Positions 1 to 46,498 of a stretch of 46,498 nt of DNA are shown here, piece after piece. Positions within the stretch are counted from its first letter, which is position 1. Each line of letters opens with the position of its first letter. This DNA is from Planctomycetales bacterium (lineage in GTDB: Bacteria > Planctomycetota > Phycisphaerae > SM23-33): positions 1 to 46,498 of the forward strand of contig DAOWOP010000001.1 of assembly GCA_030642005.1 (NCBI GenBank), in the 5' to 3' direction. Made by a program: the position numbers and the translations under genes. Below the pieces are notes generated by a model. That model had not been told where the DNA came from and made no database searches. It was given only the letters and a program-made list of their open reading frames with translations.

Positions 1-1199
1 ACGGTTCGACGCTATCTAACGACGCCTTTCCCTCACGCGAGTTTGACTTCATGCTCTCCAATCCTCCCTACGGCAAGAGTTGGAAGACCGATCTGGAACG
101 CATGGGCGGCAAGAAGGACATGACCGACCCGCGATTCATCATCGAGCACAACGGTGATCCAGAATACAGCCTTATCACCCGCTCCAGCGACGGCCAGCTC
201 ATGTTCCTGGTCAACAAACTCCAGAAAATGAAGCACAACACACCGCTGGGCAGCCGCATCGTCGAGGTCCACAACGGCTCATCGCTGTTCACAGGCGACG
301 CGGGCCAGGGCGAATCCAACATCCGCCGCTGGATCATCGAGAACGACTGGCTCGAAGCCATCATCGCGCTGCCGCTGAACATGTTCTACAACACCGGCAT
401 CGCCACCTACATCTGGGTGCTGACCAACCGCAAGCCGAAACATCGCAAGGGCAAGGTGCAACTCATCGACGCCACCGAGTTCTACCAACCGCTCCGCAAA
501 AACATGGGCGCGAAGAACTGCGAATTGGCTGCCGAGCATATCAAACAAATCTGCGATACGTTCCTTGCCTTCGAAGAAACCGAGCAGTCGAAGATATTCC
601 CCAACAAGGCCTTCGGATACTGGAAGATTCGTGTCGAGCACCCGCTGCGCCTGGTGATTCACGTTACGTCCGGCAATCTCGCCGCCTTCAAGAAGGATGC
701 GCCACAGAAGCTGCACAAAGCCGCCGACCTGCTCGCCGGGGTCGCGGGCGGCTCCAAGCCTCACCTGAACTTCAACGCGGTCCAGCAGCGGTTCAAGTCG
801 GCGATGAAGAAGGCGAACATCAAACTCCGTGCTCCAGACCTCAAGGCCCTCTACGCCGCCTTCACCTTCAAGGACGAGTTGGCCGAACCGGTGATTAAGA
901 AGAAGACCAAGGATGCCGCCGAGTACGAGCCTGACACTGATCTGCGCGATACCGAGCAGGTGCCATTGCTCGAAGAAGGCGGCATCGAGGCGTTCTTCCG
1001 CCGCGAAGTCCTGCCTCACGTCCCTGATGCCTGGATCGACCAGTCGGCCACAAAGATCGGCTACGAAATCTCCTTCACGCGCCATTTCTTCAAGCCGCCG
1101 GAGATGCGCCCCTTGGACGACATCAAGGCCGACTTGCTGGCGCTTCAAGAAGAAGGCGAGGGCCTGCTCGAAGAAATCGTGGGAGGGCAGCCGGCATGA
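1..1199 (+). CDS. hsdM: Type I R-M DNA methyltransferase subunit HsdM, C-terminal ~395 aa (5' end outside the window)
   Basis: Frame 3 is open from base 3 (GSTLSNDAFPSREFDFMLSNPPYG...). N6-adenine methyltransferase motif IV NPPYG is encoded at 60-74. The stop overlaps the next start (ATGA at 1196-1199), and hsdS and hsdR follow. Confidence 0.9.
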   Translation, partial: GSTLSNDAFPSREFDFMLSNPPYGKSWKTDLERMGGKKDMTDPRFIIEHNGDPEYSLITRSSDGQLMFLVNKLQKMKHNTPLGSRIVEVHNGSSLFTGDAGQGESNIRRWIIENDWLEAIIALPLNMFYNTGIATYIWVLTNRKPKHRKGKVQLIDATEFYQPLRKNMGAKNCELAAEHIKQICDTFLAFEETEQSKIFPNKAFGYWKIRVEHPLRLVIHVTSGNLAAFKKDAPQKLHKAADLLAGVAGGSKPHLNFNAVQQRFKSAMKKANIKLRAPDLKALYAAFTFKDELAEPVIKKKTKDAAEYEPDTDLRDTEQVPLLEEGGIEAFFRREVLPHVPDAWIDQSATKIGYEISFTRHFFKPPEMRPLDDIKADLLALQEEGEGLLEEIVGGQPA

Positions 1200-3118
1200 C
1201 CGATGATCTTCGCCCATATCCCGAATACAAGGACTCTGATGTGCCGTGGCTCGGTGAGACCCCTCGCCATTGGGGGCGAACGCATGGTGGAGCGGTCCTC
1301 CAGCAGAAGCGGGTCCGTAATCGTGGCATGATCGAGGACACCGTCCTCTCACTTAGCTATGGGCGGATCGTCATCAAGCCCCCTGAGAAACTCCACGGCC
1401 TTGTGCCGGAGTCTTTTGAGACGTACCAGATCGTCGATCCAGGCGACATCATCATTCGGCCAACGGATCTTCAAAACGACTGGAACACCATTCGTGTCGG
1501 CATCGTCAAGGGTCGAGGCATCATCACCTCGGCGTATCTGTGCTTCCGCACCCGCGAGCCGCTCACCGCCGAGTACGCGCACCTGCTCCTACTCGGTTAT
1601 GACCTCAAGAAGATCTTCTACGGCATGGGGTCAGGTCTCCGCCAGAACCTCGACTGGTCAGACTTCAAGCGCCTGCCGATTTTGCTGCCTCCACCTGAGG
1701 AGCAGAGGGCCATCGTCACCTACGTGAATCGGTTGGATCTACAGGTGCGCCAATTCATCCATAACCGGCGGCGGCTGATCGAAGTGTTGAACGAGCGGAA
1801 GCAAGCCATCACCCACCGCGCTGTCACCGGGGGCCTCGTTCCCGATGTCCATCTCAAACCCTCCGGTGTCGAGTGGCTCGGCGACGTACCGGAACATTGG
1901 GAGGTAACACCTGGTCGAAATTGCTTTTTTGAGAAGAAACAAACGAATGTTGGACTAATGGAATCGACTGTTTTGTCGTTGAGCTATGGCAATATTGTAA
2001 TCAGGCCAGAAGAGAAGCTGCATGGGCTTGTTCCAGCGTCATTCGAAACCTACCAGATTGTAGAGTCGGGCGACATTATTTGTCGTCCCACTGACCTGCA
2101 GAATGACAAGAAAAGCCTTCGCTTCGGTTTCTCCAAACATCGTGGCATTATCACGTCCGCATATCTATGTTTCAGAACAAGTTCCAGAATAGATAGTTAT
2201 TTCGCATATCTGCTTCTTCATACATACGACCTGAAGAAGATAATCTACCGTCTTGGCTCTGGCCTTCGTCAGAATCTTGCGTGGGGTGATTTCAAGAGTT
2301 TGCCTTGCCTACTCCCACCGCTCTCCGAGCAAACCGCAATCGTCGAGTATCTCGAAAAAACGACCGCTGATATTGACACCGCCATCAACCGCGCCCACCG
2401 CGAAATCGGCCTGATCCGCGAATACCGCACGCGGCTAATTGCCGACGTGGTAACAGGCAAGGTGGACGTGCGGCAAGTCTCTGCGATGACAGCAACATCA
2501 ACTGCGACTGAGGCCAAGCCAGCCCAACCCAAGCGCACCGCGAACGTTTACTTCCGCCGGTCAGTGTTTGCCGCCGAAATTGTACAGCGTCTCCACGAAG
2601 AACCGACCTTCGGTCATGTAAAATTCGAGAAACTGATTTTCCTGTGTGAGAAGCAGTGTGGCGTGGACACCGGATCGACGTACCATCGGCAGGCCGCGGG
2701 ACCATATGACAATCGCGCGCTTCGATCCATCGACAGCCAGATGGAGAAGCAGAAATGGTACGCCGCTCAGCAGGTCGAAGGGCGCTACCAGTATGTTCCC
2801 TTGGCCAAAGCGGGCGGCCACAAGACGTACTTCGACCGGTACTTCGCAAATGTTGAATGGGAGTTCTCGAACATCATTGAGACCTTCCGCACACTGAACA
2901 CACAACGGTGCGAGATTGTCGCCACGTTGTATGCCGTATGGGAAGACCTGCTGGCGCAGAGCGACAACGTTACGGGCGACCAAATCGTCGAACAAGTACT
3001 CCACCACTGGCACCCATCTAAGCAAGAGGTCGATGAGAATCGGTGGCGGCAGGCGATTGGCTGGATGAGGAAGAAGGGCTTGACGCCCAAGACTGGGGGC
3101 TCCGATGCCGACGACTGA
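1196..3118 (+). CDS. hsdS: Type I R-M specificity subunit HsdS with two near-identical target-recognition domains and an extra ~200-aa C-terminal domain
   Basis: There are two TRD-like halves (LSLSYGRIVIKPPEKLHGLVPESFETYQIV... and LSLSYGNIVIRPEEKLHGLVPASFETYQIV...). Each is followed by the conserved HsdS helical spacer (LPPPEEQRAIVTYV..., LPPLSEQTAIVEYL...REYRTRLIADVVTGKVDV). At 640 aa it is much longer than a typical HsdS. It overlaps hsdM (ATGA) and hsdR. Confidence 0.85.
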   Translation: MTDDLRPYPEYKDSDVPWLGETPRHWGRTHGGAVLQQKRVRNRGMIEDTVLSLSYGRIVIKPPEKLHGLVPESFETYQIVDPGDIIIRPTDLQNDWNTIRVGIVKGRGIITSAYLCFRTREPLTAEYAHLLLLGYDLKKIFYGMGSGLRQNLDWSDFKRLPILLPPPEEQRAIVTYVNRLDLQVRQFIHNRRRLIEVLNERKQAITHRAVTGGLVPDVHLKPSGVEWLGDVPEHWEVTPGRNCFFEKKQTNVGLMESTVLSLSYGNIVIRPEEKLHGLVPASFETYQIVESGDIICRPTDLQNDKKSLRFGFSKHRGIITSAYLCFRTSSRIDSYFAYLLLHTYDLKKIIYRLGSGLRQNLAWGDFKSLPCLLPPLSEQTAIVEYLEKTTADIDTAINRAHREIGLIREYRTRLIADVVTGKVDVRQVSAMTATSTATEAKPAQPKRTANVYFRRSVFAAEIVQRLHEEPTFGHVKFEKLIFLCEKQCGVDTGSTYHRQAAGPYDNRALRSIDSQMEKQKWYAAQQVEGRYQYVPLAKAGGHKTYFDRYFANVEWEFSNIIETFRTLNTQRCEIVATLYAVWEDLLAQSDNVTGDQIVEQVLHHWHPSKQEVDENRWRQAIGWMRKKGLTPKTGGSDADD

Positions 3119-6050
3119 CACATCCGAGAAAGGCCTGGAGACTTTGATCGTCGAGTCACTCGTGAACGAGGCCGGCTACGAACAAGGTCTGCCCGACGAC
3201 TACGACCGCGACCACGCAGTTGACCTGGCGAAGATGCTGGCATTCCTGGCGGCCACACAGCCGAAGGCAGTCGAGGCGCTGGGCCTGGCCGAGGACGGGC
3301 CGAAGCGGACACAGTTCCTTCATCGCCTTCAGGGCGAAATCGCCAAGCGCGGCGTGATTGATATTTTACGGAATGGCGTTAAGCATGGGCCGGTGAGCGT
3401 GGAGATGTTCTACGCCGCGCCCACGCCGGGGAATACAAAGGCAGAGCAGTTATTCGCAGCCAACATTTTCAGCGTTACTCGCCAGCTTCGTTACAGCAAG
3501 GATGAGACGCAGTTGTCGCTGGATTTGTGTGTGTTCATCAACGGCTTGCCTATCGCCACATTCGAACTCAAGAACTCTCTGACCAAGCAGACGGTTGCTG
3601 ATGCGGTGCAACAATACAAGCGGGACCGCAACCCCAAGGAACTGCTCTTTGCATTCGGGCGGTGCATGGTGCACTTCGCCGTGGACGACCAAGAAGTGCG
3701 GATGTGTACGCACCTTCAGGGCAAGCACTCGTGGTTCCTGCCGTTCGACATCGGTTGGAATGATGGAGCCGGTAACCCGCCGAACCCGACCGGCCTGAAG
3801 ACGGACTACCTTTGGAAGCAGGTCCTGACCAAGGCCAGGCTGACGGACATTATCGAGAACTACGCCCAAGCCGTGGAGGAGAAGGACGACAAGGGCAGGA
3901 AGAAACGCAAGCAGATATTCCCGCGTTACCACCAGCTTGACGTGGTGCGGAAACTACTGGCCGACGCAGAGGCCGGCGGGGCCGGCAAGCGATACTTGAT
4001 CGAGCACTCAGCCGGCAGCGGCAAGAGTAACTCCATCGCATGGCTGGCCCATCAATTGATTGGCCTAGAGAACCGTGGGAAGGCGATCTTCGATTCCATC
4101 ATCGTCGTTACGGATCGGCGGGTGCTGGACAAGCAGATTCGGGACACGATTAAGCAGTTTGCACAAGTCTCGGCCGTTGTAGGGGCCGTCACCGAGGGAG
4201 CCAAGCAGCTTCGGAATTTCATTCAACAAGGCAAGAAGATTATCATCTCGACGGTCCAGAAGTTCCCATTCATCCTGGACGAGATCGGTGACGAGCATCG
4301 CGGACGGAAGTTCGCCATCATTATCGACGAGGCCCATTCCAGCCAAGGCGGCCGGACCTCAGCGAAGATGAACATAGCACTATCGGAGACCGGCGGCGAG
4401 GAAGAGGAAGAAACCACCGAAGACAAGATTAACCGCATCATGGAGTCGCGGAAGATGCTCACCAACGCGAGTTACTTCGCTTTTACCGCGACACCGAAGA
4501 ACAAGACGCTGGAGATATTCGGCGAGCCGTACCGGGAAGGCGATAAGACCCGGCATCGGCCATTCCACTGCTACACGATGAAGCAGGCCATCCAGGAAGG
4601 CTTCATATTAGACGTGCTGAAGAACTACACGCCGGTCGAAAGCTATTACCGCCTGATGAAGACGGTGCCCGACGACCCGGAGTTCGATACGAAAAAGGCT
4701 ACGAAGAAGCTCCGCCGATACGTCGAATCGCATGAGCATGCGATCCGGCAGAAGGCGGAGATCATGGTTGATCACTTCCATAACCATGTGCTGGCCCGCA
4801 GGAAAATTACCGGGCAGGCGCGGGCTATGGTGGTCACTAGCGGAATTCGGCGGGCGATCCAGTATTATCACGCGTTCGTGGATTACCTTCGGGAACGAAA
4901 GATCCCGTACAAGGCTATCGTGGCGTTTTCCGGCGAGCACGAGTATGGCGGGCAGAAAGTAACCGAGGCATCGCTGAACGGTTTTCCGAGCAGCCAGATC
5001 GTGAAGAAGTTTCAGCAGGAGCCGTATCGCTTCCTCATCGTGGCGGACAAGTTCCAGACCGGCTACGACGAGCCGCTGCTACACACGATGTACGTGGACA
5101 AAATCCTCTCCGGCATCAAGGCTGTGCAGACGCTGTCGCGTCTCAACCGTGCCGATCCTCGCAAGCACGATACGTTTGTGTTGGACTTCATGAACGACGC
5201 CGACACCATCGAGGCGGCCTTCGCGGACTACTACCGCACGACTATCCTCAGCGAGGAGACAGACCCGAATAAATTGCACGACCTAAAGGCTGCGCTGGAC
5301 AGACGCCAGGTTTATGCCTGGCCACAGGTGGAAAATCTGGCCGAGTTGTATCTCGACGGAGCAGACCGGGACAATCTGGACCCGATTCTTGATGCGTGCG
5401 TGGCCGTCTATAATGCCGATCTGGACGAGGACGGACAGGTTGATTTCAAAGGCAAGGCCAAGGCGTTCTGTCGGACATACGGCTTTCTCGCGTCGATCTT
5501 GCCGTACACGAACGCAGATTGGGAGAAGCTGTCAATCTTCCTGAACTTTCTGATTCCCAAGCTGCCAGCACCAATCGAGGAAGATTTGGCTAAGGGAATC
5601 CTGGAGGCCATCGACATGGATAGCTATCGCGTCGAGGTTCAGGCGGCGATGGAGATCGCTCTGCCGGATGATGATGGCCAAGTCGGACCAGTGCCGACAA
5701 GCGGTGGAGGCCGTAAGCCGGAACCCGAACTGGACGCACTCAGCAACATCATCAAGGCCTTTAACGACCAGTTCGGCAACATCGAGTGGAAGGATAAGGA
5801 TAGAATTCGCAAAGTCATCAGCGAGGAGATTCCCGCGAAGGTGGCAGCCGACAAGGCCTACCAGAACGCGATGAAGAACTCGGATAAAGCCGCCGCCCGA
5901 CTTGAGCATGACAAAGCGCTCCAGAAAGTCGTCATTGAATTGCTTTCCGACCATACGGAGCTTTTTAAGCAGTTCAGCGATAATCCCAGTTTCAAGAAAT
6001 GGCTGGCGGACACGATCTTCGGTGTCACCTATGAGGGTGACGCTGCGTAA
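3105..6050 (+). CDS. hsdR: Type I restriction enzyme R subunit HsdR (nuclease plus SF2 helicase/translocase)
   Basis: N-terminal PD-(D/E)xK-like motif (DLCVFINGLPIATFELKNS), helicase motif I (HSAGSGKSNS) and DEAH box (IIIDEAHSSQ). It is 981 aa and sits directly after hsdM and hsdS. Confidence 0.92.
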   Translation: MPTTDTSEKGLETLIVESLVNEAGYEQGLPDDYDRDHAVDLAKMLAFLAATQPKAVEALGLAEDGPKRTQFLHRLQGEIAKRGVIDILRNGVKHGPVSVEMFYAAPTPGNTKAEQLFAANIFSVTRQLRYSKDETQLSLDLCVFINGLPIATFELKNSLTKQTVADAVQQYKRDRNPKELLFAFGRCMVHFAVDDQEVRMCTHLQGKHSWFLPFDIGWNDGAGNPPNPTGLKTDYLWKQVLTKARLTDIIENYAQAVEEKDDKGRKKRKQIFPRYHQLDVVRKLLADAEAGGAGKRYLIEHSAGSGKSNSIAWLAHQLIGLENRGKAIFDSIIVVTDRRVLDKQIRDTIKQFAQVSAVVGAVTEGAKQLRNFIQQGKKIIISTVQKFPFILDEIGDEHRGRKFAIIIDEAHSSQGGRTSAKMNIALSETGGEEEEETTEDKINRIMESRKMLTNASYFAFTATPKNKTLEIFGEPYREGDKTRHRPFHCYTMKQAIQEGFILDVLKNYTPVESYYRLMKTVPDDPEFDTKKATKKLRRYVESHEHAIRQKAEIMVDHFHNHVLARRKITGQARAMVVTSGIRRAIQYYHAFVDYLRERKIPYKAIVAFSGEHEYGGQKVTEASLNGFPSSQIVKKFQQEPYRFLIVADKFQTGYDEPLLHTMYVDKILSGIKAVQTLSRLNRADPRKHDTFVLDFMNDADTIEAAFADYYRTTILSEETDPNKLHDLKAALDRRQVYAWPQVENLAELYLDGADRDNLDPILDACVAVYNADLDEDGQVDFKGKAKAFCRTYGFLASILPYTNADWEKLSIFLNFLIPKLPAPIEEDLAKGILEAIDMDSYRVEVQAAMEIALPDDDGQVGPVPTSGGGRKPEPELDALSNIIKAFNDQFGNIEWKDKDRIRKVISEEIPAKVAADKAYQNAMKNSDKAAARLEHDKALQKVVIELLSDHTELFKQFSDNPSFKKWLADTIFGVTYEGDAA

Positions 6051-6117
6051 ACAGAAGTGTTACCGTAAAGAAGCGAACGTCGAACGGACGATAATGGACT
6101 ATTTGGACACACGTTAG

Positions 6118-7476
6118 GTGTGGCATGGAGAATCGGGCGTGATTGTAGCAACGCCACAACATGATGAGCAGCTTCGAGGTAGGCTTGAAGCGCTAACAGA
6201 ACACGACCGGGACTACTGGTCGTTTAGGGGCAATTCACGCCGAGAGTATGGCCATGGACTTTTTCAGTACCCAGCCATGATGGTACCGCAAGTAGCCCGC
6301 GCCGTTCTCAAAGAAGCCTGCGCTGTTCACCCCGAAATCGAGCGAGCAGGCGATCCATTTTCGGGATCGGGAACAATCCTGACCGAAAGCATGATGCGCG
6401 GTCTTGCATTTTTTGGGACAGATATTAATCCCTTGGCGGCACGGCTGTGTCGGGTTAAGAGCGGGCCGTTCTTCGTTGAGGCATTGGGGCAGAAGGCTAG
6501 TGAAGTCGTTGCTCATATCGATGGTGATAAACGGTGGGCTGTTGAGGCCAATTTCATGAACCGGGACAAGTGGTTCCGAAGGGACGCACAAGTTGCACTG
6601 TCGAAGGTCCGTCGAGCGATTCGTCTCGAAAAATCGGCATGGGCTCGTAGATTCTTCTGGGTCGCTTTGGCCGAAACCGTTCGAGCCACAAGCAACTCTC
6701 GCACATCAACCTTCAAGCTGCACATTCGGACGCAAGAGGAAGTGGAAGGACGCGACCTCGACCCGATTGGTGTCTTCAAAAAAGTGGTTGTCCGCAATGT
6801 TCAGCACTTGAAGGACCAGGCCAGCCAACTGTCGGAAGCAGGCCAACTTGTGCGCGGTCATTACCAGCAAGACATAACCGTATCGCTTGACGATATTCGG
6901 CAAAGCACGGATCAGCCCCTGTGCGACATCATTGTAACTTCGCCACCGTACGGAGATAATGCAACCACTGTTCCCTATGGCCAGTACTCATACCTGCCAC
7001 TTCAGTGGATCGATCTTGAAGACATCGGAACAAACGTGGACGCTGGCTGTCTAGCATCGACTCACGAGATCGATACGCGAAGCCTCGGCGGTAGTAAGCG
7101 AGTGAAGAAGGCAGAGCCTGATCAGATCAAGGAGCGATCTCCAGCATTTGCGAGATACATCGGGAGCCTCAAGGATCAACCACGAGATCGCGCACAGCGG
7201 GTAACCGCCTTCTTCCGCGACTTGGACGGGTGCCTTGATCCGATTCTCAAGAGTCTGCGTTCTGGCGGTCTCATGGTTTGGACGCTGGGGAACCGGAAAG
7301 TTGGGGGGAAACGGGTTCCTTTGGATAAGATTCTTGCGGAATTGCTTTCGGCCCATGGTGCAAGACTGCTATGCAAGCTGACGAGGAAAATATCCTCAAA
7401 ACGCATGGCACTCAAGAACAATATCGCAGACACGATGTCGAGCGAAGCAATCCTGGTGATGCGGAAGGCAGTGTAA
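6118..7476 (+). CDS. DNA methyltransferase (N6-adenine or N4-cytosine class), orphan-like, first gene of a coupled triad
   Basis: SAM-binding motif I DPFSGSGTI, catalytic motif IV TSPPYGD about 195 aa downstream, and a YPAMMVP element near the N-terminus. The ORF-track start is GTG at 6118. GTG at 6139 has a better RBS (GGAGAA at 6127-6132). The stop is 1 nt before the next start. Confidence 0.75.
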   Translation: MWHGESGVIVATPQHDEQLRGRLEALTEHDRDYWSFRGNSRREYGHGLFQYPAMMVPQVARAVLKEACAVHPEIERAGDPFSGSGTILTESMMRGLAFFGTDINPLAARLCRVKSGPFFVEALGQKASEVVAHIDGDKRWAVEANFMNRDKWFRRDAQVALSKVRRAIRLEKSAWARRFFWVALAETVRATSNSRTSTFKLHIRTQEEVEGRDLDPIGVFKKVVVRNVQHLKDQASQLSEAGQLVRGHYQQDITVSLDDIRQSTDQPLCDIIVTSPPYGDNATTVPYGQYSYLPLQWIDLEDIGTNVDAGCLASTHEIDTRSLGGSKRVKKAEPDQIKERSPAFARYIGSLKDQPRDRAQRVTAFFRDLDGCLDPILKSLRSGGLMVWTLGNRKVGGKRVPLDKILAELLSAHGARLLCKLTRKISSKRMALKNNIADTMSSEAILVMRKAV

Positions 7477-7477
7477 T

Positions 7478-9964
7478 ATGGCGAAGGATAAGAAATCACA
7501 TTTTGAGGTGCATCCCTCTGTTGTGTATCAGCTCGGCGAGAGCCTAATCAGTGATGCCGTTCAGGCGTTAATCGAGCTTGTAAAGAACTGCTATGATGCC
7601 GATGCCACCTACGCCAAGATCACAATCGATACGCAGGGGGCAGTGGAGGTCGCCGGAGCCCTCTACCCTTCAGAAGGGGGCCGAATTATCGTCGAAGACG
7701 ATGGTTACGGGATGGACCTGGAGGATGTCGAGTCGGGCTGGCTGACGATCTCGAACAGAAAGAAGCGTGACCTAAAACAGGCCAAGAAGACCACTCCTGG
7801 TGGGCGCACACCTCTTGGCGACAAAGGACTGGGACGACTTGGCGTACAGCGTCTCGGCGACAGCCTGGAAATATTCACGAAGTCCAAGAAGGAGTCGGGA
7901 TACCATTTTGGCTTCTCCTGGCTTGACTTCGAGACTGCGCCAAAGCTTGAAAACGTTGATATCCATCTTGCCAAGATCAAGTATCCTCGGTCGTATGGAA
8001 CGAAGGTGGTTGTTTCGGGCCTTCGGGAACCCAAGTTCTGGCAAGGTCAACCCGCAATCAAACGCCTTGAGCAAGAGCTCTCGCGGATGATCTCTCCGTA
8101 CAAGCAAATCCGTGATTTCATGGTGGTCGTTGAAGTGGACGGAAAGCCGCTTGAGTTACTCGAGATCAGCGACAAGGTTCGTAGGATCGCTCCGATTCGG
8201 TACAGCCTCGTATTTGATGGAACGAATTTAGTCGTTCATGGTCGAACTCGACTGGACTTCTTCAGGCCATCGTCACCAAGGGAGTCCGAACAGTTTGCAT
8301 TGATCGCTGAATCGGATGGTGGCCAGGCATTCTATAAGTTTCTCGAAGGGCATAAGCTTGCAAAGATCATTGGTCTGGGCCAGTCACGTGCAAAGCAATG
8401 GTATTGCGAGTTTCACTGGCAGAAGGCTTTGGGCGATCTCGACAAGGTAGAGCGTGAGAGTTCCGATGACGGGAACGTGGCAAACCCAGGACCGTTCACA
8501 GGAGAAGTGGATTCTTTCAATCTTGGCACCTCTTCGTTTCAGCAGCAATCCGTCTTTGATCGCATCAGCGAATATCGTCGTCACATCAAGGAATTAAGCG
8601 GCATTCGTGTGTATCGAGATGGATTCGCAATCAGAGTCGATCACGACTGGCTCAAGTTGGGTGCGCAGTGGACATCGGCAACATCCTACTATGGCCTAAA
8701 GCCGGACAATACACTCGGATACATTGCCCTTTCTGCTCGGGACAACATAGAGTTGGAGGAGACAACAGACCGCGAAGGCTTCAAGGACTCACCTTACTAC
8801 CGAAACTTCTATGCTCTGCTGGAGGAGTTCAAGAAGTTTACGACAATTGCTCACGACTTTTTCGGTCGCTCCTGGGCGGAGTTTCGCAAAAAGCGAAATG
8901 AGGAATTGGCACGGGTTGATGCGCGGAAAACGGTAGAGAATATCTCCCAAACGATAAAGAAAGGACTTGCTGAGGCACCAACGCACCAGAAGAGCCTTGA
9001 TGCGCTGACGGCAAGGCTCAGCGCCAGCACATCGGCGTCAAAGGCAGTTGTCTCTGGGCTGCAATCGGCAAAGGAGATAACGCCGGAACTCCGGAAGAAG
9101 GTCACAGAGGCCCTGTCTGCTTTGGAACCGCTCCTTGAAGAAGCCAAGGGTGTGATAGGACGGTTGTCTGCGTACCTCGAAGAGGTGGGAGCCCTGCGGG
9201 GCATGGGGCAAGTGCTGGAAGACCGCGTTGATGGCTTGCGACGACAGATGGACGACATGTACGAGACGGTCGCACTGGGGCTGACGGCCGAAGCGTTATC
9301 TCATGAGGTATTCAATGTGGCCGACCAACTTGCTAAGCGAACTAAATCGGCGCAGACCACATTGAGGAAGAAAGGCATTACAGACCGCCCCATCCTTGCC
9401 TTTATCGAGTACGTCCACTCGGCCGTCATGGCTCTCCGTAAACAGATGTCCTATTTGTCGCCGTCGTTGCGATATGTGCGTGAGCAACGGCACGACATCA
9501 ACATCCGCGAGTTCTTGGCTGATATTGCAGAGTTTTACGCCGAGCGATTGGCCAAGAACAACATATCGATACGAGTCGAATGCGCAGATGATGCGCTCTT
9601 CGTCATTCGTATGAATAAGGGCAAACTGACGCAGGTTATAGACAATTTCGTCCTGAACAGCGAGTACTGGCTTAAAGAGGACATCACGCAAAAGCGACAA
9701 TCGTCCGGCATAATCTTTCTTGATATTGCCCGCCCATTTCTTCGAATCTACGACAATGGCAGCGGTATCGATCCCAACGTAGAAGACGCGATCTTCGAGC
9801 CGTTTATTTCAGCGAAGGCAAAGGGGCAAGGACGCGGTCTTGGGCTATTTATCGTGAAGCAGTTGCTGGATTCCGAGGGCTGCAGCGTAGGACTGCTTCC
9901 AGATCGCAACAAGCGCCGGCGAATGTTCAAGTTCCAGATCGACCTCCGGGGGGCACTTGCATGA
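7478..9964 (+). CDS. Dual GHKL-fold ATPase: N-terminal MORC/Hsp90-like ATPase module fused to a C-terminal histidine-kinase-like (DHp plus HATPase_c) module
   Basis: N-terminal N-box ELVKNCYDADA, G1 box VEDDGYGM and G2 box GDKGLGRLG. C-terminal H-box-like ALSHEVFNV, then NFVLNSEYW ... YDNGSGIDPNVEDAIFEPF ... GQGRGLGLFIVKQL. No transmembrane segments are evident. Confidence 0.7.
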   Translation: MAKDKKSHFEVHPSVVYQLGESLISDAVQALIELVKNCYDADATYAKITIDTQGAVEVAGALYPSEGGRIIVEDDGYGMDLEDVESGWLTISNRKKRDLKQAKKTTPGGRTPLGDKGLGRLGVQRLGDSLEIFTKSKKESGYHFGFSWLDFETAPKLENVDIHLAKIKYPRSYGTKVVVSGLREPKFWQGQPAIKRLEQELSRMISPYKQIRDFMVVVEVDGKPLELLEISDKVRRIAPIRYSLVFDGTNLVVHGRTRLDFFRPSSPRESEQFALIAESDGGQAFYKFLEGHKLAKIIGLGQSRAKQWYCEFHWQKALGDLDKVERESSDDGNVANPGPFTGEVDSFNLGTSSFQQQSVFDRISEYRRHIKELSGIRVYRDGFAIRVDHDWLKLGAQWTSATSYYGLKPDNTLGYIALSARDNIELEETTDREGFKDSPYYRNFYALLEEFKKFTTIAHDFFGRSWAEFRKKRNEELARVDARKTVENISQTIKKGLAEAPTHQKSLDALTARLSASTSASKAVVSGLQSAKEITPELRKKVTEALSALEPLLEEAKGVIGRLSAYLEEVGALRGMGQVLEDRVDGLRRQMDDMYETVALGLTAEALSHEVFNVADQLAKRTKSAQTTLRKKGITDRPILAFIEYVHSAVMALRKQMSYLSPSLRYVREQRHDINIREFLADIAEFYAERLAKNNISIRVECADDALFVIRMNKGKLTQVIDNFVLNSEYWLKEDITQKRQSSGIIFLDIARPFLRIYDNGSGIDPNVEDAIFEPFISAKAKGQGRGLGLFIVKQLLDSEGCSVGLLPDRNKRRRMFKFQIDLRGALA

Positions 9965-11712
9965 GTGATCAAAACGCCATTGCACACGCGCGTACCGCAG
10001 TTGAGCGCATTCTAACGGCCCTCCATGTTGCGCGCGTTGTCTGTGTTGATGACACCTATGGCGGTGGTACATCGCTGGAAGACGTCATCGCTGCTGCCAC
10101 TGATCTGGATGCAGACCACTTAGTCAATGCAGTGCCCGAACTAGGCGAGAACGTCCCGGATGATCCGGACATTCGACGCGAAAAACTGCGCCAGATATGG
10201 GGACAGATGGATGAGGATACGCGTTCCAAACGAGCCGATGCAGTGCTCATAGCGACCAGACGCCAAGACGACGATGAAACGGATGACCTCGCCGATGCTT
10301 CGATCTTGGGCGAACTGATCCCCGAGGACAATCTGGTAACCATCTCCCCGTCGCAATGGGAGGAACAGAAAGAGAAACTACTGACGCCTGATGGCGATCA
10401 GCGCACCCTCTTTCTGTTCGACCGTGACTTCTCCGAAGACGGTGGCGACAGCGACGGGGGTATCAAGATCATTGCCTCTCTGCTTGCAAGGAACGACACT
10501 GAAAATCTTATCTGCGGTCTTTTGACTCACACGGTGACGCCGGAGAACCAGTCGGAACAGTGGGACGAATTGAGCAAGGCTTACAGTATTCCGAGGGATC
10601 GATTCGTAGTGATTCCCAAGTTACATCTGAGCAGAGATCCGGTTCTCTTCGCTCAGACGCTGAAGTTCGTAGCATTGTGCCCCGACTTCACGGAGCTAAA
10701 GCGTAAGACAAAAGAGATTATAGCAGATGCAGCCGCCACTGCAGCCAATCGCGTCGATGAGATGAGCATCTTTGACCTTGATCACATAGTCTTTCAGGTT
10801 TCCGCCCAAGAAGGACTCTGGGAGCCCGACATGCTGTTTCGACTCCACACGTTGTTCCATCGCCTTGAGTCCCGACGTCTGGCACATGAGGGTGGGGAAC
10901 TTGAAACAATTGCGGCCAAATTAAGGGCCGTCAGCGAGATTCCGACCAATTGCGCTGCGTTCACTCCGCCCTCGAATGCATGGGCAATCCAACGGGACGA
11001 GCTCTTCGAATCGGACGTTTACATCAACCAGAATCACTTGCCATTGGAAGCTGGAGACATCTTCGAGCGGGTGGGAGCGTCCAGTAGTAAACGGTACATT
11101 CTGCTGGCCCAGCCATGCGATCTGATGGTGCGAAGCAATGGAAAACGACATCCCGAACTCGACCGGGTTCCCATGGCCGAAGTTGTGTGTAATGAGCAGA
11201 CATCTCACTATTCAGAGGAACTGCCGTATTTCGGCTCGTCTCCCGCAGAGAGATGGCACGTCAAACTGAAACTTGTCCATCAAGTACGGGTGTGCATCCT
11301 TGATCTGTGCGTCCTGAACGACGATGGGGTTGCGAGGCTGGTTGTTGGTGGCAATGCCCCAGCGAATATGCGCCCTGCTTGGAACAAACGCCATGCCATT
11401 TTGTCTCGTCTCATGGGCCGCATAATACGCAAGGCGGATCTGTGCGCTCCAGTTGCGAATGAATCAACTGCTGTAAGCCAAGTAAAGACGGCTATTGCGA
11501 GTGGCATGACGAGCGTGCTATTCGACGAAGCGTTATTCAAGGGCACCCTTGCAAAGGTTGGCGGGGCTCGCACGGTAACCTATGACTGCCGGCGAATCGC
11601 TCGAGCATCTCGGGCGCGGGCCTTCGGTTTGTTGATGGCCTATACAGGCTGCTTGAGCCGTCCAGCCTATGATCGTGTCTTTACTCCGACACAGGTCACG
11701 GGAGACCAATGA
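9961..11712 (+). CDS. Hypothetical protein with an N-terminal receiver (REC)-like region and a ~350-aa C-terminal domain of unknown function
   Basis: ATGA overlap with the upstream kinase-like gene. REC-like strand pattern: VVCVDDTYGG, then RTLFLFDRDF (candidate acceptor Asp), GLLTHTV and IPKL. The C-terminal part has a conserved-looking GDIFE...ILLAQPCDLMVR element that I cannot assign to a family. Confidence 0.5.
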   Translation: MSDQNAIAHARTAVERILTALHVARVVCVDDTYGGGTSLEDVIAAATDLDADHLVNAVPELGENVPDDPDIRREKLRQIWGQMDEDTRSKRADAVLIATRRQDDDETDDLADASILGELIPEDNLVTISPSQWEEQKEKLLTPDGDQRTLFLFDRDFSEDGGDSDGGIKIIASLLARNDTENLICGLLTHTVTPENQSEQWDELSKAYSIPRDRFVVIPKLHLSRDPVLFAQTLKFVALCPDFTELKRKTKEIIADAAATAANRVDEMSIFDLDHIVFQVSAQEGLWEPDMLFRLHTLFHRLESRRLAHEGGELETIAAKLRAVSEIPTNCAAFTPPSNAWAIQRDELFESDVYINQNHLPLEAGDIFERVGASSSKRYILLAQPCDLMVRSNGKRHPELDRVPMAEVVCNEQTSHYSEELPYFGSSPAERWHVKLKLVHQVRVCILDLCVLNDDGVARLVVGGNAPANMRPAWNKRHAILSRLMGRIIRKADLCAPVANESTAVSQVKTAIASGMTSVLFDEALFKGTLAKVGGARTVTYDCRRIARASRARAFGLLMAYTGCLSRPAYDRVFTPTQVTGDQ

Positions 11713-11830
11713 TGACACAGGTAACACAACATGCATCAATACGAGACGAGTCGCAGATTCAGGATCATCTGGACGAGGTGGTTCGCCGGAGCGCCTCGGT
11801 TTTGTAGATACCGCGGCATCCGTAAAACCA

Positions 11831-12823
11831 TCACCCTCTTCGCTGCGAAGGCGGCCGGATGCGCGGCCCAATGTGAGCACCATGTAGTCCATCGGACGTT
11901 GGCGGGAAGACACTCAAGTGGAGAAGATGGTCCTCGACCTGCAGGATCTGACCAAGCACGTCCTCGGCATCGAAACGCAGATCGTCACCAAGCCCCACCG
12001 CGTTGAAGGCCTGGCATTGCTGTTCGGCAACGTGCTCCAACAATACGCTGGCTGCCTTGGCGGTGAACGTCTTGTTGGCCTTGTCCTTGGCTGCCTCGGC
12101 GTCGACGGCGTAGCTCGCCACCAGTCGCGCCCAGACTGCCTCGAGCGTTGAGGGCGAGTCAAAGGCGTCCGCCGCCACGAAACGCCCACACACGGCCGCC
12201 ACGACGCCACACGTGCCAGAGGGGTACGGTAATGCCTCGTGATAGCGCCCGAGCACTTCGGCCAGTGTGTCCATTGCATCGGACATCGCACGGGTTGGTG
12301 AAGGGGCGGCGCAGGCCTCGATGTGTTCGGCCACGTTGTCCCACACGGCTCCTTGATCGCTTTCGGCCCGGCCACAGGCGCGAAGGCTGAACTGAACGTC
12401 GCGGCTCTTGCGCTGGCGCAAGCTGCTCGGCGCGTAGTTGCCGGTTTTGAAGGTCGGACTGGTGTGGCTCCACCGGCCTTCCTCGACGCAGGATACCGGG
12501 ATGCGGGTCTTGGACTTTGGCGGCAATAGCACACTCGTGTTGAGGATTCGATTCTGCTTCGCGCCCTGGAGTTCCTCGCCGTCCAGCAGCAATATCGGCC
12601 GGTCAGCGTTATTGACCGCCAGGAGTTCCGGCACTGTACCGGACTCATCAACCTCGGTTACCGTCAGCATACCAGCGTCGATGGCTTCGGACGCCAGCAG
12701 GTAGTCCTGGAATCGTTGCTGATGCCCCTCCCCCCGCAGGGGCACCAGCGTCAGGTTCTGGTGGCCTATCGCGGCCCCGGGTACCAGGGTTGGGAGAACG
12801 TCTTTCATTCGGATCGTGGTCAT
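11831..12823 (-). CDS. Conserved hypothetical protein, divergent from the WYL regulator gene
   Basis: The ORF track starts at TTG 12844. ATG at 12823 is preceded by AAGGAAAGGG and is the more likely start. The N-terminal half (NLTLVPL...LTVTEVDESGTVPELLAVNNADRPILLLDGEELQGAKQNRILNTSVLL) recalls a widespread bacterial DUF family (possibly ARPP-1/DUF6569-like). That is from memory only and unverified. Confidence 0.55.
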   Translation of the reverse strand: MTTIRMKDVLPTLVPGAAIGHQNLTLVPLRGEGHQQRFQDYLLASEAIDAGMLTVTEVDESGTVPELLAVNNADRPILLLDGEELQGAKQNRILNTSVLLPPKSKTRIPVSCVEEGRWSHTSPTFKTGNYAPSSLRQRKSRDVQFSLRACGRAESDQGAVWDNVAEHIEACAAPSPTRAMSDAMDTLAEVLGRYHEALPYPSGTCGVVAAVCGRFVAADAFDSPSTLEAVWARLVASYAVDAEAAKDKANKTFTAKAASVLLEHVAEQQCQAFNAVGLGDDLRFDAEDVLGQILQVEDHLLHLSVFPPTSDGLHGAHIGPRIRPPSQRRG

Positions 12824-12872
12824 GGCTATCCCTTTCCTTATCAAGTTGCCGATACAAGGGTAACCGGGGCCT

Positions 12873-12893
12873 GTGACAGGTCCGGTCGCACCT
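12873..12893 (-). promoter_or_regulatory. Operator-like box, copy A (17/21 match, oriented toward the minus-strand gene 11831-12823)
   Basis: The reverse complement reads AGGTGCGACCGGACCTGTCAC against the consensus ACCTGCGACCGAACCTGTCAT. It lies 50 nt upstream of the ATG at 12823. Confidence 0.55.
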
Positions 12894-12920
12894 GGCCAAG
12901 ATTTCTCAAAAAAATTCGTG

Positions 12921-12941
12921 ACCTGCGACCGAACCTGTCAT
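12921..12941 (+). promoter_or_regulatory. Operator-like box, copy B (exact 21-mer ACCTGCGACCGAACCTGTCAT) upstream of the WYL regulator gene
   Basis: Identical to 13970-13990. It is preceded by an A/T tract and ends 41 nt before the ATG at 12982. It contains an internal direct repeat ACCTG-N7-ACCTG. Confidence 0.65.
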
Positions 12942-12981
12942 GGGTATGGATTACCCTCCACAGTGACGAAAGGATGCAAGT

Positions 12982-13959
12982 ATGGCTCGAGGCGATGGCC
13001 TGTTTCGACAATGGGAATTGATCAAGGTGCTGCAAGCCCACCGGTTCGGCGTAAGCACCGACGAGATCGCCGCGCGCCTCGAGTGCAATAAGCGGACCGT
13101 CCAGCGTGACCTGGGCGTCCTCCAGGACATCTTCCCGATTAGTTACGAGCAGCGGGACCGTGGCAAGCGGTTCTGGAAGATGGCCTACAACACAATCGAA
13201 TCGGAAGAGCTTCAACTGACGATGACCGAAATGTTGAGCCTGTTCCTCTCGCAGCAACTGCTCCTGCCGCTTTCGGGAACCCAGTTCGGCGACGGCCTCC
13301 AGACGGCCTTGCAGAAGATTCGAGCGCTGCTGCCGGCGCGGGCGCTGACGTACTTCGATGGCCTCGACGAGTCATTCTTCATCAAGAACCTGGCCAACCA
13401 CGACTACTCCGGCCAGGACAAGGAAATCCGCATCATCAACGAGGCCATCCTGAACCAGAAGACTGTGAAGGTAATCTATCGCTCGGCCAGCAAGGGTCGT
13501 GAGGTCATCAGTGAGTTCCACCCGTACGGCATGGTCCTGCTGCACGCGTCGCTGTACTGCATCGGCTACCTCGCATGCTACGACGAAGTCCGCACGCTCA
13601 AGGTGGCCCGGATCAAGGGCCTGACGCGGCTGGACAAGACGTTCAACAAGCCACTTGATTTCTCGCTGGCTGGCCACTTCCAGGGCGCGTTCGGTGTCTT
13701 CCAGGCTAAGAAGAAGCAGAAGATTCGAGTTGAATTCACCGGATGGGCGGCCACGAACGTTCGGGAAATGCAGTGGCATCCGACCCAGAAGATAGTCAAG
13801 GATGCTGGCGACAAGGTCGTCGCCACGTTCGATCTGGGCAACACCGTCGAGTTCAAGCGGTGGGTGCTGGGGTTCGGACTGCACGCCCGCATCATCAGTC
13901 CCAAGGCACTGGCCGAGGACCTCCGGGACGAAATCCAGAGCATGGCCAAGAATTATTAA
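12982..13959 (+). CDS. WYL-domain transcriptional regulator (HTH-WYL-WCX architecture, BrxR/CapW-like)
   Basis: N-terminal wHTH (WELIKVLQAHRFGVSTDEIAARLECNKRTVQRDLGVL), central WYL-type segment (VKVIYRSASKGREVISEFHPYGMVLLHASLYCIGY) and a C-terminal extension. RBS AAAGGA lies 7 nt upstream of the ATG. Confidence 0.85.
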   Translation: MARGDGLFRQWELIKVLQAHRFGVSTDEIAARLECNKRTVQRDLGVLQDIFPISYEQRDRGKRFWKMAYNTIESEELQLTMTEMLSLFLSQQLLLPLSGTQFGDGLQTALQKIRALLPARALTYFDGLDESFFIKNLANHDYSGQDKEIRIINEAILNQKTVKVIYRSASKGREVISEFHPYGMVLLHASLYCIGYLACYDEVRTLKVARIKGLTRLDKTFNKPLDFSLAGHFQGAFGVFQAKKKQKIRVEFTGWAATNVREMQWHPTQKIVKDAGDKVVATFDLGNTVEFKRWVLGFGLHARIISPKALAEDLRDEIQSMAKNY

Positions 13960-13969
13960 TATTTTTTCC

Positions 13970-13990
13970 ACCTGCGACCGAACCTGTCAT
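13970..13990 (+). promoter_or_regulatory. Operator-like box, copy C (exact 21-mer) upstream of the ABC-ATPase/kinase/regulator/GHKL-nuclease operon
   Basis: Exact repeat of 12921-12941, also preceded by an A/T tract (aattattaatatttttt). It ends 58 nt before the ATG at 14048. Confidence 0.65.
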
Positions 13991-14047
13991 ACCTCCCCTT
14001 TATGCTGAACCCATCCATTATGGGTTACATGCGTAAAGGGCAATGAA

Positions 14048-15934
14048 ATGAACGAAAAAAAGCGTTGTCACCGGCTCAAGTCGCTGTCGGTGGTCGGTGG
14101 GTTTCTGGATGGGTTGAATATCGAGTTTGCCGACGGGCTGAATTGTCTTATCGGCCATCGTGGTACGGGCAAGACGACCGTGCTGGAGTTTATCCGTTAT
14201 GCCCTCGACGAGTTTCCGCAAGACGATGGAGGGCTGGCCCGCAAGCGGGTCGAAGCACTGGTCAAAAGCAACCTCAGCGACGGCCGCATCCGGCTGGCAC
14301 TGGAGACCAAGGATGGGTTGGAGTACATCGTCGACCGGACCGCCAGTGGCGAGCCGATGGTCCTGACCACTGATGAGCAACCGACGGACGTTCGCATCAA
14401 CACGGCGGGCATTTTCAGCGCCGATATCTTCAGTCAGAACGAGGTCGAGAACATCGCCGACAGTCCACAGTCGCAGCTGGAGCTGATTGACAAGTTCGCA
14501 GCCGGTCAGATCGCAGAGGTCAACCGCAAGGTGACGGCGGTGCGGGCCAAGATGGAGGCGAACACCAACGCCATTGTTACCCATGACCAGCAGTTGAAAG
14601 GTCTGGTCGACGAGGTCTCCGCGCTGCAGTTCATCGAGTCGAAGATCAAGTCCCTTACCGATGATAAGAGCGACCAGACGGATGATGAGGTTAACGTCGC
14701 GCAGCAGCATCGTGCGCTGCGGGGACGTGAGAGCCAGGCGGTCAAGGAGGCAGAGGAACTGATCCAGCAATACAGCCAGTGGCTCCACGATTCGCGCGGT
14801 CAGTTTATCCAGCGAATCGAAACGGCCTTCGACCCGTCAATGTTGGACGGGCCGAATGGCAAGGTGATGAGCCGCATTCAGGAGAATCTCAGGCGGCTTG
14901 GGAGCAAACTGGATCGCCTGTTCGACCAGGCCGCCGGCGTGGTTGATTCCGGTGGGAATGAACTGGCGGAACTGGTCGGCAAGCTCCAGCACGCCCACCA
15001 GCAGCAGGAGCTGGCGTTCCGCGACCTGATCGCCAAGGACAACCATGCACGCGGGGTGGCCACGGAGCGGGCGGAATTGGAAAAGAAACGTAATGATTTG
15101 CTAGCCAAGGATCGGCGTAAGGCTGAGCTTCAAAAGCAGATCGACCAGCTCTATCGGGAACGGTCTGATCTGGCCGGGCAGCTCCGTGAATTGTGGTCCG
15201 AGCGATTCGAGCTGCGGCAGCAGGTCGCCAACTGGATTAACGAGGGCGCGACGTCGCCTATTCGCGTCCGGATCGACCAGTGCGGCAACCGTTCGGTCTA
15301 CCAGCAGGCGTTGGCCGGCTGGATGAAGGGATATGTGCGCCAGTACAACCCGGCGGCCAGGAAGATAGCGGACTACGTGCCACCGAGCGACCTGCTGCGG
15401 ATGGTCACCGAGGGACGCACCGATGATCTTCAGGCCCAAGCGGAACTCGGAGACACGCAGATGGCCAAGGTGATGGAGGCCCTGAACCGTCTTGATGTCC
15501 AACTGCAGCTCGACTCGGTTGAACTGGCCGATCTGCCACGGCTTGAACTGCTGGACGGTGAGGAGTGGAAGAACTCTCTGCATCTTTCGACCGGCCAGAA
15601 GTGCACGACGATTCTGCCGATCCTGCTGCTGGAGAGCGACAACCCATTGCTCGTCGATCAGCCTGAGGACAATCTCGACAACCGCTATATCTACGACACG
15701 GTGGTCAATGCCATCCATCGGGTGAAGCAGAACCGCCAGATTATCCTGATCACGCACAACCCGAACATTCCCGTTCTCGGCGAGGCGTCGGCGGTGTACG
15801 TGCTGACCAGCGACGGCGAGCGAGCCCGTATGGCGAACCAGGGCTCCGTGGACGACTGCAAAACCGAGATCATCAATCTCCTGGAAGGCGGCAAGGAAGC
15901 CTTTGTCCGCAGGAAGGACAGGTACAAATACTGA
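14048..15934 (+). CDS. SMC/Rad50-like ABC ATPase with a long central coiled-coil insert
   Basis: Walker A IGHRGTGKTT at the N-terminus. About 330 aa of heptad-like, charged sequence in the middle. Signature-like LSTGQK and Walker B/D-loop LLVDQPEDNLD near the C-terminus. Confidence 0.75.
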   Translation: MNEKKRCHRLKSLSVVGGFLDGLNIEFADGLNCLIGHRGTGKTTVLEFIRYALDEFPQDDGGLARKRVEALVKSNLSDGRIRLALETKDGLEYIVDRTASGEPMVLTTDEQPTDVRINTAGIFSADIFSQNEVENIADSPQSQLELIDKFAAGQIAEVNRKVTAVRAKMEANTNAIVTHDQQLKGLVDEVSALQFIESKIKSLTDDKSDQTDDEVNVAQQHRALRGRESQAVKEAEELIQQYSQWLHDSRGQFIQRIETAFDPSMLDGPNGKVMSRIQENLRRLGSKLDRLFDQAAGVVDSGGNELAELVGKLQHAHQQQELAFRDLIAKDNHARGVATERAELEKKRNDLLAKDRRKAELQKQIDQLYRERSDLAGQLRELWSERFELRQQVANWINEGATSPIRVRIDQCGNRSVYQQALAGWMKGYVRQYNPAARKIADYVPPSDLLRMVTEGRTDDLQAQAELGDTQMAKVMEALNRLDVQLQLDSVELADLPRLELLDGEEWKNSLHLSTGQKCTTILPILLLESDNPLLVDQPEDNLDNRYIYDTVVNAIHRVKQNRQIILITHNPNIPVLGEASAVYVLTSDGERARMANQGSVDDCKTEIINLLEGGKEAFVRRKDRYKY

Positions 15935-17082
15935 TGATTGAACGGACTCAATCCAACCTGGAAGAGGCCTGCAGCCTGCTGCACCGGAACCCGCAACATA
16001 TGTCGGGCGACGAACGCCGACGTTTGGTCACGAGCATTACGGACGCCATCCTGTGCGATGATGCCGCCGGCGATACGGTGGTTACCGATCTGGTCGACCT
16101 GCTGGCCCGCGACCCTGACTGGGCCGTTCGGCTCGATGTGGCGCGGATGGTGCATCTGCTTGATGACGAGTCGTGCAGCCGCTTGGTGGCGATTTTCCGG
16201 GGCGATTGCAACAGTTACGTCCGCAGCCATGCCGAGCGGAGCCTCGCCCGGCAGCGTAAGGTCCGTCAGACTTCGAGCCGCAAACGCATCGAATGCCGAA
16301 CTTACTCAGAGCAACTGGACCAGTTGACTCGTCAGTACGGCAAACGAGTCGCGGCCAAGGTCCAGGCCCTTGCCGACCAGCGGTACGCCATGCTCGCCGC
16401 CGCCGTGGCCCATGACGTGCGAAGCATTCTTACGACGCTCTCGGCCAACGCGGCCGCCCTTGCTGATGAGCTTGGTACGGCGAACCGAGCAGCCTCCATC
16501 CTCGAGGACATCGGATTCCTCAAGCGGACCATCGAGGCGATGGAACAGTTTACCAAGCCGCTGCCGGTCCAGCGTCATCCCGAAGACCTTCAACAGATGA
16601 TCCAGCAGGCCATCGAAAAGGCTCGGGAAGGCGTGATCCAACAGCGTCACGATCCCTCAGCCGTGGAGGTCGTGGTAGCAGCCGCGCCGGCCATTCGACT
16701 GCGAGTGTCTCGCCGCTTGATTGTGTTTGCGCTAACGAACGTGATCCAGAACGCCATCGAGTGTTTCGCCGACCGCGAGGTAGACTCGCTGCGGGCTGGG
16801 CGTATCGAGGTGCAGGTGGTCGTGGACGGCTACGAAACGCGGATTATCGTCATTGATGATGGCCCTGGAATCGAGCTGGAGGTACTCAAGGAACTGACCT
16901 CTTTCGCACCCACCGGGCCGAACAAGTCCAAGCGTAACAGCTCGGGCTGGGGCCTTAGCCTGGTGCATAAGTACGTCACTGCTCACGGCGGGTCGGTGGC
17001 CATCGACAGCGAGATGAACCAGGGCACAACCGTAGTGGTCACACTGCCCATGCGAGATTCAGCCGGGGGAGATGACGAATGA
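15934..17082 (+). CDS. Soluble histidine kinase with an N-terminal HEAT-repeat-like region
   Basis: HEAT-like LARDPDWAVRLDVARMV, H-box AAAVAHDVRSIL, N-box NVIQNAIEC, G boxes VIDDGPGIE and GWGLSLV. No TM segments. 1-nt overlap (TGATG) with the upstream gene and ATGA overlap with the downstream gene. Confidence 0.85.
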   Translation: MIERTQSNLEEACSLLHRNPQHMSGDERRRLVTSITDAILCDDAAGDTVVTDLVDLLARDPDWAVRLDVARMVHLLDDESCSRLVAIFRGDCNSYVRSHAERSLARQRKVRQTSSRKRIECRTYSEQLDQLTRQYGKRVAAKVQALADQRYAMLAAAVAHDVRSILTTLSANAAALADELGTANRAASILEDIGFLKRTIEAMEQFTKPLPVQRHPEDLQQMIQQAIEKAREGVIQQRHDPSAVEVVVAAAPAIRLRVSRRLIVFALTNVIQNAIECFADREVDSLRAGRIEVQVVVDGYETRIIVIDDGPGIELEVLKELTSFAPTGPNKSKRNSSGWGLSLVHKYVTAHGGSVAIDSEMNQGTTVVVTLPMRDSAGGDDE

Positions 17083-18140
17083 AGGTGCTCGTGGTTGAAG
17101 ACGACCGTAAGATCAAGATCGAGACCATCGATGATTGCCTGGAATCCCCGGGCCACGTCAGTGACTGGGCACAGAACCAGCAAGAAGCCAACGGCCTGCT
17201 GGTCGCCAACAACTACGATCTGATTCTGCTTGACCTGCAGATTCCATCGAGACCGGGTGGCAAAGACTCGCCCGAATTCGGCAAGAACTTGCTGAAACAG
17301 ATCCGCGCACGCAAGGGACGGGATGTGCCGGTGATCCTGATGACGGCCCAGTACCAGCACTGCGTAGACCTGATGATCGAGCTTCAGGATATCGGTATCG
17401 ACGGCAGTATCGCCAAGCCGTTTCCGACGTCGGGGCGAACACTGGCCGTGGTGATCGAGGAGGTGATGGAAAAACATCGGCGTTTCCGGCGGGCGGCCAA
17501 AGCGAAGGACCAGACCGAGTCGCTCACGACGTTCGCCGGCGGCGTGCTGGCCTATCACCCGCGCCGCATCGAGCTGTGCGGTGAGACCATCGCCGAGAAG
17601 AGTCGAAGGGGCTATGCCTGGCAGATTCTCCATGTGCTCCGCGAGACGAACGACAAAGGCAAGTATATCCATCTGGGCAGCCAACGTCTGGCACCCAAGC
17701 TCGACCCGAAGCCCATGCAGAACACGCTGATCCGGTCGATCTGCTCACTGCGGTCCCGCATCCGAAAACTCATGCGGAATCACCTTGGGCAGGATTGTGG
17801 CCAAGAGGACATCATCGGCAATGACGATCATGGCTACTACCTGCTGGACTGGCTCATCACCGAGGTGTACGACGAGGCCGGGACGCTGGTCGGTGGGGGA
17901 AACGGTGTGGCCAAGTCGGCCCATGCGAAACAAGGCGGCGAGCCCGCCCAGCAGTTCAGCGAAAAGCAGCGATGGGTGCTGGCCCAGTTGGCGTCGGAAG
18001 TGAATCTAACCCGTCGTGACGTTGAGACGGAGTTCCACATCAGCGAACGCACGGCCAAAAGGGTGCTCGGCGAGTTGTCGGGGGCAGGCATGATCGAGTT
18101 CGACCGGTCGGAAAGCCCCGGCTTCTACCGGCTGAAGTAA
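17079..18140 (+). CDS. Response regulator: REC domain, OmpR/PhoB-type winged helix, and an additional C-terminal HTH
   Basis: MKVLVVEDD, DLILLDLQIP (acceptor Asp), PVILMTAQ, AKPF. The middle region follows the Trans_reg_C pattern (RRIELCGETI...YAWQILHVL...IRSICSLRSRIRKL...HGYYLL). The C-terminal segment ISERTAKRVLGELSGAGMIEF is HTH-like. Confidence 0.85.
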   Translation: MKVLVVEDDRKIKIETIDDCLESPGHVSDWAQNQQEANGLLVANNYDLILLDLQIPSRPGGKDSPEFGKNLLKQIRARKGRDVPVILMTAQYQHCVDLMIELQDIGIDGSIAKPFPTSGRTLAVVIEEVMEKHRRFRRAAKAKDQTESLTTFAGGVLAYHPRRIELCGETIAEKSRRGYAWQILHVLRETNDKGKYIHLGSQRLAPKLDPKPMQNTLIRSICSLRSRIRKLMRNHLGQDCGQEDIIGNDDHGYYLLDWLITEVYDEAGTLVGGGNGVAKSAHAKQGGEPAQQFSEKQRWVLAQLASEVNLTRRDVETEFHISERTAKRVLGELSGAGMIEFDRSESPGFYRLK

Positions 18141-18281
18141 CGTGAGCGTTCTTGCGGATCAGAATCTGTATCGGCGTATGGTGACATGAGTTGGAATCAT
18201 GCTGACACCTCAGTCCCGGCGCGTTAGCATGGGTGGCGCAAGTCGAGACTGTTTCGTGCATGGAAAGCGGGCAGAGTTGGC

Positions 18282-21200
18282 ATGAGTCGGCACAATGACC
18301 TTGTGGAGGACTACCTGCAGGATGGCGGGCAGTTGTCAGAGGCAGTGATGGTTGAGAATCTGGAACAGTGCGAACCTGAAGACCTGAACGGGGATGCAGC
18401 CCTCGCGATCTCTAAGATCGCTGAGGACCAACGTGGCCTCTATGAGCGTGAGCCGAGAGAGCTGATCAGCCACTATAACCGCGAGACGAGTGCGCTCGAT
18501 GGTTACCGGGGTCGCCAGATCCTAGAGCTGCTCCAGAATGCAGACGACGCCGGTGCTGATCTCGCGGATGGCTCCCAAGTCGTTTTTGCCTTGGATCGCC
18601 ATCATCTTGTTGTTGCCAACACGGGAACACCGTTCACTTACGACGGGCTGATGTCACTGGTCATCAGTGATTGCAGTCCGAAGCAGCTTGAGCAGAATCG
18701 CTTCATTGGCTGCAAAGGATTGGGCTTTCGGGCCGTGTTGACGTGGACTGAACGGCCCTTGATTGTCAGTGGCTCGCTTCAGGTGTATTTTGACCGTCAG
18801 GCAGCGACTCGCTATGTCGAATCGTTGGCCCAGGACGGTTCAAGGCCCAACCGCGTAGATGATTACCACCGCTCGGTTGGTCGTTGGCCAGTTCCAGTGA
18901 TGCGATTTCCTTTGGTGCCAGCAAACGACCACCCAGACCTTCGGGTTGTACAGCGGTTCCAAGCGAGGGGGTTTACTACGGTAGTCGTATTACCGCTGCC
19001 TGAAGGAGATCGAGGCGATGAAGTGTTCGCGGAAGCTGAGGAACAGCTGACAGAACTACCCTCTGCAGCGTTGCTCTTCTGCCGGCACTTGGTCGATGTT
19101 AAAATCGAAGGCGCTGTGACAAGAAACTGGCTCTTGATCCGCGAGGAAGTAGACCACGAGAGGTCAAGGGTCATTATCTCCGATGGTGAGCAGAGTACTA
19201 CTACTTACTGGGATATCTACCGGCGATCAGGAAGGGTGCCACCAGAGGCCGATACCGAGTCCACAGGTGGCCGGCAGGAGTATGAAACAGGAGTTGCTGT
19301 ACCCGAAACAACAGACGCACCATACGACCGGAACGCTCTTTGTGTGTTTTTTCCCACCCGCGAACGCCTGCCATGCCCGCTTATCTTCCACGCAACGCTC
19401 GAGACAACGGAAGACCGAAATCGGATTGTCGATCACGCATCGAATCGCTATGTCCTGAAGGCATTAGCGGCGCACTTGGCCAGCGTTCTTGAGCAGGAGT
19501 CGCAGGGCGAAGATTCACATAGGCCCTTACGACTGCTGAGCGGAATCGAGAACGCCGACCCTGAACTCGTGAGGTTGGGCTTCGTCGAAAGCGCGAAACA
19601 AGCCGTGCGGGACACGCGGTTATTTCCCCGTCTCGACGGTCGTTTGGAAACAGCCGACAACACGGTTCTTCCGCCGCATGACGTATGGGCCGATGTGGCG
19701 GACGCCAGATGGTTCCCGGAAATGCTAGTGCTACCCTCGAACGAACGAACTGTGGACCTTGTGCGTTGGTTGGGGCTCTCGTGGCTGGACCGGGATTCTC
19801 TGAAGTTGCGTCTGCGGACGATGGTCGCGGCGGCTGAGCCTGAACGAGCGGGCACAACGCTTGGCCAACTGGTTGATGCGAACCAGCTGCGCTCTATTGG
19901 AGTCAATGGCTTTCTGCTGGAACGGCAGGGCTGTCCTGTTGCCGAAGGTGAAGAGTGTTTCTTCACGCCGACCGAGGAGTTGCCGCCACTGCCAGCATGG
20001 GCGCAAGGCGTGCGATTCCTGGATGCCGCTTTTCAGCGTGCGCTGTTGCAGGCATCCGGCCACTCGTCCCTTCGCGGCCTGGCCGGCGAGATGGAGCGAA
20101 ACGCGGCCAAGGTATCCGAGTACCGATTCGACACTGTGGCGCGTGCGATCATTTCACCCCTGAATTTGGATAGCGAATTGCCCGATGCCGAGCGAGTGCA
20201 ACGCTGGCGAGAGATCTTGGCATGGCTGCTTCGGGCGTCTGAGGGTTCGCGGCAAGTTCTTTCGCAGCTACCGGTCAATGTCGTGACGGCTAAAGGCACA
20301 CTAAAGCGAGCAACTTCTCTATACCTCTCTGGCGAATACCAACGTGGTCGACTCGTGGCCCGTCTGTACGGGCCGCTCGATGAGGACGACTTCGTGGCGA
20401 AGCCTGAAGGATTGGGCTTGTCCGAACTCGGCGAGGTAGAGGTGGAGGAGTTCCTGATCGCCCTTGGGGTCCATGCAACGCCACGGTCTACATCACTATC
20501 CACCACCTATAGTCGGCCGAATGTGGACTACCGCGCTTTCCGCGAGTTCGTGGTGGATAGCCTTCCATTCCCGATCTCCGTGCGATCAAAGCTGTGCGAA
20601 TCGCCAAGCGATGTGCGCAGCCACTGCAGCAGTTACCAGATCAAGGGTGTGAACGTACCTGATCGGTTCCTACGCATACTCAAAGAGGGAGATCCCGTCG
20701 CCGTCATGGCCTACCTGATGTCTGAACAGCAGACAGTCTTGTCTGCCGAGAACATCGAGAGCGCATGTTTCCAGGCCACGATTGAAAATGAACGGAACTA
20801 CCGGGATGATCACGCCGTGCCCATCCCCAACCCGGTGCTGCATTGGCTTAGAGAGACCCCATGGGTGCCAGGCCAAGATGGTGAGCGGCATCGTCCCGCT
20901 GAGATCATGCTGAGCCGCATCGGCCTGAGGGTGCTGCCCAGCGTGTACTGCCGACATGCGATTGATCACCGTAATGAGATGCTGGCCTCGCGGGGTGGCA
21001 AACAGGCCATGGACGCGGTCTTGTGTCGTCTCGGGGTTGTGGCATCGCTGGAGACGATGGCGAGTGAGCAGGTCTACGACCTCCTCCTGTCTTTGCCCGA
21101 GCGCGACCCGCAAGGACAATCCGTCTCGGCGATCTACCGCACGTTCCTGGAGTCGAATATCACCGCCGAGGACGGTCCCAACCGCTCGGAGTTTCTGCGG

Positions 21201-22628
21201 AACGGCAAGGTGTGGGCCAGGTATCAGGGCGAAGGCCATTTCCTGCCTGTAGCGCAGGTGCGGTACAACGCGAACGTCACTTTGCCAGACGCAGTCGTGT
21301 CACGCATAGCTCTGCTCGACCTGCCACGGCGTCGTAACGCCACGGCGGTGAAGCAGTTGCTCGACGTCAAGCCGCTGTCGTCAGGGGAAGTCGCGTTGGA
21401 AGTCGTCCAAGACGACACCGAGTACGACGTCCACAGCGAAGATGCCAACGCATTCTTGCGGCGGTGCATCCCGTACATATACGCGCTGCGACTCGGCAAG
21501 AAGATAGACGATGATTTCCGAGAGCGTAACTTGCTCAAGCGCACGTCACTATACGTCTGCAATTGCCTGGCGGTTCGCGTGTCGATTGAGGGGCAAGAGC
21601 CGGAAACGCTGATCTTGGATCATGCTAAAGACCACATCTGCATCGAATCACAACTCTACCTTGTGGGTCAATATGATCCGGATGGGGCGGGGGCGACAAG
21701 CTTCTGGTTGTCCGTGGCTGGACTTGTTGCAGAGGCCCTTGGGACCGACATTGCGGCCGAAGTCAGTGCTGTGCTCCGTTGCCGATCAGAGCGTGAAATG
21801 CAAGAGGTCGTGGAAGGGCTCCTCGGGCCGGAGGCAGGTGGGAAACTTGAGGAGGCACGACGGCGGTTCGATGACTGGGATATCGTGGGAGACGATGAGG
21901 ACATGGTCATCATACCTCCAAGCCCTGAGCCTGACCAGCCAGGAGAAGAAGGGAAAAAGAGCGACGAGGGAGGTGACGAGAAGACGGAGGGAAAAACAGC
22001 GGGACAAGACGACGAAAGCGGCGGTGAGGATGAGAATGAGGCTGGTGGCAAAGCCGGCACCGAGTCTGATCAGCGGTTCACAACAACCAGCCCCCCAGAC
22101 CGCAAGTCGAAGAAGAAGCGACGCCTTGTGATCAACCGCCATGGCGGCGGAACTGGCGGCGGTGGTCACGGACCTGTTGCGACGGAGAGTGTTACGTTCC
22201 AAATCGTGGAAGCCTTTGAGCGCCAAGATGGGGAAGGTAGGTTTGTGATCGACGTGAGCCATATTCGCGGAAGCGAGGGGTTCGGCTGTGACCTGCTCAG
22301 CATGAGTTCCGAGGATGTGAAAGAGAAGGCTCTTGCCAGCGGGGAGATCTCCGAGGGCGAAGTAGACAGGTTCATCGAGGTGAAGGGACGGAGTTCACGA
22401 ACAGGCGAGGTAGAACTTACAGAGAACGAATACCGCGCCGCCGAGAGGCTCGGAAACCGGTATTTTCTCTATCGTGTGTTCGTGGACCCAAGTGATTCGT
22501 CTGTGTACGAAGTCGCCGTGCTCCAGAACCCGGTTCGTTCTTCCGCAACGCGAACGGTGACGCGCTTCGATTTAAGCAAGGGTTCCGGGGCAGTCTGGTA
22601 CGCCCTCGAGGAGGTTACGGAAGAATGA
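18282..22628 (+). CDS. 1448-aa protein: sacsin/NOV-like GHKL ATPase head, large middle region, acidic low-complexity linker, C-terminal DUF3883-like PD-(D/E)xK nuclease domain
   Basis: N-box RQILELLQNADDAGA (18513-18557) and GCKGLGFRAVLTW. Acidic/Gly linker EEGKKSDEGGDEKTEG...GGEDENEAGG at ~21890-22170. C-terminal GCDLLS ... FIEVKGRSS ... YFLYRVF is typical of DUF3883 (from memory). Confidence 0.75.
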   Translation: MSRHNDLVEDYLQDGGQLSEAVMVENLEQCEPEDLNGDAALAISKIAEDQRGLYEREPRELISHYNRETSALDGYRGRQILELLQNADDAGADLADGSQVVFALDRHHLVVANTGTPFTYDGLMSLVISDCSPKQLEQNRFIGCKGLGFRAVLTWTERPLIVSGSLQVYFDRQAATRYVESLAQDGSRPNRVDDYHRSVGRWPVPVMRFPLVPANDHPDLRVVQRFQARGFTTVVVLPLPEGDRGDEVFAEAEEQLTELPSAALLFCRHLVDVKIEGAVTRNWLLIREEVDHERSRVIISDGEQSTTTYWDIYRRSGRVPPEADTESTGGRQEYETGVAVPETTDAPYDRNALCVFFPTRERLPCPLIFHATLETTEDRNRIVDHASNRYVLKALAAHLASVLEQESQGEDSHRPLRLLSGIENADPELVRLGFVESAKQAVRDTRLFPRLDGRLETADNTVLPPHDVWADVADARWFPEMLVLPSNERTVDLVRWLGLSWLDRDSLKLRLRTMVAAAEPERAGTTLGQLVDANQLRSIGVNGFLLERQGCPVAEGEECFFTPTEELPPLPAWAQGVRFLDAAFQRALLQASGHSSLRGLAGEMERNAAKVSEYRFDTVARAIISPLNLDSELPDAERVQRWREILAWLLRASEGSRQVLSQLPVNVVTAKGTLKRATSLYLSGEYQRGRLVARLYGPLDEDDFVAKPEGLGLSELGEVEVEEFLIALGVHATPRSTSLSTTYSRPNVDYRAFREFVVDSLPFPISVRSKLCESPSDVRSHCSSYQIKGVNVPDRFLRILKEGDPVAVMAYLMSEQQTVLSAENIESACFQATIENERNYRDDHAVPIPNPVLHWLRETPWVPGQDGERHRPAEIMLSRIGLRVLPSVYCRHAIDHRNEMLASRGGKQAMDAVLCRLGVVASLETMASEQVYDLLLSLPERDPQGQSVSAIYRTFLESNITAEDGPNRSEFLRNGKVWARYQGEGHFLPVAQVRYNANVTLPDAVVSRIALLDLPRRRNATAVKQLLDVKPLSSGEVALEVVQDDTEYDVHSEDANAFLRRCIPYIYALRLGKKIDDDFRERNLLKRTSLYVCNCLAVRVSIEGQEPETLILDHAKDHICIESQLYLVGQYDPDGAGATSFWLSVAGLVAEALGTDIAAEVSAVLRCRSEREMQEVVEGLLGPEAGGKLEEARRRFDDWDIVGDDEDMVIIPPSPEPDQPGEEGKKSDEGGDEKTEGKTAGQDDESGGEDENEAGGKAGTESDQRFTTTSPPDRKSKKKRRLVINRHGGGTGGGGHGPVATESVTFQIVEAFERQDGEGRFVIDVSHIRGSEGFGCDLLSMSSEDVKEKALASGEISEGEVDRFIEVKGRSSRTGEVELTENEYRAAERLGNRYFLYRVFVDPSDSSVYEVAVLQNPVRSSATRTVTRFDLSKGSGAVWYALEEVTEE

Positions 22629-22667
22629 GGCTGTGCTGCTGCCACGGCCTTGCCCTCGCTGTCACCG

Positions 22668-22739
22668 GTGCCATGCCAAATCTGTTGCGGTGCCACTGCA
22701 GTGCCATGACAGTGCCAACGATGGATGGCACCAGTGCCA
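22668..22739 (+). repeat. Array of five direct GTGCCA copies phased at multiples of 11 bp, plus one inverted copy
   Basis: GTGCCA starts at 22668, 22690, 22701, 22712 and 22734 (offsets 0, 22, 33, 44, 66). TGGCAC at 22726-22731 forms the palindrome TGGCAC-CA-GTGCCA with the last copy. The array starts 40 nt after the stop of the 1448-aa gene. Confidence 0.75.
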
Positions 22740-22869
22740 ACGAATCGAGAGCGCATCGAGACGCCTGATCGGCGGAACTTCAGGCCGAAATCGGTCGATT
22801 CGCCGAGGCGCTACGAGTCCCGCACTTAACCTCCAGTAAACGGGTTACACAACCCGTCTCAACTCGAAC

Positions 22870-22901
22870 AAAGGCCCGCTTGAGCAATCCGGCGGGCCTT
22901 T
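22870..22901. terminator. GC-rich hairpin, candidate intrinsic terminator
   Basis: AAAGGCCCGC (22870-22879) pairs with GCGGGCCTTT (22892-22901) across a 12-nt loop. A/T runs flank it on both sides. A smaller hairpin ACGGGTT/AACCCGT lies at 22840-22857. Confidence 0.5.
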
Positions 22902-23023
22902 CGTATATCCCTATGACACAAAGACCTTTGCGCGTTTGGCCGCACCCGCTCTCCGTTTAATCGCGTGATACGCCTACCCGCCCGTCCAGCCCAAAATCCC
23001 TCAAAATCGTCTCGAAGTCTCGA

Positions 23024-23156
23024 AATCGCGTGACGAGGTGCAAACTCGTCCCGTGATTGTATGTGGCTGTCGAAAGGCCACTTACAGCAAATGCACATTT
23101 TCGAGTTTTTTACGAAAATGTCAGTAGGCGAGGGGATGAAAACCCTCGTCCCGTGA
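23024..23156 (+). repeat. Two degenerate ~45-bp hairpin-containing units spaced exactly 100 bp apart
   Basis: The exact 12-mer CTCGTCCCGTGA occurs at 23045-23056 and 23145-23156. Each copy is the 3' arm of a local hairpin (GACGAGgtgcaaaCTCGTC; GAGGGgatgaaaaCCCTC). Related AATCGCGTGA boxes lie at 22959-22968 and 23024-23033. Confidence 0.6.
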
Positions 23157-23170
23157 CGTTTACAGTGCCA

Positions 23171-23205
23171 AAAAGCGCTCACATGATCGTCATGTGAGCG
23201 CTTTT
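23171..23205. terminator. Perfect 16-bp stem hairpin, candidate bidirectional intrinsic terminator
   Basis: AAAAGCGCTCACATGA (23171-23186), loop tcg, TCATGTGAGCGCTTTT (23190-23205). An A run precedes the stem and a T run follows it. Confidence 0.65.
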
Positions 23206-23391
23206 CCCATCCTCCACGACGGGCCGATGGCACCGGTGCCATATCTGCAATACTGCCGGGCTTCTTTTGGCGGCGGATTCGGAGCCAGCCATCCGACGCT
23301 ATCCCAGAAAACATCTTGACGCATGAGGCTACGAGATCGACAATATCATATGGTAGATTGCACTCTCCCCCGGGCGAAGGAATGGTATTCA

Positions 23392-24237
23392 ATGGATATC
23401 GACTGGCTCCAGAAGCGGTTCCCCGACTTGACCAATTTCGTCCCCTTGGCTCCAAGCGGGCAGAAGGAGGTATTTGCTGCGGATCACAAGACTGAGGGCG
23501 CAGTGGTGCTTAAAATATTCAAGCCGGGGTCTAACGCCGAGCGCATCCAACGAGAGATGCAATCACCGCTCAAGATGAGAAGTTCACGCATACCGACGAT
23601 ATACGAGTTGGGCCGAACAGATTCGCCTACCGGCGAGATCGTCTGGCTCCGAGAGAAGAAGGTTGAAGGCCAGAGCCTGAGGGAAATACTTAAGGCGAAG
23701 GGCAAGCTCGACGAGGGGACCACCATCAGGATTGGCCTCCATGTCATTGATGTGCTGGCTGCCGCCGAGGTCGCGAGCGTGGTTCATCGCGACATAAAGC
23801 CTGGCAACATCATCATTGCCATGGACGGCAGCGCGTGGGTAATCGATTTCGGGCTGGCGCGTCATCTCGATCAGGAGTCACTGACGCCTACCGTGGACAA
23901 ACTAGCTCCCTGCACGCCCGGCTACGCGCCCGTCGAGCAATTCACAAACCAGAAACACAACATCGACGCTCGAGCTGACCTGTTCGCAACGGGCGTGACT
24001 CTCTACGAGTGCCTTGAGGGTGAGAATCCGTTCCTCAAGGGAGTGATAGACTGGAAGGAAGCATTCGGTCGTGTTATGAACATGAAGATGCCCAGGATCG
24101 GAACCAGCGGTGTGTCGGAAGAGTTCGTCGATCTTGTCGACTCGATGACACGCACAAAGGCGGAACACCGCCCAGCTACGGCGGCGGTGGCGTTGCAGTG
24201 GATCAGAGAAATCGCCATGGCGCATAAGATCATCTAG
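23392..24237 (+). CDS. Ser/Thr protein kinase (Hanks type), kinase domain only
   Basis: VVLKIFKPG (catalytic Lys region), HRDIKPGNIII, DFGLAR, TPGYAPVEQ. The ORF track starts at 23323. ATG 23392 (MDIDWLQ) follows GAAGGAA and is the more plausible start. Confidence 0.85.
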   Translation: MDIDWLQKRFPDLTNFVPLAPSGQKEVFAADHKTEGAVVLKIFKPGSNAERIQREMQSPLKMRSSRIPTIYELGRTDSPTGEIVWLREKKVEGQSLREILKAKGKLDEGTTIRIGLHVIDVLAAAEVASVVHRDIKPGNIIIAMDGSAWVIDFGLARHLDQESLTPTVDKLAPCTPGYAPVEQFTNQKHNIDARADLFATGVTLYECLEGENPFLKGVIDWKEAFGRVMNMKMPRIGTSGVSEEFVDLVDSMTRTKAEHRPATAAVALQWIREIAMAHKII

Positions 24238-24255
24238 CTCATAAGGAAAACTCCC

Positions 24256-25488
24256 ATGGATTTTTACCTCCAGTTTGCGTACCAGATGCAGGTGGTTTGC
24301 TGCGATCTCATCCAAGAGTGGGGTGGCGGCACAGTCATCATGAGCCCCCGCGACTGCAAGCCGCTGGGTGAGGATAAGTCCGGCGAGTTGGAGAAGCATG
24401 CGGCGTCCATTCGTGTTGTCGGAGGGAGAATCCTGATCGATCCGCAGTTTTACAGGCCAGAGTCGGACCACAAGGTTCTCACGTCGCACGCCTATTGGCC
24501 TGATAAATATGACAGCGTCGAGTTCTGGGAGAAGAGGGATGAGCCGGACTACGGCGAGCTGCTCAAGAGGCTTGGGGAGTTAAACGCCAAGGTTGAAGCA
24601 TCGGCCATCATCTTGCCCGGTACGCTGGCCACAGTGGTCGATGACGAATGGCTCGCTCGTCAGTCAAGGATGATCGGGGCCGCGCGCATGGAATACGGTG
24701 ATGATGAGGAGTTGCTGGCGACGGTGGCTCTCTCTGCCGACGCGGTTAGGTCCGCTGATCAGGTCCACGCCATTCTGGCGGCAGCGGGCGATTGGAGGGT
24801 GCAGGGGATATACCTGATCTGCGAGCACCCAGACGGACAATATTTGGTCGAGAACGATGCTTGGATTGCCAACATCCTTGACTTGACGGCTGGATTCCGT
24901 CTTCGCGGGCAGAGCGTTGTGATCGGCTACGCGAACCAACAAATGTTGGTCGCCGCCTGCGCATCGGTTACCGCCATCGCCTCCGGCAGCCATAAGATGA
25001 AGCGGCAGTTCTCGTCGTCCACGATGATGGAGAAGGACGGCGATGATGTCATGAGGCAAGCGACGTGGTACTATTGCCCACAAGCGTATTCTGAATTCAA
25101 GATCCCGCGTCTGGATTCGGCGAACTTGCAGAAGGTGTTGGGCAAGCTCCGGCATCCAGAAGATATGGGGGTCTGCCACGCTGACGTCCTGTTCGCTGGC
25201 GCACAGCCGTCCACGGTAGGTTTCAGGCACAAGCTGTCGTTCAAGCACTACCTCGGATCCCTCCACGCGCAATCGTTAGCACTCAGGAAGGCCACATTCA
25301 ACGATACGGTTCAAGTATACAGGGGCTCTCTCGATGCTGCAGAAAAGTTACTGAAGGAACTACAGGCCAAGCGCATCCGAGCGGAGGAACGTAGTTTCTT
25401 ACCAGCCGTCGACCCCACGCACGTTGGCGTCAATATGTTGGTCGAAGACCGAGGTGCGATGCTTCGGCATGTGTGGCCAAATCTGTAG
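24256..25488 (+). CDS. Hypothetical 410-aa protein, co-transcribed with the kinase
   Basis: RBS AAGGAAAA lies upstream, and the gene starts 18 nt after the kinase stop. Alternating hydrophobic strands and helices (VIMSPRD, ILIDPQFY, IILPG, GIYLICE, VVIGYAN, AIASGSH) suggest an alpha/beta, possibly TIM-barrel-like, fold. I recognise no catalytic motif. Confidence 0.55.
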   Translation: MDFYLQFAYQMQVVCCDLIQEWGGGTVIMSPRDCKPLGEDKSGELEKHAASIRVVGGRILIDPQFYRPESDHKVLTSHAYWPDKYDSVEFWEKRDEPDYGELLKRLGELNAKVEASAIILPGTLATVVDDEWLARQSRMIGAARMEYGDDEELLATVALSADAVRSADQVHAILAAAGDWRVQGIYLICEHPDGQYLVENDAWIANILDLTAGFRLRGQSVVIGYANQQMLVAACASVTAIASGSHKMKRQFSSSTMMEKDGDDVMRQATWYYCPQAYSEFKIPRLDSANLQKVLGKLRHPEDMGVCHADVLFAGAQPSTVGFRHKLSFKHYLGSLHAQSLALRKATFNDTVQVYRGSLDAAEKLLKELQAKRIRAEERSFLPAVDPTHVGVNMLVEDRGAMLRHVWPNL

Positions 25489-26308
25489 AGGCAACACGGG
25501 CATGACATGCCCATTCGTTGAACAACCATGACGCGTAGGAACCGGGCAACTTTGCCTTCTCGGCCCGGATCACTGGCCGGCGCATCGGCGTATCACATGT
25601 GAGCAGCCCGACACCCGTTTGCCTCAATTCAATCTCTAACTCGGCGGACTTTGGTACCCCCGGAAGGAGCAAATAAGACTCTGACGCGAACCAGCGGTTA
25701 AGAAATGCCTGTTCTAGGCCAGGTCGCCATGATCCAACCTTCGCCTCAATAGCGACTATGCGCCTGACGGCCATTAGCTTCCTAGGCCTCTGGGCTTGCC
25801 ATCGGTCCCGGGCACACCGCACTAGACCCATTGACTCCAGTTTGCGCAGGGCGCTACGAAGACCTACTGGGAACAAGAAACTGAGCCGAGCCTGATCCTC
25901 ACTCCCGCAGGTGGCCAAGTGGTGAAGCACGCAGATATCATGCTTGCTGAGGCCAGTTCGCCGAAAGCTCCATTCGCTGGCAGCGGCAGAGTCCAGATAA
26001 ACGATCACTAAGTCTGGAAACCCCGTCTCGAGTCGGGGTTCGACGAACACCAATCGCACCTGCCCGTTTGGTGCCGGTGCCAAGTTGCTCCGAATGAACG
26101 CATCCACAAGCTCCTTTTCCTGCCCCTCCGTCACCCGACGGTGGTAGAGCCCAGCGCCACGTAGCGAGGGGAAGTATTCGATTGTCTCTGCGGAAATCGC
26201 AATCATGGTGCGTCCTGTCTCGTCTCCGGTTACCGAACCGCCAGTTTCCTGAAGCTTATCGTAACGCCGCTGTAGCCGTTTGGGAAGAATCTGGCCCGCA
26301 CGCATCAT
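25430..26308 (-). CDS. Hypothetical protein with PD-(D/E)xK nuclease-like motifs and an inserted wHTH-like segment
   Basis: GFPDLVIVYLD ... IVAIEAKVGSW fits a D...ExK pattern. LHHLATCGSEDQARLSFLFPVGLRSALRKLESMGLV lies between them. The likely start is the ATG at 26308 that overlaps the upstream stop (ATGA). The ORF track extends to 26362. The 3' end overlaps the convergent gene by 59 bp. Confidence 0.45.
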   Translation of the reverse strand: MMRAGQILPKRLQRRYDKLQETGGSVTGDETGRTMIAISAETIEYFPSLRGAGLYHRRVTEGQEKELVDAFIRSNLAPAPNGQVRLVFVEPRLETGFPDLVIVYLDSAAASEWSFRRTGLSKHDICVLHHLATCGSEDQARLSFLFPVGLRSALRKLESMGLVRCARDRWQAQRPRKLMAVRRIVAIEAKVGSWRPGLEQAFLNRWFASESYLLLPGVPKSAELEIELRQTGVGLLTCDTPMRRPVIRAEKAKLPGSYASWLFNEWACHARVASTDLATHAEASHLGLRPTY

Positions 26309-26772
26309 CGACCGTTTGATTGCCCGATGATTAGCCATTGTTGTCGCTGCTTCTGCCAACACGCCGGCAGATTCTTGTGCAACTTGCTCAAACTGATCCC
26401 ATCCGGCTCATCACCCCGCAGGATGGCCTCGATGATGTCGGGGGCGAGGGATGTCAGACGGAGCATCCGCCCGGCGTAGGTGCGGTCAACGGCGAGGGCT
26501 TGGGCCAGGTTTTCGACGCCAGCGTACTGGCCGGATTCGAGTTGCTCCTGCCAGCGGTGGGCCTTGGCGATGGCCTCGATGAGCGTCTGGTTGGCGTCGC
26601 GTTCGGGCGTCGGCGCGGCGGCTGGCTCGCCGTCGGTCAGTATCATCTGCCTGCCGTTGCGGCGGCGGAACCGCACGGGGATATGGACCACCACGGCTTG
26701 GCCTTCGCGTCGGACGCGGAGGCCCGGGTAGCGGCGTTTTTGTTCGTTCTCGATAACGGCCGTGTCATGCAT
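26305..26772 (-). CDS. Small DNA-binding (HTH-like) protein of a family often seen next to recombinases and in mobile elements
   Basis: AKAHRWQEQLESGQYAGVENLAQALAVDRTYAGRMLRLTSLAPDIIEAILRGDEP matches, from memory, a conserved ...SYVGRxLRLTLLAPDIVEAIL... family. ATG 26772 has the GAGGAA RBS. The ORF track starts at 26805. Confidence 0.55.
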   Translation of the reverse strand: MHDTAVIENEQKRRYPGLRVRREGQAVVVHIPVRFRRRNGRQMILTDGEPAAAPTPERDANQTLIEAIAKAHRWQEQLESGQYAGVENLAQALAVDRTYAGRMLRLTSLAPDIIEAILRGDEPDGISLSKLHKNLPACWQKQRQQWLIIGQSNGR

Positions 26773-26810
26773 TTGCTCGTTCCTCGATTGGCTGGAGTTC
26801 ATCAACGATT

Positions 26811-27005
26811 TGCCGGGATGAGGACAAGAACTCCGACGGCGATTGCACGGACGCAGCCGACGACTTCGACAACGAAATCCTCTACTGCGGCTACCACCGC
26901 GACAGCGAGACGGGCCTATACCACGTCCGCTACCGGATGTATCATCCCCACCTTGGCCTCGAACTTCTCGCTCGGCCTCTCTCTACGAAGAGGTTATTCG
27001 GATAG
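26811..27005 (+). pseudogene. Short remnant of an RHS/YD-repeat protein
   Basis: Frame 0 reads ...DKNSDGDCTDAADDFDNEILYCGYHRDSETGLYHVRYRMYHPHLG...*. The YxxxxETGLYxxRxRxYxPxLG pattern is the YD/RHS repeat signature. There is no start codon or upstream repeats, so it is a fragment. Confidence 0.45.
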
Positions 27006-27037
27006 GCTCTTAACCGACACGATGATGTCTTTCGTGA

Positions 27038-29062
27038 TCAGATTCCGGATGCCACGGCGGTATTTAACAGGCTGAAGCCGGAGGCGATTTTGTCCATGAT
27101 TACTTTTGCCCTTTCCGGTTCGCAGTCCGGGCATCTCAGGATGATGGCGTAGAGGGTTTTTTTGCCCTTCTCCGCCGGCAGGCAGATTAATCGGGCGATT
27201 TCGATATGGGACGATCCGGTCTTTACATCGCTCTTGCGAACGACGAACTGATAACCGTCCTCTCCCGCCAACTTCGCCGGACTCTGCGAAAGGACCTTTA
27301 TCTCGATGCCCTTGGCCTTCTCGGCCTTTATTTTAATCGCACCCTCCCCGAAAGTTTTGGCGTCGAGGGTATCGGGGATCAGGCCTGTGAACACTTCGGC
27401 CTTCGGGGCGACGACACCGCCGAGCAGATAGTCCATCCTGCCCATCTCAAAGCCCATCTCGCCGTAACGCCCAGCCCAACCGTCCGGCTGGAGGATCGCA
27501 TAGCCGTTGTTGAAGTCCTTGACCGGTTGCCCCTTCGCATCCACGGGCAATTCGACAGGTCTTTTGAAATCAACCAGTTTGATTGACCCGGCAACGGCAT
27601 CAAGCGTCGGAAGCATGCCGTCGGCGTGCTTTTCGCCGGCTGCCATGCTCAGCATGTAGAACAGGCGAACCGGCGGAGAGTCCGCGGGGACATTGGGGAG
27701 TTTCAGTTCCCGGACGAAGCAGAATCTAAGAGATACGGTTTTCTTACCGCGGTATTCACCTTCCAGTCGCCTCAACAGTCCCCTGCCATCCAGGAAGGAC
27801 ACCTCGGCTTCATTGGCCACCTTCAAATCACGAATATTCTCGTCCTTCCGCAGCGCATCCGTGATGAAGACCATGAACGAATCAAGTGTGGTTTTGCTGT
27901 CTGCCCGACAGATGGCCAGACTGATTACCTTCAGGTCTTCGTTTTTCCTGCTGCCGGTAGTAGCTATGAAAACCCGGTTGATGTCGGATAGCGGCTGGAG
28001 TTCGTAGCCTTCCGGTAGAGCAATTTCAACCCCCGCCGAGGGCAACTCCATCGTCTTGCCCATAGGCGGCGCCTCGGCCTGTATGGTTTTAATTGCGTCG
28101 ATCATACCACGCTGCAGAGTCTTGATTCCCGTTGTTAGTTCCTCGTTTTTGGAGTTTTTCAGTGCGGCCGAAAGATGCGTTTTTGCCTCGGCGGGTTTTC
28201 TCTCCCGCCACATTATGTACCCCAGGACGAACTGCGCCTCGGCGTCGTTTGGGTTTTGCTTTACATGCGTCTCAAGCCTCGCCAGATCGCTCTCGAAGTC
28301 GGCATCTTTACCGTAGAAATCCCTGGGCCGTACGTGGACTCGCGGTAGTGGAGAAAAAGCCTCCAGCGTCAGGCACAGGTATTTGGCCGGGAGCGAGTAC
28401 GAGTCCCCTGCCGTTGCGAAGTGCGTATGGAAAAGTGCAAGCAGGGTTCCGGGAGCGTTTTCCGAAAGGGCAGCGGCGGTTTCGAAATGAGATGCCGCTT
28501 TTTTGTACTTCCCCTGCCTGAATGCCTGCTCTCCGACTGCCATTTCAGTTCGATATTTCCCCTGAATGCGCGGTACGAGGGTTTTGATCTCCTGCTTCGG
28601 ATCCTTCAGCAGTACCATCCGATCCACAGCCAGCGATATGGCCAGCGATTGAACCTGGTTTGTACTGTGGTAGGACGAGGCCGGCGCAAATGTTGCACGA
28701 GCCGACCCGCCCGACCCGCCGGCGGAGATCCTCATCGGCGTCATTGGACTGGCGTATCTGACGGACCTGTCAGCCCGCGGACTGCTCGGTCCGGGCATCG
28801 CCGGGGCTGCGCCGCCACGTCGGATATTGAACGACGACGAGCCCAAAGCCCCTGACTGACCAACCGGCTGGTAGCCCGGCAGATCACCGGTGCCGAAGGA
28901 ACTCGCGCGAAAATCCCGTACCGAACTCGACGATCTGCTAAAAGGTCCAATCGCATAGCAGCTGCGCATCAGTGTTCCTGATTGAATCACCAGCAGCGCC
29001 GCCAATACGCCACAGATAGCTGCGGCAAGAATAATCCATAAATTCAGTCTTTTCAGTTTCAT
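27038..29062 (-). CDS. Membrane-anchored TPR-like repeat protein
   Basis: The likely start MKLKRLNLWIILAAAICGVLAALLVIQ (ATG 29062, RBS GGAGAA) has one N-terminal TM helix. TPR-like segments follow (GKYKKAASHFETAAAL; NPNDAEAQFVLGYIMWRERKPAEAKTHLSAAL). The C-terminal half is unassigned. Confidence 0.6.
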   Translation of the reverse strand: MKLKRLNLWIILAAAICGVLAALLVIQSGTLMRSCYAIGPFSRSSSSVRDFRASSFGTGDLPGYQPVGQSGALGSSSFNIRRGGAAPAMPGPSSPRADRSVRYASPMTPMRISAGGSGGSARATFAPASSYHSTNQVQSLAISLAVDRMVLLKDPKQEIKTLVPRIQGKYRTEMAVGEQAFRQGKYKKAASHFETAAALSENAPGTLLALFHTHFATAGDSYSLPAKYLCLTLEAFSPLPRVHVRPRDFYGKDADFESDLARLETHVKQNPNDAEAQFVLGYIMWRERKPAEAKTHLSAALKNSKNEELTTGIKTLQRGMIDAIKTIQAEAPPMGKTMELPSAGVEIALPEGYELQPLSDINRVFIATTGSRKNEDLKVISLAICRADSKTTLDSFMVFITDALRKDENIRDLKVANEAEVSFLDGRGLLRRLEGEYRGKKTVSLRFCFVRELKLPNVPADSPPVRLFYMLSMAAGEKHADGMLPTLDAVAGSIKLVDFKRPVELPVDAKGQPVKDFNNGYAILQPDGWAGRYGEMGFEMGRMDYLLGGVVAPKAEVFTGLIPDTLDAKTFGEGAIKIKAEKAKGIEIKVLSQSPAKLAGEDGYQFVVRKSDVKTGSSHIEIARLICLPAEKGKKTLYAIILRCPDCEPERAKVIMDKIASGFSLLNTAVASGI

Positions 29063-29087
29063 GTGATTTCTCCTCAATATGTTACAA

Positions 29088-29444
29088 CTACTGTTGTATG
29101 CGCGACAAAGCGTCATCGACGGTTTCGCAGATTTCGAACAATTTATCAAGCCGGCAGATTGTCAGCGTCTCTCGAATTTCGTCATGCAGCCCGACGAGTA
29201 TGAATCGCCGGTTCTCCTGCTTGAACTTCTGCCACAAGGTTACTATCGCTCCGATTGACATGCTGGGGAGCATTGTAACTTTGGACATGTCCAACACGAC
29301 GGGAAGATCAGGCGTCCCTTCGGCAGCGGTCGTTACTTCCGTCTGCATCACCTGTGCGTGCTCATCTTCCATCCGCTCACATTCGACTGTTGCCAGAACA
29401 ATCCGGTCGTTCGGTTCGATCGTAATTACGCTTAATTCTGCCAT
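29088..29444 (-). CDS. STAS-domain protein (anti-sigma-factor antagonist-like)
   Basis: From MAELSVITIE... it is about 118 aa, with LDMSKVTMLPSMSIGAIVTLWQKFKQENRRFILVGLHDEIRETL, typical of SpoIIAA/STAS proteins. The longer ORF-track version would overlap pilT. Confidence 0.7.
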   Translation of the reverse strand: MAELSVITIEPNDRIVLATVECERMEDEHAQVMQTEVTTAAEGTPDLPVVLDMSKVTMLPSMSIGAIVTLWQKFKQENRRFILVGLHDEIRETLTICRLDKLFEICETVDDALSRIQQ

Positions 29445-29500
29445 TCCATTCTCGCTTATTGTACGCAATATTTCCGGCCTGGGCTTAGAAGTCCCAGCCG

Positions 29501-30598
29501 CTATTGTGTGCTCATGCCTCGTGTACCCATAGTCTTGATACCCCGCATCGCCATAGCCAACGCTTCGGGCCTGGACGCCCAACGCATGGCCTCGGTACCG
29601 GAGATTAGATTGTCCTGATACATCTTAAGGATATGTTGATCGAAACTCTGCATCCCGGATTCGCCCGTCTCTATGTAATCGCTCAATTCACTGAGTCGGT
29701 TTTCGAGGATGAGTTTTTCGCTGACGGGATTTCCTCGCAGGATTTCCACTGCCGGTCTCCGGCCATGTTCCAGGGTCGTAAGCAAACGCTGCGAAATAAT
29801 CGCCTCGAGGGTTCCGGCCAGTTGCGAGAGAAGTAATTTATGCTCGGCGGGCGGAAACATTGCGATTATCCGCTCAATGGTCTGGGACGCCGTAGCGCTG
29901 TGGACGGTAGAAAAGACCTGGTGACCAGTGTCGGCTGCCTGCAATGCCATGCGGAGGCTGTCAACGTCGCGCAATTCCCCTACGAGGATTACGTCCGGGT
30001 CCTGCCGCAGCGACTGACGTAAGGCGTGTGAGAAGGAGGGAGTGTCCAGGCCTACCTCAAGTTGGCTTATCAGGGCCTTGTGGTTGGCGTGGACAAACTC
30101 GATGGGGTCTTCGACCGTGATAATCTTTGTCTGATAGGTTTTATTAATCAGGTCGATCATGGCGGCCAGCGTGGTGGTCTTTCCGCTTCCGGTGGTTCCG
30201 GTCATGAGCGTCAGTCCTCGCCGGGCCAGGGCGATGTCGTGAACGACCTTCGGGAGATGCAGATCCTCAATGGAAGGAATCTCCGACCGGATTATCCGCA
30301 TGGTAATTCCGAACTTGCCCAGGTGGCGATAAGCACTGCACCGAAACCGGCACAATTCGGGGATGGTGTAGGAAAAGTCCAAACCCTGGATGATTGCGGC
30401 GTCGATATTGCCCTTCATGGACTCAGGGGCAATGGCGGCGATGAACTCCAACATCTGCTCATCCGTCAACGGGTCGGCCTTCGCTGAACGCATCTTCCCG
30501 GAAATCCGCATCATCGGAGGAGCGGCCGCCTGAAGATGCACATCCGAGGCTCCGTTCTCGAAGGCAAACCGAATGATTTTCTGTAGGTCCATTCCCAT
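29501..30598 (-). CDS. pilT: Type IV pilus retraction ATPase PilT
   Basis: ASDVHL, Walker A GTTGSGKTTT, PDVILVGELRD, GHQVFSTVH. 365 aa. Confidence 0.9.
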   Translation of the reverse strand: MGMDLQKIIRFAFENGASDVHLQAAAPPMMRISGKMRSAKADPLTDEQMLEFIAAIAPESMKGNIDAAIIQGLDFSYTIPELCRFRCSAYRHLGKFGITMRIIRSEIPSIEDLHLPKVVHDIALARRGLTLMTGTTGSGKTTTLAAMIDLINKTYQTKIITVEDPIEFVHANHKALISQLEVGLDTPSFSHALRQSLRQDPDVILVGELRDVDSLRMALQAADTGHQVFSTVHSATASQTIERIIAMFPPAEHKLLLSQLAGTLEAIISQRLLTTLEHGRRPAVEILRGNPVSEKLILENRLSELSDYIETGESGMQSFDQHILKMYQDNLISGTEAMRWASRPEALAMAMRGIKTMGTRGMSTQ

Positions 30599-30816
30599 AT
30601 GTCTGCGTCTCTACTTCACCCCTTGTATGATAATAACAATCTATGCCTTCTTCTGCAAGAATCCACGATAAATGGATGGCGTAAAGTGTTGTGTGCTTGA
30701 CGCTGTCAGTTGACGGTGGACGCTGGCGGAACTAGAATAGATTGTTAACATTGGGGCCGATGTGAAACAAAATCTAGGCGTGGGCGGTCCGCCTTCGCCG
30801 CAGAAGTGGGAGACAT

Positions 30817-31659
30817 TTGATGACACGACAAGCAATTTTCTTTTGTGCCCTGGCCGGGCTTCTCGTGGCGGCTGGGGGGTGTGGCCCCAAGCCCGCAGCG
30901 ATTACGGTTGACAAGACGGAACTCGTCGCCCGGGACGGCGTGGAACCCAAGGCCATCGAAATCATCTATCGAGCGAGCAAGTACCTCCAACAGGCCAAGA
31001 CCTTTAAATTCCAGGCTGACGTGACGCGCGACGTGATTCTCTATGACGGCGTGCGGGTGCAGTTCGGCGGGGTCTCGAAGATTACCGTGCAGAGACCGAA
31101 TAAATTGCGGGCAATCTTCGACGGCGACGAACGATCCCGTCGGAGCTACTTTGACGGGGAAACCCTCACCATTCACTCTCTCACTCACAACATCTACGCC
31201 CAAGCGAAGATGTCGGGCACGATCGACGATGCGATTGACTTCGTGTTCGAGACGTTCGGCTTCTCGATCCCGCTGGCCGACCTCGTCTACGCCGACCCCT
31301 ACGCCGTGCTGATCGAGAACGTTGACAAGGGGTACTTCGTCGGCCGGCACAAGGTCAACGGCGTGGTGTGTGATCACCTCGCGTTCCAACAGGATCTGAT
31401 CGACTGGCAGGTATGGATCGAGGCGGACAAAACGCCCCTGGTGCGAAAAATTGTGATCACCTACAAGACCGAAGAAGGCTGCCCGGAATACGGAGCCGTG
31501 CTTTCGCACTGGAAGCTGAATCCGTTGGTGAGCGACGCCGATTTCAAATTCACCCCGCCGGCGAACGTCAAGGAAATCGAATTTCTTCCGCTCGATAAGA
31601 TCTATGGGGCAGAAGCGGAATCCCAGGCGAACGAAATCGAAGAAGAGGAGGCGAAATAG
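30817..31659 (+). CDS. Periplasmic lipoprotein, DUF2092/LolA-like (family assignment from memory)
   Basis: Lipobox LLVAAGGC after an N-terminal signal. YADPYAVL...VNGVVCDHLAFQQDLIDWQVWIE...PLVRKIVITYK resembles DUF2092-type proteins. Confidence 0.55.
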   Translation: MMTRQAIFFCALAGLLVAAGGCGPKPAAITVDKTELVARDGVEPKAIEIIYRASKYLQQAKTFKFQADVTRDVILYDGVRVQFGGVSKITVQRPNKLRAIFDGDERSRRSYFDGETLTIHSLTHNIYAQAKMSGTIDDAIDFVFETFGFSIPLADLVYADPYAVLIENVDKGYFVGRHKVNGVVCDHLAFQQDLIDWQVWIEADKTPLVRKIVITYKTEEGCPEYGAVLSHWKLNPLVSDADFKFTPPANVKEIEFLPLDKIYGAEAESQANEIEEEEAK

Positions 31660-31661
31660 CC

Positions 31662-32762
31662 ATGAAACAGACAAATACCAGAAGCAGAATGAGCCGGATT
31701 TTGTTGATTCTCGTCGGGTCGGTCCTGGTGATGGCAATGTGCTTTGTGACGCCCGACGCCGACGCTCAAGGCCGGGGCGGGGGCGGGGGCGGGGGCAGAA
31801 GTCGTGGCGGTGGAAGCCGAGGCAGCGTGCGACATTCAAGTTCGCGATCGTCAAGCCGATCGTCCTCACGCTCGCCGTCGGCCCGTCCTTCCAAGCCCAA
31901 AGCGCGGCCAAGTCAACCGTCCAAGCGTCCCAGCAAGCCAACTCGGCTTGGTGGCGGCAAGCGGCCCGGTGTAGGAAACAGACCTGGTGGCGGCAATCGG
32001 CCCGGTGCAGGTAATCGGCCCGGTGGCGGCAATCGACCCGGTGCAGGTAACCGACCTGGCGGTGGCAATCGACCCGGTGGTGGAACTCACCCCAGCCGAA
32101 GACCCTCCGGCGGCTACAAGGGCGGAAAGAAGCACCATCATCACCATTATCACGGCCGCCATCATCGCGGCTACTACGACAACAAGTACTACAAGTACCG
32201 TAGAGACGCCCGCCGCGACTGGTACCGATACCGAACGATCAATCACCTGATCGCCGCGGGAACGTATGTTGCGACCCGGCCTCGCTACTACGCGCCGGTA
32301 GTGGTCTCCGGCAACACCTATTATTACTGGGGCGGGACGTACTACGTCGTATCGGGCAGCAGATACGTCGTGGTCAATCCCCCTTCAGGGGCGGTCGTCT
32401 ATGCCGTCCCTGCCCCGACAACGGTGATCTACGCCGGTTCCCAGCCGTATTACTATGTCGATGGGGCGTATTATGTGGCCTCCGACAAGGAAGCCAACCG
32501 GCCCGAAGAAAACCCCGAATATAAGGGCAAGCAGGAAGACTCCAAGCAAAGCGACCCCAAGATGGTTGAGTCGGATGACCACAACTACGAGGTCGTGGCT
32601 CCGCCCGTCGGGGCGACCGTGCCCTATCTGCCCGAGAAAGCCGAGGAGAAGAAAAACGATAAAAAGACGTACTTCGTCTATGAGAGCACGTACTACCGCG
32701 CTTTCGCCAGCGACGGCGACACTGTCTACATGGTCGTCGAAGACCCGACCAAGTCGAGCTAG
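31662..32762 (+). CDS. Secreted low-complexity protein (Gly/Arg, Ser/Arg and GNRPGG repeats, His tract, Tyr-rich C-terminal half)
   Basis: Signal peptide MSRILLILVGSVLVMAMCFVTPDADA. Repeats GRGGGGGGRSRGGGSRG, SSSRSSSRSSSRS and (GNRPGx)n, then KKHHHHHYHGRHHRGYY and YYYVDGAYYV motifs. Confidence 0.65.
   Translation: MKQTNTRSRMSRILLILVGSVLVMAMCFVTPDADAQGRGGGGGGGRSRGGGSRGSVRHSSSRSSSRSSSRSPSARPSKPKARPSQPSKRPSKPTRLGGGKRPGVGNRPGGGNRPGAGNRPGGGNRPGAGNRPGGGNRPGGGTHPSRRPSGGYKGGKKHHHHHYHGRHHRGYYDNKYYKYRRDARRDWYRYRTINHLIAAGTYVATRPRYYAPVVVSGNTYYYWGGTYYVVSGSRYVVVNPPSGAVVYAVPAPTTVIYAGSQPYYYVDGAYYVASDKEANRPEENPEYKGKQEDSKQSDPKMVESDDHNYEVVAPPVGATVPYLPEKAEEKKNDKKTYFVYESTYYRAFASDGDTVYMVVEDPTKSS
31956..32099 (+). 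repeat. Eight tandem 18-bp units encoding G(N/K)RPG(G/A/V) hexapeptides
   Basis: Units begin at 31956, 31974, 31992, 32010, 32028, 32046, 32064 and 32082 (for example ggcaatcggcccggtgca / ggtaatcggcccggtggc). They are in frame within the CDS 31662-32762. Confidence 0.85.
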
Positions 32763-32799
32763 AGCAATTTAAGGTTGAGATGACGTATTGGAATTTTAA

Positions 32800-32826
32800 C
32801 TTTTTGCCCTGTTTGCAGGGCAAAAG
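32800..32826 (+). terminator. Hairpin downstream of 31662-32762, candidate terminator
   Basis: CTTTTTGCCCTG / CAGGGCAAAAG with a tttg loop. It is nested inside an outer inverted repeat AGATGACGTAT (32778-32788) / ATACGTCATTT (32839-32849). Confidence 0.5.
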
Positions 32827-32884
32827 GCATTGTTGTTATACGTCATTTCAATCAGTAGATGCTCTAGCCCACATTTTTCATTAA

Positions 32885-33071
32885 CCACAGAGGACACAGA
32901 GTTCGCAGAGATTCCAAAAACATATCTCATTGTTATTTCAAAGGTTACAATCTCTCGTCCAGGCGATTGCGCCCAAACCACCATAATCTAAAAAAGCAGA
33001 GTGCTTTTTTACAAAATCGCCAAAATCGTTTGTAAGTTCTTTTGTAATAAACACCTCTGCGATCTCTGTGG
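32885..33071. mobile_element. MITE/REP-like element: imperfect terminal inverted repeats flanking an AT-rich ~140-bp core
   Basis: The left arm is CCACAGAG[GACACAGAGT]TCGCAGAG (32885-32910). The right arm is CCTCTGCGATCTCTGTGG (33054-33071), whose reverse complement is CCACAGAGATCGCAGAGG. There is no credible ORF inside. Confidence 0.35.
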
Positions 33072-33205
33072 CCTCCCCTTGGGACGGCCGGGCTACGGCG
33101 GGCTTCGCCCTGACGAGCGAACAGCCGCCTGTGGTGAAATATCCGGGCTAGCCAAGCTGCGACATAACCCAATGATGCGACACACGAAAGAGAGAACTCT
33201 GCCCG

Positions 33206-34012
33206 CTACCTCGGTACCGGCCATACGTCGCTGCGAATCCACGGCGGGGCGTACTTGCAAATGACCTCGTGGTTTGTCGCTACGAAGTGCGGCGATCCCC
33301 CGACACCCAACTCTGCGCCGGTAATCCGCCGCTGATAGACCCTTGCAAAGGTCCGTGTAAAGCCCGTCCGGCCAGCCGATGGACCACGCTTGCCGTCCAC
33401 GTTGCCCATGATCGCGGTTCCCGAATCGAGGAGATCGTCTTCCGGGTTGTACGCGTTGACCAGTCCCTTGGTTGTCATCGTCAGCGCCTTGCTCAGGTCG
33501 TAGTCCGACGAAATGCTTGCCGACAGCAGGAACGCCCCGTCGATAGGTTTGGCGTCCGGGATGTCTCTCAATGCTTCGAGCGTAAAGACCGTTACGCCGC
33601 CCCCGCCGCTGTGGCCGATAATGTGGACCGGTCGGCCGGGATACTTCTGCTGATATTTAACGATCCTGCCCGCCAATTCTTTACCCGCTTCGCGATTTCC
33701 GCCGGCGTTGGTTTGATTGACGATCAACCCGATGCCCGGCACGGGAAAACCCCACCGGTAAATGGCCAAGGCATATGGAATCCCAGCATCGTCCAACCCT
33801 CTGCGGATGTCCCGATTGGCCGCACTTTCACCTTCGATGCCCGGCAGGATTACCACCAGGCCCTTGTCCGCACGCTGCTCGTTGACGAAACGCGTGTTGG
33901 TGTCAACCCTCCCGCAACCAGCGGCTGCAAGACACGCCGCTGCGACTGCAATCGCCGCAAGCGGGCGAGCCGAACGTCTCCGGGCCGGTTCGTTTGTGGA
34001 TGCGACCAGCAT
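33206..34012 (-). CDS. Alpha/beta-hydrolase lipoprotein (esterase/lipase-like)
   Basis: Lipobox AAAGCG after the signal peptide and nucleophile elbow IIGHSGGG. 268 aa. Confidence 0.7.
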   Translation of the reverse strand: MLVASTNEPARRRSARPLAAIAVAAACLAAAGCGRVDTNTRFVNEQRADKGLVVILPGIEGESAANRDIRRGLDDAGIPYALAIYRWGFPVPGIGLIVNQTNAGGNREAGKELAGRIVKYQQKYPGRPVHIIGHSGGGGVTVFTLEALRDIPDAKPIDGAFLLSASISSDYDLSKALTMTTKGLVNAYNPEDDLLDSGTAIMGNVDGKRGPSAGRTGFTRTFARVYQRRITGAELGVGGSPHFVATNHEVICKYAPPWIRSDVWPVPR

Positions 34013-34015
34013 GGC

Positions 34016-34621
34016 TTACTCCTTCCCCGCCGGAACGGCCTTGTATTCGACAGCCGTTGCGGTGATCTCAAAGTCGTGGTGCGGCGTCCTCGTCTTCATG
34101 TGTATCTTTACCAGCCTGCCCGGCACCATTGGTGTTACACACGTCCTGGCCTGAATGTCTTCCATCGTGGCCATCATGCCGGTAATCTTCGCGTGCAACT
34201 TCAGATCGCGTACCTCGCAGGTAAGCGTCTTGCCCCCGATGGTTACCCGCTCCTTGCCCGTGGTCGCGAGCAATGCGGCAGGATGTGTGCGGGGATCGTC
34301 TTCCGGGGCGATCTTCGCCCATACGATCCGCTTGCGGGCCACCGGCTTCTCCTCGCTGTCGAGAAACTTGACGGTCCTGACCAGCACAATCTTTCCAGCG
34401 TCGCGATCGAGCAACTTTTCGGTGATACGGATCCGCTTCGCTTGCTCATCTGTCTTCTGGATGCCTTCGAAAGTGATGTACGAGCCTGGGGCGAACGCCG
34501 CCCATGCGTCATAGTCCGGGTTGGCGACGACTCGATGAGCGTGCGGATCACCACAGCCGCAGGTAAGAGCGACCGTGCACATCAGGACCGCCGCAAGTAC
34601 TTGCGAAATCTGGTTTTTCAT
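34016..34621 (-). CDS. Hypothetical lipoprotein
   Basis: The likely start is MKNQISQVLAAVLMCTVALTCGCG (ATG 34621, RBS GGAGA), which carries a lipobox. It lies 4 nt upstream of the hydrolase gene. Confidence 0.6.
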   Translation of the reverse strand: MKNQISQVLAAVLMCTVALTCGCGDPHAHRVVANPDYDAWAAFAPGSYITFEGIQKTDEQAKRIRITEKLLDRDAGKIVLVRTVKFLDSEEKPVARKRIVWAKIAPEDDPRTHPAALLATTGKERVTIGGKTLTCEVRDLKLHAKITGMMATMEDIQARTCVTPMVPGRLVKIHMKTRTPHHDFEITATAVEYKAVPAGKE

Positions 34622-34705
34622 TTCTCGATCTCCACCATTCAGTCTGTCGTAAGTTCCTCTGCGCCGAACCTGCATTCATAGGAGCGTCGCTGTCAACGGC
34701 GTATG

Positions 34706-35437
34706 CTATCGGTCGTGCAATTTCTCTCGCGTGTAGAGCGCTACCAGTCTGGCGACCAATATGGCCAGGTACAGCGGCCCGATGGTTGCTTCGAGCATCG
34801 CCAGCCCCCGCGCCAATGGCGAGATGGGGGTGATGTCGCCGTAGCCGAGCGTCGTCAGTGTGCAGAAACTCATGTATAGCAAGCCGCTTGCGATAGGTTG
34901 TCCCCTCTCGACACCGGCGGTAGTATTGAGACTGAACGCGCCGCTGTTGTATCTCATAATCAGCGAGTACATCACAAACCATGCTATCCCTATCAGCAGG
35001 TAGGCCGACACCGCCCGACATATCGTATTACCCGTAACACGCTCCGTTCGCATGACCGACAGAACCATCAGGCCCAGGATCAACAGGATAAAAGCGGTCA
35101 GCGAAACGTGCTTCACTACGTTCAGACTCTCAGGGAGTTGTATCATCGCCTCCAGCCACGCCAACACCAGCCACGCCAGCCCAGGCACGGAGGCGACGAT
35201 AAGCACTCGCCGATTGGAGTGAATCGCCCACGTCGCTGAAATCAACATCAGCGATAAGCCAATTGAGATCAGCATCTCGCCCCACAGTATGTACCCGGAG
35301 ACCGGATACAGCACCAGCAGCAGGAACAGACTGATCATCAGGAACACCGGCCGACCTTGGTGGCTCTCGTCAACAGGTAGTGATTTATCACCGGTCATAT
35401 TCATCTTTCCCAAAATCCTGCTCACATTTTGTTGCAA
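34706..35437 (-). CDS. Potassium channel (pore-loop, ion-transport-2 family)
   Basis: Selectivity filter TLTTLGYGDITP and several TM helices. Alternative starts at 35404 or 35398 are closer to a GGGAAAG RBS. Confidence 0.8.
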   Translation of the reverse strand: MQQNVSRILGKMNMTGDKSLPVDESHQGRPVFLMISLFLLLVLYPVSGYILWGEMLISIGLSLMLISATWAIHSNRRVLIVASVPGLAWLVLAWLEAMIQLPESLNVVKHVSLTAFILLILGLMVLSVMRTERVTGNTICRAVSAYLLIGIAWFVMYSLIMRYNSGAFSLNTTAGVERGQPIASGLLYMSFCTLTTLGYGDITPISPLARGLAMLEATIGPLYLAILVARLVALYTREKLHDR

Positions 35438-35442
35438 TAAAC

Positions 35443-38400
35443 TTAATCTAACGAAGTCCGGTTGTCCCTGTCCGATTGTTCGTCATTGTCTTTGGTAGGA
35501 ATCGGCACGAGCTTCACGCCTAGATACTCCACGGCAGCGGCGTAGATTGTCGGCAGTACCAGAAGTGTCAGGACCGTCGCTGCGGCCAGGCCGAAGATTA
35601 ACAGGTAGGCCATGCCTTCCCACATCGGTCCTCCGAAAAACGCCAGTGTAAGCAGTCCGCCGATCGTGGTGCTGGCGGTCAGGACAATCGGAAGCAGGCG
35701 GATTTTACCCGCTTCGGCAAGGCACTGGCGAAAAGTCTCGCGGTTCAAACCGTTGCAACTCTTCTCGCCGGGTTTTGCGAGACCTTCGCCGGCAAGGAGT
35801 TTCTGGCGGATTAAGGTGTCGGCGAACTCCACGTACAGAATTCCGGAGTTGACCACGATGCCGGCCAGAGATACCAATCCCAGCAAGGACATGAAACCGA
35901 GTGGATTTCCTGTAATCCATAGTCCGAAGAACGCGCCGATAGCACCCATCGGCACCGTCAGCAGGACCACGAACGGCTTGACGAAACTGTTGTACTGAAC
36001 GATAAGCAGCAATACGATAAGTACAGTGCCCCCCCCGAACACTGCTGCTATATCGTCCTGCGAGTCGTCGGTATCTTCCTGTTCGCCGCCGATTTCGTAG
36101 TAGTACCCCGGCGGCAGCGATGCTACGAGTTCGTTGATTTGAGGCATGGCATCAGCCAGGACATCGTTGGCCAGCAGGTCGCTCTCGACGCGCGCCCGAA
36201 CTTCAATCATCCGGTTTTTGTCGCGCCGTTCGATCTTCGTTGTTATTCGCCGGGACTTCGTCTCAGCGATACTATCAACGGGCAGTTTACCGGCAGCGCC
36301 CTGGACGAAAATTGTTCGGCTGTCGAGAATCCTGCCTCGCTCATCAGGTGGGAGCCGGAAATGCACCGGAACGGTATGGTCGCCCTCACGATATGTTGTA
36401 AGGAAGTGGCCTGAGTAGTAGGCGGTGAACGAGTCAGCCACCGAGACGTTGGTTACGCCAGCCAGGTTGGCCTTGTCGTTGTCGATGTCAACGTCGAACC
36501 GATATCCGATATCCCCCCAAACGTCGTGGACGTCCCATATACCGTCGATTGAGGCCAGTAGTTTCTTGAATTTCGCTGCCTGTCGGCGAAGTTCCGCATC
36601 GTCGGCAAAACCAGGATTGGTGGAACTGGTGCCGAATATCCGAATACCGATCGGGGCGTCCGTCGAGGGCCCGAGCACAAGTTTGCGGGGAATCACACGC
36701 GCCCCGGGCACAACCTTCTCCGCGGCAGCGCGAATGTCAGCGATATACTTATCCGTCAGCAACGGGTCGGTCGTCCGAACGATGATCTGAGCGAAGTTGG
36801 ACTGCTGCGGCTTCGGGTTCACCCCCAGAGCGAACCGAGGCCCGGAACCGCCGATGGAAGCATAGTAATTCCGGAGCCGTTCGACACTCTTCCCGTCGTG
36901 CTCAATCGGGGAGAGGTCCTGAAGAATCTGCTCTACCTGGCGCGAAGCCCGATTAGTCGTTTCGACAGATGTTCCCTCCGGCAACCAGATGTCAATGTAG
37001 AGTATGTCACGAATGTCGTCCGGGAAGAACTGCGACCCGACAGGCAACATTACCGCGCCGACGAGCAGACCTGCCACAATCAGCAGCACCAGCGGTTTGG
37101 CGGCAAGGCACCCTCGGACCAATGACGCGTATCTATCCAACATGGATGGACCAGAGGCCGTCTTTCTTCTCAGCAGGCGATTGAACAGATCGCCAATCCT
37201 GGCGAGAGGCGACTTGGATTCGGCCTGACCTTTCTTCGGAGGACGGAGAATCCAGTAGGCCATCAGTGATGTTATCGTCAGCGCCAGCACCAAACTTGTC
37301 AGTAGTGTGATTGATACGACAGCCGGAATGGAAAAAACATACTCCCCCCCCGCCCCTGTCAGGAAGAACGCCATTGGCAGAAAGGCGAACACGGTTGTCA
37401 GCGTCCCCATCAGGAGGGAACCCTGGACCTGTTCGACGCCCTTTGCAACGGATTCGAAGCGGCTGTAACCCTCGCGTTGAAGGCGACCTATGTTGTCGCT
37501 GACGACAACGGCATTATCGACCAGCATGCCCAGCGCGATAATCATACTGGCGATCGACATCTGCTCCAGGTCCACCCCGATCATCGCGAAGATGCCGATG
37601 GAGATTACCATTACAAACGGGATCGCAGCCGCCATAACGGTCGCCTGTCTCAAACCGGCCATAATCAGCGCAATGACGATTACGATCACTATCGCCTGGC
37701 CGACGTTGGTTGTGAACGAGGCAATCTTATCATTGACGAAGACCGCCTCGTCGAACACGACATCAACGGCGATATCAGGGGGGATGACTTTCCCGGTTTG
37801 CTGAAGGTCTTCGATAAGTTGGGTAACCTGTGGTCCGAGATCGGTAACCTTGTACCCGCTCTTTATTGTGAAGGAAACAACAACGCAGGGCATGTTGCCC
37901 TTGGTGTCTCCGAAGCGTGCACGGACGGGCGGCGGATCCTGGTAGCCGCGCCGAACGCGGATACCGAGGTCTTTGAGATAGATCGGGGCTCCTGATACGT
38001 CGCGGCTGATAACGATGGATTCAATTTGCGCGACGGCGTCGAACTCGCCGGTCGGCAGCACGCCGAAACGGGTGCGGTCCGTCTCGATACTTCCTCCGGT
38101 GGTGTAGATGTTGCGAGCCTGAAGCAGCGATTCGAGTTGCGACATCTTTATGTCAAGATTGGCCCAGTTTCCACGGCTGGTCTCCAGGTAGATAGCCTCC
38201 GGCTGGACGCCGCTGATTTCGACCTTGGCGACGGCTTCCAGCAGCGATATCTTCTCATAGATAACGTCGGCAATAATCTCCAGGTCGCGCATTGAGTATC
38301 GCGGTGTTTTGGCACCCGGCTTCTCGTGAATAGCCAGCAGCATGATCGACGTATCGCCGAAATCATCATTGACCACCGGAACCCCAGCGCCTGCTGGAAG

Positions 38401-38763
38401 GATGGGGCGGACCTTATCGACCTTGGCCCGGACTTTCTCCCACGTCTCCTGAATCTTATCGACGTCAAGCGTGTCCAGCAGTTCCACGTAGATGACGGAC
38501 TGTCCGGTCCACGTTGTGGAGCTGACGTAGTCCACTTCGTCGAGAGAACTGATGGCCTTTTCGAGCGGGAAGGTTACGAGTTGCTCGACGCGTTCGACCT
38601 CGACGCCAGGCCATTGTGTTTGGACTATCGCGGTACGGACTGTAAATTCCGGGTCGGCGCGACGCGGCATGGTTAGATATTTGACAACGCCGACAGTCAT
38701 CGCGACGATAATGGCCGCGAGTATGACAGAGCGATGCGTTAACGTAAAGCGGGGTAGCGACAT
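35443..38763 (-). CDS. RND-family efflux transporter, inner-membrane permease (AcrB-like)
   Basis: 1106 aa, with two large periplasmic loops and twelve TM segments by eye. It has a typical AcrB/HAE N-terminus (FTLTHRSVILAAIIVAMTVGVVKYLTMPRRADPEF) and is preceded by the adaptor gene. Confidence 0.92.
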   Translation of the reverse strand: MSLPRFTLTHRSVILAAIIVAMTVGVVKYLTMPRRADPEFTVRTAIVQTQWPGVEVERVEQLVTFPLEKAISSLDEVDYVSSTTWTGQSVIYVELLDTLDVDKIQETWEKVRAKVDKVRPILPAGAGVPVVNDDFGDTSIMLLAIHEKPGAKTPRYSMRDLEIIADVIYEKISLLEAVAKVEISGVQPEAIYLETSRGNWANLDIKMSQLESLLQARNIYTTGGSIETDRTRFGVLPTGEFDAVAQIESIVISRDVSGAPIYLKDLGIRVRRGYQDPPPVRARFGDTKGNMPCVVVSFTIKSGYKVTDLGPQVTQLIEDLQQTGKVIPPDIAVDVVFDEAVFVNDKIASFTTNVGQAIVIVIVIALIMAGLRQATVMAAAIPFVMVISIGIFAMIGVDLEQMSIASMIIALGMLVDNAVVVSDNIGRLQREGYSRFESVAKGVEQVQGSLLMGTLTTVFAFLPMAFFLTGAGGEYVFSIPAVVSITLLTSLVLALTITSLMAYWILRPPKKGQAESKSPLARIGDLFNRLLRRKTASGPSMLDRYASLVRGCLAAKPLVLLIVAGLLVGAVMLPVGSQFFPDDIRDILYIDIWLPEGTSVETTNRASRQVEQILQDLSPIEHDGKSVERLRNYYASIGGSGPRFALGVNPKPQQSNFAQIIVRTTDPLLTDKYIADIRAAAEKVVPGARVIPRKLVLGPSTDAPIGIRIFGTSSTNPGFADDAELRRQAAKFKKLLASIDGIWDVHDVWGDIGYRFDVDIDNDKANLAGVTNVSVADSFTAYYSGHFLTTYREGDHTVPVHFRLPPDERGRILDSRTIFVQGAAGKLPVDSIAETKSRRITTKIERRDKNRMIEVRARVESDLLANDVLADAMPQINELVASLPPGYYYEIGGEQEDTDDSQDDIAAVFGGGTVLIVLLLIVQYNSFVKPFVVLLTVPMGAIGAFFGLWITGNPLGFMSLLGLVSLAGIVVNSGILYVEFADTLIRQKLLAGEGLAKPGEKSCNGLNRETFRQCLAEAGKIRLLPIVLTASTTIGGLLTLAFFGGPMWEGMAYLLIFGLAAATVLTLLVLPTIYAAAVEYLGVKLVPIPTKDNDEQSDRDNRTSLD

Positions 38764-38766
38764 GGT

Positions 38767-40398
38767 TTATTCCCCCTTCTTTGAGACGATGCTTACCAAT
38801 TCGCCGTCTTTCAGGTAGTTCACGCCTTCGACAATAACGGTCATACCGTCGGTCAATTGGTCGTTGTCGATACGCTGCAATTCGCCTACCGTTTCGTGGA
38901 GCGTAACGGTGAGCTTTTTCGCCTTCATCTTATCGCCGGCACCGTCGGTAACGAAAAGGTAGCCGCTGCGTTCGCCCGTCGGCATAATGGCTTCCATGGG
39001 GACATAGAATCCGCTGCGCCGCTCATCACGTTTGAATTGCACGCGGACGATGGCGTCCGGGTGAAGCACCCAATCCTCGAGAACCCAGGCGACACGGTTG
39101 CCGTCTTTGAGACCTTCGGGAGGTTCGGCGGCAATGGTCTGGCGGAACTTAAGTCCGCCGGCGTCCTTCAATTTTCGAAGGACATAGATACCCTGCAAGT
39201 TCACGCGGTGTTCACCTGGAACGACCCGAACCTTGCGAACCGTGACAACGGGATCGGACGGATCGACCCGATCCGTGACCGACAGGCCTTCAGTGGCCCA
39301 GACGAAATAGCCTTCAGCGTCCTTTCTCATGCACTGCTTTTCATCTACATAGAGGCTTTTGCTGTCGTTGGGGTCAACGCGCATAACCGACATAATGCCG
39401 GCGATTCGCGGTAGTTTCAGGACGGCCTGATCCTTCGGCGGATTAATCGCAGCGCGATAATTTCGCATTATGAGTGTAACCTTGAATGTGCGCGTATGCG
39501 GATCGGCTACTGTGGCTTTCTGGTACACCCTTCCCTGATGCGGCTCTTTCCGGTTCGGAATATACACATCTACCTGGTCGCCGACGGCTATTGTGCTGTT
39601 GGTGTGACCGGAGACGATTACGTTCACCTTTACGGGGTCCATCGTTACGATATGTCCGACCGACTTTCCGGCCTGGACGTACCCGCCGACGCGAACGCTG
39701 ACCGCCGATACCTGGCAGTTAAACGGCGCCATGAGCGTGGTGTACTGCAAGTCCAGTTCGGCCTGTTTCAGGGTCGCTTTCGCGCGTGTCAGGGACGTTT
39801 TGCCGGCCAGGATGGCGGCTTCTGCTTGATCGACCCTGGCCTTGGAAATGTCCCGCTTCGCCCGCGACAAGGCAACTTCGATAACCGTTGCGACATTCTT
39901 GGAACGCGCCTCGGTCATCTGCTTAAAGTCGAACTCCGCATAGTCCAGGCTGGCTTTAGCCCCCGCCAATTCGGCGGGGAGGATGCTGTCAAGGTTCACT
40001 TTGGCGTGCTTAACCTCCGCTTCGGCCACCTGCAGTGCGGCGATATAGGTCGCCTGGTCAATCGTAGCCATGACGTCGCCTTTATTGATCACCTTGCCGT
40101 CTTCGACCCATCGACCTTTCAGCAGAGTCCCTTCCTCAACGATATAGTCCACACGCCCGGGAACCTCGAATGCTATGTCCTGTTCGGACCATGCCTCTAC
40201 GACCCCGGTCAGTTGTAACTTATGCGATGGATTGACCGCCTGCAGTTTCACGACTTTGACAGGCCTGGGAGTAGGCGGCTTCGGAGGCGGCTTCTTGCTG
40301 CAACTCGGAAAGACAATCGTGCATGATGCAAAGATTAAGATGCCGATCAATCTCGAAAGAATACGTCCTCTGGCCATAAAGCCCCACCTGCCTTTCAT
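38767..40398 (-). CDS. RND efflux periplasmic adaptor (membrane fusion protein) with a long C-terminal extension
   Basis: Lipobox-like FASCT, a biotinyl/lipoyl-like hairpin, a coiled-coil (AEAEVKHAKVNL...LKQAELDLQYTTLMAPF) and a beta-barrel region. At 543 aa it is longer than typical MFPs. It ends 3 nt before the RND gene. Confidence 0.85.
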   Translation of the reverse strand: MKGRWGFMARGRILSRLIGILIFASCTIVFPSCSKKPPPKPPTPRPVKVVKLQAVNPSHKLQLTGVVEAWSEQDIAFEVPGRVDYIVEEGTLLKGRWVEDGKVINKGDVMATIDQATYIAALQVAEAEVKHAKVNLDSILPAELAGAKASLDYAEFDFKQMTEARSKNVATVIEVALSRAKRDISKARVDQAEAAILAGKTSLTRAKATLKQAELDLQYTTLMAPFNCQVSAVSVRVGGYVQAGKSVGHIVTMDPVKVNVIVSGHTNSTIAVGDQVDVYIPNRKEPHQGRVYQKATVADPHTRTFKVTLIMRNYRAAINPPKDQAVLKLPRIAGIMSVMRVDPNDSKSLYVDEKQCMRKDAEGYFVWATEGLSVTDRVDPSDPVVTVRKVRVVPGEHRVNLQGIYVLRKLKDAGGLKFRQTIAAEPPEGLKDGNRVAWVLEDWVLHPDAIVRVQFKRDERRSGFYVPMEAIMPTGERSGYLFVTDGAGDKMKAKKLTVTLHETVGELQRIDNDQLTDGMTVIVEGVNYLKDGELVSIVSKKGE

Positions 40399-41249
40399 TC
40401 ATAAGTAGTAAATTTTGCTATCCCCGGCAGTCAGATTGTCCCCATGCGCGGGACAGATTCCGGGTTTGAATAAGGTGGAACCGTCTGCGTGGGTAACGTT
40501 CCCGTTGCTGTTGTGGAGGTGAAGCGTAGCCGGGGCAACAGCAGCATTCGCGGCTACGGACCACCCGCCGCATCTTTCTGTATCCTCGTTATTGTCCCCT
40601 TTCCCAAGTTGACTTACCTGTTAACTTACCCAAGACCTTCGCCGAAGGTCAATTACAAAGTGCGGATAAATCTTTTGCCGCAGGGTTCCGCTCACCGGGC
40701 ACTACCGGTCCAAACGTCGTCATATAACAACCCCTCTGTCATGATAGTCTCTAACCGATAAAAAATCGCGGCCTGATACGGGCATAATATAGTTGACCGG
40801 TAGTACCTGAAACTATAAAGAAGATGCTTAACAATAAGGGATGATGACAAGTACCGCCTTAAGGTCTCGCGAGACAAGAACAGCGCCGATGCACGCGCGA
40901 AGTTACTCGATAATGGGAATACCGAACTGACGGTAACGGCCAGCGCCGGGGAGAAAGACAAGGATCACGAGAACCTTGCACTCGAAGTTGTGAAAATCGT
41001 TTGCGATGAGTTGGGAGTACAGTACAAAATTGTCGAGAAGAAGAAGTTGTTCTCGTCAAAGTGAACGCTTGCAACACACGCTGGGCAATTCGGACCGGGT
41101 ATCTTTTCGCTCACAACAAGACTGATAGTGGTGATAATGCTTGTGCTTTTGATTGTTCCTTAGCCGCTACCGTCAATCTTTGCCTTGGAGCCAATACGGC
41201 AGCCGGGTCGATACTAGAGTAACAGGCATAACGAATCAGGAGAACAGTA

Positions 41250-42755
41250 ATGAGACATCTGTCAGTTCTAACAGTGTTTGGTTTGGTTTTGGCAGTGGCC
41301 GTCCCCACACAGACGCTTTGGGCCGAAACGAGCGAGAATCCGTCGGCAGACGGCACGTCCGCCAACTGGCTCGCTCTGGGTCTGGAAATTGCAGCCGCTG
41401 AGTCCCGGATGGCGCATGGCGGCGTTCGTCAGTACCAGGGCGGCACGGCGGATACCGACAAGGCCGCTGATACGCCGGAAGAGGGGAGTTTCGTGCCGTT
41501 CGTCGATTACAGCGGCGGTCTGTGGGCTCGGCCGGCCCTGACCGGTGACTGGGGCGGTCTGCGCACCGACCTCATTAACAAAGGCGTCAGGTTCAACATC
41601 GACCTGACCCAGATGTATCAGGGTGTCGTGGACGGTGGAACCAAGCGCCACTGGAAATACGGCGGACTGCTGGACATGGTGCTCGACATCGATACCGGCA
41701 AGGCGGGCCTCTGGCAAGGCGGCTTCCTGCACATGCGTGCTGTAACGCAGTATGGCGAGTCTATCAACATGGATACCGGGGCGATGCTCGCCGCGAACCT
41801 CAACGCGGCGATCCCGCTGCCGGACCAACATGAGATTAACCTCACGGCCGTCGTGTACACACAGTTTCTCGCCGAGTGGTTCGGCGTCTTTGTCGGTAAA
41901 ATCGACACACTCGACGGCGACGGCAATCACTTTGCCGGCGCGAGAGGCAAGGATCAGTTCACCAACATAAGCCTTGTGGTCAACCCCGCCATGCTCCGAA
42001 CGGTTCCTGCCTCGGCGCTGGGGGGCGGGTGTATCTTCCTCCTGCCGAATCTGTGGGGCAACGACAAGGACCCAGGCTCGCTGGCGTTCACAGTTCTGGA
42101 CGCCGGAGGCCAGCCCAACACGAGCGGTTTTGGCGACGCCTTCGATGACGGTACGGTGCTAACCTGGGAACTGCGCACGCCGACGGAGTTCTTCGGCCTG
42201 CCGGGAAGCCAAGTCTTCGGCGCAGTGTACAGCACGAGGGACTTCGTCTCCCTGGAACAGAACCCCCGACTTATCCTGGCCGGGCTGCTCGGGCTTATCC
42301 CCCTCCAGATTAACCAGGAGAACGACTCCTATGCCTTCTACTACAACTTTCACCAGTATTTGTGGGTAAAGCCGGACCAGAAGCGAGAAAGCACGGGCAC
42401 CCAGCCGCAGACGAAACTGTTGCAGGGCATCGGCGTTTTCGGACGATTCGGCTGTGCCGATCCTAAGACCAGCCCGATTAAGAACTTTTACAGCATCGGT
42501 CTGGCAGGCAGAGGCCTGGTCCCGGGGCGCGAGAACGACACGCTAGGCGCGGGCTTCTTCTATCTTACTCTCAGTAACGAACTCGGGCCCATCATCCAAA
42601 ATCGATTTGGAGACGCCGGCGGCGTTGAGGTCTTCTACAACATAGAGGTTACACCCTGGCTGCACATCACGCCGGACATTCAGGTAATCAACCCCAGTAA
42701 CGAAAATGTGGATACCGCCGTCGTTATGGGCGTCAGGGCGAAGATAGATTTCTGA
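41250..42755 (+). CDS. Carbohydrate-selective porin, OprB family
   Basis: Signal peptide MRHLSVLTVFGLVLAVAVPTQTLWA, the LTGDWGGLR motif typical of OprB-family porins, and a beta-strand-rich sequence ending in aromatic ...KIDF. Confidence 0.75.
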   Translation: MRHLSVLTVFGLVLAVAVPTQTLWAETSENPSADGTSANWLALGLEIAAAESRMAHGGVRQYQGGTADTDKAADTPEEGSFVPFVDYSGGLWARPALTGDWGGLRTDLINKGVRFNIDLTQMYQGVVDGGTKRHWKYGGLLDMVLDIDTGKAGLWQGGFLHMRAVTQYGESINMDTGAMLAANLNAAIPLPDQHEINLTAVVYTQFLAEWFGVFVGKIDTLDGDGNHFAGARGKDQFTNISLVVNPAMLRTVPASALGGGCIFLLPNLWGNDKDPGSLAFTVLDAGGQPNTSGFGDAFDDGTVLTWELRTPTEFFGLPGSQVFGAVYSTRDFVSLEQNPRLILAGLLGLIPLQINQENDSYAFYYNFHQYLWVKPDQKRESTGTQPQTKLLQGIGVFGRFGCADPKTSPIKNFYSIGLAGRGLVPGRENDTLGAGFFYLTLSNELGPIIQNRFGDAGGVEVFYNIEVTPWLHITPDIQVINPSNENVDTAVVMGVRAKIDF

Positions 42756-42967
42756 GAAGGTGATTTCGTCGGCGCCGAGCAGGATAATTTAAAAGGTCCT
42801 GTAACTAAAAAATGAGCATCGAGGCCGTTGACGGCGACCGCGCCGAAGACTCACCTATTGACGTATTCCTCATACCGATTGACTAATGGAACGGTTCACG
42901 AACGACCGATTCATATGTCTATGGGACAAAATGGATTGTTTCTGTACCGCGCCACGGAGGTCGCGTC

Positions 42968-44047
42968 ATGAGCAGGAACCGGGCAACCTGTCAGAAAACC
43001 GCGAGTTTGTGTCAAGTCGTCCTGGTAAGCGCCTTGTTCTGCGGGACCGGCTGCGCGAGTATGGGTCCGGGGACCATTGCGCCCGACCGGATCGATTACA
43101 ACAACGCGGTTGCCGAGTCGTGGAAGCAGCAGGTTTTGCTGAATATCGTACGACTCCGGTACGGCGACGCACCCGTGTTTATCGAAGTCGCCCAGATCAT
43201 CGGCGGGTACACCATGGAGCAGAGGGGCGCCGTTGGCTGGAACTTCGACCAGCAAAGCAACTATAACTGGCTCAACTCGTTATCCGTCAACGGCGAAGCG
43301 AAGTTCACAGATCGGCCGACGATCACCTACACTCCGCTCACGGGCTCCAAATTCATCCGGAACATGATGACGCCCATTCCCCCGGAAGTCATCCTGTTCA
43401 TGATCCAGTCCGGCTGGCCCGCTGATGCAATAATGCAGTACACGGTGCAGACTATCAACGGTCTTCGGAACCGGCGTGGCGGGCAGGACAAACGCATGGC
43501 GGGCGACCCGGACTTCTTCAAGTTGGTCTCGTTGTTCCGCGATGCACAGGCCAGCGGTGCGATAGGTATGCAGGTGGAGAAGCCCGAGAAAGGTCCGAGC
43601 GTTGTTAACATGATCTTACGCGACCAACAAGTCGATCCTGAGATGGTCGAGAAGATACGACAAATCCGAAAGATGCTCGCCCTTCAAGCCGGTGCACGGA
43701 AGTTCCGAGTTACGTACGGGGGCATCGCGCGAGACGATCTCAACATCTCTCTTCAGACGCGATCTCTGTTCCATATCCTGATCGTCCTTGCCTCCCACGT
43801 GGAGGTGCCTGCGAAGCATATTGAAGACGGGCAGGTCAATGAGTCGCTACCCCTCGCCCCGGGGTCCAGGCCGCTGATCCAAGTTCGCAGTGGTTCGTGT
43901 AAGCCCGGCAACACTTTCGCGGCAGTGCGGTACGGCGGGTACTGGTACTGGATAGACCGGCGCGACCAACTGTCCAAGAAGGCGCTCGCGTTCATGATTA
44001 TGCTGGTTGCGATCGCTGAGAGGGAGAAGAACAAGGTGTGCCGGTAA
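42968..44047 (+). CDS. Hypothetical lipoprotein
   Basis: Lipobox LFCGTGC after a basic N-terminus. 359 aa. I recognise no motif. Confidence 0.55.
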   Translation: MSRNRATCQKTASLCQVVLVSALFCGTGCASMGPGTIAPDRIDYNNAVAESWKQQVLLNIVRLRYGDAPVFIEVAQIIGGYTMEQRGAVGWNFDQQSNYNWLNSLSVNGEAKFTDRPTITYTPLTGSKFIRNMMTPIPPEVILFMIQSGWPADAIMQYTVQTINGLRNRRGGQDKRMAGDPDFFKLVSLFRDAQASGAIGMQVEKPEKGPSVVNMILRDQQVDPEMVEKIRQIRKMLALQAGARKFRVTYGGIARDDLNISLQTRSLFHILIVLASHVEVPAKHIEDGQVNESLPLAPGSRPLIQVRSGSCKPGNTFAAVRYGGYWYWIDRRDQLSKKALAFMIMLVAIAEREKNKVCR

Positions 44048-44202
44048 TGACGATCTCGGCAGGGTAATACCGCTTGGGATCAATTAGTGCGCTCGCGCGT
44101 AACCGGCCATTCACCTTTGTGGTGTCCGGAATTCGCCCAATTTATCTGCCGGGCTTCCACCCCAAAGCGCATCAATTAATCCCTCACGGGATAAGACCGG
44201 CG

Positions 44203-44922
44203 TTATCGGCCTTTTGCCTCGTCCAGTACCTTGACGATCTCCTTACTTAAGTTCTCGGTGAGTTTCAGCACGTGCCTGCGGGTATATCCGTCGAAAATCG
44301 CCTTCCCGGCGACGCGCATCACCATGGAGGTAGGCAGGAGTGGTATGCCCGGCAGGCTATCGGCAGCCGTGACCGTCGCATTGCCCAGGGGCTTTTGGTT
44401 GTTCACGTCATAGGCCCAGATCTGGCAGTGGAGTTCGGCCGACCGGCCCGTTACCGTCTGGTCAACGGTACTGGGAAAGTCCAGTTTGGTAATCAGCACT
44501 TGCAGCCGCAATGGCTTGACGCCCCTGGGTTTATCGAGGGAAGATGCCATTTTTTCCCTTTTCTCGGCAATTTTTTTTCTGAAATCCTCAACAGTCATCG
44601 CTGACTTAAACTCTTCGCCGTTGAGCGTTCCGGGCGTGGTGGCATATTCCTCTACGTATTGCGCGAATTCATCGAAATTGAAGCCCGTTCCCAACTTCCA
44701 TTTATCGCCGGCCAGCAGTTCGATCTGCAACATGCCCTTCATAAGCGGCCCCAACTCCTTCTTTGAAACCTCTGGATCAATACGGACCTCTTCAACGATG
44801 ACGCTGTCGTATGCTTTCAGGCTTACAGCGTTGCCGTCCGGGTCCATCAATCCGCCACACCCCGCGGCAAAGGCCAACGACCCGCACATCAGTACGCCGA
44901 GCAGAATTTGTTTTCTCGTCAT
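44203..44922 (-). CDS. Hypothetical lipoprotein
   Basis: MTRKQILLGVLMCGSLAFAAGCGG lipoprotein signal. 239 aa. Confidence 0.6.
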   Translation of the reverse strand: MTRKQILLGVLMCGSLAFAAGCGGLMDPDGNAVSLKAYDSVIVEEVRIDPEVSKKELGPLMKGMLQIELLAGDKWKLGTGFNFDEFAQYVEEYATTPGTLNGEEFKSAMTVEDFRKKIAEKREKMASSLDKPRGVKPLRLQVLITKLDFPSTVDQTVTGRSAELHCQIWAYDVNNQKPLGNATVTAADSLPGIPLLPTSMVMRVAGKAIFDGYTRRHVLKLTENLSKEIVKVLDEAKGR

Positions 44923-45021
44923 CTTTCTTTCCTTTCCTTCGTTAGTTATCGGGATTTCCCGGATGACCTTGCACGGCTACGCCGCAGCGCAGTTCGGTTT
45001 CAGAGTCTCTGATTAAATCGC

Positions 45022-46498
45022 CTACACATACTTCACGTGCACATGCTCTATCTTACCGTTAAACTTAAACGGCGCGCGATCAAAGTAATCCAATGCCACA
45101 GGTGAACCCAGGTCTATTCCGATGTCAAAGGTTTCCGAGGCTGTAAAGCCAGCAGGAACAGAACGCTCAATGCGCCCTTGTCCAACCTGCTTGCCGTTTG
45201 CGCGAAACGTCACCGTAGCCGGAGCCTGCGGCTTTTTCTCATCGAACTTCACTTCCACCTCGATTTTGACTTTACCTGTTGGGATAGGCTTGCCAGACTT
45301 CACCTTGTAACGGTATAGAGTCATGGCATTATATTCCGCCTGCAGATACCCATTATCCATGTACACCGTAAAACCAGCGGAAATACCGCCCAGACAGAAA
45401 AGCACTCCTTCAGCATTCTTGGGTATGTCGGCTTCGATGGTGGACAGCGATGAGAATCCGCTGGTAAACTTAGGCGCCATTGACTCGGGGATACGCTTTT
45501 GCCCCTCAAAAAAGTGCCATTCCTTCAAGGTCGAAGCTCGCCCTTGCTCTGGGTGAGCAAATAAATACAAACCGCCCCCGACGGGTAAGACCTTGTTATT
45601 AGTCGCTTCTATGAGAAACATGTCCTTCATAGCCTTGAGTTTCTCCGGCATCTCTTCAGCCAGATCATCAGCTTGAGAAAAGTCTTCCTTTAAGTTGTAC
45701 AGTTCCCATACATCATCCTCGGGATTCCAGTTTGCTATATCTGGCATTTTTGCGTCCCATGGTGTTCGTGGTCCAAAGGCACAGGCAAACCAGCCATCCT
45801 GATAAATACCGCGGCTGCCCATGATCTCAAAATACTGTGGTGGTTTCTGCTCAGGCGCGTTGACATCATTAAACGTATAAGCCATGGTAACACCATCAAA
45901 ACCATCTTGCTTTACGCCATTGTAAAGTGTTGGCGGAGTAATCCCCAGGATATCGTAGATGGTTGGAACAATATCCACCACGTGATGAAATTGGTCGCGC
46001 GGTTTCTTATCTGCTTTGATTCCCTTAGGCCAGGACATTACGCAACTGTTACGCGTGCCGCCAAAATGAGCAGCAATAAGCTTGGTGCTCTTATACGCCG
46101 TATCCAGCGCCCAGGCCCAACCGTGGTGATACATTGAATCAAGCTTAGGTCCCCCCAGCGCCTCCAATCCGCCGTAGTCTCTATCCAAAGCTTCAATATG
46201 TTCATCAATGGTGCTTACCATGCCATTCTGGGCTAATAATTCTGAGATTGTACCGTTCATACCTTCGGCAGAAGCACCATTGTCACCATTGATGTAAATA
46301 ATCAGTGTATTATCCAGTAAACCCTGTGCTTTCAGCTCATCGATTACTTTGCCATACTGGGCATCTGTATGTTCCAGGAATCCAGCATAAACTTCCATTA
46401 AACGAGTCTGGAAAGCTCGATGTTCCTCAGGGATATCTTCCCATTTCTGCATGGTGGGATCAATGGGAGTCAATTCAGCATTTTCCGGAATCCAGCCC
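45022..46498 (-). CDS. Arylsulfatase-family protein, C-terminal ~490 aa (N-terminus with catalytic site outside the window)
   Basis: The frame stays open to the window edge (...GWIPENAELTPIDPT...). LIIYINGDNGASAEG and HFGGTRNSCVMSWPKGI are typical sulfatase core motifs, and a long beta-rich C-terminal domain follows. Confidence 0.85.
   Translation of the reverse strand, partial: GWIPENAELTPIDPTMQKWEDIPEEHRAFQTRLMEVYAGFLEHTDAQYGKVIDELKAQGLLDNTLIIYINGDNGASAEGMNGTISELLAQNGMVSTIDEHIEALDRDYGGLEALGGPKLDSMYHHGWAWALDTAYKSTKLIAAHFGGTRNSCVMSWPKGIKADKKPRDQFHHVVDIVPTIYDILGITPPTLYNGVKQDGFDGVTMAYTFNDVNAPEQKPPQYFEIMGSRGIYQDGWFACAFGPRTPWDAKMPDIANWNPEDDVWELYNLKEDFSQADDLAEEMPEKLKAMKDMFLIEATNNKVLPVGGGLYLFAHPEQGRASTLKEWHFFEGQKRIPESMAPKFTSGFSSLSTIEADIPKNAEGVLFCLGGISAGFTVYMDNGYLQAEYNAMTLYRYKVKSGKPIPTGKVKIEVEVKFDEKKPQAPATVTFRANGKQVGQGRIERSVPAGFTASETFDIGIDLGSPVALDYFDRAPFKFNGKIEHVHVKYV

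Follow-up and report, generated by a model that had tools for sequence, protein, structure and literature searches.

A probable horizontally assembled anti-phage defence island beside a prophage tail module in a Planctomycetales bacterium, with two cassettes that appear to use histidine-kinase-to-receiver phosphotransfer

Composition and extent of the island

An anti-phage defence island does occupy the left 27 kb of the window (the whole 46,498-nt stretch that was analysed, contig DAOWOP010000001.1), with a prophage tail module beside it. Positions 1–26805 were probably assembled horizontally, starting in a prophage cargo slot, and would comprise at least five independent units, for which mechanisms are proposed below. 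This region contains a complete type I restriction-modification (R-M) system, Tiamat (TmtA), an ARPP-1 gene, a WYL regulator, and three conserved three-gene cassettes (A, B, and C), of which A and B appear to use phosphotransfer from a histidine kinase to a receiver. For each cassette the gene set is constant and the flanks vary between genomes, repeatedly carrying defence or mobile-element genes. From sequence and context we infer the gene functions across the island, its anti-phage activity, and every phosphotransfer step. The multi-system defence island given in a preliminary description was well supported, with R-M and Tiamat assigned by PADLOC and NCBIfam; the GHKL modules in which it was said to be rich do not form one theme, being a by-product of three unrelated systems.

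Leftward, the island runs past the window into an HTH_17 gene, DUF6398, and a siphovirus-type tail module that had been overlooked, with genes for a major tail protein, a Mom-like protein, and a tape-measure protein lying just left of the window. The colinear tail module is common to 66 IMG/VR relatives, and in related viral contigs the slot equivalent to the island start holds other cargo of R-M-like type: in one (L131), the same HTH_17 gene is followed by a C5 methyltransferase and a MutL-like GHKL protein, and in another (L147), the same tail genes have HsdM-like and HsdR-like genes downstream. The island probably has its start in the variable cargo slot after the tail genes of a siphovirus-type prophage.

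GC content across the window was flat (~0.53–0.62), and the whole-window profile showed no sharp island boundary. GC3 was mosaic, at 0.55–0.60 in cassette A (below the rest of the contig), 0.73–0.78 in cassette B, 0.81 in the WYL regulator, and mostly 0.61–0.75 in the right-hand genes, which suggests several acquisitions. No tRNA gene and no Rfam match was found in the window, and none of the close relatives searched extends to the island boundary. The data are consistent with a right boundary at ~26.8–27.0 kb; the edge near 27,000 proposed earlier thus fits on the right, whereas the left edge lies outside the window.

Type I restriction-modification system

Pfam and PADLOC profiles recovered HsdM, HsdS, and HsdR, confirming the type I R-M system as complete. 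HsdM (1..1199, +; Pfam N6_Mtase 2.1e-22; PADLOC MTase_I PDLC03029 1.8e-138) is cut by the window start, with the C-terminal 399 codons inside and the gene beginning ~865 nt earlier; in the parent scaffold (L021) the full protein is 687 aa, with HsdM_N. The 640-aa specificity subunit HsdS (1196..3118, +; PADLOC Specificity_I 8.8e-90, aa 6–430) has an extra C-terminal domain of ~200 aa (aa 428–632), which is matched by the C-termini of other HsdM/HsdS models (PDLC03039 3.2e-52), with no Pfam match in aa 428–640. The restriction/translocase subunit HsdR (3105..6050, +) was matched by Pfam HSDR_N, SWI2_SNF2, ResIII, and T1R_D3-like, and by PADLOC REase_I (9.6e-44).

Cassette A

Cassette A (6118–11712) appears, from its sequences, to be an R-M-like two-component system. 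Its first gene (6118..7476, +) is the extra methyltransferase noted earlier, an N6/N4-type DNA methyltransferase (PADLOC MTase_II PDLC03360 3.9e-107), and a methyltransferase gene also lies upstream of the GHKL-kinase gene in L023, L024/25, and L114. The second gene (7478..9964, +) encodes an 828-aa paraMORC-GHKL/histidine-kinase fusion, in which both expected GHKL modules were above Pfam gathering thresholds (HATPase_c_3 4.2e-16, aa 29–144; HATPase_c 3.4e-16, aa 716–804). The N-terminus is a paraMORC/BbrUII-HgiDII-like GHKL ATPase (NCBIfam restrict_BbrUII 2.5e-22, aa 9–227), joined through a conserved middle region to a histidine-kinase core with an H-box 'LSHEVFN' containing H609, followed by N, G1, and G2 boxes; aa 590–812 were matched by many NCBIfam kinase models. 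The fusion is 75% identical to copies in a MAG assigned to Pseudomonadota by its name and in one other MAG, with all motifs invariant.

The third gene (9961..11712, +), overlapping the kinase gene by 4 nt, encodes a 583-aa receiver-like/MazF-like protein, assigned from strand-end residues and from a C-terminal model with Foldseek. It belongs to a family of at least 293 members without a Pfam domain. At the N-terminus (aa ~20–225), five strands form a receiver-like alpha/beta domain that carries an 80-aa helical insert, and in the family D30 and D31 are near-invariant and D154, D156, T189, and K220 invariant, all at predicted strand ends. The second receiver of the preliminary description is thus favoured by strand order and by the placement of D30 D31, D154, T189, and K220, but found no profile-level match. 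A helical linker leads to the C-terminal domain (aa ~330–570), a MazF/PemK-like barrel with the motif 'GDIF...YILLAQPCDLMVR', for which the predicted structure had a pLDDT of 86 and a pTM of 0.83. The top 28 Foldseek PDB matches of this domain were almost all MazF-family toxins (probability up to 0.96, TM ~0.45–0.54, E 0.07–0.7), a consistent result in which each match is individually non-significant (E ≥0.07).

The trio was kept in all four other loci that extend to the upstream side (L023, L024, L025, L114), recurs in Pseudomonadota and other MAGs, was absent from IMG/VR, and has as neighbours integrase, transposase, AbiEii, PDDEXK_2, JetD, and MNT-type nucleotidyltransferase genes. In the proposed mechanism, the methyltransferase would mark self DNA and the paraMORC-type GHKL half of the 828-aa protein would sense foreign or unmodified DNA, upon which the kinase half would autophosphorylate on H609; the phosphate would pass to D154 in the receiver-like domain of the 583-aa protein, freeing the MazF-like C-terminal domain, a candidate toxin or nuclease, and the infected cell would be stopped.

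Two-component signalling in defence has experimental precedents in Detocs (bioRxiv 10.1101/2023.01.24.525353) and Ambrosia (bioRxiv 10.1101/2025.09.30.679545), and a computational one in the Response_reg_2/HEF_HK paraMORC pairs beside R-M genes (PMC8011034), the last being the precedent for the kinase/receiver pair of cassette A. Because these precedents exist, cassette A is best read as a variant of a described kind, and the earlier emphasis on such signalling as rarely reported in defence no longer deserves a headline.

Cassette B and the WYL regulator

Cassette B spans 14048–18140. Its first gene (14048..15934, +) is the SMC-like ATPase reported earlier, identified by profiles and motifs as an ABC ATPase of Ppl/TrlF type (NCBIfam TrlF_fam_ATP 2.4e-84, Ppl_antiphage 9.1e-35; PADLOC Ppl 1e-21). 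The TrlF_fam_ATP match covers profile positions 290–944 only, and the protein is without the N-terminal PHP domain that its Ppl/TrlF relatives carry. Walker A (GHRGTGKTT), signature (LSTGQK), Walker B (LLVDQPED), and the H-loop were invariant in 6 loci.

The second gene (15934..17082, +) encodes a soluble histidine kinase with N-terminal HEAT repeats (Pfam HEAT_2 3.1e-06), a DHp domain (H160), and a catalytic domain containing the GHKL module expected here (Pfam HATPase_c 3.8e-18, 66 bits). It had no PADLOC match, and its family of ~55 members at 54–78% identity is followed by a gap to generic kinases at E ~1e-9. The third gene (17079..18140, +) encodes a response regulator (Pfam Response_reg 7.3e-14, above gathering) with a canonical REC domain (D52), a conserved middle domain (aa ~130–290, ~160 aa, no Pfam match), and a C-terminal winged helix (aa 293–351); hhalign against PhoB gave a probability of 96.8, for the REC domain only, and the isolated C-terminus matched TrmB and HVO_A0261_N wHTH models at ~3e-5 to 6e-5, below gathering. 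The pair (15934-17082/17079-18140) is canonical, as had been claimed, with H160, N273, DxGxG, and GWG in the kinase and D8, D52, T89, and K113 in the receiver invariant.

Wherever a recovered locus extended far enough to either side, the ATPase, kinase, and regulator genes stood next to one another, and in all loci with called genes the stop codon of one overlapped the start codon of the next. A search of 185,579 species genomes yielded only 9 loci, every one from Planctomycetota; a pair of MAGs carry two copies each, one copy being degraded, and the cassette was absent from IMG/VR. Its neighbours include DUF1156/DUF499 genes, an OLD-family nuclease, a DISARM-like DrmD with a type III methyltransferase, type I-G Cas3/Cas5-6/Cas7, and a type IIG methyltransferase with a PIN gene. 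No description of the cassette was found in the literature.

Upstream lies the previously noted WYL regulator (12982..13959, +; HTH_11, Pfam WYL 1.5e-14, WCX 8.7e-14), a probable repressor of cassette B. WYL genes 74–77% identical to it stand upstream of the cassette in L005/L014 and L008. A putative WYL operator and promoter region (13968..13994, +) was read by eye, without statistics, as a degenerate inverted repeat GGTG(C/T)GAC-N7-GTC(G/A)CAC; the repeat, again by eye, is near-perfect at the equivalent place in L005 and L008, both of which carry the WYL gene, and cassette B loci without it have a different upstream region.

Immediately beyond cassette B is TmtA (18282..22628, +; 1448 aa; PADLOC TmtA PDLC03964 7.2e-199), with a Sacsin/HSP90-like GHKL N-terminus, a large middle region, and a C-terminal NOV_C (DUF3883) domain of PD-(D/E)xK type (Pfam NOV_C 1.1e-12). 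Tiamat is a known single-gene defence system. Its N-terminus is the fourth GHKL module of the preliminary description, for which the Pfam SACS match (2.3e-07) was sub-threshold, at 31.3 vs 32.8 bits. A 76% identical TmtA also lies downstream of cassette B in L002–L004.

We propose that, like the PARIS, Lamassu, and Septu ATPases, the Ppl/TrlF-type ABC ATPase detects a cue of infection, that the HEAT domain of the soluble kinase reads the ATPase state, and that H160 would then phosphorylate D52 of the regulator. The phosphorylated regulator would bind DNA through its winged helix and turn on effector genes; in this island the most likely one is Tiamat, which lies 142 nt downstream in the same orientation. 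As a target, Tiamat would not be general, following cassette B in two contexts only, the window and L002–L004, and no conserved regulator-binding motif was found downstream of the cassette.

Alternative explanations

It is highly improbable that both kinase/regulator pairs are two-component systems with ordinary housekeeping roles, in DNA repair or stress for instance, that lie among defence genes by position only. The cassette B regulator does resemble a transcription factor, RecN and Rad50 models match the cassette B ATPase weakly, and GC content does not set the region apart; against this, both pairs move as constant cassettes between varying flanks, are rare and patchy (the 9 cassette B loci, and for cassette A the 75% identity with the MAG named Pseudomonadota), can be duplicated or degraded, and have defence or mobile-element neighbours in almost all contexts examined. 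No periplasmic or metabolite-sensing input domain was recognised in either kinase, and in place of the ordinary metabolic regulons raised in the preliminary description, both are soluble-type kinases inside mobile cassettes. For cassette A taken separately, the N-terminal domain of the 583-aa protein could be some other flavodoxin-like domain, with the kinase half of the 828-aa protein acting on itself or another partner only, since neither Response_reg nor Response_reg_2 (Pfam) matched any of the 27 family members scanned, hhalign to REC profiles gave no recognition with or without the helical insert, and whole-chain Foldseek returned nothing at E < 0.1, its best matches being HypB and G-alpha proteins, not receivers. 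We consider this unlikely, as the acidic pair, Asp, Thr, and Lys have the exact placement known from receivers, at the ends of strands 1, 3, 4, and 5, the gene has the kinase as its constant, overlapping partner, and the published Response_reg_2 family is equally distant from canonical REC (PMC8011034).

Cassette B could be autonomous, with the phosphorylated regulator or its middle domain acting directly on phage DNA, or the ATPase itself as effector, and Tiamat a mere neighbour: across loci nothing but its three genes is conserved as a unit, what follows downstream varies in almost all contexts, at least 8 contexts are without TmtA, and the 160-aa middle domain has no assigned fold. This was judged rather doubtful, because the three proteins showed no toxic domain, whether nuclease, NADase, pore, or other, the PHP domain of the Ppl/TrlF relatives is specifically lost from the ATPase, and the winged helix is the sole recognisable output domain. 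A somewhat stronger, though still less favoured, case can be made that the neighbouring prophage carries the entire 27 kb as cargo between its att sites and does not simply abut a chromosomal island. The island start directly follows the tail genes, DUF6398(-), and the HTH_17 gene; in related viral contigs these markers are followed by different cargo of R-M-like type; from HTH_17 to the 410-aa protein gene of cassette C (p410), every gene but ARPP-1 runs in the direction of the tail genes; and cassette C is present on viral contigs. Conversely, 27 kb would be a very large load for a phage the size of the longer related contigs (34–53 kb), cassettes A and B are missing from IMG/VR, the GC3 mosaic points to separate acquisitions, and no integrase, att site, or att repeat was visible in the 55 kb examined.

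Cassette C, remaining genes, and right-hand flank

Cassette C (23392–26206) probably forms one independent island unit, with a nuclease-like PD-(D/E)xK member. The expected Hanks-type Ser/Thr kinase is present (23392..24237, +; Pfam Pkinase 3.7e-28; PADLOC PD-T4-6 PDLC04042 3e-43); its ORF opens at 23323, and homologs begin at M24, placing the true start at ~23392. Kinases beside p410 homologs are 43–47% identical to it in L106–L108 and 36–46% in L109–L112. The 410-aa protein p410 (24256..25488, +) belongs to a family whose clusters, at least 171 of them, are spread over Planctomycetota, Acidobacteriota, Cyanobacteria, and Myxococcota; searches of Pfam, PADLOC, NCBIfam, PHROGs, and PDB gave no match for it. 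The PD-(D/E)xK-like protein (25430..26206, -) was identified by tblastn with the first genes of L106–L108 (36–41% identity, E 1e-45 to 1e-55), and its family has 775 representatives at 50% clustering. Invariant residues are E56, P64-D65, E154-(A)-K156, and Q166; this P-D...E-A-K...Q protein and NOV_C in TmtA account for the two PD-(D/E)xK-like domains noted earlier. The trio was colinear in all seven other loci, four of them IMG/VR contigs; here the PD-(D/E)xK-like gene is downstream and inverted, whereas elsewhere it is first of the trio.

Between cassette A and the WYL gene, a stand-alone ARPP-1 domain protein (11831..12844, -; Pfam PF20208 ARPP-1 5.2e-91) had no PADLOC or NCBIfam match; the ARPP-1 family takes its name from association with conflict systems. 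An RHS fragment that had been listed was not recovered, with no Pfam match and no real ORF matched in a six-frame search for the YD/RHS core motif. The last island gene encodes a 166-aa HTH protein (26305..26805, -), for which the HTH assignment held only as a weak ParB-type match; in L005-7, L008, and L013, genes or gene fragments 60–69% identical to it are found close to cassette B. The right-hand genes are ordinary, as described, encoding a TPR protein, a PilT-like ATPase, an RND pump with its membrane-fusion protein, an OprB porin, and a sulfatase.

Gene content and composition of the island

The left part of the window was mapped from the ORF listing together with Pfam, PADLOC, and NCBIfam scans, and nearly every item named in the preliminary description, which had read the left 27 kb as a multi-system defence island, was recovered in place, with three exceptions. 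HsdM (1-1199, +, truncated by the window start), HsdS (1196-3118, +), and HsdR (3105-6050, +) are encoded by contiguous, overlapping genes, and carry the domains of a type I restriction-modification (R-M) system, with N6_Mtase (and HsdM_N in the full gene), two Methylase_S domains, and HSDR_N with an SF2 helicase. Cassette A follows, consisting of an N6/N4-type methyltransferase (6118-7476, +), an 828-aa protein with two GHKL modules (7478-9964, +), and a 583-aa protein without a family match (9961-11712, +). After an ARPP-1 protein (11831-12844, -) and a WYL/WCX/HTH regulator (12982-13959, +), cassette B comprises an ABC/SMC-like ATPase (14048-15934, +), a HEAT-repeat histidine kinase (15934-17082, +), and a REC protein with a predicted C-terminal winged helix (17079-18140, +). 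Downstream lie the Tiamat gene tmtA (18282-22628, +, PADLOC 7.2e-199), the three genes of cassette C, namely a Hanks kinase (23392-24237, +), a 410-aa protein without a family match (24256-25488, +), and a PD-(D/E)xK-like protein (25430-26206, -), and a small HTH protein (26305-26805, -). The RHS fragment reported earlier was not found in the window. The right-hand genes, previously called ordinary, are so, encoding a TPR protein, a PilT-like ATPase, DUF6515, an ion channel, an RND pump with its fusion protein, an OprB porin, and a sulfatase.

Three cassettes of this gene set are conserved, their catalytic motifs are intact, and their neighbourhoods are rich in defence genes. The island itself is ordinary, and its cassettes are candidates, not demonstrated systems. 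Matches to the PADLOC models mad2, mad3, mad5, and mad6, found on HsdM, the ATPase, HsdS, and the Hanks kinase, are at domain level only, and membership in MADS was rejected because they fall on genes of different units.

In the proposed check by GC and codon usage, GC content is flat across the window, but GC3 forms a mosaic over the island (0.55-0.60 in 6118-11712, 0.73-0.78 in 14048-18140, and 0.81 in the WYL gene), most right-hand genes being at 0.61-0.75. No tRNA gene or Rfam match was found in the window by tRNA and Rfam scans, and a promoter/terminator consensus scan gave counts no higher than chance.

Some further features were recorded in this map. HsdS has an additional C-terminal domain of ~200 aa (aa 428-640, window 2477-3115), which matches just the C-terminal ends of some PADLOC HsdM/HsdS models (e.g., PDLC03039, 3.2e-52), and for which no Pfam family was found. 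The sulfatase gene at the right end (45022-46473, -) runs past the contig end, and has a GC content of 0.479 and a GC3 of 0.50, markedly below every other window gene. The small HTH protein (166 aa, 26305-26805, -) has relatives of 60-69% identity a few kb from cassette B in unrelated loci recovered from other genomes (L005 16448-16708, L008 1854-1976, and L013 3331-3795), which hints that it is perhaps part of a mobile element carrying or targeting these islands.

Conservation and domain content of cassette B

For cassette B, a pattern scan covering one genome per species (185,579 species) recovered 9 loci, all in Planctomycetota MAGs, with two MAGs carrying two copies each, one copy being degraded. 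Neither cassette A nor cassette B was found in IMG/VR. The kinase has ~55 relatives at 54-78% identity and of nearly the same length, followed by a gap to generic kinases at E ~1e-9. ATPase, kinase, and regulator genes are adjacent in every recovered locus with enough flanking sequence, and at all loci with called genes the stop codon of one overlaps the start codon of the next. Neighbouring genes include DUF1156/DUF499 genes (L002, L005, and L014), a DUF499-like gene (L015), an OLD-family nuclease (L008), a DISARM-like DrmD with a type III methyltransferase (L012), type I-G Cas3/Cas5-6/Cas7 (L018 and L019), a type IIG methyltransferase with a PIN gene (L016), and nucleotide cyclase-like and radical SAM genes (L011).

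Two of the copies (L013 4600-12200 and L019 8100-12200) lie ~74 kb apart on the same 4.6-Mb Planctomycetota MAG contig. The L013 copy has a truncated ATPase gene, set apart from the kinase gene by ~3.8 kb of other ORFs, and a regulator match broken up over different reading frames; in L019, the kinase match is split in two.

The Walker A, signature, Walker B, and H-loop motifs of the ATPase are invariant, as are H160, N273, D308-G310-G312, and G338-W-G340 of the kinase (18 kinases), and D8, D52, T89, and K113 of the regulator (10 regulators). The regulator matches Response_reg at 52.3 bits (cut-off 30.2), and its gene overlaps that of the kinase by 4 nt, as in a classical two-component pair. 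Its putative C-terminal winged helix-turn-helix (wHTH) gives TrmB and HVO_A0261_N matches below gathering scores. A by-eye reading of its middle domain as an OmpR-type wHTH was dropped, because Pfam, hhalign to PhoB, and a PDB profile search do not support it; the middle 160 residues have no Pfam match, and the alignment to PhoB obtained with hhalign is confined to the REC domain.

Comparison of cassette B with known systems

The ATPase matches TrlF (2.4e-84) and Ppl (9.1e-35) across its whole ATPase region, with weaker matches to the models of LmuB (Lamassu), AriA (PARIS), PtuA (Septu), and GajA (Gabija). Unlike Ppl/TrlF, it has no PHP domain at its N-terminus (~290 aa; profile positions 1-289 unmatched, 290-944 matched), and its scores are below the NCBIfam cut-offs for both families (284.7 vs 350 bits for TrlF, and 119.8 vs 1000 for Ppl), placing it outside the Ppl/TrlF family as defined there. 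Its partners are a kinase and a regulator, in place of a nuclease.

The Detocs system (DtcA-DtcB-DtcC) reportedly uses a cytoplasmic histidine kinase with an N-terminal repeat-type sensor and His-Asp transfer as the defence signal, and is said to combine a buffer receiver (DtcB) with a receiver fused to its output domain, a PNP ATP-nucleosidase effector (DtcC). By this account, the cytoplasmic kinase with a repeat sensor, the putative His-Asp signal, and the receiver-output fusion are Detocs-like features. The buffer receiver and PNP effector are missing from both cassettes, with no stand-alone receiver gene and no PNP domain in cassette A or B, and cassette B differs further in adding an ABC ATPase and in ending in a putatively DNA-binding regulator. 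No PADLOC (2.0) model matched either kinase as a defence kinase, and no description of a conflict system combining an ABC ATPase, a kinase, and a regulator or receiver was found in the literature. Detocs is one of two validated two-component defence systems (bioRxiv 10.1101/2023.01.24.525353), the other being Ambrosia, discussed below.

Upstream and downstream regions of cassette B

The WYL gene is also found upstream of cassette B, at 74-77% identity, in L005/L014 and L008, and an inverted repeat is common to the upstream regions of L005 and L008, and degenerate in the window. Compared with regulators of the BrxR/CapW type, the WYL protein has the HTH, WYL, and WCX domains. Where cassette B comes without a WYL gene (L002 ~7800-8105, L011 ~850-1090, L015 ~7850-8100, and L016 ~7850-8105), a strong sigma-70-like promoter (CTTGACAA-N17-TGCTAACTT) stands ahead of a leader of ~200-300 nt that extends to the start of the ATPase gene. 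The first part of this leader is conserved ('GCGAATCCCRCCC...GGGTAGYGGGCCGACTG') in L011, L015, and L016, and partly in L002, is absent from the window, and may be a regulatory RNA or a small ORF.

Downstream, a 142-aa MarR-like protein is encoded on the opposite strand directly after the regulator gene in L005/L014 (12524-12952, -), with 34% identity to the last 108 residues of the cassette B regulator, of which it is a possible paralogous competitor or anti-regulator. Direct repeats of TGACR, 17-21 nt apart, occur soon after the regulator stop codon (window 18182-18208, L011 ~5231-5253, L016 ~12227-12249, and L013 ~12263-12308), and L011 and L016 have in common a 33-nt block after this stop codon despite differing downstream genes. 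A shared regulator-binding motif is not claimed from these repeats, because the motif was chosen after inspecting the data; a spacing of about two turns is found only in the window and L013.

Domain content and conservation of cassette A

For cassette A, the family of the 583-aa protein contains at least 293 clusters with members of ~575 aa, named from Phycisphaerae, Pseudomonadota, Chlorobiales, and Magnetococcus; the members listed are 53-76% identical to the window protein, and no Pfam domain was found in them. A 445-aa methyltransferase and an 827-829-aa GHKL protein precede the 583-aa protein in every locus covering the upstream side. The flanks are unrelated between loci, and include an integrase, a transposase, and AbiEii (L023), PDDEXK_2 and DUF433 (L024/25), and JetD, an MNT-type nucleotidyltransferase, RadC, and AbiEii (L114).

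The 828-aa protein is 75% identical between the window contig and a MAG named as Pseudomonadota. At its N-terminus it matches HATPase_c_3 (59.6 bits) and, over aa 9-227, the BbrUII/HgiDII restriction-enzyme family (2.5e-22); its C-terminus is a kinase core with the H-box 'LSHEVFN' and N, G1, and G2 boxes, and 'LSHEVFN' with H609-E610 is invariant in 3 distant copies.

In an AlphaFold model of the 583-aa protein (pLDDT 77), the N-terminus forms a five-stranded alpha/beta domain split by an 80-residue helical insert. D30 and D31 are near-invariant, D154 (with D156), T189, and K220 are invariant, and D30/D31, D154, T189, and K220 lie at the ends of strands 1, 3, 4, and 5 of the model, matching the layout of a receiver domain. 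Response_reg_2 was not matched on the isolated N-terminus at E<=0.5, neither it nor any other Pfam family was matched in 27 family members at E<=5, and hhalign found no match of the N-terminus to the cassette B REC alignment, nor, with the helical insert excised, to REC alignments including CheY, Spo0F, PhoB, OmpR, and NtrC. No receiver was found in the PDB by phmmer or by profile, nor by whole-chain Foldseek. The domain is termed receiver-like here, and not a receiver, because the model has the residue layout of one but no profile method or whole-chain Foldseek recognises it as such. The receiver call made earlier for 9961-11712 is backed by the residue arrangement in the model and by no profile match, and of the two kinase/receiver pairs said to lie in the island, that of cassette B is canonical, with invariant residues and an above-threshold Response_reg match, and that of cassette A has a receiver-like partner only.

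The C-terminal 254 residues of the 583-aa protein, modelled alone (pLDDT 86, pTM 0.83), were searched with Foldseek, and the top 28 matches were nearly all MazF/PemK toxins (E 0.07-0.7), with probabilities up to 0.96 and ~90 residues aligned at TM ~0.45-0.54. Pfam PemK was not matched in the protein, and the predicted MazF-like fold is a consistent lead, no proof.

Comparison of cassette A with known systems

[quoted passage not shown] Cassette A resembles these in its putatively soluble 828-aa protein, which joins an N-terminal HATPase_c_3 (paraMORC) to a kinase core whose H-box has His followed by an acidic residue (His-Glu), in the adjacent gene for a divergent receiver-like protein, which keeps the DD / D / T / K residues and has loop insertions, and in a tightly linked DNA methyltransferase gene, directly upstream in all loci that include that side. 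It differs in that neither Pfam model matches its proteins (HEF_HK gave no match on the full 828-aa protein at E<=0.01), in that its methyltransferase is N6/N4-type whereas the conspicuous partner in PMC8011034 is a C5 methyltransferase, in that its receiver-like protein bears a C-terminal part of 350 aa with a predicted MazF-like fold, and in that the trio is without a separate nuclease gene.

Ambrosia (AbrR-AbrA-AbrB-AbrC-AbrD), shown to be anti-phage in 2025, consists of five genes (XRE regulator, N6 methyltransferase, kinase/HATPase, REC-wHTH, and type IV HNH endonuclease), requires the receiver Asp, and occurs in Gammaproteobacteria; its receiver carries a wHTH and acts on transcription (bioRxiv 10.1101/2025.09.30.679545). 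Compared by description, cassette A likewise clusters an N6 methyltransferase, a histidine kinase/HATPase, and a receiver-like protein. It has three genes, however, none of them XRE or HNH at any locus, and the receiver-like protein, in which no wHTH was detected, is joined to a putative toxin fold. Cassette A is a variant of described elements with a new candidate effector, two of the five Ambrosia genes being missing, and would extend the paraMORC/R-M two-component elements of 2021 by supplying that effector.

Proposed working of cassettes A and B

Cassette B would operate as a sensor relay, in which an infection cue is picked up by the ABC ATPase, whose state is read by the kinase through its HEAT domain and passed to the regulator, which alters transcription, with the WYL protein presumably holding the operon repressed. 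The nearest candidate target of the regulator in this genome is Tiamat, 142 nt downstream; a promoter-like site ahead of tmtA (18202-18230) is similar in L002, in a window where promoter scan counts are at chance overall. The main rival explanation is that the trio acts alone, via the middle domain of the regulator. Nothing beyond the trio is conserved around cassette B loci, and tmtA (76% identical) is found downstream only in L002-4 besides the window, as would be expected of a self-sufficient trio; no toxic domain is visible in any of its three proteins, which fits better with a relay acting on a separate effector.

Cassette A would be an R-M-like abortive system, in which self DNA is marked by the methyltransferase and foreign DNA is sensed by the paraMORC half of the 828-aa fusion, whose kinase half may then phosphorylate the receiver-like domain of the 583-aa protein, and so free the MazF-like domain as a toxin.

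Tentatively, the two cassettes may be read together as follows. Cassette B would be an undescribed anti-phage system, so far confined to Planctomycetota, in which an SMC/ABC ATPase infection sensor signals through the HEAT kinase to a DNA-binding regulator, a portable 'alarm' that could switch on any downstream effector (here Tiamat), and cassette A would hold the first MazF-like toxin that a phospho-receiver domain keeps in check until a paraMORC-kinase DNA sensor triggers it. Two cassettes are predicted from their sequences to use His-Asp phosphotransfer, a mode for which just two defence examples have so far been validated experimentally. Cassette B would connect ABC/SMC-like defence ATPases, a large class of which the sensing output is little understood, with a phosphorylation signal that can be read, and may give a first clue to the regulation of Tiamat, on whose mechanism nothing relevant was found in the literature. 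The three conserved three-gene cassettes without a PADLOC system assignment form a compact set of testable candidates.

Tiamat and cassette C

Tiamat and PD-T4-6 are both catalogued as single-gene systems. TmtA matches its PADLOC profile (PDLC03964, E 7.2e-199) over aa 43-1196 (profile positions 13-1139 of 1538), and its C-terminus matches NOV_C (DUF3883) above the cut-off (48.3 bits). For the GHKL domain called at its N-terminus, an N-box, 'LLQNADDAGA', is visible in the sequence, and the SACS match falls below threshold (31.3 vs 32.8 bits). In contrast to its cataloguing as a single gene, tmtA lies directly behind cassette B here and in L002-4. A GC-rich hairpin 240 nt past its stop codon (22870-22901, AAAGGCCCGC...GCGGGCCTTT) is terminator-like and was missed by the consensus scan. 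Also within the 760 nt of non-coding sequence that separate tmtA from the Hanks kinase gene is a perfect palindrome with 16-nt arms (23171-23205, AAAAGCGCTCACATGA-TCG-TCATGTGAGCGCTTTT), which could be a bidirectional terminator or an operator.

For cassette C, at least 171 relatives of the 410-aa protein were recovered from four phyla, and it matches no family and no PDB entry. In 7/7 other loci (Gimesia maris, a Bryobacteraceae MAG, Hassallia byssoidea, and four IMG/VR contigs), the genes directly upstream of it encode a Hanks kinase (276-285 aa) and a 235-249-aa protein. The latter, the first protein of the trio, is homologous to that encoded at 25430-26206 (-), and therefore the whole trio is present in the window, with the first gene shifted downstream and inverted. 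The family of this first protein counts 775 representatives and shows an invariant E...PD...EAK...Q pattern. The Hanks kinase matches the PD-T4-6 model PDLC04042 (3e-43, profile positions 21-273 of 292), a match taken as unspecific because PD-T4-6 profiles also match generic Hanks kinases; unlike a single-gene system, the kinase is flanked by the same two partners in all seven other loci.

Boundary and prophage context of the island

On the right side, the boundary TPR protein has no relative in JGI metagenomes, PilT relatives have at most 73% identity over a full-length match and no neighbours in common, and the one close relative obtained by cluster look-up is a 9.5-kb contig that ends short of the island boundary. 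No integrase or att site was seen in the 55 kb examined.

On the left side, the window, a complete NCBI contig of 46,498 nt, continues within a 121,366-nt ENA scaffold (ERZ23497743, scaffold_1), where it takes up roughly positions 5687-52184 in reverse orientation, and the 8.8 kb preceding window position 1 (L021 1-8805) encode a major tail protein, a Mom-like DNA-modification protein, a 665-aa tape-measure protein, and more tail genes, of siphovirus type, followed by DUF6398 (-), an HTH_17 gene, and the full HsdM. Among GenBank phages, just distant relatives of the tape-measure protein were found; in IMG/VR it has 66, most of them 45-91% identical, and the tail module is colinear in ~60 loci. 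The island thus lies next to a new phage family whose slot for defence cargo varies, in Planctomycetota, a phylum for which experimental data on phage defence are almost absent. The related viral contigs diverge downstream of the tail genes, where DUF6398 and HTH_17 recur; a C5 methyltransferase and a MutL-like GHKL protein follow HTH_17 in one of them (L131), and HsdM-like and HsdR-like genes lie downstream of the same tail genes in another (L147). Since these relatives share the tail genes and differ in their R-M-like cargo, the island starts in the variable cargo slot of this phage family.

Follow-up and report, generated by a model that had tools for sequence, protein, structure and literature searches.

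A three-gene cassette of DNA methyltransferase, GHKL-ATPase/histidine kinase and receiver-like protein as a candidate conflict system in a Planctomycetales bacterium

Results and discussion

The region 6118-11712 of contig DAOWOP010000001.1 (Planctomycetales bacterium, assembly GCA_030642005.1), within an analysed stretch of 46,498 nt that we call the window, carries three genes (hereafter the triad) for a DNA methyltransferase, a GHKL-ATPase/histidine-kinase fusion and a receiver-like protein ending in a toxin-like fold. In our view, the triad probably constitutes a self-contained, horizontally mobile conflict cassette, most likely directed against phages or plasmids, that would operate through His-Asp phosphotransfer and a toxin-like effector; we assign to this reading a probability of about 0.55. 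The triad is an uncharacterised variant within the broad group of methylase-associated pairs of a GHKL kinase and a receiver partner.

Genetic organization and distribution of the triad

The three open reading frames lie on the + strand, at 6118-7476 (452 aa, GTG start), 7478-9964 (828 aa) and 9961-11712 (583 aa). The junction between genes 1 and 2 reads ...GTG TAA T ATG GCG..., with the stop at 7474-7476 and the start at 7478, and that between genes 2 and 3 reads ...GCATGAGTG..., with an ATGA overlap at 9961-9964. The co-directional and translationally coupled arrangement proposed in a previous sequence-only reading is thus seen directly, in the 1-nt gap and in the overlap:

7474..7480, + strand: stop TAA of gene 1, 1-nt spacer and ATG of gene 2 (read from the sequence)
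9961..9964, + strand: ATGA, overlap of the gene 2 stop with the gene 3 start (read from the sequence)

The genes hsdM, hsdS and hsdR are located upstream, and the hsdR stop is at 6050. The distance of 67 bp that the earlier reading gave between hsdR and gene 1 has to be corrected, since GTG 6139 is a likelier start than 6118, and with this start the gap becomes 88 nt. GGAGAA is present 6 nt before GTG 6139; the public gene call is of 445 aa, and the homologues on four other contigs have 445 aa too. The interval from hsdR to gene 1 contains no open reading frame, and the triad has neither an HNH nor an XRE gene next to it in the window. The window is itself a defence island, but the adjacency to hsdR is incidental, because it was seen at no other locus.

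About 30 loci, which span more than 10 phyla and include plasmids, keep the order of the triad: the same three genes in the same order were observed in approximately 22 of 28 genome loci, in all four further contigs and in two plasmids. The gap between genes 1 and 2 ranges from -1 to +12 nt (mostly 1-2 nt), and in the majority of loci the overlap of genes 2 and 3 is of 4 or 8 nt. In addition, the pairwise identities of the three proteins correlate with each other (Spearman 0.87-0.93, 19 loci). The three genes are co-inherited as a unit, and the co-occurrence outside the source genome that the earlier reading had left to a neighbourhood analysis is borne out by the conserved order, the tight junctions and the correlated identities. 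Decayed copies of the triad also exist.

Elsewhere, the triad is flanked by genes for integrases, Fic, TIR, Vsr, MmeI-type, BrxL/PglZ, AIPR, AbiEii and JetD proteins, and one PADLOC "HNH" match was obtained among 118 neighbours of 26 loci. The proposed enrichment near defence genes therefore holds in part: defence or mobile genes often adjoin the triad, but several copies stand alone among housekeeping genes, outside defence islands. Since no conserved fourth gene was found beside the triad in the compared loci and there are such lone copies, the effector has to be encoded by the triad itself.

Gene 1 encodes a DNA methyltransferase

6139..7476, + strand: gene 1, DNA amino-methyltransferase of 445 aa, with the open reading frame opening at 6118 (PADLOC MTase_II, PDLC03360)
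6352..6375, + strand: motif I, DPFSGSGT, AdoMet binding (translation; D79, P80 and G83-T86 invariant in 21 loci)
6940..6951, + strand: motif IV, SPPY, catalytic (translation; invariant motif)

The PADLOC type II methyltransferase profile PDLC03360 covers gene 1 over its full length (3.9e-107), while N6_N4_Mtase and UPF0020 are both weak Pfam matches. Among 21 loci, 91 residues are invariant, and the motif order is I...IV, with SPPY about 190 aa downstream of motif I. A motif IV of the SPPY type is typical of N4-cytosine enzymes, and for this reason m4C appears somewhat more likely than m6A as the product. Neither a nuclease family nor a nuclease motif was detected for the three proteins in searches of Pfam, NCBIfam, PADLOC and PDB profiles. 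The view of gene 1 as an amino-methyltransferase lacking a recognisable nuclease partner can therefore be maintained, on the invariant DPFSGSGT and SPPY motifs and on the lack of a detected nuclease domain in genes 2 and 3. With regard to type II restriction-modification (R-M), the methylase is present and no cognate endonuclease was detected.

Gene 2 joins a GHKL ATPase head to a histidine kinase

7478..9964, + strand: gene 2, soluble GHKL-ATPase/histidine-kinase fusion of 828 aa (Pfam, NCBIfam and PDB profile matches)
7502..8158, + strand: N-terminal GHKL ATPase head, aa 9-227 (HATPase_c_3, BbrUII/HgiDII and TRAP1/HtpG matches)
7574-7588 and 7697-7711, + strand: head motifs ELVKN and DDGYG (translation)
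8166..9160, + strand: middle region, aa ~230-560, with RDGF and REGF motifs (residue conservation)
9239..9457, + strand: DHp helices, dimerisation and phospho-acceptor (match to solved kinases)
9302-9304, + strand: H609, within EALSHEV (invariant even in distant relatives)
9623..9961, + strand: catalytic ATP-binding (CA) domain (HATPase_c, 3.4e-16)
9644-9658, 9752-9766 and 9830-9847, + strand: N, G1 and G2 boxes of the CA domain (residue conservation)

No transmembrane segment was found in gene 2. The Pfam family HATPase_c_3 matches aa 29-144 of the head (4.2e-16), the nearest curated family is the N-terminus of BbrUII/HgiDII restriction enzymes (NCBIfam, 2.5e-22), the N-domains of TRAP1/HtpG match at ~1e-9 in profile searches, and PADLOC v2.0.0 gave REase_II profiles only. 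Across 21 triad loci, E33, N37, D74, G76, G78, G114-L121 and T175 of the head do not vary, and neither does any catalytic motif of the two ATPase modules, nor H609, nor the methylase motifs. The middle region, of ~330 aa, had neither a Pfam match nor a PDB sequence match; in it G338, R380-F383, D390, G414, N423, E428 and R432-F435 are invariant.

A family profile (A5) matched solved kinases from the DHp through the CA domain (LvrB, 3.5e-26; ZraS, 7e-24). The DHp carries an invariant His-Glu pair (H609-E610), and HATPase_c lies at aa 716-804 (Pfam), with N723, N727, D759, G761, G763, F773, G785, G787, G789 and L790 invariant. H609 and the CA-domain boxes are still invariant in distant relatives. 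Judged by these residues, gene 2 carries a complete histidine-kinase core, namely H609 plus the N, G1, F and G2 boxes. Of the earlier description as a MORC-type GHKL ATPase with a kinase module, the fusion of a GHKL head to a complete DHp/CA unit stands, but the term "MORC-type" is loosely justified, the head being HATPase_c_3/Hsp90-like. The defining feature of MORCs is an S5-fold domain after the GHKL domain, and they also have a MORC-specific motif; the GHKL domain with conserved ATP-binding motifs, as in MORC/paraMORC proteins, is present in gene 2.

Gene 3 joins a receiver-like domain to a toxin-like barrel

9961..11712, + strand: gene 3, receiver-like protein with a toxin-like C-terminal domain, 583 aa (AF2, Foldseek, conservation)
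9961..10635, + strand: receiver-like domain, aa 1-225 (AF2 (beta-alpha)5 fold, conserved residues)
10048-10053, 10420-10422, 10525-10527 and 10618-10620, + strand: receiver-type residues DD, D154, T189 and K220
10636..10962, + strand: helical linker, aa 226-334 (AF2)
10810-10830, + strand: EGLWEPD motif of the linker (translation, conservation)
10963..11709, + strand: C-terminal effector-like domain, aa 335-583 (AF2, Foldseek)
11050-11322, + strand: MazF/CcdB-like barrel core, aa ~364-454 (structural match)
11053-11064 and 11110-11133, + strand: C-terminal motifs GDIF and QPCDLMVR

The family of gene 3 comprises 1293 clusters (50% identity) at E<=1e-3, and gene 3 had no match in Pfam, NCBIfam or PADLOC v2.0.0. 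The AF2 model of the N-terminal domain shows a (beta-alpha)5 topology (pLDDT 77) with a helical insert of ~90 aa after strand 1. In 62 diverse members D30, D154 and K220 are invariant, D31 is kept in at least 90% and T/S189 is conserved; the acidic pair, the Asp, the Thr/Ser and the Lys sit at the ends of strands 1, 3, 4 and 5. These residues and the topology uphold the receiver-like nature previously attributed to the protein. With Foldseek, CheY3 matched this domain with a probability of 0.75. Pfam did not detect REC in any of the 62 members, and direct hhalign against canonical REC gave 4% probability, which is not significant, although in the correct register. Pfam does detect REC (PF00072, 2.4e-5) in compact homologues from Campylobacter, Acaryochloris and Hymenobacter; these share with gene 3 a GDI...PxCD C-terminus, align with its family in hhalign (89.9% over 318 columns) and are also found in the order methylase-kinase-receiver. 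In the linker motif EGLWEPD, E284 and G285 are invariant and W287 and E288 are kept in at least 90% of the 62 members.

The C-terminal domain was modelled with high confidence (pLDDT 94.2, pTM 0.88). The best 50 PDB matches by Foldseek are all MazF/PemK/CcdB-type toxin entries (probability 0.82-1.0, E 0.009-0.09, TM 0.43-0.55), the best two in BFVD are PemK-like, and the order of strands and helices in the barrel core matches that of MazF. This model and its structural neighbours agree with the effector-like C-terminus that had been suggested. The likeness to MazF is at the fold level only, with Foldseek E values of ~0.01; no PemK/CcdB Pfam match was found in the gene 3 family, no PDB sequence match was obtained, and hhalign of the C-terminus against a small MazF set gave 0.4%. 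G365, C386, R391, R545 and R567 are invariant in the 62 members, and we know of no counterpart of the invariant Cys386/Arg391 in MazF or CcdB.

Comparison with known systems

The architecture had been taken as not characterised, a claim that can no longer be sustained: GHKL-kinase/receiver-like pairs beside methylases were published in 2021 (PMC8011034), Ambrosia was described in 2025, and Detocs links a kinase to a REC-effector. [quoted passage not shown] The triad shares with these pairs the architecture and solubility of the kinase, with HATPase domains at both ends, and the linkage to a DNA methylase; the partner is in both cases adjacent, with a receiver-like N-terminus bearing loop extensions and no other known domain. 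However, HEF_HK did not match gene 2 at E<=1 (a distant A. baumannii relative gave E=0.0023, which fails the cut-off), and Response_reg_2 matched none of 22 and 62 gene 3 family members (E<=10 and E<=1, respectively), so that these two families reach neither the proteins of the window nor any of the 62 members. Furthermore, the triad has an SPPY amino-methyltransferase, in contrast to the predominant C5 enzyme of the published pairs, and gene 3 is ~200 aa longer than their partner, with the helical insert in the receiver and a C-terminal helical hairpin. Genes 2 and 3 have homologues in compact relatives with the order dcm-kinase-receiver protein, in some cases accompanied by Vsr, and the gene 2 profile matches kinases of Campylobacter, A. 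baumannii, S. terangae and B. cereus at 1e-66 to 1e-93.

Ambrosia (AbrR-AbrA-AbrB-AbrC-AbrD) is a five-gene operon, validated against phages in P. aeruginosa, with an N6-type methylase, a histidine-kinase/Hsp90-like ATPase, a REC protein, an HNH protein and an XRE protein (bioRxiv 10.1101/2025.09.30.679545). Its defence is lost with receiver D60A, and also when conserved residues in any one of the predicted domains are mutated; methylation by AbrA gave phage no protection, and the authors favour transcriptional control (10.1101/2025.09.30.679545). The triad resembles it, by architecture and description, in bringing together a methylase, a kinase/ATPase and a REC-type protein. The XRE regulator and the type IV HNH nuclease are absent from the triad of the window and from related loci, and no HTH was found in gene 3, whereas AbrC is described as REC + wHTH.

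In Detocs (DtcA/DtcB/DtcC), an infection-sensing kinase phosphorylates a receiver-toxic effector, which leads to abortive infection, and neither the kinase His nor the receiver Asp can be mutated without loss of defence (bioRxiv 10.1101/2023.01.24.525353). The likeness is in the receiver-effector logic only, and this is the best functional precedent for the steps from sensing to toxin. DtcA senses with TPRs, whereas gene 2 has a GHKL head and no TPR; Detocs includes DtcB as a buffer receiver and lacks a methylase, whereas the triad has a methylase and no stand-alone receiver gene; and the Detocs effector is mostly a PNP ATP nucleosidase, in contrast to the MazF/CcdB-like barrel of gene 3.

MORC/paraMORC GHKL ATPases in R-M operons were described by Iyer, Abhiman and Aravind (2008), with neither a kinase fusion nor a receiver partner (PMC2292703). 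Gene 2 resembles them and BbrUII/HgiDII in that the protein begins with a GHKL head whose ATP-binding motifs are intact and that its operon is linked to a methylase; where HgiDII-type enzymes continue with their C-terminal part, gene 2 has the kinase instead. Finally, the barrel of gene 3 is like that of MazF/PemK/Kid/CcdB, but there is no sequence similarity and no antitoxin gene, and, unlike these toxins, it is fused to a receiver and has an extra helical hairpin and beta-hairpin.

Proposed mechanism and alternative explanations

According to the reading that we favour, which retains the self-marking methylase, DNA-sensing ATPase and phosphorylated effector of the earlier one, the methyltransferase would mark a motif of the host DNA, probably with m4C or m6A as its motifs suggest. 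The cytoplasmic kinase, with its BbrUII/HgiDII-type head, would turn a cleavage decision into a phosphorylation signal, because the kinase core replaces the rest of the BbrUII/HgiDII-type enzyme. When non-self DNA is sensed, in the simplest case as unmethylated sites, head and middle region may trigger autophosphorylation of H609, from which the phosphoryl group would pass to D154 of gene 3. The MazF/CcdB-like domain, the only effector of the cassette, would then be released and, as a toxin that most likely cleaves RNA or arrests growth in another way, lead to abortive infection. The actual activity could also reside in the unassigned ~330 aa of gene 2 or ~110 aa of gene 3. Against this explanation we count the copies outside defence islands, the AbrA methylation that did not protect phage, the MazF likeness at fold level only, the lack of a Pfam REC in the 62 members and the non-significant direct comparison with REC. 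We put forward more tentatively a nuclease-free form of "restriction", possibly spread over hundreds of lineages, in which the GHKL ATPase would read methylation and pass a His-Asp signal to a receiver-fused MazF/CcdB-like toxin. If true, self/non-self discrimination of the R-M style would be wired straight to abortive infection via a two-component relay.

A different output is conceivable, namely restriction gated by the phosphorelay, in which the methylase protects the host and genes 2 and 3 attack unmodified DNA. The C-terminus of gene 3 or the middle region of gene 2 would then act as a DNase of a new kind or poison gyrase in the manner of CcdB, and the target would therefore be DNA and not RNA. 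The gene 2 head closest to BbrUII/HgiDII with its REase_II profiles, the methylase placed first and translationally coupled in the style of R-M operons, CcdB among the structural neighbours of gene 3, and E284, D366, D448, R391, R545 and R567, which could form a nucleic-acid site, are consistent with this. However, none of the three proteins has a nuclease family or motif and MazF-type endoribonucleases dominate the structural matches, and we consider restriction of this kind rather unlikely. It seems very unlikely that gene 3 is a response regulator that uses its non-receiver part to bind DNA and to switch on the operon or other defence genes, with the true effector elsewhere. The wHTH of AbrC and the infection-induced expression reported for Ambrosia (10.1101/2025.09.30.679545) would suggest such a switch, but an HTH family matched 0 of 62 gene 3 members even at E<=1, the confident C-terminal model is a beta-barrel with helices, without HTH, that resembles only MazF/CcdB, no neighbouring target gene is conserved, some copies being alone among housekeeping genes, and the HNH and XRE genes of Ambrosia are missing.

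Apart from the output, the role itself might not be immune. The triad could act as a selfish addiction module whose kinase-toxin arm is set off once the methylase is lost, or as an epigenetic or housekeeping signalling unit, and the association with plasmids and integrases, the toxin-like fold of gene 3, the copies outside defence islands and the decayed copies point in this direction. We regard such a role as quite improbable. Addiction and defence are compatible, R-M systems acting as both, and a housekeeping role fits poorly with copies of high identity scattered patchily among more than 10 phyla and with variable insertion sites.

The three-gene operon and its distribution

Three forward-strand genes, hereafter the triad, were delimited by open reading frame calling:

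6118-7476, forward strand: gene 1, the methylase
7478-9964, forward strand: gene 2, the GHKL-ATPase/histidine kinase
9961-11712, forward strand: gene 3, the putative receiver-effector protein

The junctions were read directly from the sequence: GTG-TAA-T-ATG between genes 1 and 2 (stop 7474-7476, start 7478), and GC-ATGA-GTG between genes 2 and 3 (overlap 9961-9964). The reading frames and coupled junctions described in the sequence-only reading were therefore confirmed. For gene 1, the GTG at 6139, six bases 3' of GGAGAA, appears to be the likelier start; the public gene call is of 445 aa, as are the orthologues on all four other contigs. None of the three proteins has a segment hydrophobic enough for a membrane helix, and a promoter and terminator scan of 5800-13100 gave counts no higher than the shuffled expectation.

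A truncated hsdM, hsdS and hsdR lie 5' of the triad. A functional tie to this type I restriction-modification (R-M) system was rejected, because no other locus shares the arrangement. Membership in MADS was rejected as well, since the mad2, mad3 and mad5 matches fall on the type I genes and on the downstream ATPase; the match of gene 1 to the mad2 profile was insignificant (E=2e-4). The hsdS product (1196-3118; 640 aa) comprises a normal two-TRD specificity subunit at aa 6-430 and a C-terminal extension of ~200 aa, which resembles the C-termini of some PADLOC type I methylase and specificity profiles.

A pattern scan with one genome per species retrieved 28 loci, from, among others, Syntrophaceae, Chromatiales, other Pseudomonadota, Planctomycetota, Lentisphaerae, Nitrospirae, Spirochaetaceae, Gemmatimonadetes, Bryobacteraceae, Thermoanaerobaculia, Hymenobacter, Campylobacterales, Verrucomicrobiota and Ktedonobacteraceae. 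Furthermore, the triad was found on four additional metagenomic contigs and on two plasmids (pRetMIM1f of Rhizobium etli Mim1, with the copy at L035 6374-12055, and one of Hymenobacter monticola). Co-occurrence outside this genome, which the earlier reading had proposed as a check, was thereby established: the order and orientation of the genes were constant wherever the flank sufficed, and the junctions were tight almost everywhere. The exceptions are decay products, namely the insertion of a 411-aa ORF, on the reverse strand, that separates gene 2 from gene 3 (L020 8709-9944), a gene 2 broken into three ORFs (L038 7496-10008), and a gene 3 left on its own, with integrase fragments and an aminoglycoside nucleotidyltransferase as neighbours (L023 9653-11332). 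Locus L025, methylase-less at first sight, carries a more divergent methylase. The three genes form a conserved operon and are inherited together, with covarying pairwise identities (Spearman 0.87-0.93); gene 3 is the fastest evolving (mean identity 0.37 vs 0.50-0.53 for genes 1 and 2).

No other conserved gene accompanies the triad across these loci. Its flanks include integrases, Fic, TIR, Vsr, MmeI-type enzymes, BrxL, PglZ, AIPR, a BsuBI/PstI enzyme, AbiEii and JetD, and in three contigs it is inserted alone amid housekeeping genes. It follows that the cassette is both mobile and self-sufficient and that its activity must come from these three proteins. In the phage collection we found no relative of gene 3 and only one weak methylase relative, so that nothing points to decoys or protective methylases carried by phages.

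The methylase and the kinase

Along its whole length, gene 1 matched a type II methylase profile of PADLOC derived from REBASE (3.9e-107), the Pfam matches to N6_N4_Mtase and UPF0020 being only marginal. Two motifs are invariant in 21 loci:

6352-6375, forward strand: motif I, DPFSGSGT
6940-6951, forward strand: motif IV, SPPY, ~190 residues past motif I

In amino-methyltransferases, SPP[YF] favours N4-cytosine over N6-adenine; judging from SPPY, the gene 1 product would modify N4-cytosine more probably than N6-adenine.

Gene 2 consists of two Bergerat-fold modules. The N-terminal one (aa 9-227) is a Pfam HATPase_c_3 domain whose best curated match is the N-terminus of BbrUII/HgiDII restriction enzymes (NCBIfam 2.5e-22, profile positions 3-205 of 659); Hsp90/TRAP1 N-domains resemble it at the profile level, at about 1e-9. 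Over the last 240 residues, which span the DHp helices and the CA domain, profile searches matched histidine kinases of solved structure (LvrB 3.5e-26, ThkA 2.6e-24 and ZraS 7e-24). In the head, E33/N37, D74-G-x-G78, the G114-L121 loop and T175 are invariant across the 21 triad loci, and in the kinase core H609 and the N, G1, F and G2 boxes remain so even when relatives at 22-27% identity are added. The catalytic motifs of the methylase and of both ATPase modules are intact, as is the phospho-acceptor His. Residues ~230-560 matched nothing that was searched; this middle region (8166-9160) holds invariant RDGF and REGF motifs. The label "MORC-like" would call for an S5 domain in this stretch.

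Gene 3 combines a receiver-like domain with a toxin-like barrel

Neither gene 3 nor its relatives (22 close and 62 diverse, searched even at lax thresholds) had a match in Pfam, NCBIfam or PADLOC. The family is large: a word-indexed search gave 293 matches, and an exhaustive search gave 1293 clusters (50% identity) at E<=1e-3, 614 of them below 1e-30. Among the best 150 of the 1293 clusters, most proteins have ~560-600 aa, with some shorter fragments. The closest named homologue comes from a Phycisphaerae MAG, which points to a planctomycete as host. Among 62 members (26-50% identity), the residues that never vary are D30, W133, D154, G167, K220, E284, G285, P361, G365, C386, R391, R545 and R567. 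The orthologue on the Hymenobacter monticola plasmid NZ_CP094538 (L034 8563-10359) is named "cytochrome P450" in RefSeq; as it has no Pfam match at all, this is a mis-annotation.

In the full-length AlphaFold model (pLDDT 77), the N-terminus forms five strand-helix units, with VVCVDD, LFLFD, CGLLT and VVIPK at the ends of strands 1, 3, 4 and 5, respectively, and a helical insertion of ~90 residues after strand 1. As modelled, this domain carries the receiver signature in the correct register. Foldseek with the whole model gave weak CheY3 matches (probability 0.75) and also MazF; against a small set of canonical REC domains, hhalign gave a non-significant 4%. The domain is followed by:

10636-10962, forward strand: helical linker with a conserved EGLWEPD, in which E284 and G285 are invariant

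Either this linker, of ~110 residues, or the ~330-residue middle region of gene 2 could hold a sensing or catalytic function.

The C-terminal domain (aa 335-583), modelled alone from a 69-sequence alignment, reached a pLDDT of 94.2 and a pTM of 0.88. Its best 50 neighbours in the PDB were all MazF/PemK/CcdB-type toxin entries (probability 0.82-1.0, E 0.009-0.09, ~92 aligned columns, target-normalised TM 0.43-0.55), and in an independent viral library the top two neighbours were annotated as PemK-like. The barrel core (aa ~364-454) has the secondary-structure order of MazF, i.e. two strands, a short helix, three to four strands and a helix; gene 3 has in addition a helical hairpin and a beta-hairpin. 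A PDB sequence search with the gene 3 profile gave no matches at E<=10, and hhalign against a small MazF/Kid/PemK set (four sequences, one of them from locus L031) gave no signal. The toxin-like assignment is at the level of fold, not of family. With it, a large "hypothetical" family has a fold assigned to its output domain.

Wider and compact relatives

A tblastn search on plasmids recovered more distant kinase-partner pairs, whose kinases matched the gene 2 profile over the full length (1e-66 to 1e-93). The Bacillus cereus partner is a homologue of gene 3 (6e-17), and there a gene 1 homologue (2.6e-67) lies downstream, not upstream.

In addition, a compact branch, with a kinase of ~720 aa and a partner of 340-390 aa, was found on conjugative Campylobacter plasmids, on Acaryochloris pREB1, on a Hymenobacter plasmid, and in Enterobacter mori and Fusobacterium. 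Among the Campylobacter plasmids, 41 matched the 340-aa receiver protein and 43 the kinase. In one of them (L033 4998-9451), a 732-aa GHKL-kinase and a 340-aa REC-PSCD protein are accompanied by dcm on the opposite strand; systems of this type recur on some 40 further conjugative plasmids of this genus (about 50-73 kb; hosts C. jejuni, C. coli and C. armoricus). Acaryochloris and Hymenobacter NBH84 have a C5 methylase first, then the kinase and then the receiver protein; in NBH84, Vsr lies upstream.

The N-terminus of the compact partner is a Pfam-detectable receiver (2.4e-5), and its C-terminus shares with gene 3 a GDI...(T/Q/N)P(S/A/C)CD motif and a ...Y..RQG.P helix. In hhalign, the gene 3 family aligned with five compact proteins over 318 colinear columns (89.9% probability, E 1.7e-6), and LFLFD fell on the phospho-Asp strand of the receiver. 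By sequence, the compact relatives tie gene 3 to true receivers, and they show that the whole group has one output in common, the barrel domain with its Cys-Asp motif. The gene 3 family is now linked to relatives on Campylobacter conjugative plasmids, which offer a tractable clinical-isolate model.

Precedents and proposed mechanism

Kinases with HATPase_c_3, HEF_HK (PF19191) and HATPase_c domains were described in 2021 by comparative genomics only; in 91.6% of 644 regions they adjoin receiver-like proteins (Response_reg_2, PF19192) without other known domain, and the pairs, related to paraMORCs, are over-represented in the vicinity of type II R-M genes, C5 methylases, Vsr and HNH (PMC8011034). 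We found no later characterisation of these domains. Pfam scans for PF19191 and PF19192 detected nothing in genes 2 and 3 or in 84 family members (22 + 62), and missed the A. baumannii, S. terangae and B. cereus relatives, with only faint signals (E=0.0023 and E=0.64); a homologue search from the A. baumannii partner gave four matches, none labelled PF19192. Ambrosia, validated in P. aeruginosa, comprises an XRE protein, an N6 methylase, a kinase/Hsp90-like ATPase, a REC-wHTH protein and a type IV HNH enzyme; every predicted domain is needed, the receiver mutant D60A is dead, and methylation is not protective, phage from a methylase-only host failing to escape (bioRxiv 10.1101/2025.09.30.679545). 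In Detocs, a kinase-to-receiver-effector relay leads to abortive infection (bioRxiv 10.1101/2023.01.24.525353). The 2008 MORC paper of Iyer et al. contains no kinase fusion (PMC2292703).

With these precedents, the architecture that the sequence-only reading did not know to be characterised is already known in outline, from PMC8011034 and Ambrosia in particular. Overall, that interpretation is supported in part, by the motifs, the receiver fold and the effector-like barrel. The triad family itself, with an amino-methylase, a long receiver protein, no nuclease and no regulator, is outside the published models, and we found no study of it.

We propose that the methylase would mark self DNA, the mark being either protective or required, and that the restriction-enzyme-type head and the middle region of gene 2 would sense non-self DNA and switch on autophosphorylation. 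The phosphoryl group would pass to D154 of gene 3, whose C-terminal domain may thereby be activated as a toxin, most simply an endoribonuclease, with a putative site formed by Cys386, Arg391, Arg545 and Arg567. The effector might instead be aimed at DNA, by gated restriction or by CcdB-like gyrase poisoning, CcdB-type entries being among the fold neighbours of the barrel together with MazF and PemK. A role as transcription factor is another rival, as argued for Ambrosia, whose authors favour a transcriptional model (bioRxiv 10.1101/2025.09.30.679545). The triad could also serve in addiction or outside defence.

From sequence and models, the cassette is predicted to be a widespread, minimal phosphorelay that is linked to a methylase, has no nuclease and ends in a toxin-like output, newly assigned here. 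Rhizobium etli Mim1 (pRetMIM1f) and several Hymenobacter strains are in culture and allow the hypothesis to be tested directly; the predicted output, a phosphorylated Asp at a defined position, can easily be followed in vitro. Phosphorelay immunity would gain, after Detocs and Ambrosia, a third class open to experiment, and the first system of methylase, kinase and receiver-effector alone; what the GHKL/paraMORC heads of R-M-like operons sense also becomes testable.

Other genes of the island

Two genes sit between the triad and a second two-component-like cluster (14048-22628). They are not conserved beside the triad at other loci and are therefore probably island genes rather than triad genes:

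11831-12844, reverse strand: ARPP-1 domain protein (PF20208, 5e-91)
12982-13959, forward strand: WYL/WCX transcriptional regulator

The second cluster and the island edge comprise:

14048-15934: TrlF-family SMC-like ATPase (NCBIfam 2e-84; PADLOC mad3 and Ppl matches)
15934-17082: HEAT-repeat histidine kinase, its start overlapping the ATPase stop
17079-18140: canonical REC protein
18282-22628: SACS + NOV_C protein of 1448 aa, after the REC protein
23323-24237: Ser/Thr protein kinase gene (Pkinase, 4e-28), at the island edge

The ATPase-kinase-REC trio may be a further candidate for phosphorelay defence, or else a partner system. It recurs in a Planctomycetota MAG (L009 3257-7475), there directly after the triad, with a gene 3 that is only 53% identical. 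Beyond about 29.5 kb, the window carries housekeeping-like genes (PilT-like ATPase, RND efflux, OprB porin and sulfatase).

What the first reader, a model, noticed from the sequence alone, without database searches (positions are those of the whole stretch)
7478..9964. One polypeptide with two different GHKL ATPase modules
The N-terminal ~200 aa carry MORC/Hsp90/MutL-style boxes (ELVKNCYDADA; DDGYGM; GDKGLGRLG). The last ~230 aa carry a separate histidine-kinase catalytic core (H-box-like SHEVFN; NFVLNSEYW; DNGSGID; GRGLGLFIV). About 400 aa of partly coiled-coil sequence lie between them, and there are no membrane segments. Two ATP-binding Bergerat folds in one soluble protein imply coupled ATP-driven sensing and phosphotransfer.
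Basis: seen in the sequence. Interest (0 to 1): 0.6.

Follow-up and report, generated by a model that had tools for sequence, protein, structure and literature searches.

The report
Double-ATPase sensor kinase, methylase-linked defence cassette
The gene does encode one soluble protein with two different ATP-binding heads (a MORC/MutL-like ATPase and a histidine kinase), but this layout is already known: it is the sensor of a mobile three-gene DNA-methylase/kinase/receiver cassette, an untested variant of the 'Ambrosia' anti-phage system.

Summary
Window 7478-9964 encodes an 828-aa soluble protein. Residues 26-180 form a GHKL ATPase head (Pfam HATPase_c_3) with a MORC/SMCHD1/Hsp90-like transducer domain to about residue 440. 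A coiled coil follows (441-600), then a DHp helix with invariant His609 and a histidine-kinase catalytic domain (672-822, Pfam HATPase_c). Every ATP-binding box of both heads is invariant or nearly so in 75 relatives down to 35% identity.

The gene is the middle of a translationally coupled trio: an SPPY-motif DNA methyltransferase, this kinase, and a 583-aa partner. The partner has a full receiver signature (DD30/31, D154, T/S189, K220) and an output domain that matches no family. The gene order is kept in about 70 genomes from more than 10 phyla and DPANN archaea. The flanks always differ and there is no conserved fourth gene.

The architecture is not new. It was noted in 2008 (REBASE R.EcoUTORF4938P), described as HEF_HK/Response_reg_2 in 2021, and shown to block phages in 2025 (Ambrosia AbrB; N40A in the N-terminal head and D60A in the receiver abolish defence). 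This family fails those Pfam models and has no HNH or XRE gene. It fuses the receiver to an unknown output, so I class it as a new variant of a known kind. This scan has reported Ambrosia-like cassettes on other DNA many times.

The parts
6118..7476 (+). DNA methyltransferase (P0122, 452 aa). The true start is probably the in-frame GTG at 6139, which gives 445 aa as in the homologues. Motif I is DPFSGSGT at about aa 79-86. Motif IV is S275-P-P-Y278 (codons 6940-6951). The stop TAA lies 1 nt before the kinase ATG.
   Evidence: PADLOC MTase_II PDLC03360, E 3.9e-107, full length. Pfam N6_N4_Mtase and UPF0020 hits are weak. SPPY is invariant in 71/71 orthologues. Orthologues sit directly upstream of the kinase in nearly all loci. 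Junction sequence. Start region.
7478..9964 (+). The finding itself: 828-aa soluble double-GHKL sensor kinase (P0001).
7553..8017 (+). N-terminal GHKL (Bergerat) ATPase head, aa ~26-180. Key residues: E33 (general base), N37 (Mg), D74-G76-G78 (G1 box), G114-G122 (ATP lid).
   Evidence: HATPase_c_3, E 4.2e-16. NCBIfam BbrUII/HgiDII restriction-enzyme N-terminus, E 2.5e-22, residues 9-227. These residues are 75/75 invariant. 30% identity over 228 aa to Ambrosia AbrB, E 3e-23.
8045..8797 (+). Transducer-like alpha/beta domain, aa ~190-440. It contains the most conserved stretch of the protein (aa 376-435: GIRVYRDGF...TDREGF; R380 and R432 invariant).
   Evidence: Foldseek alignments of 316-339 columns to the SMCHD1 and MORC2 ATPase modules. 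Conservation profile. Invariant residues. AlphaFold pLDDT is below 50 for aa 380-435.
8798..9277 (+). Long helical (coiled-coil-like) linker, aa ~441-600. It is the least conserved part of the protein.
   Evidence: AlphaFold helices 439-483, 486-498, 500-530 and 536-631. Conservation 0.26-0.35.
9278..9481 (+). DHp helical hairpin, aa ~601-668, with the H-box LTAEALSH609EVFN. The His609 codon CAT is at 9302-9304.
   Evidence: H609 75/75, E610 73/75, E605 74/75. Aligned to the LvrB H-box by HMMER. NCBIfam kinase models cover 590-812. Foldseek DHp+CA hits.
9491..9943 (+). Histidine-kinase catalytic (CA) GHKL domain, aa ~672-822. Boxes: N (N723, N727), G1 (D759-G761-G763), F (F773, F776), G2 (G785-G789).
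   Evidence: HATPase_c, E 3.4e-16. PDB kinase CA hits down to E 1.8e-9. The box residues are 74-75/75 conserved.
9961..11712 (+). Partner protein (P0121, 583 aa): receiver-like domain plus helical region plus unknown output domain. Its start overlaps the kinase stop by 4 nt (ATGA).
10012..10638 (+). Receiver-like (beta-alpha)5 domain, aa ~18-226, with an ~80-aa helical insert after beta1. Landmarks: D30-D31, D154 (codon GAC 10420-10422), T189, K220.
   Evidence: AlphaFold strand/helix order. D154 and K220 are 75/75, T/S189 75/75, D30 74/75, D31 73/75. hhalign of the core against 19 receiver domains of the same genome: E 0.0033, 95 columns, all landmarks in register. No Pfam Response_reg or Response_reg_2 hit.
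10639..11004 (+). Helical region, aa 227-348, with the conserved EGLWEPDMLFRL motif (E284, G285, R294).
11005..11655 (+). Output domain of unknown family, aa ~349-565. Invariant residues: G365-D366, C386 (in QPCDL), R391, R545 and R567. Nearly invariant: R396 and D448.
   Evidence: Invariant residues in 75 and in 39 diverse members. No Pfam, NCBIfam, PADLOC, PHROG or PDB sequence hit. Homologous to the C-terminal part of the Bacillus cereus plasmid partner (hhalign Prob 82.6%, E 9.6e-6, 272 columns). Local Foldseek hits to MazF/PemK (prob 0.90-0.97, E ~0.3) are not backed by profile comparison.

Best explanation
P0001 is the sensor histidine kinase of a self-contained, horizontally mobile three-gene cassette. 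The cassette comprises an SPPY-type DNA methyltransferase, the double-GHKL kinase, and a receiver protein with its own output domain. It belongs to the methylase-linked two-component class described computationally as HEF_HK/Response_reg_2. One member of that class, Ambrosia of Pseudomonas aeruginosa, has been shown to block phages.

Proposed mechanism:
1. The N-terminal GHKL head and its transducer domain act as the input module. Like MORC, MutL, Hsp90 or the HgiDII-type restriction enzymes, the module binds and hydrolyses ATP and dimerises or clamps. It probably acts on DNA whose methylation state is set by the neighbouring methyltransferase.
2. The conformational change travels through the ~160-aa coiled coil to the DHp hairpin.
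3. The C-terminal CA domain phosphorylates His609.
4. The phosphoryl group passes to Asp154 of the translationally coupled partner.
5. The partner's unknown C-terminal domain is the output. It carries invariant Asp366, Cys386, Arg391, Arg545 and Arg567. In this variant it stands in for the separate HNH nuclease of Ambrosia.

Shown here: both folds, all catalytic boxes, the His and Asp landmarks, the gene coupling, the strict synteny and the mobility. Inferred: steps 1-5, the role in defence, and what the output does.
For: Both modules:
- Both GHKL modules pass curated Pfam thresholds and match solved structures of the two kinds.
- E33, N37, D74, G76, G78, H609, G761, G763, F773 and G785 are 75/75 invariant in relatives down to 35% identity.

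Cassette:
- The order methyltransferase-kinase-partner is found in every non-truncated locus of 80 from genome contigs except four. In L028, L040 and L083 the methylase is a different or differently placed N6_N4 methylase; L039 has none adjacent. The same trio appears on metagenome contigs.
- The flanking genes differ in practically every locus, and no fourth gene is conserved.
- The genes are coupled: a 1-nt gap and an ATGA overlap.

Partner:
- The receiver landmarks sit at the ends of beta1, beta3, beta4 and beta5.

Context and mobility:
- The cassette lies in a defence island between a Type I R-M operon and a WYL/ATPase/Tiamat-like cluster.
- No homologue was found in 300 other sampled genomes of the same phylum, while 66-87% identical copies occur in Syntrophaceae, Lentisphaerae, Chromatiales and Nitrospirae.

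Link to Ambrosia:
- AbrB has the same HATPase_c_3 + HATPase_c architecture. Its N-terminal 228 aa are 30% identical to P0001 (E 3e-23).
- AbrB N40A (= N37 here) and AbrC D60A abolish defence.
Against: - Nothing here was tested biochemically.
- P0001 does not hit Pfam HisKA or HEF_HK. The partner does not hit Response_reg or Response_reg_2, even at E = 10. Profile support for the receiver is weak (hhalign E 0.0033, Prob 9.7%).
- The partner shows no sequence similarity to AbrC.
- There is no XRE and no HNH gene, so the Ambrosia model (transcriptional induction of a nuclease) cannot be carried over directly.
- No nuclease or other effector fold could be assigned to any of the three proteins.
- The AlphaFold model of P0001 is only moderate (pLDDT 68, pTM 0.41, monomer).
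- That the input is DNA or its methylation state is pure inference from the neighbourhood and from the relatives of the GHKL head.
Confidence: 0.7

Rival explanations
1. P0001 and P0121 are a conventional regulatory two-component pair. The phosphorylated partner binds DNA and switches on transcription of the methylase or of neighbouring R-M genes. This is what was proposed for HEF_HK/Response_reg_2 and for AbrC in Ambrosia. On this reading the partner's C-terminal domain is a DNA-binding output, not an effector.
For: - This is the published hypothesis for the class.
- The C-terminal part of the partner has invariant arginines (R545, R567; R548 in 71/75) in a beta-hairpin plus helix.
- A Type I R-M operon lies directly upstream, only 68 bp away.
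Against: - No HTH or winged-helix profile hits in 39 diverse partners.
- The cassette moves as three genes with unrelated neighbours. It has no conserved target operon and no nuclease to regulate.
Confidence: 0.18
2. P0001 is itself the restriction subunit of an ATP-dependent Type II-like R-M system. Automated tools label it so (REBASE putative R.EcoUTORF4938P type; DefenseFinder and PADLOC 'Type II REase'). On this reading the kinase-like C-terminal module serves only as a second ATPase or dimerisation device, and there is no phosphorelay.
For: - The N-terminal head is closest to the GHKL head of the real restriction enzymes BbrUII/HgiDII (E 2.5e-22) and to PADLOC REase_II models.
- A methyltransferase is always adjacent.
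- Orlowski and Bujnicki list such proteins among GHKL-containing putative restriction enzymes.
Against: - The similarity stops at the GHKL head (79 bits against a family cut-off of 550; profile positions 3-205 of 659).
- No nuclease domain is detectable in P0001.
- The phospho-acceptor His and the partner's Asp/Thr/Lys are invariant over >10 phyla, which is hard to explain without phosphotransfer.
- In Ambrosia the receiver Asp is required for defence.
Confidence: 0.07
3. The cassette is a selfish addiction module rather than a phage-defence system. The methylase is the 'antidote' mark and the kinase-gated partner is the toxin. Loss of the cassette, and the resulting dilution of methylation, triggers growth arrest.
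For: - The cassette is mobile, patchily distributed and tightly coupled.
- The partner's output domain gives local fold hits to MazF/PemK toxins in two structure libraries.
- The 2021 paper discusses R-M systems as selfish elements.
Against: - Addiction and defence do not exclude each other, and R-M systems do both.
- The MazF resemblance is not significant (E ~0.3) and has no profile support (Prob <1%).
- Ambrosia protects without measurable host toxicity.
Confidence: 0.1

Closest known systems
Ambrosia anti-phage system of Pseudomonas aeruginosa (AbrR-AbrA-AbrB-AbrC-AbrD; bioRxiv 10.1101/2025.09.30.679545)
   Same: - A DNA methyltransferase gene is followed by a soluble kinase with HATPase_c_3 at the N-terminus and HATPase_c at the C-terminus (AbrB, 747 aa), and then by a receiver protein.
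- The AbrB head is 30% identical to P0001 over 228 aa (E 3e-23), with the same ELVKN.YDADA, DDG.GM and G.KGLGRLG boxes.
- The conserved 'G(V/I)R(I/V)YRD.F ... (D/N)REG' stretch of the transducer domain is also present in the AbrB sequence printed in the paper's Table S1, by my reading. BLASTP did not align that stretch.
- Both are defence-island or mobile elements.
   Different: - This cassette has three genes, not five. It has no XRE regulator (AbrR) and no HNH nuclease (AbrD).
- The methylase is an SPPY N6_N4/UPF0020-like enzyme, not the N6_Mtase/MmeI-like AbrA.
- The receiver protein has 583 aa, with an ~80-aa insert and a ~360-aa extension (a helical region and an unknown output domain). 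AbrC has 209 aa. The two show no detectable sequence similarity.
- Ambrosia was reported only in Gammaproteobacteria. This family spans >10 phyla and DPANN archaea.
HEF_HK (PF19191) / Response_reg_2 (PF19192) two-component-like pairs next to R-M genes (Bellieny-Rabelo et al. 2021, PMC8011034)
   Same: - The predominant architecture is HATPase_c_3 + DHp + HATPase_c.
- The kinase is soluble.
- The adjacent downstream 'RR-like' protein has no other known domain.
- A methyltransferase lies upstream.
- The pairs are associated with R-M genes.
- P0001 aligns over 88% of its length with the Acinetobacter baumannii kinase, which is a borderline HEF_HK member (E 5e-23).
   Different: - Neither Pfam model matches P0001, P0121 or the Hymenobacter and Bacillus relatives.
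- The linked methylases in the paper are mostly C5-cytosine enzymes (often with Vsr). Here the methylase is an SPPY enzyme.
- The partner is recognisably similar to the A. baumannii partner only around the QPCDL motif.
GHKL-containing Type II restriction enzymes (R.HgiDII/BbrUII family; REBASE putative R.EcoUTORF4938P; Orlowski & Bujnicki 2008, PMC2441816)
   Same: - The N-terminal GHKL head is the closest named relative (NCBIfam NF050001, E 2.5e-22).
- R.EcoUTORF4938P was described in 2008 as having an N-terminal GHKL head plus a C-terminal histidine-kinase domain with N, D, F and G motifs. That is the same two-GHKL layout.
   Different: HgiDII/BbrUII carry an unassigned nuclease domain after the head, not a transducer, coiled coil and kinase. 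P0001 scores 79 bits against a family cut-off of 550.
MORC / paraMORC ATPases of R-M systems (Iyer, Abhiman & Aravind 2008, PMC2292703); SMCHD1, MORC2, Hsp90/TRAP1 ATPase modules
   Same: - A GHKL head plus a second (S5/transducer-type) domain, as judged by fold (316-339 aligned columns to SMCHD1 and MORC2).
- Neighbourhood with methylases and R-M genes.
   Different: - The paraMORC families described in that paper end in nuclease, TIR or unknown domains, none in a histidine kinase.
- The MORC-specific motif was not tested.

Membership tests
GHKL (Bergerat-fold) ATPase, N-terminal module | Motif I with a catalytic Glu and a Mg-binding Asn; a DxGxG G1 box; a Gly-rich ATP lid; a profile hit above the curated threshold; the fold itself | tested here: met
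   E33, N37, D74, G76, G78 and G114-G122 are invariant. PF13589: 59.6 bits against a cut-off of 25. Foldseek hits to SMCHD1, TRAP1, Topo II and MORC2.
GHKL (Bergerat-fold), C-terminal histidine-kinase CA module | N, G1, F and G2 boxes; a profile hit above the curated threshold; the fold itself | tested here: met
   N723/N727, D759-G761-G763, F773/F776 and G785-G789 are 74-75/75 conserved. PF02518: 60.1 bits against a cut-off of 26.4. PDB CA domains down to E 1.8e-9.
Class I (HisKA-type) histidine kinase | A phospho-acceptor His followed by an acidic residue in helix 1 of a DHp helical hairpin directly before the CA domain | tested here: met
   H609-E610 are invariant or nearly so. The predicted helices 536-631 and 637-658 precede the CA domain. 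H609 aligns with the H-box His of LvrB. Foldseek covers DHp+CA of HK853 and ZraS. There is no PF00512 hit, however.
Class I (HisKA-type) histidine kinase | ATP-dependent autophosphorylation on His and transfer to the Asp of a receiver | not testable with these tools
   Needs labelled-ATP and Phos-tag assays.
HEF_HK / Response_reg_2 pair (PMC8011034) | A match to Pfam PF19191 in the kinase | tested here: not met
   No hit at E <= 10. No match in the own genome at E <= 1. The A. baumannii relative is borderline at 23.8-24.2 bits against a cut-off of 24.1.
HEF_HK / Response_reg_2 pair (PMC8011034) | A match to Pfam PF19192 in the adjacent protein | tested here: not met
   No hit. The A. baumannii partner gives only 13.6 bits.
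HEF_HK / Response_reg_2 pair (PMC8011034) | Architecture HATPase_c_3 + DHp + HATPase_c; a soluble kinase; an adjacent RR-like gene; a methylase nearby | tested here: met
Ambrosia defence system | An AbrB-type double-GHKL kinase | tested here: met
   30% identity over 228 aa, E 3e-23. AbrB has the same two Pfam domains. Only the first ~400 aa of AbrB were available.
Ambrosia defence system | An AbrD HNH nuclease and an AbrR XRE regulator in the cluster | tested here: not met
   No such ORFs flank the cassette in the window. No conserved gene lies upstream or downstream in 70 loci.
Ambrosia defence system | An AbrC-type small receiver protein | tested here: not met
   The partner has 583 aa, with extra domains. 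BLASTP against AbrC is not significant. Only the receiver landmarks are shared.
Ambrosia defence system | Protection against phages | not testable with these tools
   Needs plaque assays in a laboratory host.
Receiver (REC/CheY-like) domain, partner protein | A (beta-alpha)5 fold with an acidic pair after beta1, the phospho-acceptor Asp after beta3, Thr/Ser after beta4 and Lys after beta5 | tested here: met
   AlphaFold topology (pLDDT 81). D30/D31, D154, T/S189 and K220 are conserved in 73-75 of 75. hhalign places them in register, E 0.0033. Profile-level support is weak and there is no PF00072 hit.
MazF/PemK toxin fold (partner output domain) | Profile or significant fold similarity to PemK/MazF, and their catalytic Arg/Thr | tested here: inconclusive
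   Foldseek local hits: prob 0.90-0.97, TM(target) 0.41-0.49, ~90 columns, E ~0.3, in both PDB and BFVD. hhalign against 29 PemK sequences gives Prob <1%. Catalytic equivalents are not conserved.
BbrUII/HgiDII restriction enzyme family (NF050001) | A full-length match above the curated cut-off, including the C-terminal nuclease part | tested here: not met
   79.2 bits against a cut-off of 550. Only profile positions 3-205 of 659 are matched.

The most novel reading that the evidence does not exclude
The three genes form a signal-transducing restriction system.

- The self mark would be N4-methylcytosine, as suggested by the invariant SPPY motif.
- A MORC-like ATP-driven clamp would read the mark.
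- The read-out would be converted into a His-Asp phosphorelay.
- The relay would switch on an effector domain of a so far undescribed family. That domain has an invariant Asp/Cys/Arg site and possibly a MazF-like barrel.

This would be a mode of self/non-self discrimination and an effector fold not covered by Ambrosia's transcriptional model.
Probability: 0.25. Interest if true: 0.7.

Novelty: new variant of a known kind. Interest (0 to 1): 0.35.

Why it matters
Methylase-linked two-component cassettes are very widespread. This subfamily alone occurs in at least 229 of about 185,000 species genomes. At least 150 of the 743 protein clusters (50% identity) that match P0001 at E <= 1e-30 are near full-length.

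Only one distant member, Ambrosia, has been tested, and its mechanism is unsettled. The three-gene form is the minimal version. It has no separate nuclease and no extra regulator, so the kinase, the receiver and one unknown domain must together contain sensing, signalling and output.

That makes it a clean system for two questions:
- How does a MORC/MutL-type ATPase head feed a histidine kinase?
- What does the output do?

It also matters for annotation. Current pipelines call these proteins 'Type II restriction enzyme', 'ATP-binding protein', 'sensor histidine kinase' or even 'cytochrome P450'.

Tried and rejected
1. Assigning the partner's output domain. There were no hits in any of these:
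- Pfam, for the single sequence at E <= 10 and for 39 diverse members at E <= 1
- NCBIfam, PADLOC and PHROGs
- PDB sequences, searched with two profiles

 A region-restricted homologue search found only the same family.

2. MazF/PemK idea. Foldseek suggested it in PDB and again in BFVD. hhalign of the domain against 29 PemK sequences from the same phylum gave Prob <1%, no better than the controls. I keep it only as a fold-level hint.

3. Fourth gene. I looked for a conserved HNH, XRE or other gene next to the cassette in 70 loci and found none.

4. [quoted passage not shown] Tested and not met.

5. Promoter and terminator scan around the cassette. Not above the shuffled expectation.

6. Active-site guesses. 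I considered reading C386 in 'QPCDLMVR' as a CX5R phosphatase loop, a papain- or sortase-like nucleophile, or a pyrimidine-C6-attacking Pro-Cys. I rejected all as unsupported: the spacing is CX4R, the domain has no invariant His, and the folds do not fit.

7. Limits reached. Whole-model Foldseek of the partner is hampered by its three domains.


Full report
**The observation**

Window 7478-9964 (+) is an intact ORF of 828 aa.

Pfam finds two different GHKL models, both far above their curated thresholds:
- HATPase_c_3 at residues 29-144 (E 4.2e-16, 59.6 bits, cut-off 25)
- HATPase_c at residues 716-804 (E 3.4e-16, 60.1 bits, cut-off 26.4)

NCBIfam places the N-terminal 9-227 next to the GHKL head of the BbrUII/HgiDII restriction-enzyme family (E 2.5e-22, but 79 bits against a cut-off of 550). 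About fifty histidine-kinase models cover residues ~590-812. There is no hydrophobic segment.

**Anatomy**

An AlphaFold model built on 34 homologues (pLDDT 68, pTM 0.41, monomer) gives five parts:
- a GHKL head, ~26-180
- a second alpha/beta domain, ~190-440
- long helices, 439-631
- a return helix, 637-658
- a CA domain, 672-822

Foldseek against the PDB returns two kinds of hits with probability 1.0:
- DHp+CA structures (ZraS, HK853, DivL; ~240-250 columns, E 1e-9 to 1e-8)
- GHKL-plus-transducer ATPase modules (SMCHD1 316-325 columns, MORC2 339, TRAP1, Topo IIa)

So the ~400 aa between the two heads are not just coiled coil. About 250 aa form the transducer-type second domain of the first ATPase module, about 160 aa are coiled coil, and then comes the DHp hairpin.

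A family profile aligns 'ALGLTAEALSHEVFN' with the LvrB H-box 'AMGVMAGTMAHEINNPL', His on His.

I extracted 75 family members from 80 genomic loci, 35-87% identical to P0001. In these:
- E33, N37, D40, D74, G76, G78, K96, R110, H609, G761, G763, F773 and G785 are 75/75 invariant.
- E610, N723, N727, D759, F776, G787 and G789 are conserved in 73-74 of 75.

Both ATP sites and the phospho-acceptor His are therefore under strong purifying selection.

The most conserved stretch of the whole protein is residues 376-435 in the transducer domain (GIRVYRDGF...TDREGF; R380 and R432 invariant). AlphaFold models this stretch poorly. The coiled coil is the least conserved part.

**The neighbours**

The gene is the middle one of three.

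The upstream gene, 6118-7476, encodes a DNA methyltransferase (PADLOC MTase_II PDLC03360, E 3.9e-107, full length).
- Its motif IV, SPPY, is invariant in 71 of 71 orthologues. By the established motif rule SPP(Y/F) marks N4-cytosine enzymes and (D/N)PP(Y/F) marks N6-adenine enzymes. SPPY therefore suggests an N4-cytosine methylase; this is an inference.
- Its real start is probably the GTG at 6139.
- Its stop lies 1 nt before the kinase ATG.

The downstream gene, 9961-11712, overlaps the kinase stop by ATGA. It encodes a 583-aa protein with no hit in Pfam, NCBIfam, PADLOC or PHROGs. Its AlphaFold model is good (pLDDT 81, pTM 0.71) and shows three parts:
- a (beta-alpha)5 domain with an ~80-aa helical insert after beta1
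- a helical region, 227-348
- a beta-rich domain, 349-565

The five receiver landmarks sit exactly where they should:
- D30-D31 after beta1 (74 and 73 of 75)
- D154 after beta3 (75/75)
- T/S189 after beta4 (75/75)
- K220 after beta5 (75/75)

With the insert removed, hhalign aligns the core to 19 receiver domains of the same genome over 95 columns. All landmarks are in register (E 0.0033). The other two parts of the protein give E 0.4-0.8. This is weak statistically but coherent.

**Conservation and mobility**

The family is large.
- The word-based protein search gave 1694 hits. The best 120 are all full length, 66-87% identical and carry both Pfam domains.
- The exhaustive search of 50%-identity representatives gave 743 clusters at E <= 1e-30. 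Nearly all of the 150 listed are full length.

A scan of one genome per species found the family in 229 species. These include Syntrophaceae, Lentisphaerae, Pseudomonadota, Zixibacteria, Planctomycetota, Nitrospirae, Acidobacteriota, Actinomycetota, Bacteroidota, Chloroflexota, Gemmatimonadota, Armatimonadota and two DPANN archaea.

In the 80 loci kept, the order methylase-kinase-partner holds wherever the contig allows it to be seen, with four exceptions:
- Two loci (L028, L040) have a divergently oriented N6_N4 methylase.
- One locus (L083) has the methylase two genes away.
- One locus (L039) has no adjacent methylase.

The genes beyond the trio are unrelated in practically every locus (largest cluster 3-4 of 70). 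The unit is therefore exactly three genes.

The window's genome has one copy. None of 300 other sampled genomes of its phylum has a homologue at E <= 1e-40, while 75-80% identical copies sit in other phyla. This points to horizontal transfer.

In the window the cassette lies in a defence island. A Type I R-M operon (3-6050) lies upstream. An ARPP-1 gene, a WYL regulator, a TrlF-like ATPase, a HEAT-kinase/regulator pair and a sacsin/NOV (Tiamat-like) giant lie downstream.

**What is already known**

The two-GHKL layout is not new.
- Orlowski and Bujnicki (2008, PMC2441816) described the REBASE putative enzyme R.EcoUTORF4938P. It has an N-terminal GHKL domain and a C-terminal histidine-kinase domain with N, D, F and G motifs.
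- Iyer et al. (2008, PMC2292703) defined MORC and paraMORC GHKL+S5 ATPases as R-M components.
- Bellieny-Rabelo et al. (2021, PMC8011034) described exactly HATPase_c_3 + a new DHp (HEF_HK, PF19191) + HATPase_c. It sits next to an 'RR-like' protein (Response_reg_2, PF19192) and methylases, in 628 strains. They proposed a cytoplasmic two-component-like system tied to R-M.
- A 2025 preprint (10.1101/2025.09.30.679545) validated 'Ambrosia' in P. aeruginosa: AbrR (XRE), AbrA (N6 methylase), AbrB (kinase/HSP90-like ATPase), AbrC (receiver) and AbrD (HNH). Each is required for defence.

From that preprint's supplement, AbrB (747 aa) has HATPase_c_3 and HATPase_c. The mutated residue N40 is the Asn of 'ELVKN' in the N-terminal head, which is N37 here. 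AbrC D60A also abolishes defence. The available ~400 aa of AbrB are 30% identical to P0001 over 228 aa (E 3e-23).

**Where this family stands**

It is related to these systems but is not a member in the strict sense.
- Neither P0001 nor P0121 matches PF19191, PF19192, HisKA or Response_reg, even at E = 10.
- Plasmid-borne relatives show a gradient. The Hymenobacter (36% identity) and Bacillus (28%) pairs do not match either model. The Sinorhizobium kinase scores 14.8 bits for HEF_HK. The A. baumannii pair is borderline for HEF_HK (23.8-24.2 bits, cut-off 24.1) and weak for Response_reg_2 (13.6 bits).
- P0001 still aligns with the A. baumannii kinase over 88% of its length (E 5e-23).
- The partner's C-terminal part is homologous to that of the Bacillus partner (Prob 82.6%, E 9.6e-6, 272 columns). 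It is similar to the A. baumannii partner only around 'QPCDL'.

Compared with Ambrosia:
- There is no XRE and no HNH gene.
- The methylase is of another class.
- The receiver protein is 583 aa instead of 209 aa and shows no sequence similarity to AbrC.

I therefore class it as a new variant of a known kind.

**The output domain**

This is the real unknown. Across 39 members down to 17% identity, the invariant residues outside the receiver domain are G285 and R294 in the helical region, and G365, D366, C386, R391, R545 and R567 in the output domain. E284, E347, Q384, G394, D448 and G456 are nearly invariant.
- No sequence method assigns a family.
- Whole-model Foldseek gave no significant hit. 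In both the PDB and the viral library, the only low-rmsd, high-probability local matches are MazF/PemK toxins (prob 0.90-0.97, ~90 columns, E ~0.3).
- A profile comparison with 29 PemK sequences is negative (Prob <1%).

I therefore treat the MazF-like barrel as a hint only.

Because the cassette has no other candidate, this domain is most likely the effector. It could be a nuclease, an RNase or another toxic activity. A DNA-binding output cannot be excluded.

**Mechanism and odds**

My best reading (0.7) has five steps:
1. The first head and its transducer form an ATP-driven input clamp.
2. The clamp signals through the coiled coil to the DHp.
3. The second head phosphorylates His609.
4. The phosphoryl group passes to Asp154.
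5. This controls the output domain.

Rival readings:
- a purely transcriptional two-component pair (0.18)
- a selfish addiction module (0.10)
- a restriction subunit without a phosphorelay (0.07)

These are not fully exclusive of one another.

**Earlier notes of this scan**

I looked at these after I had found the three papers myself. The notes report Ambrosia-like cassettes in at least 33 other genomes. One is a three-gene form like this one (e1-1120880). Another reports a MazF/PemK-like tail on a receiver protein (e1-4941011). These notes agree with my reading but are not independent evidence.

**Verdict**

The finding is correct as an observation and broadly right as an interpretation. It is not a new architecture. 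Its remaining interest lies in the untested mechanism and in the unknown output domain.

Noticed in passing
window 1196-3118 (+): The Type I R-M specificity subunit (HsdS, 640 aa) carries a ~200-aa C-terminal extension (aa 428-632). The extension matches the C-terminal end of a PADLOC Type I methyltransferase model (PDLC03039, positions 493-700 of 708, E 3.2e-52) and the ends of some long specificity-subunit models.
   Followed up: no
window 6118-6141: The methyltransferase ORF starts at GTG 6118. All orthologues align only from residue 8 onward and are 445 aa long. The in-frame GTG at 6139 is therefore the more likely start.
   Followed up: partly
L005:7563-9359 (Hymenobacter monticola plasmid NZ_CP094538.1, WP_243520915.1): The receiver/output partner of the Hymenobacter cassette is annotated 'cytochrome P450' in the record. 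It has no Pfam hit at all and aligns with P0121 (26% identity), so this is probably a misannotation.
   Followed up: partly
window 11831-12844 (-): An ARPP-1 gene (PF20208, E 5e-91) converges on the end of the cassette. The family name means 'ARG and Rhodanese-Phosphatase-superfamily-associated protein'. It is not conserved next to the cassette in other genomes.
   Followed up: partly
L028:5204-6400 (-), L040:5246-6439 (-), L083:1742-2935 (+): In a few Acidobacteriota loci the usual co-oriented methylase is replaced by a shorter (~397 aa) N6_N4 methylase. It is either divergently oriented or two genes away. L039 has no adjacent methylase and sits next to phage-like genes (Gp157, DUF2201). The methylase slot of the cassette is therefore exchangeable.
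   Followed up: partly
window 14048-22628 (+): A second kinase-containing unit lies 2 kb downstream: a TrlF-like ABC/SMC ATPase, a HEAT-repeat histidine kinase and a receiver-wHTH regulator. It is followed by a 1448-aa sacsin/NOV GHKL protein. The island thus holds three different GHKL-type proteins.
   Followed up: no
window 6118-11712: The cassette has slightly lower G+C (53.4%) than the window (56.3%) and than the adjacent Type I R-M operon (56.4%).
   Followed up: no

Follow-up and report, generated by a model that had tools for sequence, protein, structure and literature searches.

The 46,498-nucleotide (46.5 kb) stretch of planctomycete DNA analysed here, hereafter called the window, encodes a WYL-domain regulator among genes of a defence island, and one short sequence recurs before the regulator gene and before the transcription units on both sides of it. 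This arrangement raises the question of which protein reads these boxes and whether the genes behind them would be switched off or on as a result.

Three boxes around a WYL regulator gene

The regulator gene (12982–13959, plus strand) encodes a DriD/PafBC-like wHTH-WYL-WCX protein of 325 amino acids, the predicted binder of the boxes, and is surrounded by a type I restriction-modification system, a type II-like methyltransferase/restriction endonuclease pair, a TrlF/Ppl-like ATPase, TmtA and a PD-T4-6-like kinase. The initial annotation had described a 21-mer that occurs twice exactly and once as an inverted 17/21 copy, and this was reproduced at the same coordinates. Within the 46.5-kb window the exact sequence, ACCTGCGACCGAACCTGTCAT, is present in two copies, at 12921–12941 and 13970–13990, both on the plus strand, while the third copy lies inverted at 12873–12893, its reverse complement AGGTGCGACCGGACCTGTCAC matching the 21-mer at 17 of 21 positions. 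In 100 dinucleotide-preserving shuffles, ACCTGCGACCGAACCTGTCAT had no match, even at three mismatches. All three sites share the 17-nt core TGCGACCGNACCTGTCA without a single mismatch, and this core has no match elsewhere in the window at up to three mismatches. When scored with a weight matrix made from boxes of other loci only, with the window sites left out, the three sites reached 42.7 (box 1), 39.9 (box 3) and 34.9 bits (box 2), compared with 13 bits for the runner-up in the window and 16.8 bits for the best of 20 shuffles.

The box is a 19-bp pseudo-palindrome, TGYGAC-N7-GTCRYR, with the consensus TGYGAC-N7-GTCR among 89 distinct instances. Earlier readings as a non-palindrome (TGCGACC versus TGACAGG), as a −35/−10 pair or as an alternative-sigma promoter were dropped after realignment as TGCGAC-N7-GTCGCA, a register in which the pseudo-palindrome is perfect in many orthologues. 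Box 1 (TGCGAC-CGGACCT-GTCACA; 12872–12890, minus strand) is the predicted WYL dimer site in the promoter of the divergent gene, and its end lies 49 nt from the minus-strand ATG at 12823. Box 2 (TGCGAC-CGAACCT-GTCATG; 12924–12942, plus strand) would serve the regulator gene's own promoter, with 40 nt from its end to the ATG at 12982, and box 3 (TGCGAC-CGAACCT-GTCATA; 13973–13991, plus strand), the predicted dimer site of the downstream operon promoter, ends 57 nt before the ATG at 14048. All three boxes are oriented toward their respective genes, and independent gene calls on the source assembly gave the same starts (proteins of 330, 325 and 628 aa), in agreement with the distances of 41–58 nt and the orientations that had been proposed.

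An A/T-rich tract had also been pointed out before both exact copies. These tracts are real, with A+T contents of 70% at 12896–12918 and 83% at 13945–13967, and they reflect a family-wide feature, since A+T amounts to 0.5–0.7 between −26 and −11 relative to the box in 91 instances, with a background of 0.40. The first tract belongs to a spacer common to both divergent promoters (12894–12920, 70% A+T), which may be a candidate UP-element or contact region for the C-terminal domain of the RNA polymerase alpha subunit (alpha-CTD), a role suggested by the DriD complex; the second overlaps the last codons and the stop codon of the regulator gene. Similarity between the two plus-strand copies continues for about 28 nt upstream of the box (12893–12941 versus 13943–13990, with one indel). 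A structured RNA was considered and rejected, as Rfam returned only sub-threshold matches to miRNA hairpins, which arise from the inverted box pair.

Neighbouring genes and conservation of the box

The gene behind box 1 (11831–12823, minus strand, 330 aa) encodes an ARPP-1 domain protein (Pfam PF20208, E 5e-91) and is the most constant target of the box in the whole family. For ARPP-1, no relative was found in the PDB at E ≤1, PADLOC and NCBIfam gave no match, and a literature search returned no relevant paper. The operon behind box 3 starts with a TrlF/Ppl-family SMC-like ATPase (14048–15934, plus strand, 628 aa), which matches the NCBIfam TrlF family with an E value of 2e-84, at model positions 290–944 only, and which also has PADLOC matches to Ppl/mad3. 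It is followed by a histidine-kinase-like gene with HEAT and HATPase_c domains (15934–17082, plus strand), which overlaps the stop codon of the TrlF-like gene and likewise follows TrlF in seven related loci (L002, L003, L009, L010, L019, L020 and L082). The last conserved gene of the operon, whose gene order is kept in relatives, encodes a receiver-domain response regulator (17079–18140, plus strand) with a weak C-terminal wHTH-like match.

The region 11831–22628 had been proposed to constitute one functional locus, and this proposal stands for 11831–18140, but does not extend to TmtA (Tiamat; 18282–22628, match E 7e-199). In every relative examined, TmtA is absent downstream of the genes for the TrlF-like ATPase, the histidine kinase and the response regulator. 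Core and weight-matrix scans of the window revealed no box before the TmtA start at 18282, and the gene has a canonical −35/−10-like site of its own, CTGACA-17-TAGCAT, at 18202–18230. We found no terminator between the response regulator gene and TmtA, where the spacer folds no better than its shuffles (z = 0.15), and read-through into TmtA is conceivable despite this separate site. Judged from the sequence, the conserved box-controlled units would be ARPP-1, the WYL gene and the TrlF-like/histidine kinase/response regulator operon, while membership of TmtA is not supported.

For the comparison across relatives we used the window together with 80 Phycisphaerae/Planctomycetota metagenome loci (568 kb), which had been picked only for the presence of a WYL homologue. 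In this set the degenerate core TGYGACC-N4-CTGTCR occurred 105 times at ≤1 mismatch, with about 2.4 occurrences expected by chance under uniform base composition, and nearly all of the WYL-selected loci with enough flanking sequence carried a box. A same-strand box was located within 250 nt upstream of 35 out of 36 ARPP-1 genes and 17 out of 66 WYL genes, and at 58–60 nt upstream of 7 out of 7 TrlF-like ATPase genes; these weight-matrix counts reuse instances of the pattern derived from the window. None of the internal histidine kinase (0/4) or response regulator (0/6) genes was preceded by a box. ARPP-1 boxes were also present in many loci without the TrlF-like/histidine kinase/response regulator module. 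Autoregulation, as predicted by the initial annotation, fits the box before the WYL gene in the window but does not generalise to the 66 homologous loci; nearly all of the 17 WYL genes with a box are divergent from ARPP-1, and box-mediated autoregulation would be confined to one clade, whereas ARPP-1 and the TrlF-like genes are the constant targets. The gap between the cores of the divergent boxes is 33–34 nt in most relatives. Among orthologous boxes, at protein identities of 45–90%, the half-sites were kept and the spacer had diverged, a pattern typical of a binding site under selection. The proposal of a local WYL regulon is thus supported, in that a specific cis-element, tied to this family of WYL regulators, precedes the WYL gene as well as the transcription unit on either side of it, and since dozens of related loci have kept this element, a generic repeat is ruled out.

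When 185,579 species genomes (596 Gb) were scanned for exact occurrences of TGCGACCGNACCTGTCR-N11-TAnnnT, there were only 8 matches, 7 of them in Planctomycetota metagenome-assembled genomes (MAGs); the source assembly (run ERR3341263) lies outside this species-representative set, and the matches therefore represent relatives only. They were located upstream of a TrlF-like/histidine kinase/response regulator operon, a WYL gene divergent from ARPP-1 and an AAA+ ATPase gene, and further matches preceded a type IIG restriction-methylase and a type I restriction subunit. No repair gene has yet been seen behind the box, with the exception of a single LexA-like HTH gene and a single gene with a metallo-beta-lactamase fold. 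One box was found in a viral contig.

Promoter architecture and the regulator

The distance between the box and a downstream TAnnnT hexamer is fixed, being exactly 11 nt in 48 of 90 distinct boxes, with any other offset represented 0–6 times. In the window, the predicted −10 elements are TACCCT for ARPP-1 (12857–12862, minus strand, 11 nt past box 1, predicted start ~12850), TACCCT for the WYL gene (12952–12957, plus strand, based on the family statistics, predicted start ~12964) and TATGCT for the operon (14001–14006, plus strand, predicted start ~14013), the latter aligning with TACGCT, TATCCT or TACATT in TrlF homologue leaders. TAnnnT is thereby placed 12 nt past the proximal GTC of the box (GTC-N12-TAnnnT), exactly as in the PafBC in-vivo motif tGTCgg(N10)tA(N3)T. 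Hexamers at the −35 position matched TTGACA, which is the E. coli consensus and may not be that of Phycisphaerae, at a mean of only 0.9–1.7 of 6 positions, and none of them reached 4/6 by this measure; in the WYL promoter, the corresponding positions (12929–12934) read CCGAAC, a 2/6 match. Moreover, an extended −10 TG was present in only 3 of 47 promoters, and the −10 hexamers averaged 3.5/6. The missing −35 is meaningful because canonical −35/−10-like sites do occur elsewhere in the planctomycete genomes examined.

In the WYL protein, Pfam identifies HTH_11 (residues 10–54), WYL (150–215) and WCX (246–322) domains, and a helical linker is predicted, at low confidence, at residues 74–126 of the AlphaFold model. 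Its best solved relative is DriD (phmmer E 2e-9, profile search 6e-14, Foldseek 8e-14), at an identity of roughly 20–22%, followed by PafC (5.5e-7) and PafB (1.8e-4) in the profile search and PafBC (1e-11) in Foldseek with the low-confidence model. Since this model, made from an alignment of 15 sequences, has a mean pLDDT of 63.8 and a pTM of 0.37, the ranking of folds leans on sequence, and the model was used only to rank known structures. Residues R38, T39 and R42, which are invariant in 15 homologues, align with Arg37, Thr38 and Arg41 of DriD, where Arg37 and Arg41 are the base-reading residues. In the pairwise alignment, at ~21% identity, the DriD contacts to single-stranded DNA (ssDNA) Y168, R176, Y192, R204, R207 and Y240 correspond to the conserved or conservatively replaced residues Y166, R173, Y192, R204, K207 and F240, and DriD Arg178, Lys202 and Arg288 are unmatched (S/V, E202 and V289). 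The RWHVR motif is absent from the entire protein; its WYL-motif strand reads HASLYCIGYL, in which S190, L191, Y192, C193 and G195 do not vary across the family.

We consider it probable that the boxes are sites of this adjacent wHTH-WYL-WCX protein and form the core of three activator-dependent promoters. The single WYL gene and the palindrome of two half-sites point to a symmetric homodimer, as in DriD. By analogy with DriD, PafBC and DdaA, such a homodimer would take up a ligand in its WYL domain, most likely ssDNA resulting from DNA damage or phage attack, whereupon its two winged helices would dock onto the two half-sites. Each box would cover the would-be −35 position, with the proximal GTC exactly 12 nt upstream of the weak predicted −10 (TACCCT, TACCCT and TATGCT), and the bound dimer would aid RNA polymerase and the housekeeping sigma factor at these promoters without a −35, and the A/T tract upstream of the box may be used by the alpha C-terminal domain. 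On this model, ARPP-1 and the operon for the TrlF-like ATPase, the histidine kinase and the response regulator would be induced, and the WYL gene would regulate itself positively.

Alternative readings and known systems

Another explanation, which we regard as unlikely but which survives best among the alternatives, is that the protein acts like BrxR and CapW, the WYL repressors of BREX, CBASS and other defence islands, and would sit on the three promoters in unstressed cells and leave upon ligand binding, thereby derepressing its own gene and both flanks. Such an analogy had been drawn in the initial annotation and is the weaker one on the present data. In its favour, the wHTH-WYL-WCX architecture is shared, and the gene, like those of BrxR and CapW, lies in a defence island, here beside restriction-modification systems, Tiamat and a kinase, with a bidirectional promoter region in common with its neighbour. 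BrxR and CapW bind palindromes in promoters shared with their own gene and are both released by ssDNA, probably the ligand here as well, and with either mode of control the genes would be induced upon DNA damage or phage attack. A site over the −35 position could also sterically allow repression, and this possibility and the defence-island setting are among the points that count against the activator reading. However, BrxR and CapW matched the WYL protein in Foldseek only, with ~1e-6 and 10–11% identity on the low-confidence model as opposed to 8e-14 for DriD, and gave no match at E ≤1 in the sequence profile search; in addition, the protein has no RWHVR motif. BrxR operators consist of 10–11-bp inverted repeats, separated by 5 bp and located downstream of the −10, whereas the 6-bp half-sites of the box are 7 bp apart and precede the −10. 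Repression would moreover require an intrinsically strong promoter, while the promoters described here, with no −35 (by the E. coli consensus), no extended −10 and weak −10 hexamers, look activator-dependent, and their strict 11-nt phasing of box and −10 suits an activator that contacts the polymerase, whereas a roadblock needs none. Given the DriD/DdaA geometry of the site, the PafBC spacing, the missing −35, the closest relatedness of the protein to DriD and PafBC and the absence of RWHVR, we infer that activation is more likely than repression.

It is improbable that the box is instead read by another factor, such as an alternative sigma or the downstream response regulator, with the WYL gene being merely a conserved neighbour. 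The strict orientation of the box and its fixed distance to a −10-like hexamer would be in line with a sigma-specific promoter, and the response regulator (17079–18140) has the weak C-terminal wHTH-like match mentioned above. Yet the loci were collected by WYL homology alone and nearly all with enough flank carry the box, which is a dimer-type pseudo-palindrome with half-sites and a gap as in the experimentally mapped DriD and DdaA sites, and the base-reading arginines of DriD are invariant in the WYL family. The response regulator as a general binder is excluded by the many ARPP-1 boxes in loci that lack its module. Finally, a by-product of duplication with no role in regulation, be it a repeat family or a pair of direct repeats around a WYL cassette that had inserted, is very improbable and runs counter to the comparative data: although the two plus-strand copies bracket the WYL gene and share all 21 nt, even in the spacer, which differs from species to species, with similarity reaching ~28 nt further upstream, recent conversion between two functional promoters would explain this local identity, further copies are absent from the window, orthologous boxes diverge in the spacer and not in the half-sites, the few exact matches in 596 Gb lie almost all in Planctomycetota and upstream of genes, and boxes track ARPP-1 and TrlF-like genes whether or not they flank a WYL gene, on which ground the mobile cassette was rejected.

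The combination TGYGAC-N7-GTCR, 11 nt and TAnnnT provides a testable promoter grammar for a WYL regulator of Planctomycetota, a phylum in which gene regulation has hardly been studied, and with this motif inducible defence genes of planctomycetes could be mapped. The box ties the ARPP-1 family and the TrlF-like ATPase/two-component module to what is probably a signal of DNA damage or a phage alarm, a link that hints at the conditions of their expression and may help to reveal their functions. It also cautions against taking every WYL gene of a defence island for that of a BrxR/CapW-type repressor. It is possible, if still rather doubtful, that the WYL regulator and ARPP-1 represent a conserved two-gene alarm module across Planctomycetota and that the box marks a phylum-wide defence regulon. 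If this were true, one ssDNA-sensing activator would switch on ARPP-1, acting as an effector or signal enzyme, and immune systems that acquire the box would be co-induced, namely AAA+ ATPases, restriction enzymes of types I and IIG and the TrlF-like ATPase together with its own two-component system. Some of these systems would then add an inducible promoter in tandem with a constitutive one, and phages might exploit or sense the same alarm, given the box in a viral contig.

The closest known system is DriD of Caulobacter crescentus, a homodimeric wHTH-3HB-WYL-WCX activator that is triggered by ssDNA. Besides being the best match in sequence and fold, DriD is of almost the same length (327 aa versus 325 aa), and its consensus ATACGAC(N7)GTCGTAT, or CGNC(N7)GNCG, fits the half-sites CGAC...GTCR with their 7-nt gap; its site in the didA promoter, TACGACCGTTTCTGTCGCA, has nearly the same sequence as TGCGACCGAACCTGTCATG in the window. 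DriD, too, has a site before its own gene, and its sites replace a missing −35 at a fixed distance to the −10, a spacing with which that of the boxes agrees within 1–2 nt. The conserved base-reading arginines and, in the pairwise alignment at ~21% identity, most of the ssDNA-contacting residues add to this likeness. In contrast, the two proteins come from Planctomycetota and Alphaproteobacteria and share only ~20–22% identity, the proximal half-site of the boxes is degenerate (GTCAT/GTCAC), and the DriD targets are DNA-damage and cell-division genes (didA, recA, recJ, bapE and dnaG), whereas those predicted here are ARPP-1 and the TrlF-like ATPase/two-component operon, together with restriction genes in relatives.

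PafBC of mycobacteria, a WYL activator that acts by sigma adaptation and the second-best relative in structure and sequence, shares promoters without a −35 and a proximal half-site of identical grammar, with an exact match in spacing. It differs in being a heterodimer, which uses one HTH to read the −26 element alone and places itself between the DNA and sigma region 4, and in controlling ~150 DNA-repair genes. DdaA of Moraxellaceae, likened here by site motif and targets, is a WYL activator of DNA-damage and anti-phage networks and, as a difference, a global regulator that replaces the SOS system. Its palindromic motif has the same geometry (CGWCA-N5-TGWCG), and through such promoter motifs it activates defence genes, among them type I restriction systems and CRISPR-Cas, which is comparable to the Planctomycetota MAGs where a box precedes restriction genes of types I and IIG. 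The boxes would extend to Planctomycetota the way in which DriD, PafBC and DdaA replace a missing −35.

Distribution of the box in the window and in related loci

The 21-mer ACCTGCGACCGAACCTGTCAT occurs in two exact copies (12921-12941 and 13970-13990), and the reverse complement of 12873-12893 matches it at 17 of 21 positions, confirming the three copies reported in the initial annotation; with up to three mismatches allowed, none of 100 shuffled sequences contained a match. The 17-nt core TGCGACCGNACCTGTCA is perfectly matched at all three sites; allowing up to three mismatches revealed no further match in the window. Using a scoring matrix built from boxes other than the window's own, the three sites scored 42.7, 39.9 and 34.9 bits, compared with 13 bits for the runner-up in the window and 16.8 bits for the top shuffle. 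The same annotation had placed each copy 41-58 nt upstream of a start codon, pointing towards that gene, with A/T-rich tracts ahead of the exact copies; these descriptions were correct, and the independently made gene calls of the source assembly give the same gene starts. The likeness of the two direct copies (12893-12941 versus 13943-13990) reaches about 28 nt farther upstream, where it takes in the final codons of the WYL gene. Boxes 2 and 3 share even the spacer, which differs between species; in the orthologous promoter pairs of three comparison loci (L002, L003 and L005) the spacers differ. Such identity suggests that, in this lineage, the two promoters recently underwent gene conversion or arose by duplication.

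Hundreds of homologues of the WYL regulator were found at 60-93% identity, the named ones all from Phycisphaerae/Planctomycetes MAGs. We fetched 80 metagenome loci on the sole criterion that they encode such a homologue. Within these loci and the window (568 kb), we counted 105 occurrences of the degenerate core TGYGACC-N4-CTGTCR with at most one mismatch, versus about 2.4 expected by chance under uniform composition. Gene associations were counted with a weight matrix, requiring a score above that of the top shuffle and a same-strand box no more than 250 nt upstream. A box preceded 35 of 36 ARPP-1 homologues, all seven TrlF-like homologues and 17 of 66 WYL homologues; the internal kinase and receiver genes all lacked one. 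Instead of being scattered as a generic repeat, the copies thus concentrate ahead of ARPP-1, TrlF-like and WYL genes and, by comparative criteria, the box is functional. Boxes ahead of the WYL gene occur chiefly in loci with a divergent ARPP-1, where both genes share one bidirectional region; most of these loci keep the two cores 33-34 nt apart. Among more remote relatives, ARPP-1 follows the WYL gene and has ahead of it either a single box or a tandem pair spaced by 46-47 bp (L039 4140-4203, L042 8060-8123, L051 7137-7200, L055 1035-1098, L061 1920-1983 and L064 6784-6846). The upstream box of the pair is followed in most loci by a conserved CCTAACA in place of TAnnnT, and is therefore probably an auxiliary site.

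Architecture of the box promoters

Aligning 89 distinct instances gave the consensus aGG-TGYGAC-C-N4-CCT-GTCR, a pseudo-palindrome of TGYGAC and GTCRCA half-sites with a 7-nt gap, which becomes a perfect palindrome in many ARPP-1 promoters (TGCGAC-CGGACCT-GTCGCA). Of 90 instances, 48 have a TAnnnT hexamer exactly 11 nt past the core, compared with 0-6 at any other offset; the three boxes of the window are followed by TACCCT (12862-12857, minus strand), TACCCT (12952-12957) and TATGCT (14001-14006). The -35 position lies inside the variable spacer of the box, and its hexamer agrees with TTGACA, the E. coli consensus, which may not be that of Phycisphaerae, at a mean of 0.9-1.7 of six positions and never at four or more. 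The -10 hexamers average 3.5 of six, and an extended -10 TG is present in only 3 of 47 promoters. On sequence grounds, the box promoters look intrinsically weak. Upstream of the box, the A+T content at -26 to -11 is 0.5-0.7, compared with 0.40 in the background. In the TrlF-like gene, the leader opens with the hairpin AACCCATCCATTATGGGTT (14007-14027), at about the predicted transcription start, and similar CCCAT...ATGGG inverted repeats occur in homologous leaders (L009, L010, L019 and L082); the hairpin may serve as a 5' stem-loop of the mRNA or as a second operator.

Limits of the locus and reach of the proposed regulon

The window is a defence island. It encodes a type I restriction-modification system (51-6050), a methyltransferase (6118-7476), a BbrUII-like HATPase protein (7478-9964), a gene without assignment (9961-11712), the ARPP-1 domain gene (11831-12823, minus strand), the wHTH-WYL-WCX regulator (12982-13959), a TrlF/Ppl-family ATPase (14048-15934), a HEAT/HATPase histidine-kinase-like gene (15934-17082), a receiver-domain protein (17079-18140), TmtA of the Tiamat system (18282-22628) and a PD-T4-6-like Ser/Thr kinase (23323-24237). 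The product of 7478-9964 has 828 aa, two HATPase_c-type domains and a BbrUII/HgiDII-like N-terminus; its gene overlaps by 4 nt the adjoining 583-aa ORF, which has no Pfam, NCBIfam or PADLOC match. Together (7478-11712) they could be an uncharacterised two-gene restriction-like module beside the methyltransferase.

The TrlF-like, kinase and receiver genes are kept together in seven comparison loci (L002, L003, L009, L010, L019, L020 and L082), all of which lack TmtA. The 141-nt spacer ahead of TmtA has no box and carries a canonical sigma-70-like CTGACA-17-TAGCAT (18202-18230); no terminator was detected there, so read-through is possible. Given its absence downstream of TrlF-HK-RR in relatives, TmtA looks like an independent neighbour of the box-controlled genes, and the single functional locus initially drawn across 11831-22628 is consequently supported only for 11831-18140.

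A scan of 185,579 species genomes, a set without the source genome, for TGCGACCGNACCTGTCR-N11-TAnnnT returned eight matches, seven of them in Planctomycetota MAGs, versus a chance estimate of about nine spread over all taxa. Matches lie ahead of a TrlF-HK-RR operon, a WYL gene divergent from ARPP-1, an IetA/TRIP13-like AAA+ ATPase, a type IIG restriction-methylase and a type I restriction subunit; a single Phycisphaerae MAG holds three, on three contigs. Further boxes in metagenome loci precede genes for YbjN-like, AAA+, metallo-beta-lactamase-fold and LexA-like HTH proteins. The genome matches and these boxes, together with one in a viral contig, suggest, from a small sample, a defence-centred regulon that extends past the local genes. 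The LexA-type gene (Pfam PF01726, E 3e-8; box at L028 545-561, minus strand) hints at a link to the DNA-damage response. In the box promoters of type IIG and type I restriction genes and of the viral contig (L086 947-1030; L087 2482-2570; L088 6220-6319, minus strand; L089 3017-3110), a canonical TTGACR-N17/18-TACTAT or TATGAT follows about 35-45 nt downstream, an arrangement that would place inducible and constitutive promoters in tandem. The viral-classified contig (IMGVR_UViG_3300010346_002920 in IMG/VR, 67.9 kb) has a perfect box and -10 (L089 3017-3050) adjoining a large 620-aa ORF, and may represent a prophage border or a phage promoter exploiting a host WYL activator.

The WYL protein and known WYL systems

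By sequence, the nearest solved structure to the regulator is DriD (E 2e-9, or 6e-14 with a family profile), followed by PafC and PafB, and no BrxR or CapW chain came up at an E-value of 1 or below. The order was the same in a fold search, run with a low-confidence model (DriD 8e-14, PafBC 1e-11, BrxR/CapW about 1e-6). R38, T39 and R42 of the regulator, invariant in 15 homologues, align with R37, T38 and R41 of DriD, whose Arg37 and Arg41 read both conserved guanines in each half-site. In a pairwise alignment, the DriD single-stranded DNA contacts Y168, R176, Y192, R204, R207 and Y240 correspond to Y166, R173, Y192, R204, K207 and F240, and R178, K202 and R288 are not kept.

The boxes are very likely bound by the adjacent WYL protein, which would act as a homodimer. 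Granted such binding, activation is the probable outcome: all three promoters would be activator-dependent in the manner of DriD, PafBC and DdaA, probably triggered by single-stranded DNA. The predicted outputs are ARPP-1, which is the target kept throughout the family; the WYL regulator itself, which is particular to one clade; and the TrlF-like/HK/RR operon. Repression of the BrxR/CapW type, the model initially put forward, is unlikely. These proteins do appear in the fold search, but the regulator is nearer to DriD and PafBC, its WYL strand reads SLYCIGY where CapW/BrxR-like repressors have RWHVR, and BrxR operators, made of 10-11-bp repeats with a 5-bp spacer downstream of the -10, are unlike the box in design and position.

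For DriD, the bound sequence is ATACGAC(N7)GTCGTAT (general form CGNC(N7)GNCG), and at the didA promoter it reads TACGACCGTTTCTGTCGCA, close to TGCGACCGAACCTGTCATG of the window. DriD promoters have no recognisable -35 either; the site covers that position and keeps a fixed spacing to the -10, which agrees with the box promoters within 1-2 nt. DdaA of Acinetobacter, which activates restriction and CRISPR promoters, recognises CGWCA-N5-TGWCG, a site with the same geometry as the box. The in vivo PafBC motif, tGTCgg(N10)tA(N3)T, equals GTC-N12-TAnnnT; its spacing is identical to that of the box promoters, and PafBC promoters also lack a -35. As far as its sequence indicates, the system most likely joins the WYL activators of DriD/PafBC/DdaA type, with their -35-less promoters, rather than the BrxR/CapW-type repressors. 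This class of mechanism is already known; the novelty lies in its occurrence in this phylum, in ARPP-1 as a constant target and in the tie to a TrlF-like ATPase/two-component module.

What the first reader, a model, noticed from the sequence alone, without database searches (positions are those of the whole stretch)
14048..22628. Candidate undescribed system: SMC-like ABC ATPase, HEAT histidine kinase, OmpR-type regulator and sacsin-like GHKL/DUF3883 nuclease
This is a four-gene co-directional unit preceded by the WYL-type box. The first three genes are translationally coupled (TGATG at 15932-15936; ATGA at 17079-17082). The fourth follows a 141-bp gap, which could hold an internal regulated promoter. 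The components are a coiled-coil ABC ATPase (Walker A GHRGTGKT, LSTGQK, DQPEDNLD), a soluble HEAT-repeat kinase, a REC/wHTH/HTH regulator, and a 1448-aa protein with a sacsin-type ATPase head and a DUF3883-like PD-(D/E)xK tail. SMC-like ATPases (Lamassu, Wadjet), WYL regulators and DUF3883 domains each have defence-system precedent. I do not know of a described system that combines them with a dedicated His-Asp phosphorelay. A plausible logic is that the ATPase and/or kinase senses invading DNA or infection stress, the regulator boosts transcription, and the giant GHKL-nuclease executes.
Basis: partly seen in the sequence, partly recalled or inferred. Interest (0 to 1): 0.85.

Follow-up and report, generated by a model that had tools for sequence, protein, structure and literature searches.

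The report
ATPase–kinase–regulator trio beside Tiamat gene
The four genes are real but are two separate units: a widespread, apparently undescribed three-gene signalling module (DNA-clamp-like ATPase, soluble histidine kinase, DNA-binding response regulator), and next to it a stand-alone copy of the known single-gene phage-defence protein Tiamat.

Summary
Observation confirmed. The four co-directional ORFs, both overlapping junctions, the 141-bp gap, all quoted motifs and the repeated 21-nt box are present.

The four-gene reading fails its own synteny test.
- Gene 4 matches PADLOC TmtA (Tiamat) end to end (E=7e-199).
- It is solitary in 48 of 50 informative metagenome loci.
- A promoter-like element upstream of it is conserved even in a solitary 75%-identical homolog.
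- ATPase→HEAT-kinase→response-regulator is conserved as a trio in all 80 sampled genome loci (at least 583 relatives, about 7 phyla).
- A TmtA-like gene follows the trio in 0 of 54 informative loci. The adjacency is confined to one close clade.

The trio's catalytic residues are essentially invariant. It sits in variable restriction, CRISPR and recombinase neighbourhoods and on prophage-like contigs. It has sister versions on conjugative plasmids with a kinase-like output. I found it neither in PADLOC (2023) nor in the searchable literature.

Best reading: an SMC-like ATPase supplies the input to a His→Asp relay whose output is DNA binding. In a few lineages a neighbouring ARPP-1-linked WYL regulator probably adds local control.

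Detocs already sets a precedent for a defensive phosphorelay. A defence role for the trio is inferred, not shown.

The parts
11831..12844 (-). ARPP-1 family protein (337 aa), divergent partner of the WYL regulator. It belongs to a neighbouring module, not to the trio core.
   Evidence: Pfam PF20208, E=5e-91. ARPP+WYL is a published conserved two-gene neighbourhood (PMC9503650). The pair recurs next to trios in L003, L032, L057 and L090.
12874..12941 (.). Inverted pair of operator-like boxes in the ARPP-1/WYL intergenic region: an imperfect copy at 12874-12891 on the minus strand and an exact copy at 12921-12941 on the plus strand.
   Evidence: (inverted repeat I2).
12982..13959 (+). HTH-WYL-WCX transcription regulator (325 aa).
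   Evidence: Pfam WYL 1.5e-14, WCX 8.7e-14, HTH_11. PADLOC WYL 8.8e-31.
13970..13990 (+). Third copy of the 21-nt box, 58 nt upstream of the ATPase start codon. Probable WYL operator on the trio operon.
   Evidence: Exact repeat with 0 expected by chance. A box sits at the equivalent position in L090 and directly upstream of the ATPase in L032 (8825-8842, ATPase starts about 8904). In L003 it follows the WYL gene.
14048..15934 (+). SMC-like ABC ATPase with a long coiled-coil insert (628 aa). TrlF/Ppl-type ATPase lacking the N-terminal PHP domain. Proposed sensor.
   Evidence: Pfam AAA_23/SMC_N. NCBIfam TrlF family E=2.4e-84, matching profile positions 290-944 of 944. Walker A, signature, Walker B and H-loop conserved in 82-83 of 83 sequences. 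Foldseek matches to Smc, MukB, Rad50, JetC, LmuB and RecN.
15934..17082 (+). Soluble histidine kinase (382 aa): N-terminal HEAT repeats, DHp with His160, and a CA domain. Start codon overlaps the ATPase stop codon.
   Evidence: Pfam HEAT_2, HATPase_c and weak HisKA. His160 conserved in 77 of 77; N, G1 and G2 boxes conserved. All named kinase families score far below their cut-offs.
17079..18140 (+). Response regulator (353 aa): REC (Asp52), OmpR-type winged helix (about 150-272), disordered linker, and an extra C-terminal wHTH (295-352). Start codon overlaps the kinase stop codon.
   Evidence: Pfam. AlphaFold model pLDDT 85.7. Foldseek matches to full-length VanR, KdpE, PmrA and RpaA. D8, D52 (74 of 75), T/S89 and K113 conserved.
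18202..18230 (+). Promoter-like element CTGACA-N17-TAGCAT in the 141-bp gap. Probably gene 4's own promoter.
   Evidence: Consensus scan. The element is conserved upstream of TmtA-like genes in L001, L091 and L092, and in the solitary homolog L006.
18282..22628 (+). Tiamat-type TmtA homolog (1448 aa): sacsin-type GHKL head, large middle region, acidic/Gly-rich linker, and DUF3883/NOV_C tail with a D...ExK motif. A separate single-gene unit.
   Evidence: PADLOC TmtA PDLC03964, E=7.2e-199. Head, middle and tail each match, at profile positions 13-420, 431-1137 and 1396-1521 of 1538. Pfam SACS + NOV_C. Invariant E82, N86, D88, D89, G143, G146, G148, D1337, E1366 and K1368. Solitary in most loci.

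Best explanation
The 8.6-kb stretch is two independently mobile units lying side by side in a defence island of a Phycisphaerae-type planctomycete. Unit A (14048-18140) is a translationally coupled three-gene operon. It encodes an SMC/Rad50-like ABC ATPase of the TrlF/Ppl type without the PHP phosphoesterase domain, a soluble HEAT-repeat histidine kinase with no membrane or small-molecule sensor domain, and a response regulator whose only outputs are DNA-binding domains (an OmpR-type winged helix plus a second wHTH). Proposed mechanism, inferred: the ATPase engages a DNA structure or foreign DNA. Its ATP-driven conformational state is passed to the kinase, probably through the HEAT repeats. 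The kinase autophosphorylates His160 and transfers the phosphate to Asp52 of the regulator. The regulator then binds DNA and changes transcription, or occupies target DNA. In this lineage and a few others, the neighbouring ARPP-1-linked WYL regulator probably adds control through a 21-nt operator placed just upstream of the ATPase gene. Unit B (18202-22628) is a Tiamat-type TmtA gene with a promoter-like element of its own. It is a single-protein GHKL-ATPase with a PD-(D/E)xK-like tail that most likely works without the trio. The adjacency of A and B is a lineage-specific juxtaposition, not a conserved four-gene system.
For: Separability, shown. ATPase, kinase and regulator are the only conserved gene families across 82 loci (82, 76 and 72 loci, same order and strand). 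Distant loci that tblastn missed still have a HEAT/HisKA kinase and a REC protein in place. A TmtA-like gene follows in 0 of 54 genome loci that have at least 2 kb beyond the regulator. Close trio relatives (68-78% ATPase identity) have other genes downstream. TmtA-like homologs at 75, 47, 41 and 34% identity are solitary. Only 2 of 50 informative metagenome loci have a trio gene upstream, and both belong to the 74-78% clade. In L092 the ATPase is gone and the kinase is truncated while the TmtA-like gene is intact. The promoter-like element upstream of gene 4 is conserved in the solitary homolog L006. Gene 4 matches TmtA end to end. Functional relay, shown at sequence level. Walker A/B, signature and H-loop are conserved, as are His160 (77 of 77), the N, G1 and G2 boxes, and D8, D52, T/S89 and K113. 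The start and stop codons overlap. DNA-binding output. SMC-like fold. Conflict or mobile-element context. Neighbours have no dominant family but include serine recombinases, integrases, type I/III restriction genes, Cas3, DrmD/BrxH/DpdE-like helicases and McrB-like AAA_5. Intact trios occur on predicted viral or prophage contigs. Sister trios occur on conjugative plasmids with a REC-APH/TCAD9 kinase-like output. Seven sampled assemblies each yielded two divergent trio loci, one of them partly degraded. The pair is not orthologous to any named two-component system. WYL link: the box lies upstream of the ATPase in the window, L090 and L032.
Against: No experiment bears on any step. The ATPase-to-kinase coupling is inferred only from strict co-occurrence, codon overlap and the kinase's lack of another sensor domain. 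The trio has no recognisable toxic effector, so how DNA binding by the regulator would protect a cell is unclear, and a purely regulatory or mobile-element maintenance role is possible. The neighbourhood evidence is descriptive: I computed no enrichment statistic against a genomic background. Within the 72-79% clade the regulator-to-TmtA adjacency persists on 5 distinct contigs besides the window (L001/L002, L091, L092, L103). In L092 the regulator is retained with the TmtA-like gene, so a local functional link cannot be excluded. The heads in the ATPase model are low confidence. I could not read the main ABC-ATPase classification paper, so the trio may already be catalogued there.
Confidence: 0.6

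Rival explanations
1. One reading: one integrated four-gene defence system. The ATPase and kinase sense infection, the phosphorylated regulator switches on the promoter in the 141-bp gap, and the giant GHKL-nuclease executes.
For: The regulator-to-TmtA adjacency is kept over about 25% protein divergence on several contigs (window, L001/L002, L091, L092, L103). The gap holds a promoter-like site. In L092 the regulator is retained next to the TmtA-like gene although the ATPase is lost. The trio itself lacks a toxic effector.
Against: A TmtA-like gene follows in 0 of 54 trio loci in genomes. 48 of 50 informative TmtA-like loci lack any trio gene. A 75%-identical homolog is solitary and keeps the same promoter-like element. 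The trio promoter region and the gene 4 promoter region share no motif, and the gap has no OmpR-type direct repeats. Trio relatives at the same ATPase identity (L010-L013) lack it.
Confidence: 0.12
2. The trio is not an immune system. It is a regulatory or maintenance two-component system, for example a DNA-damage, replication-stress or mobile-element housekeeping circuit in which an SMC-like ATPase reports DNA state to a transcription factor. Its position in islands reflects carriage on mobile elements.
For: The output is only DNA binding, and there is no toxic effector. Trios lie next to serine recombinases, integrases and RepB/ParB genes, and on plasmids close to replication genes. The related TrlF locus is known for a growth or temperature phenotype, not phage defence.
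Against: The distribution appears patchy, and seven sampled assemblies each yielded two divergent trio loci. Restriction, CRISPR and helicase neighbours recur. The output domain is swapped for a kinase-like domain in the plasmid versions, which is typical of conflict systems. The nearest named ATPase relatives include the anti-phage protein Ppl. The trio is linked to WYL/ARPP-1 conflict modules.
Confidence: 0.2
3. The trio is an island-level sensor and regulator cassette that controls whichever variable cargo genes lie beside it. Here that would be Tiamat, elsewhere an MmeI-like enzyme, a DACNV protein and so on. It would be analogous to BrxR/CapW-type regulators but driven by a phosphorelay.
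For: The genes flanking the trio are variable and often defence-related. The regulator is a transcription factor. 11 of 44 loci have a co-directional gene within 200 bp downstream.
Against: The downstream gene is co-directional in only 20 of 44 loci. Many neighbours are recombinases or unrelated genes. No shared operator was found between the trio and TmtA promoter regions. The plasmid sister systems replace DNA binding with a kinase-like domain, which does not fit a pure transcription-regulator role.
Confidence: 0.15

Closest known systems
Tiamat (TmtA), a phage-defence system attributed to Millman et al. 2022 (PMC12926258) and, from my own knowledge, a single-gene system; represented by PADLOC models PDLC03964-03972
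   Same: Gene 4 matches TmtA profiles over head, middle and tail (E=7e-199). It occurs as a lone gene in mobile-element and defence-island contexts. It has a GHKL-type head and a DUF3883 tail.
   Different: It is only a distant homolog of whichever proteins were tested experimentally. About 260 profile positions between middle and tail are replaced by an acidic/Gly-rich linker. In this clade it lies directly after a response-regulator gene. The mechanism of Tiamat is itself unknown.
Detocs (DtcA/DtcB/DtcC), the validated defensive two-component system (bioRxiv 10.1101/2023.01.24.525353)
   Same: A cytoplasmic kinase with a repeat-type N-terminal domain (TPR there, HEAT here), a His-to-Asp transfer to a receiver protein, a three-gene operon in defence contexts, and an output domain that can be swapped in relatives.
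   Different: Detocs has no ABC ATPase, and it has a buffer receiver (DtcB) that the trio lacks. Its output is a toxic effector (PNP ATP nucleosidase, REase, Toprim or TM), not DNA-binding domains. The trio kinase has no PADLOC hit, and the regulator matches PDC-M60B/C only weakly over the receiver domain. That PDC-M60 equals Detocs is my guess.
TrlF / Ppl / Spaf_1101 PHP-ABC ATPases (Ppl is an anti-phage protein; TrlF is part of the Photorhabdus temperature-restriction locus)
   Same: This is the closest named ATPase family: NCBIfam TrlF E=2e-84, Spaf_1101 5e-46, Ppl 9e-35, and PADLOC Ppl 1e-21. TrlF is partnered with TrlG, which carries a histidine-kinase-like ATPase domain.
   Different: The window ATPase aligns only to profile positions 290-944 and so lacks the N-terminal PHP phosphoesterase. 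Its score of 285 bits is below the TrlF cut-off of 350. Its partners are a true kinase and a receiver protein rather than an AlbA_2/HATPase_c_4 protein.
SMC-like ATPase defence systems (Lamassu LmuB, Wadjet JetC, and also Rad50/SbcC)
   Same: An ABC head with a coiled-coil insert. Foldseek matches LmuB, JetC, Rad50, RecN and Smc. There are weak LmuB profile hits. DNA sensing by the ATPase is a plausible shared logic.
   Different: There is no kleisin/KITE or LmuA/LmuC/JetD partner and no nuclease partner. The coupling is to a phosphorelay.
WYL-domain regulators of defence loci (BrxR/CapW type) and the ARPP-WYL gene pair
   Same: The HTH-WYL-WCX architecture, an inverted-repeat operator in its own divergent promoter, and a further copy in front of an adjacent conflict operon. 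The ARPP+WYL pair is as published.
   Different: The regulator accompanies only about 5 of about 85 trio loci. It is far better conserved (75-85%) than the trios beside it (41-88%), so it is an accessory, shuffled module. Binding has not been tested.

Membership tests
Tiamat (TmtA) | Significant, near full-length match to a TmtA profile | tested here: met
   PDLC03964 scores E=7.2e-199. Separate scans give head 13-420 (6.9e-93), middle 431-1137 (2.1e-84) and tail 1396-1521 of 1538 (2.4e-16). Eight other TmtA profiles also hit.
Tiamat (TmtA) | Works as a single gene with no obligatory partner genes. That Tiamat is a single-gene system is my own knowledge; PADLOC holds only TmtA models for it. 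| tested here: met
   Homologs are solitary in L006-L009 and in 48 of 50 informative metagenome loci. A promoter-like element upstream of the gene is conserved. Only genomic independence was tested, not function.
Tiamat (TmtA) | Protection against phage on expression | not testable with these tools
The mechanism of Tiamat is listed as unknown in PMC12926258.
Detocs | DtcA-type kinase plus DtcC receiver fused to a cell-killing effector | tested here: not met
   The regulator's output is an OmpR-type wHTH plus a second wHTH. No effector domain is present. The kinase has no PADLOC hit.
Detocs | Stand-alone buffer receiver protein (DtcB) in the operon | tested here: not met
   Only three conserved genes exist across the loci, and none is a stand-alone receiver.
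Detocs | Conserved phospho-accepting His and Asp, which are required for defence in Detocs | tested here: met
   His160 is conserved in 77 of 77 and Asp52 in 74 of 75. This shows the trio works like a phosphorelay. It does not show membership.
TrlF / Ppl PHP-ATPases | Score above the NCBIfam TrlF cut-off over the full-length profile, including the N-terminal PHP domain | tested here: not met
   The score is 284.7 bits against a cut-off of 350. The match covers profile positions 290-944 of 944 only. No PHP domain appears in Pfam.
Lamassu / Wadjet | SMC-like ATPase encoded with LmuA/LmuC or JetA/JetB/JetD partners | tested here: not met
   The partners are a kinase and a regulator. No such genes are conserved nearby. 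Only weak partial LmuB hits were found.
Canonical OmpR/PhoB-family two-component systems (housekeeping) | Orthology to a named kinase/regulator pair (score above a family cut-off) | tested here: not met
   The best kinase hit is AtoS at 87 bits against a cut-off of 646. The best regulator hit is PmrA at 50 bits against 330. The REC + OmpR-type wHTH fold is shared, but the extra wHTH, the HEAT N-terminus and the obligatory ATPase partner are not.
WYL-regulated defence operon (BrxR/CapW-like control) | WYL regulator with an operator in front of the regulated operon | tested here: inconclusive
   A box lies upstream of the ATPase in the window, L090 and L032, and after the WYL gene in L003. Binding is untested, and most trios have no WYL gene nearby.

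The most novel reading that the evidence does not exclude
The ATPase-kinase-regulator trio is a previously unrecognised, widespread class of mobile conflict system. An SMC/Rad50-like ATPase acts as the nucleic-acid sensor of a His-Asp phosphorelay. The receiver's output domain is exchangeable: DNA binding in Planctomycetota, Verrucomicrobiota and other phyla, and a kinase-like APH/TCAD9 domain on enterobacterial and actinobacterial conjugative plasmids. In the DNA-binding versions the phosphorylated regulator either silences invading DNA directly or triggers a protective transcription programme. In this lineage it may additionally be wired to the adjacent Tiamat gene.
Probability: 0.3. Interest if true: 0.8.

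Novelty: new variant of a known kind. Interest (0 to 1): 0.55.

Why it matters
If the trio is a conflict system, it would link two themes that have so far been separate: DNA sensing by SMC-like ATPases (Lamassu, Wadjet, Ppl) and defensive phosphorelays (Detocs). It would be a case where the sensory input of a histidine kinase is another enzyme that reads DNA. It would also pose a clear question: how can a system whose only output is DNA binding protect a cell or a mobile element? The family is large, with at least 583 hits in one-genome-per-species sampling. Its sister versions on Klebsiella IncF conjugative plasmids make it testable in ordinary laboratory hosts. For annotation, the practical lesson is that the large gene should be called Tiamat-type TmtA, and the four genes should not be reported as one system.

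Tried and rejected
1. Four-gene synteny. I tested it from both sides and rejected it outside one clade.

2. A recurrent fourth gene or a downstream effector slot. ORF clustering found none. Downstream genes are co-directional in only 20 of 44 loci.

3. A shared regulator operator between the trio promoter region (13960-14047) and the gene 4 promoter region (18141-18281). One shared 7-mer was found, which is below the shuffle mean, and no OmpR-type direct repeats.

4. MADS membership, suggested by the mad3 hit. The hit is only a generic ABC-ATPase-level match, and the kinase and regulator have no mad hits. I could not retrieve the MADS paper's gene list.

5. Literature. Searches for the trio under several phrasings found nothing. 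The Tiamat searches gave only surveys and reviews. The Millman preprint text does not name Tiamat. The ABC-ATPase classification paper (Krishnan et al. 2020) is not held.

6. PDB sequence search with gene 4 gave no hit. Gene 4 exceeds the size limit for structure prediction.

7. The Klebsiella plasmid trio DNA found no near-identical match in complete E. coli genomes.

8. The first neighbour scans failed on the residue limit and were repeated with fewer ORFs.

9. The ATPase model has low-confidence heads, so the fold matches support only the general SMC-like class.

Full report
OBSERVATION. The four ORFs lie exactly where stated: 14048-15934, 15934-17082, 17079-18140 and 18282-22628, all on the + strand. 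The junctions are overlapping stop/start codons: TGATG at 15932-15936 and ATGA at 17079-17082. Gene 4 follows a 141-bp gap. Every quoted motif is present: GHRGTGKT at aa 36, LSTGQK at aa 513, DQPEDNLD at aa 537, AHDVRS at aa 159 and LLDLQ at aa 50. Pfam supports each domain call: AAA_23/SMC_N; HEAT_2 + HATPase_c; Response_reg + wHTH; SACS + NOV_C/DUF3883.

The regulator model (pLDDT 85.7) aligns to full-length OmpR/PhoB regulators over about 265-270 columns and carries an extra C-terminal wHTH after a disordered linker. The ATPase model has confident coiled coils but poorly modelled heads. It matches Smc, MukB, Rad50, JetC, LmuB and RecN.

The "WYL-type box" is an exact 21-nt repeat at 12921-12941 and 13970-13990, with none expected by chance. 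An imperfect inverted copy lies at 12874-12891.

GENE 4 IS A KNOWN KIND. PADLOC's TmtA (Tiamat) model PDLC03964 matches at E=7e-199. Scanning head, middle and tail separately shows that all three match. The tail aligns to the C-terminal ends of seven TmtA profiles. In a 19-member family alignment the GHKL N-box (E82, N86, D88, D89), the G-box (G143, G146, G148) and a D1337...E1366-x-K1368 motif are invariant. Reviews list Tiamat as a defence system of unknown mechanism.

SYNTENY TEST, FROM THE ATPASE SIDE. A scan of one genome per species found at least 583 relatives, and 80 loci were fetched. By record titles they come from Planctomycetota, Verrucomicrobiota, Lentisphaerota, Gemmatimonadota, Myxococcota, Chloroflexota and Pseudomonadota.
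- Of 73 loci with room for a kinase, tblastn found one directly downstream in 67.
- Of 64 loci with room for a regulator, tblastn found one in 55.
- Among the loci tblastn missed, every one I sampled had a HEAT/HisKA kinase and a REC protein in place.
- Clustering all ORFs around the ATPase gave exactly three conserved families (82, 76 and 72 loci). There was no fourth.
- A TmtA-like gene follows in 0 of 54 loci that have at least 2 kb beyond the regulator.
- Close relatives at 68-78% ATPase identity carry other genes downstream: a DACNV protein, a cyclase-like protein, an MmeI-like methyltransferase, a PEP-CTERM protein, and AAA_16/RepB/ParB genes.
- The gene after the regulator is co-directional in only 20 of 44 loci.

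SYNTENY TEST, FROM THE TMTA SIDE. Homologs at 75% (Desulfurivibrio), 47%, 41% and 34% identity are solitary in mobile-element or defence contexts. Of 80 metagenome loci, 50 have at least 1.5 kb of upstream DNA. Only L092 (78%) and L103 (74%) have a trio gene there. Together with L001/L002 and L091, the adjacency is confined to a clade with 74-80% TmtA identity. In L092 the ATPase is absent and only a C-terminal kinase fragment remains, while the regulator and the TmtA-like gene are intact.

The promoter-like CTGACA-N17-TAGCAT in the gap (18202-18230) is conserved upstream of the gene in L001, L091 and L092, and also in the solitary L006 homolog. The two promoter regions share no motif beyond chance. 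The four genes are two units.

WHAT THE TRIO IS. Catalytic residues are essentially invariant across 75-83 sequences. In the ATPase these are Walker A, the signature motif, Walker B and the H-loop. In the kinase they are His160 (77 of 77) and the N, G1 and G2 boxes. In the regulator they are D8, D52 (74 of 75), T/S89 and K113. This is a functioning phosphorelay under selection.

It is not orthologous to any named two-component system, because all scores fall far below the family cut-offs. The ATPase's closest named relatives are TrlF (E=2e-84, below cut-off), Spaf_1101 and the anti-phage protein Ppl. It aligns only to profile positions 290-944, so it lacks their PHP phosphoesterase domain. In Photorhabdus, TrlF sits beside TrlG, which has a kinase-like ATPase domain.

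The 97 nearest long ORFs in 60 loci show no dominant family. They do show recurrent serine recombinases, integrases, type I/III restriction genes, Cas3, DrmD/BrxH/DpdE-like helicases, McrB-like AAA_5 and S24/HTH repressors (examples). Seven sampled assemblies each yielded two divergent trio loci, one of them partly degraded. Intact trios occur on predicted viral or prophage contigs.

On plasmids, 1,127 records match the ATPase at about 29% identity. In a Klebsiella IncF conjugative plasmid and a Rhodococcus plasmid the order is ATPase, then a short kinase, then REC fused to an APH/TCAD9 kinase-like domain. The ATPases are homologous end to end (E=1e-70), the kinases only weakly, and the receivers only at domain level. 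The wider family therefore swaps the output domain on the receiver.

PADLOC (2023) has no model for the kinase or for a matching system. My literature searches found no description.

THE WYL/ARPP-1 LINK. ARPP+WYL is a published two-gene neighbourhood. Here the pair is divergent, with an inverted box pair between the two genes and a third box 58 nt upstream of the ATPase gene. The box recurs at the same place in the closest relative, L090. It also lies directly upstream of the ATPase in L032, although an insertion separates that gene from the WYL gene. In L003 it lies just after the WYL gene. The pair accompanies only about 5 of about 85 trio loci. It is much better conserved (75-85%) than the adjacent trios (41-88%). 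I read it as an accessory, shuffled regulator that has repeatedly been placed over trios.

MECHANISM.
Shown at sequence or structure level:
- the three-gene operon with coupled translation;
- intact ATPase, kinase and receiver chemistry;
- a DNA-binding output;
- a kinase with HEAT repeats and no other sensor domain;
- strict co-occurrence of the three genes;
- independence from gene 4.

Inferred:
- the SMC-like ATPase senses a DNA state and gates the kinase through the HEAT repeats;
- the phosphorylated regulator binds DNA;
- WYL derepresses the operon in some lineages;
- the role lies in conflict between mobile elements and hosts.

Unknown: what the regulator binds, and how that helps the cell or element.

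COMPARISON AND NOVELTY. Gene 4 is a new member of a known kind (Tiamat). The trio works like a cross between Detocs, the validated defensive phosphorelay, and SMC-like ATPase sensors such as Lamassu, Wadjet and Ppl. It fails the membership tests for each. It has no buffer receiver or toxic effector, no PHP domain, and no Lmu or Jet partners. I rate it a new variant of a known kind, with the caveat that the key ABC-ATPase survey could not be read.

LIMITS. There is no experimental evidence for any step. The neighbourhood evidence is descriptive and has no background statistic. The contigs within the close clade are related by descent and count as one juxtaposition event. A local regulator-Tiamat link in that clade is not excluded.

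The window's source is inferred as Phycisphaerae from homolog names only. The defence island covers roughly 1-26 kb. From about 29.5 kb onward the window is ordinary chromosome.

Noticed in passing
window 6118-11712: A tightly packed three-gene set upstream of ARPP-1. It comprises a DNA methyltransferase (6118-7476, PADLOC MTase_II E=4e-107) and an 828-aa protein (7478-9964). That protein has an N-terminal GHKL domain of the BbrUII/HgiDII restriction-enzyme type and a C-terminal histidine-kinase-like HATPase_c. The third gene is a 583-aa protein with no family hit (9961-11712, overlapping the previous stop). This is a second kinase-like domain in the same island, in a restriction-like setting.
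   Followed up: partly
window 51-6050: A type I restriction-modification set: N6_Mtase (51-1199; it aligns only to the later part of the N6_Mtase profile, positions 130-279 of 311), a specificity subunit (1196-3118) and HsdR (3105-6050).
   Followed up: partly
window 23323-25488: A Ser/Thr protein kinase (23323-24237) is followed 19 bp later by a 410-aa protein with no family hit (24256-25488), just downstream of the Tiamat-type gene. This may be another island module.
   Followed up: no
L172 (Klebsiella pneumoniae IncFIB/IncFII plasmid NZ_CP054974, 38405-42550) and L173 (Rhodococcus plasmid NZ_CP096564): Sister three-gene modules on plasmids: ATPase, a short histidine kinase without HEAT repeats, and REC fused to an APH/TCAD9 kinase-like domain. 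In all, 1,127 plasmid records (813 predicted conjugative) match the window ATPase at about 29% identity, 220 of them over at least 80% of its length. Some of these are annotated as TrlF-family ATPases rather than trios.
   Followed up: partly
L092 1-6500: In a 78%-identical relative of gene 4, the upstream trio has decayed. There is no ATPase and only a 159-aa C-terminal kinase fragment, but the regulator is full length and lies directly before the TmtA-like gene.
   Followed up: partly
L005/L019 12800-15650: An IS21-type element (transposase plus IstB) is inserted in the histidine kinase gene of a trio that lies next to a type I restriction system carrying TIR-domain genes.
   Followed up: no
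L003 7331-9959: ARPP-1, the WYL regulator and a HIRAN-domain gene lie together directly upstream of a trio. These are the two ARPP partners described separately in PMC9503650. PglX-like and NERD-kinase (PglW-like) genes lie on the other side.
   Followed up: no
L010/L085, L012/L013, L011/L014, L019/L032, L039/L042, L044/L059, L060/L065: Seven assemblies each yielded two divergent trio loci, for example at 76% and 57% identity to the window ATPase in one MAG. L085 is partly degraded: its ATPase match covers only 63% of the protein, and the kinase lies about 4 kb downstream.
   Followed up: partly
L032 5100-8900: A homeodomain-like HTH protein and a serine recombinase are inserted between the WYL gene and the trio. 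Box copies lie on both sides, at 5130-5147 and 8825-8842. The two copies differ in sequence, so they are not a target-site duplication.
   Followed up: partly
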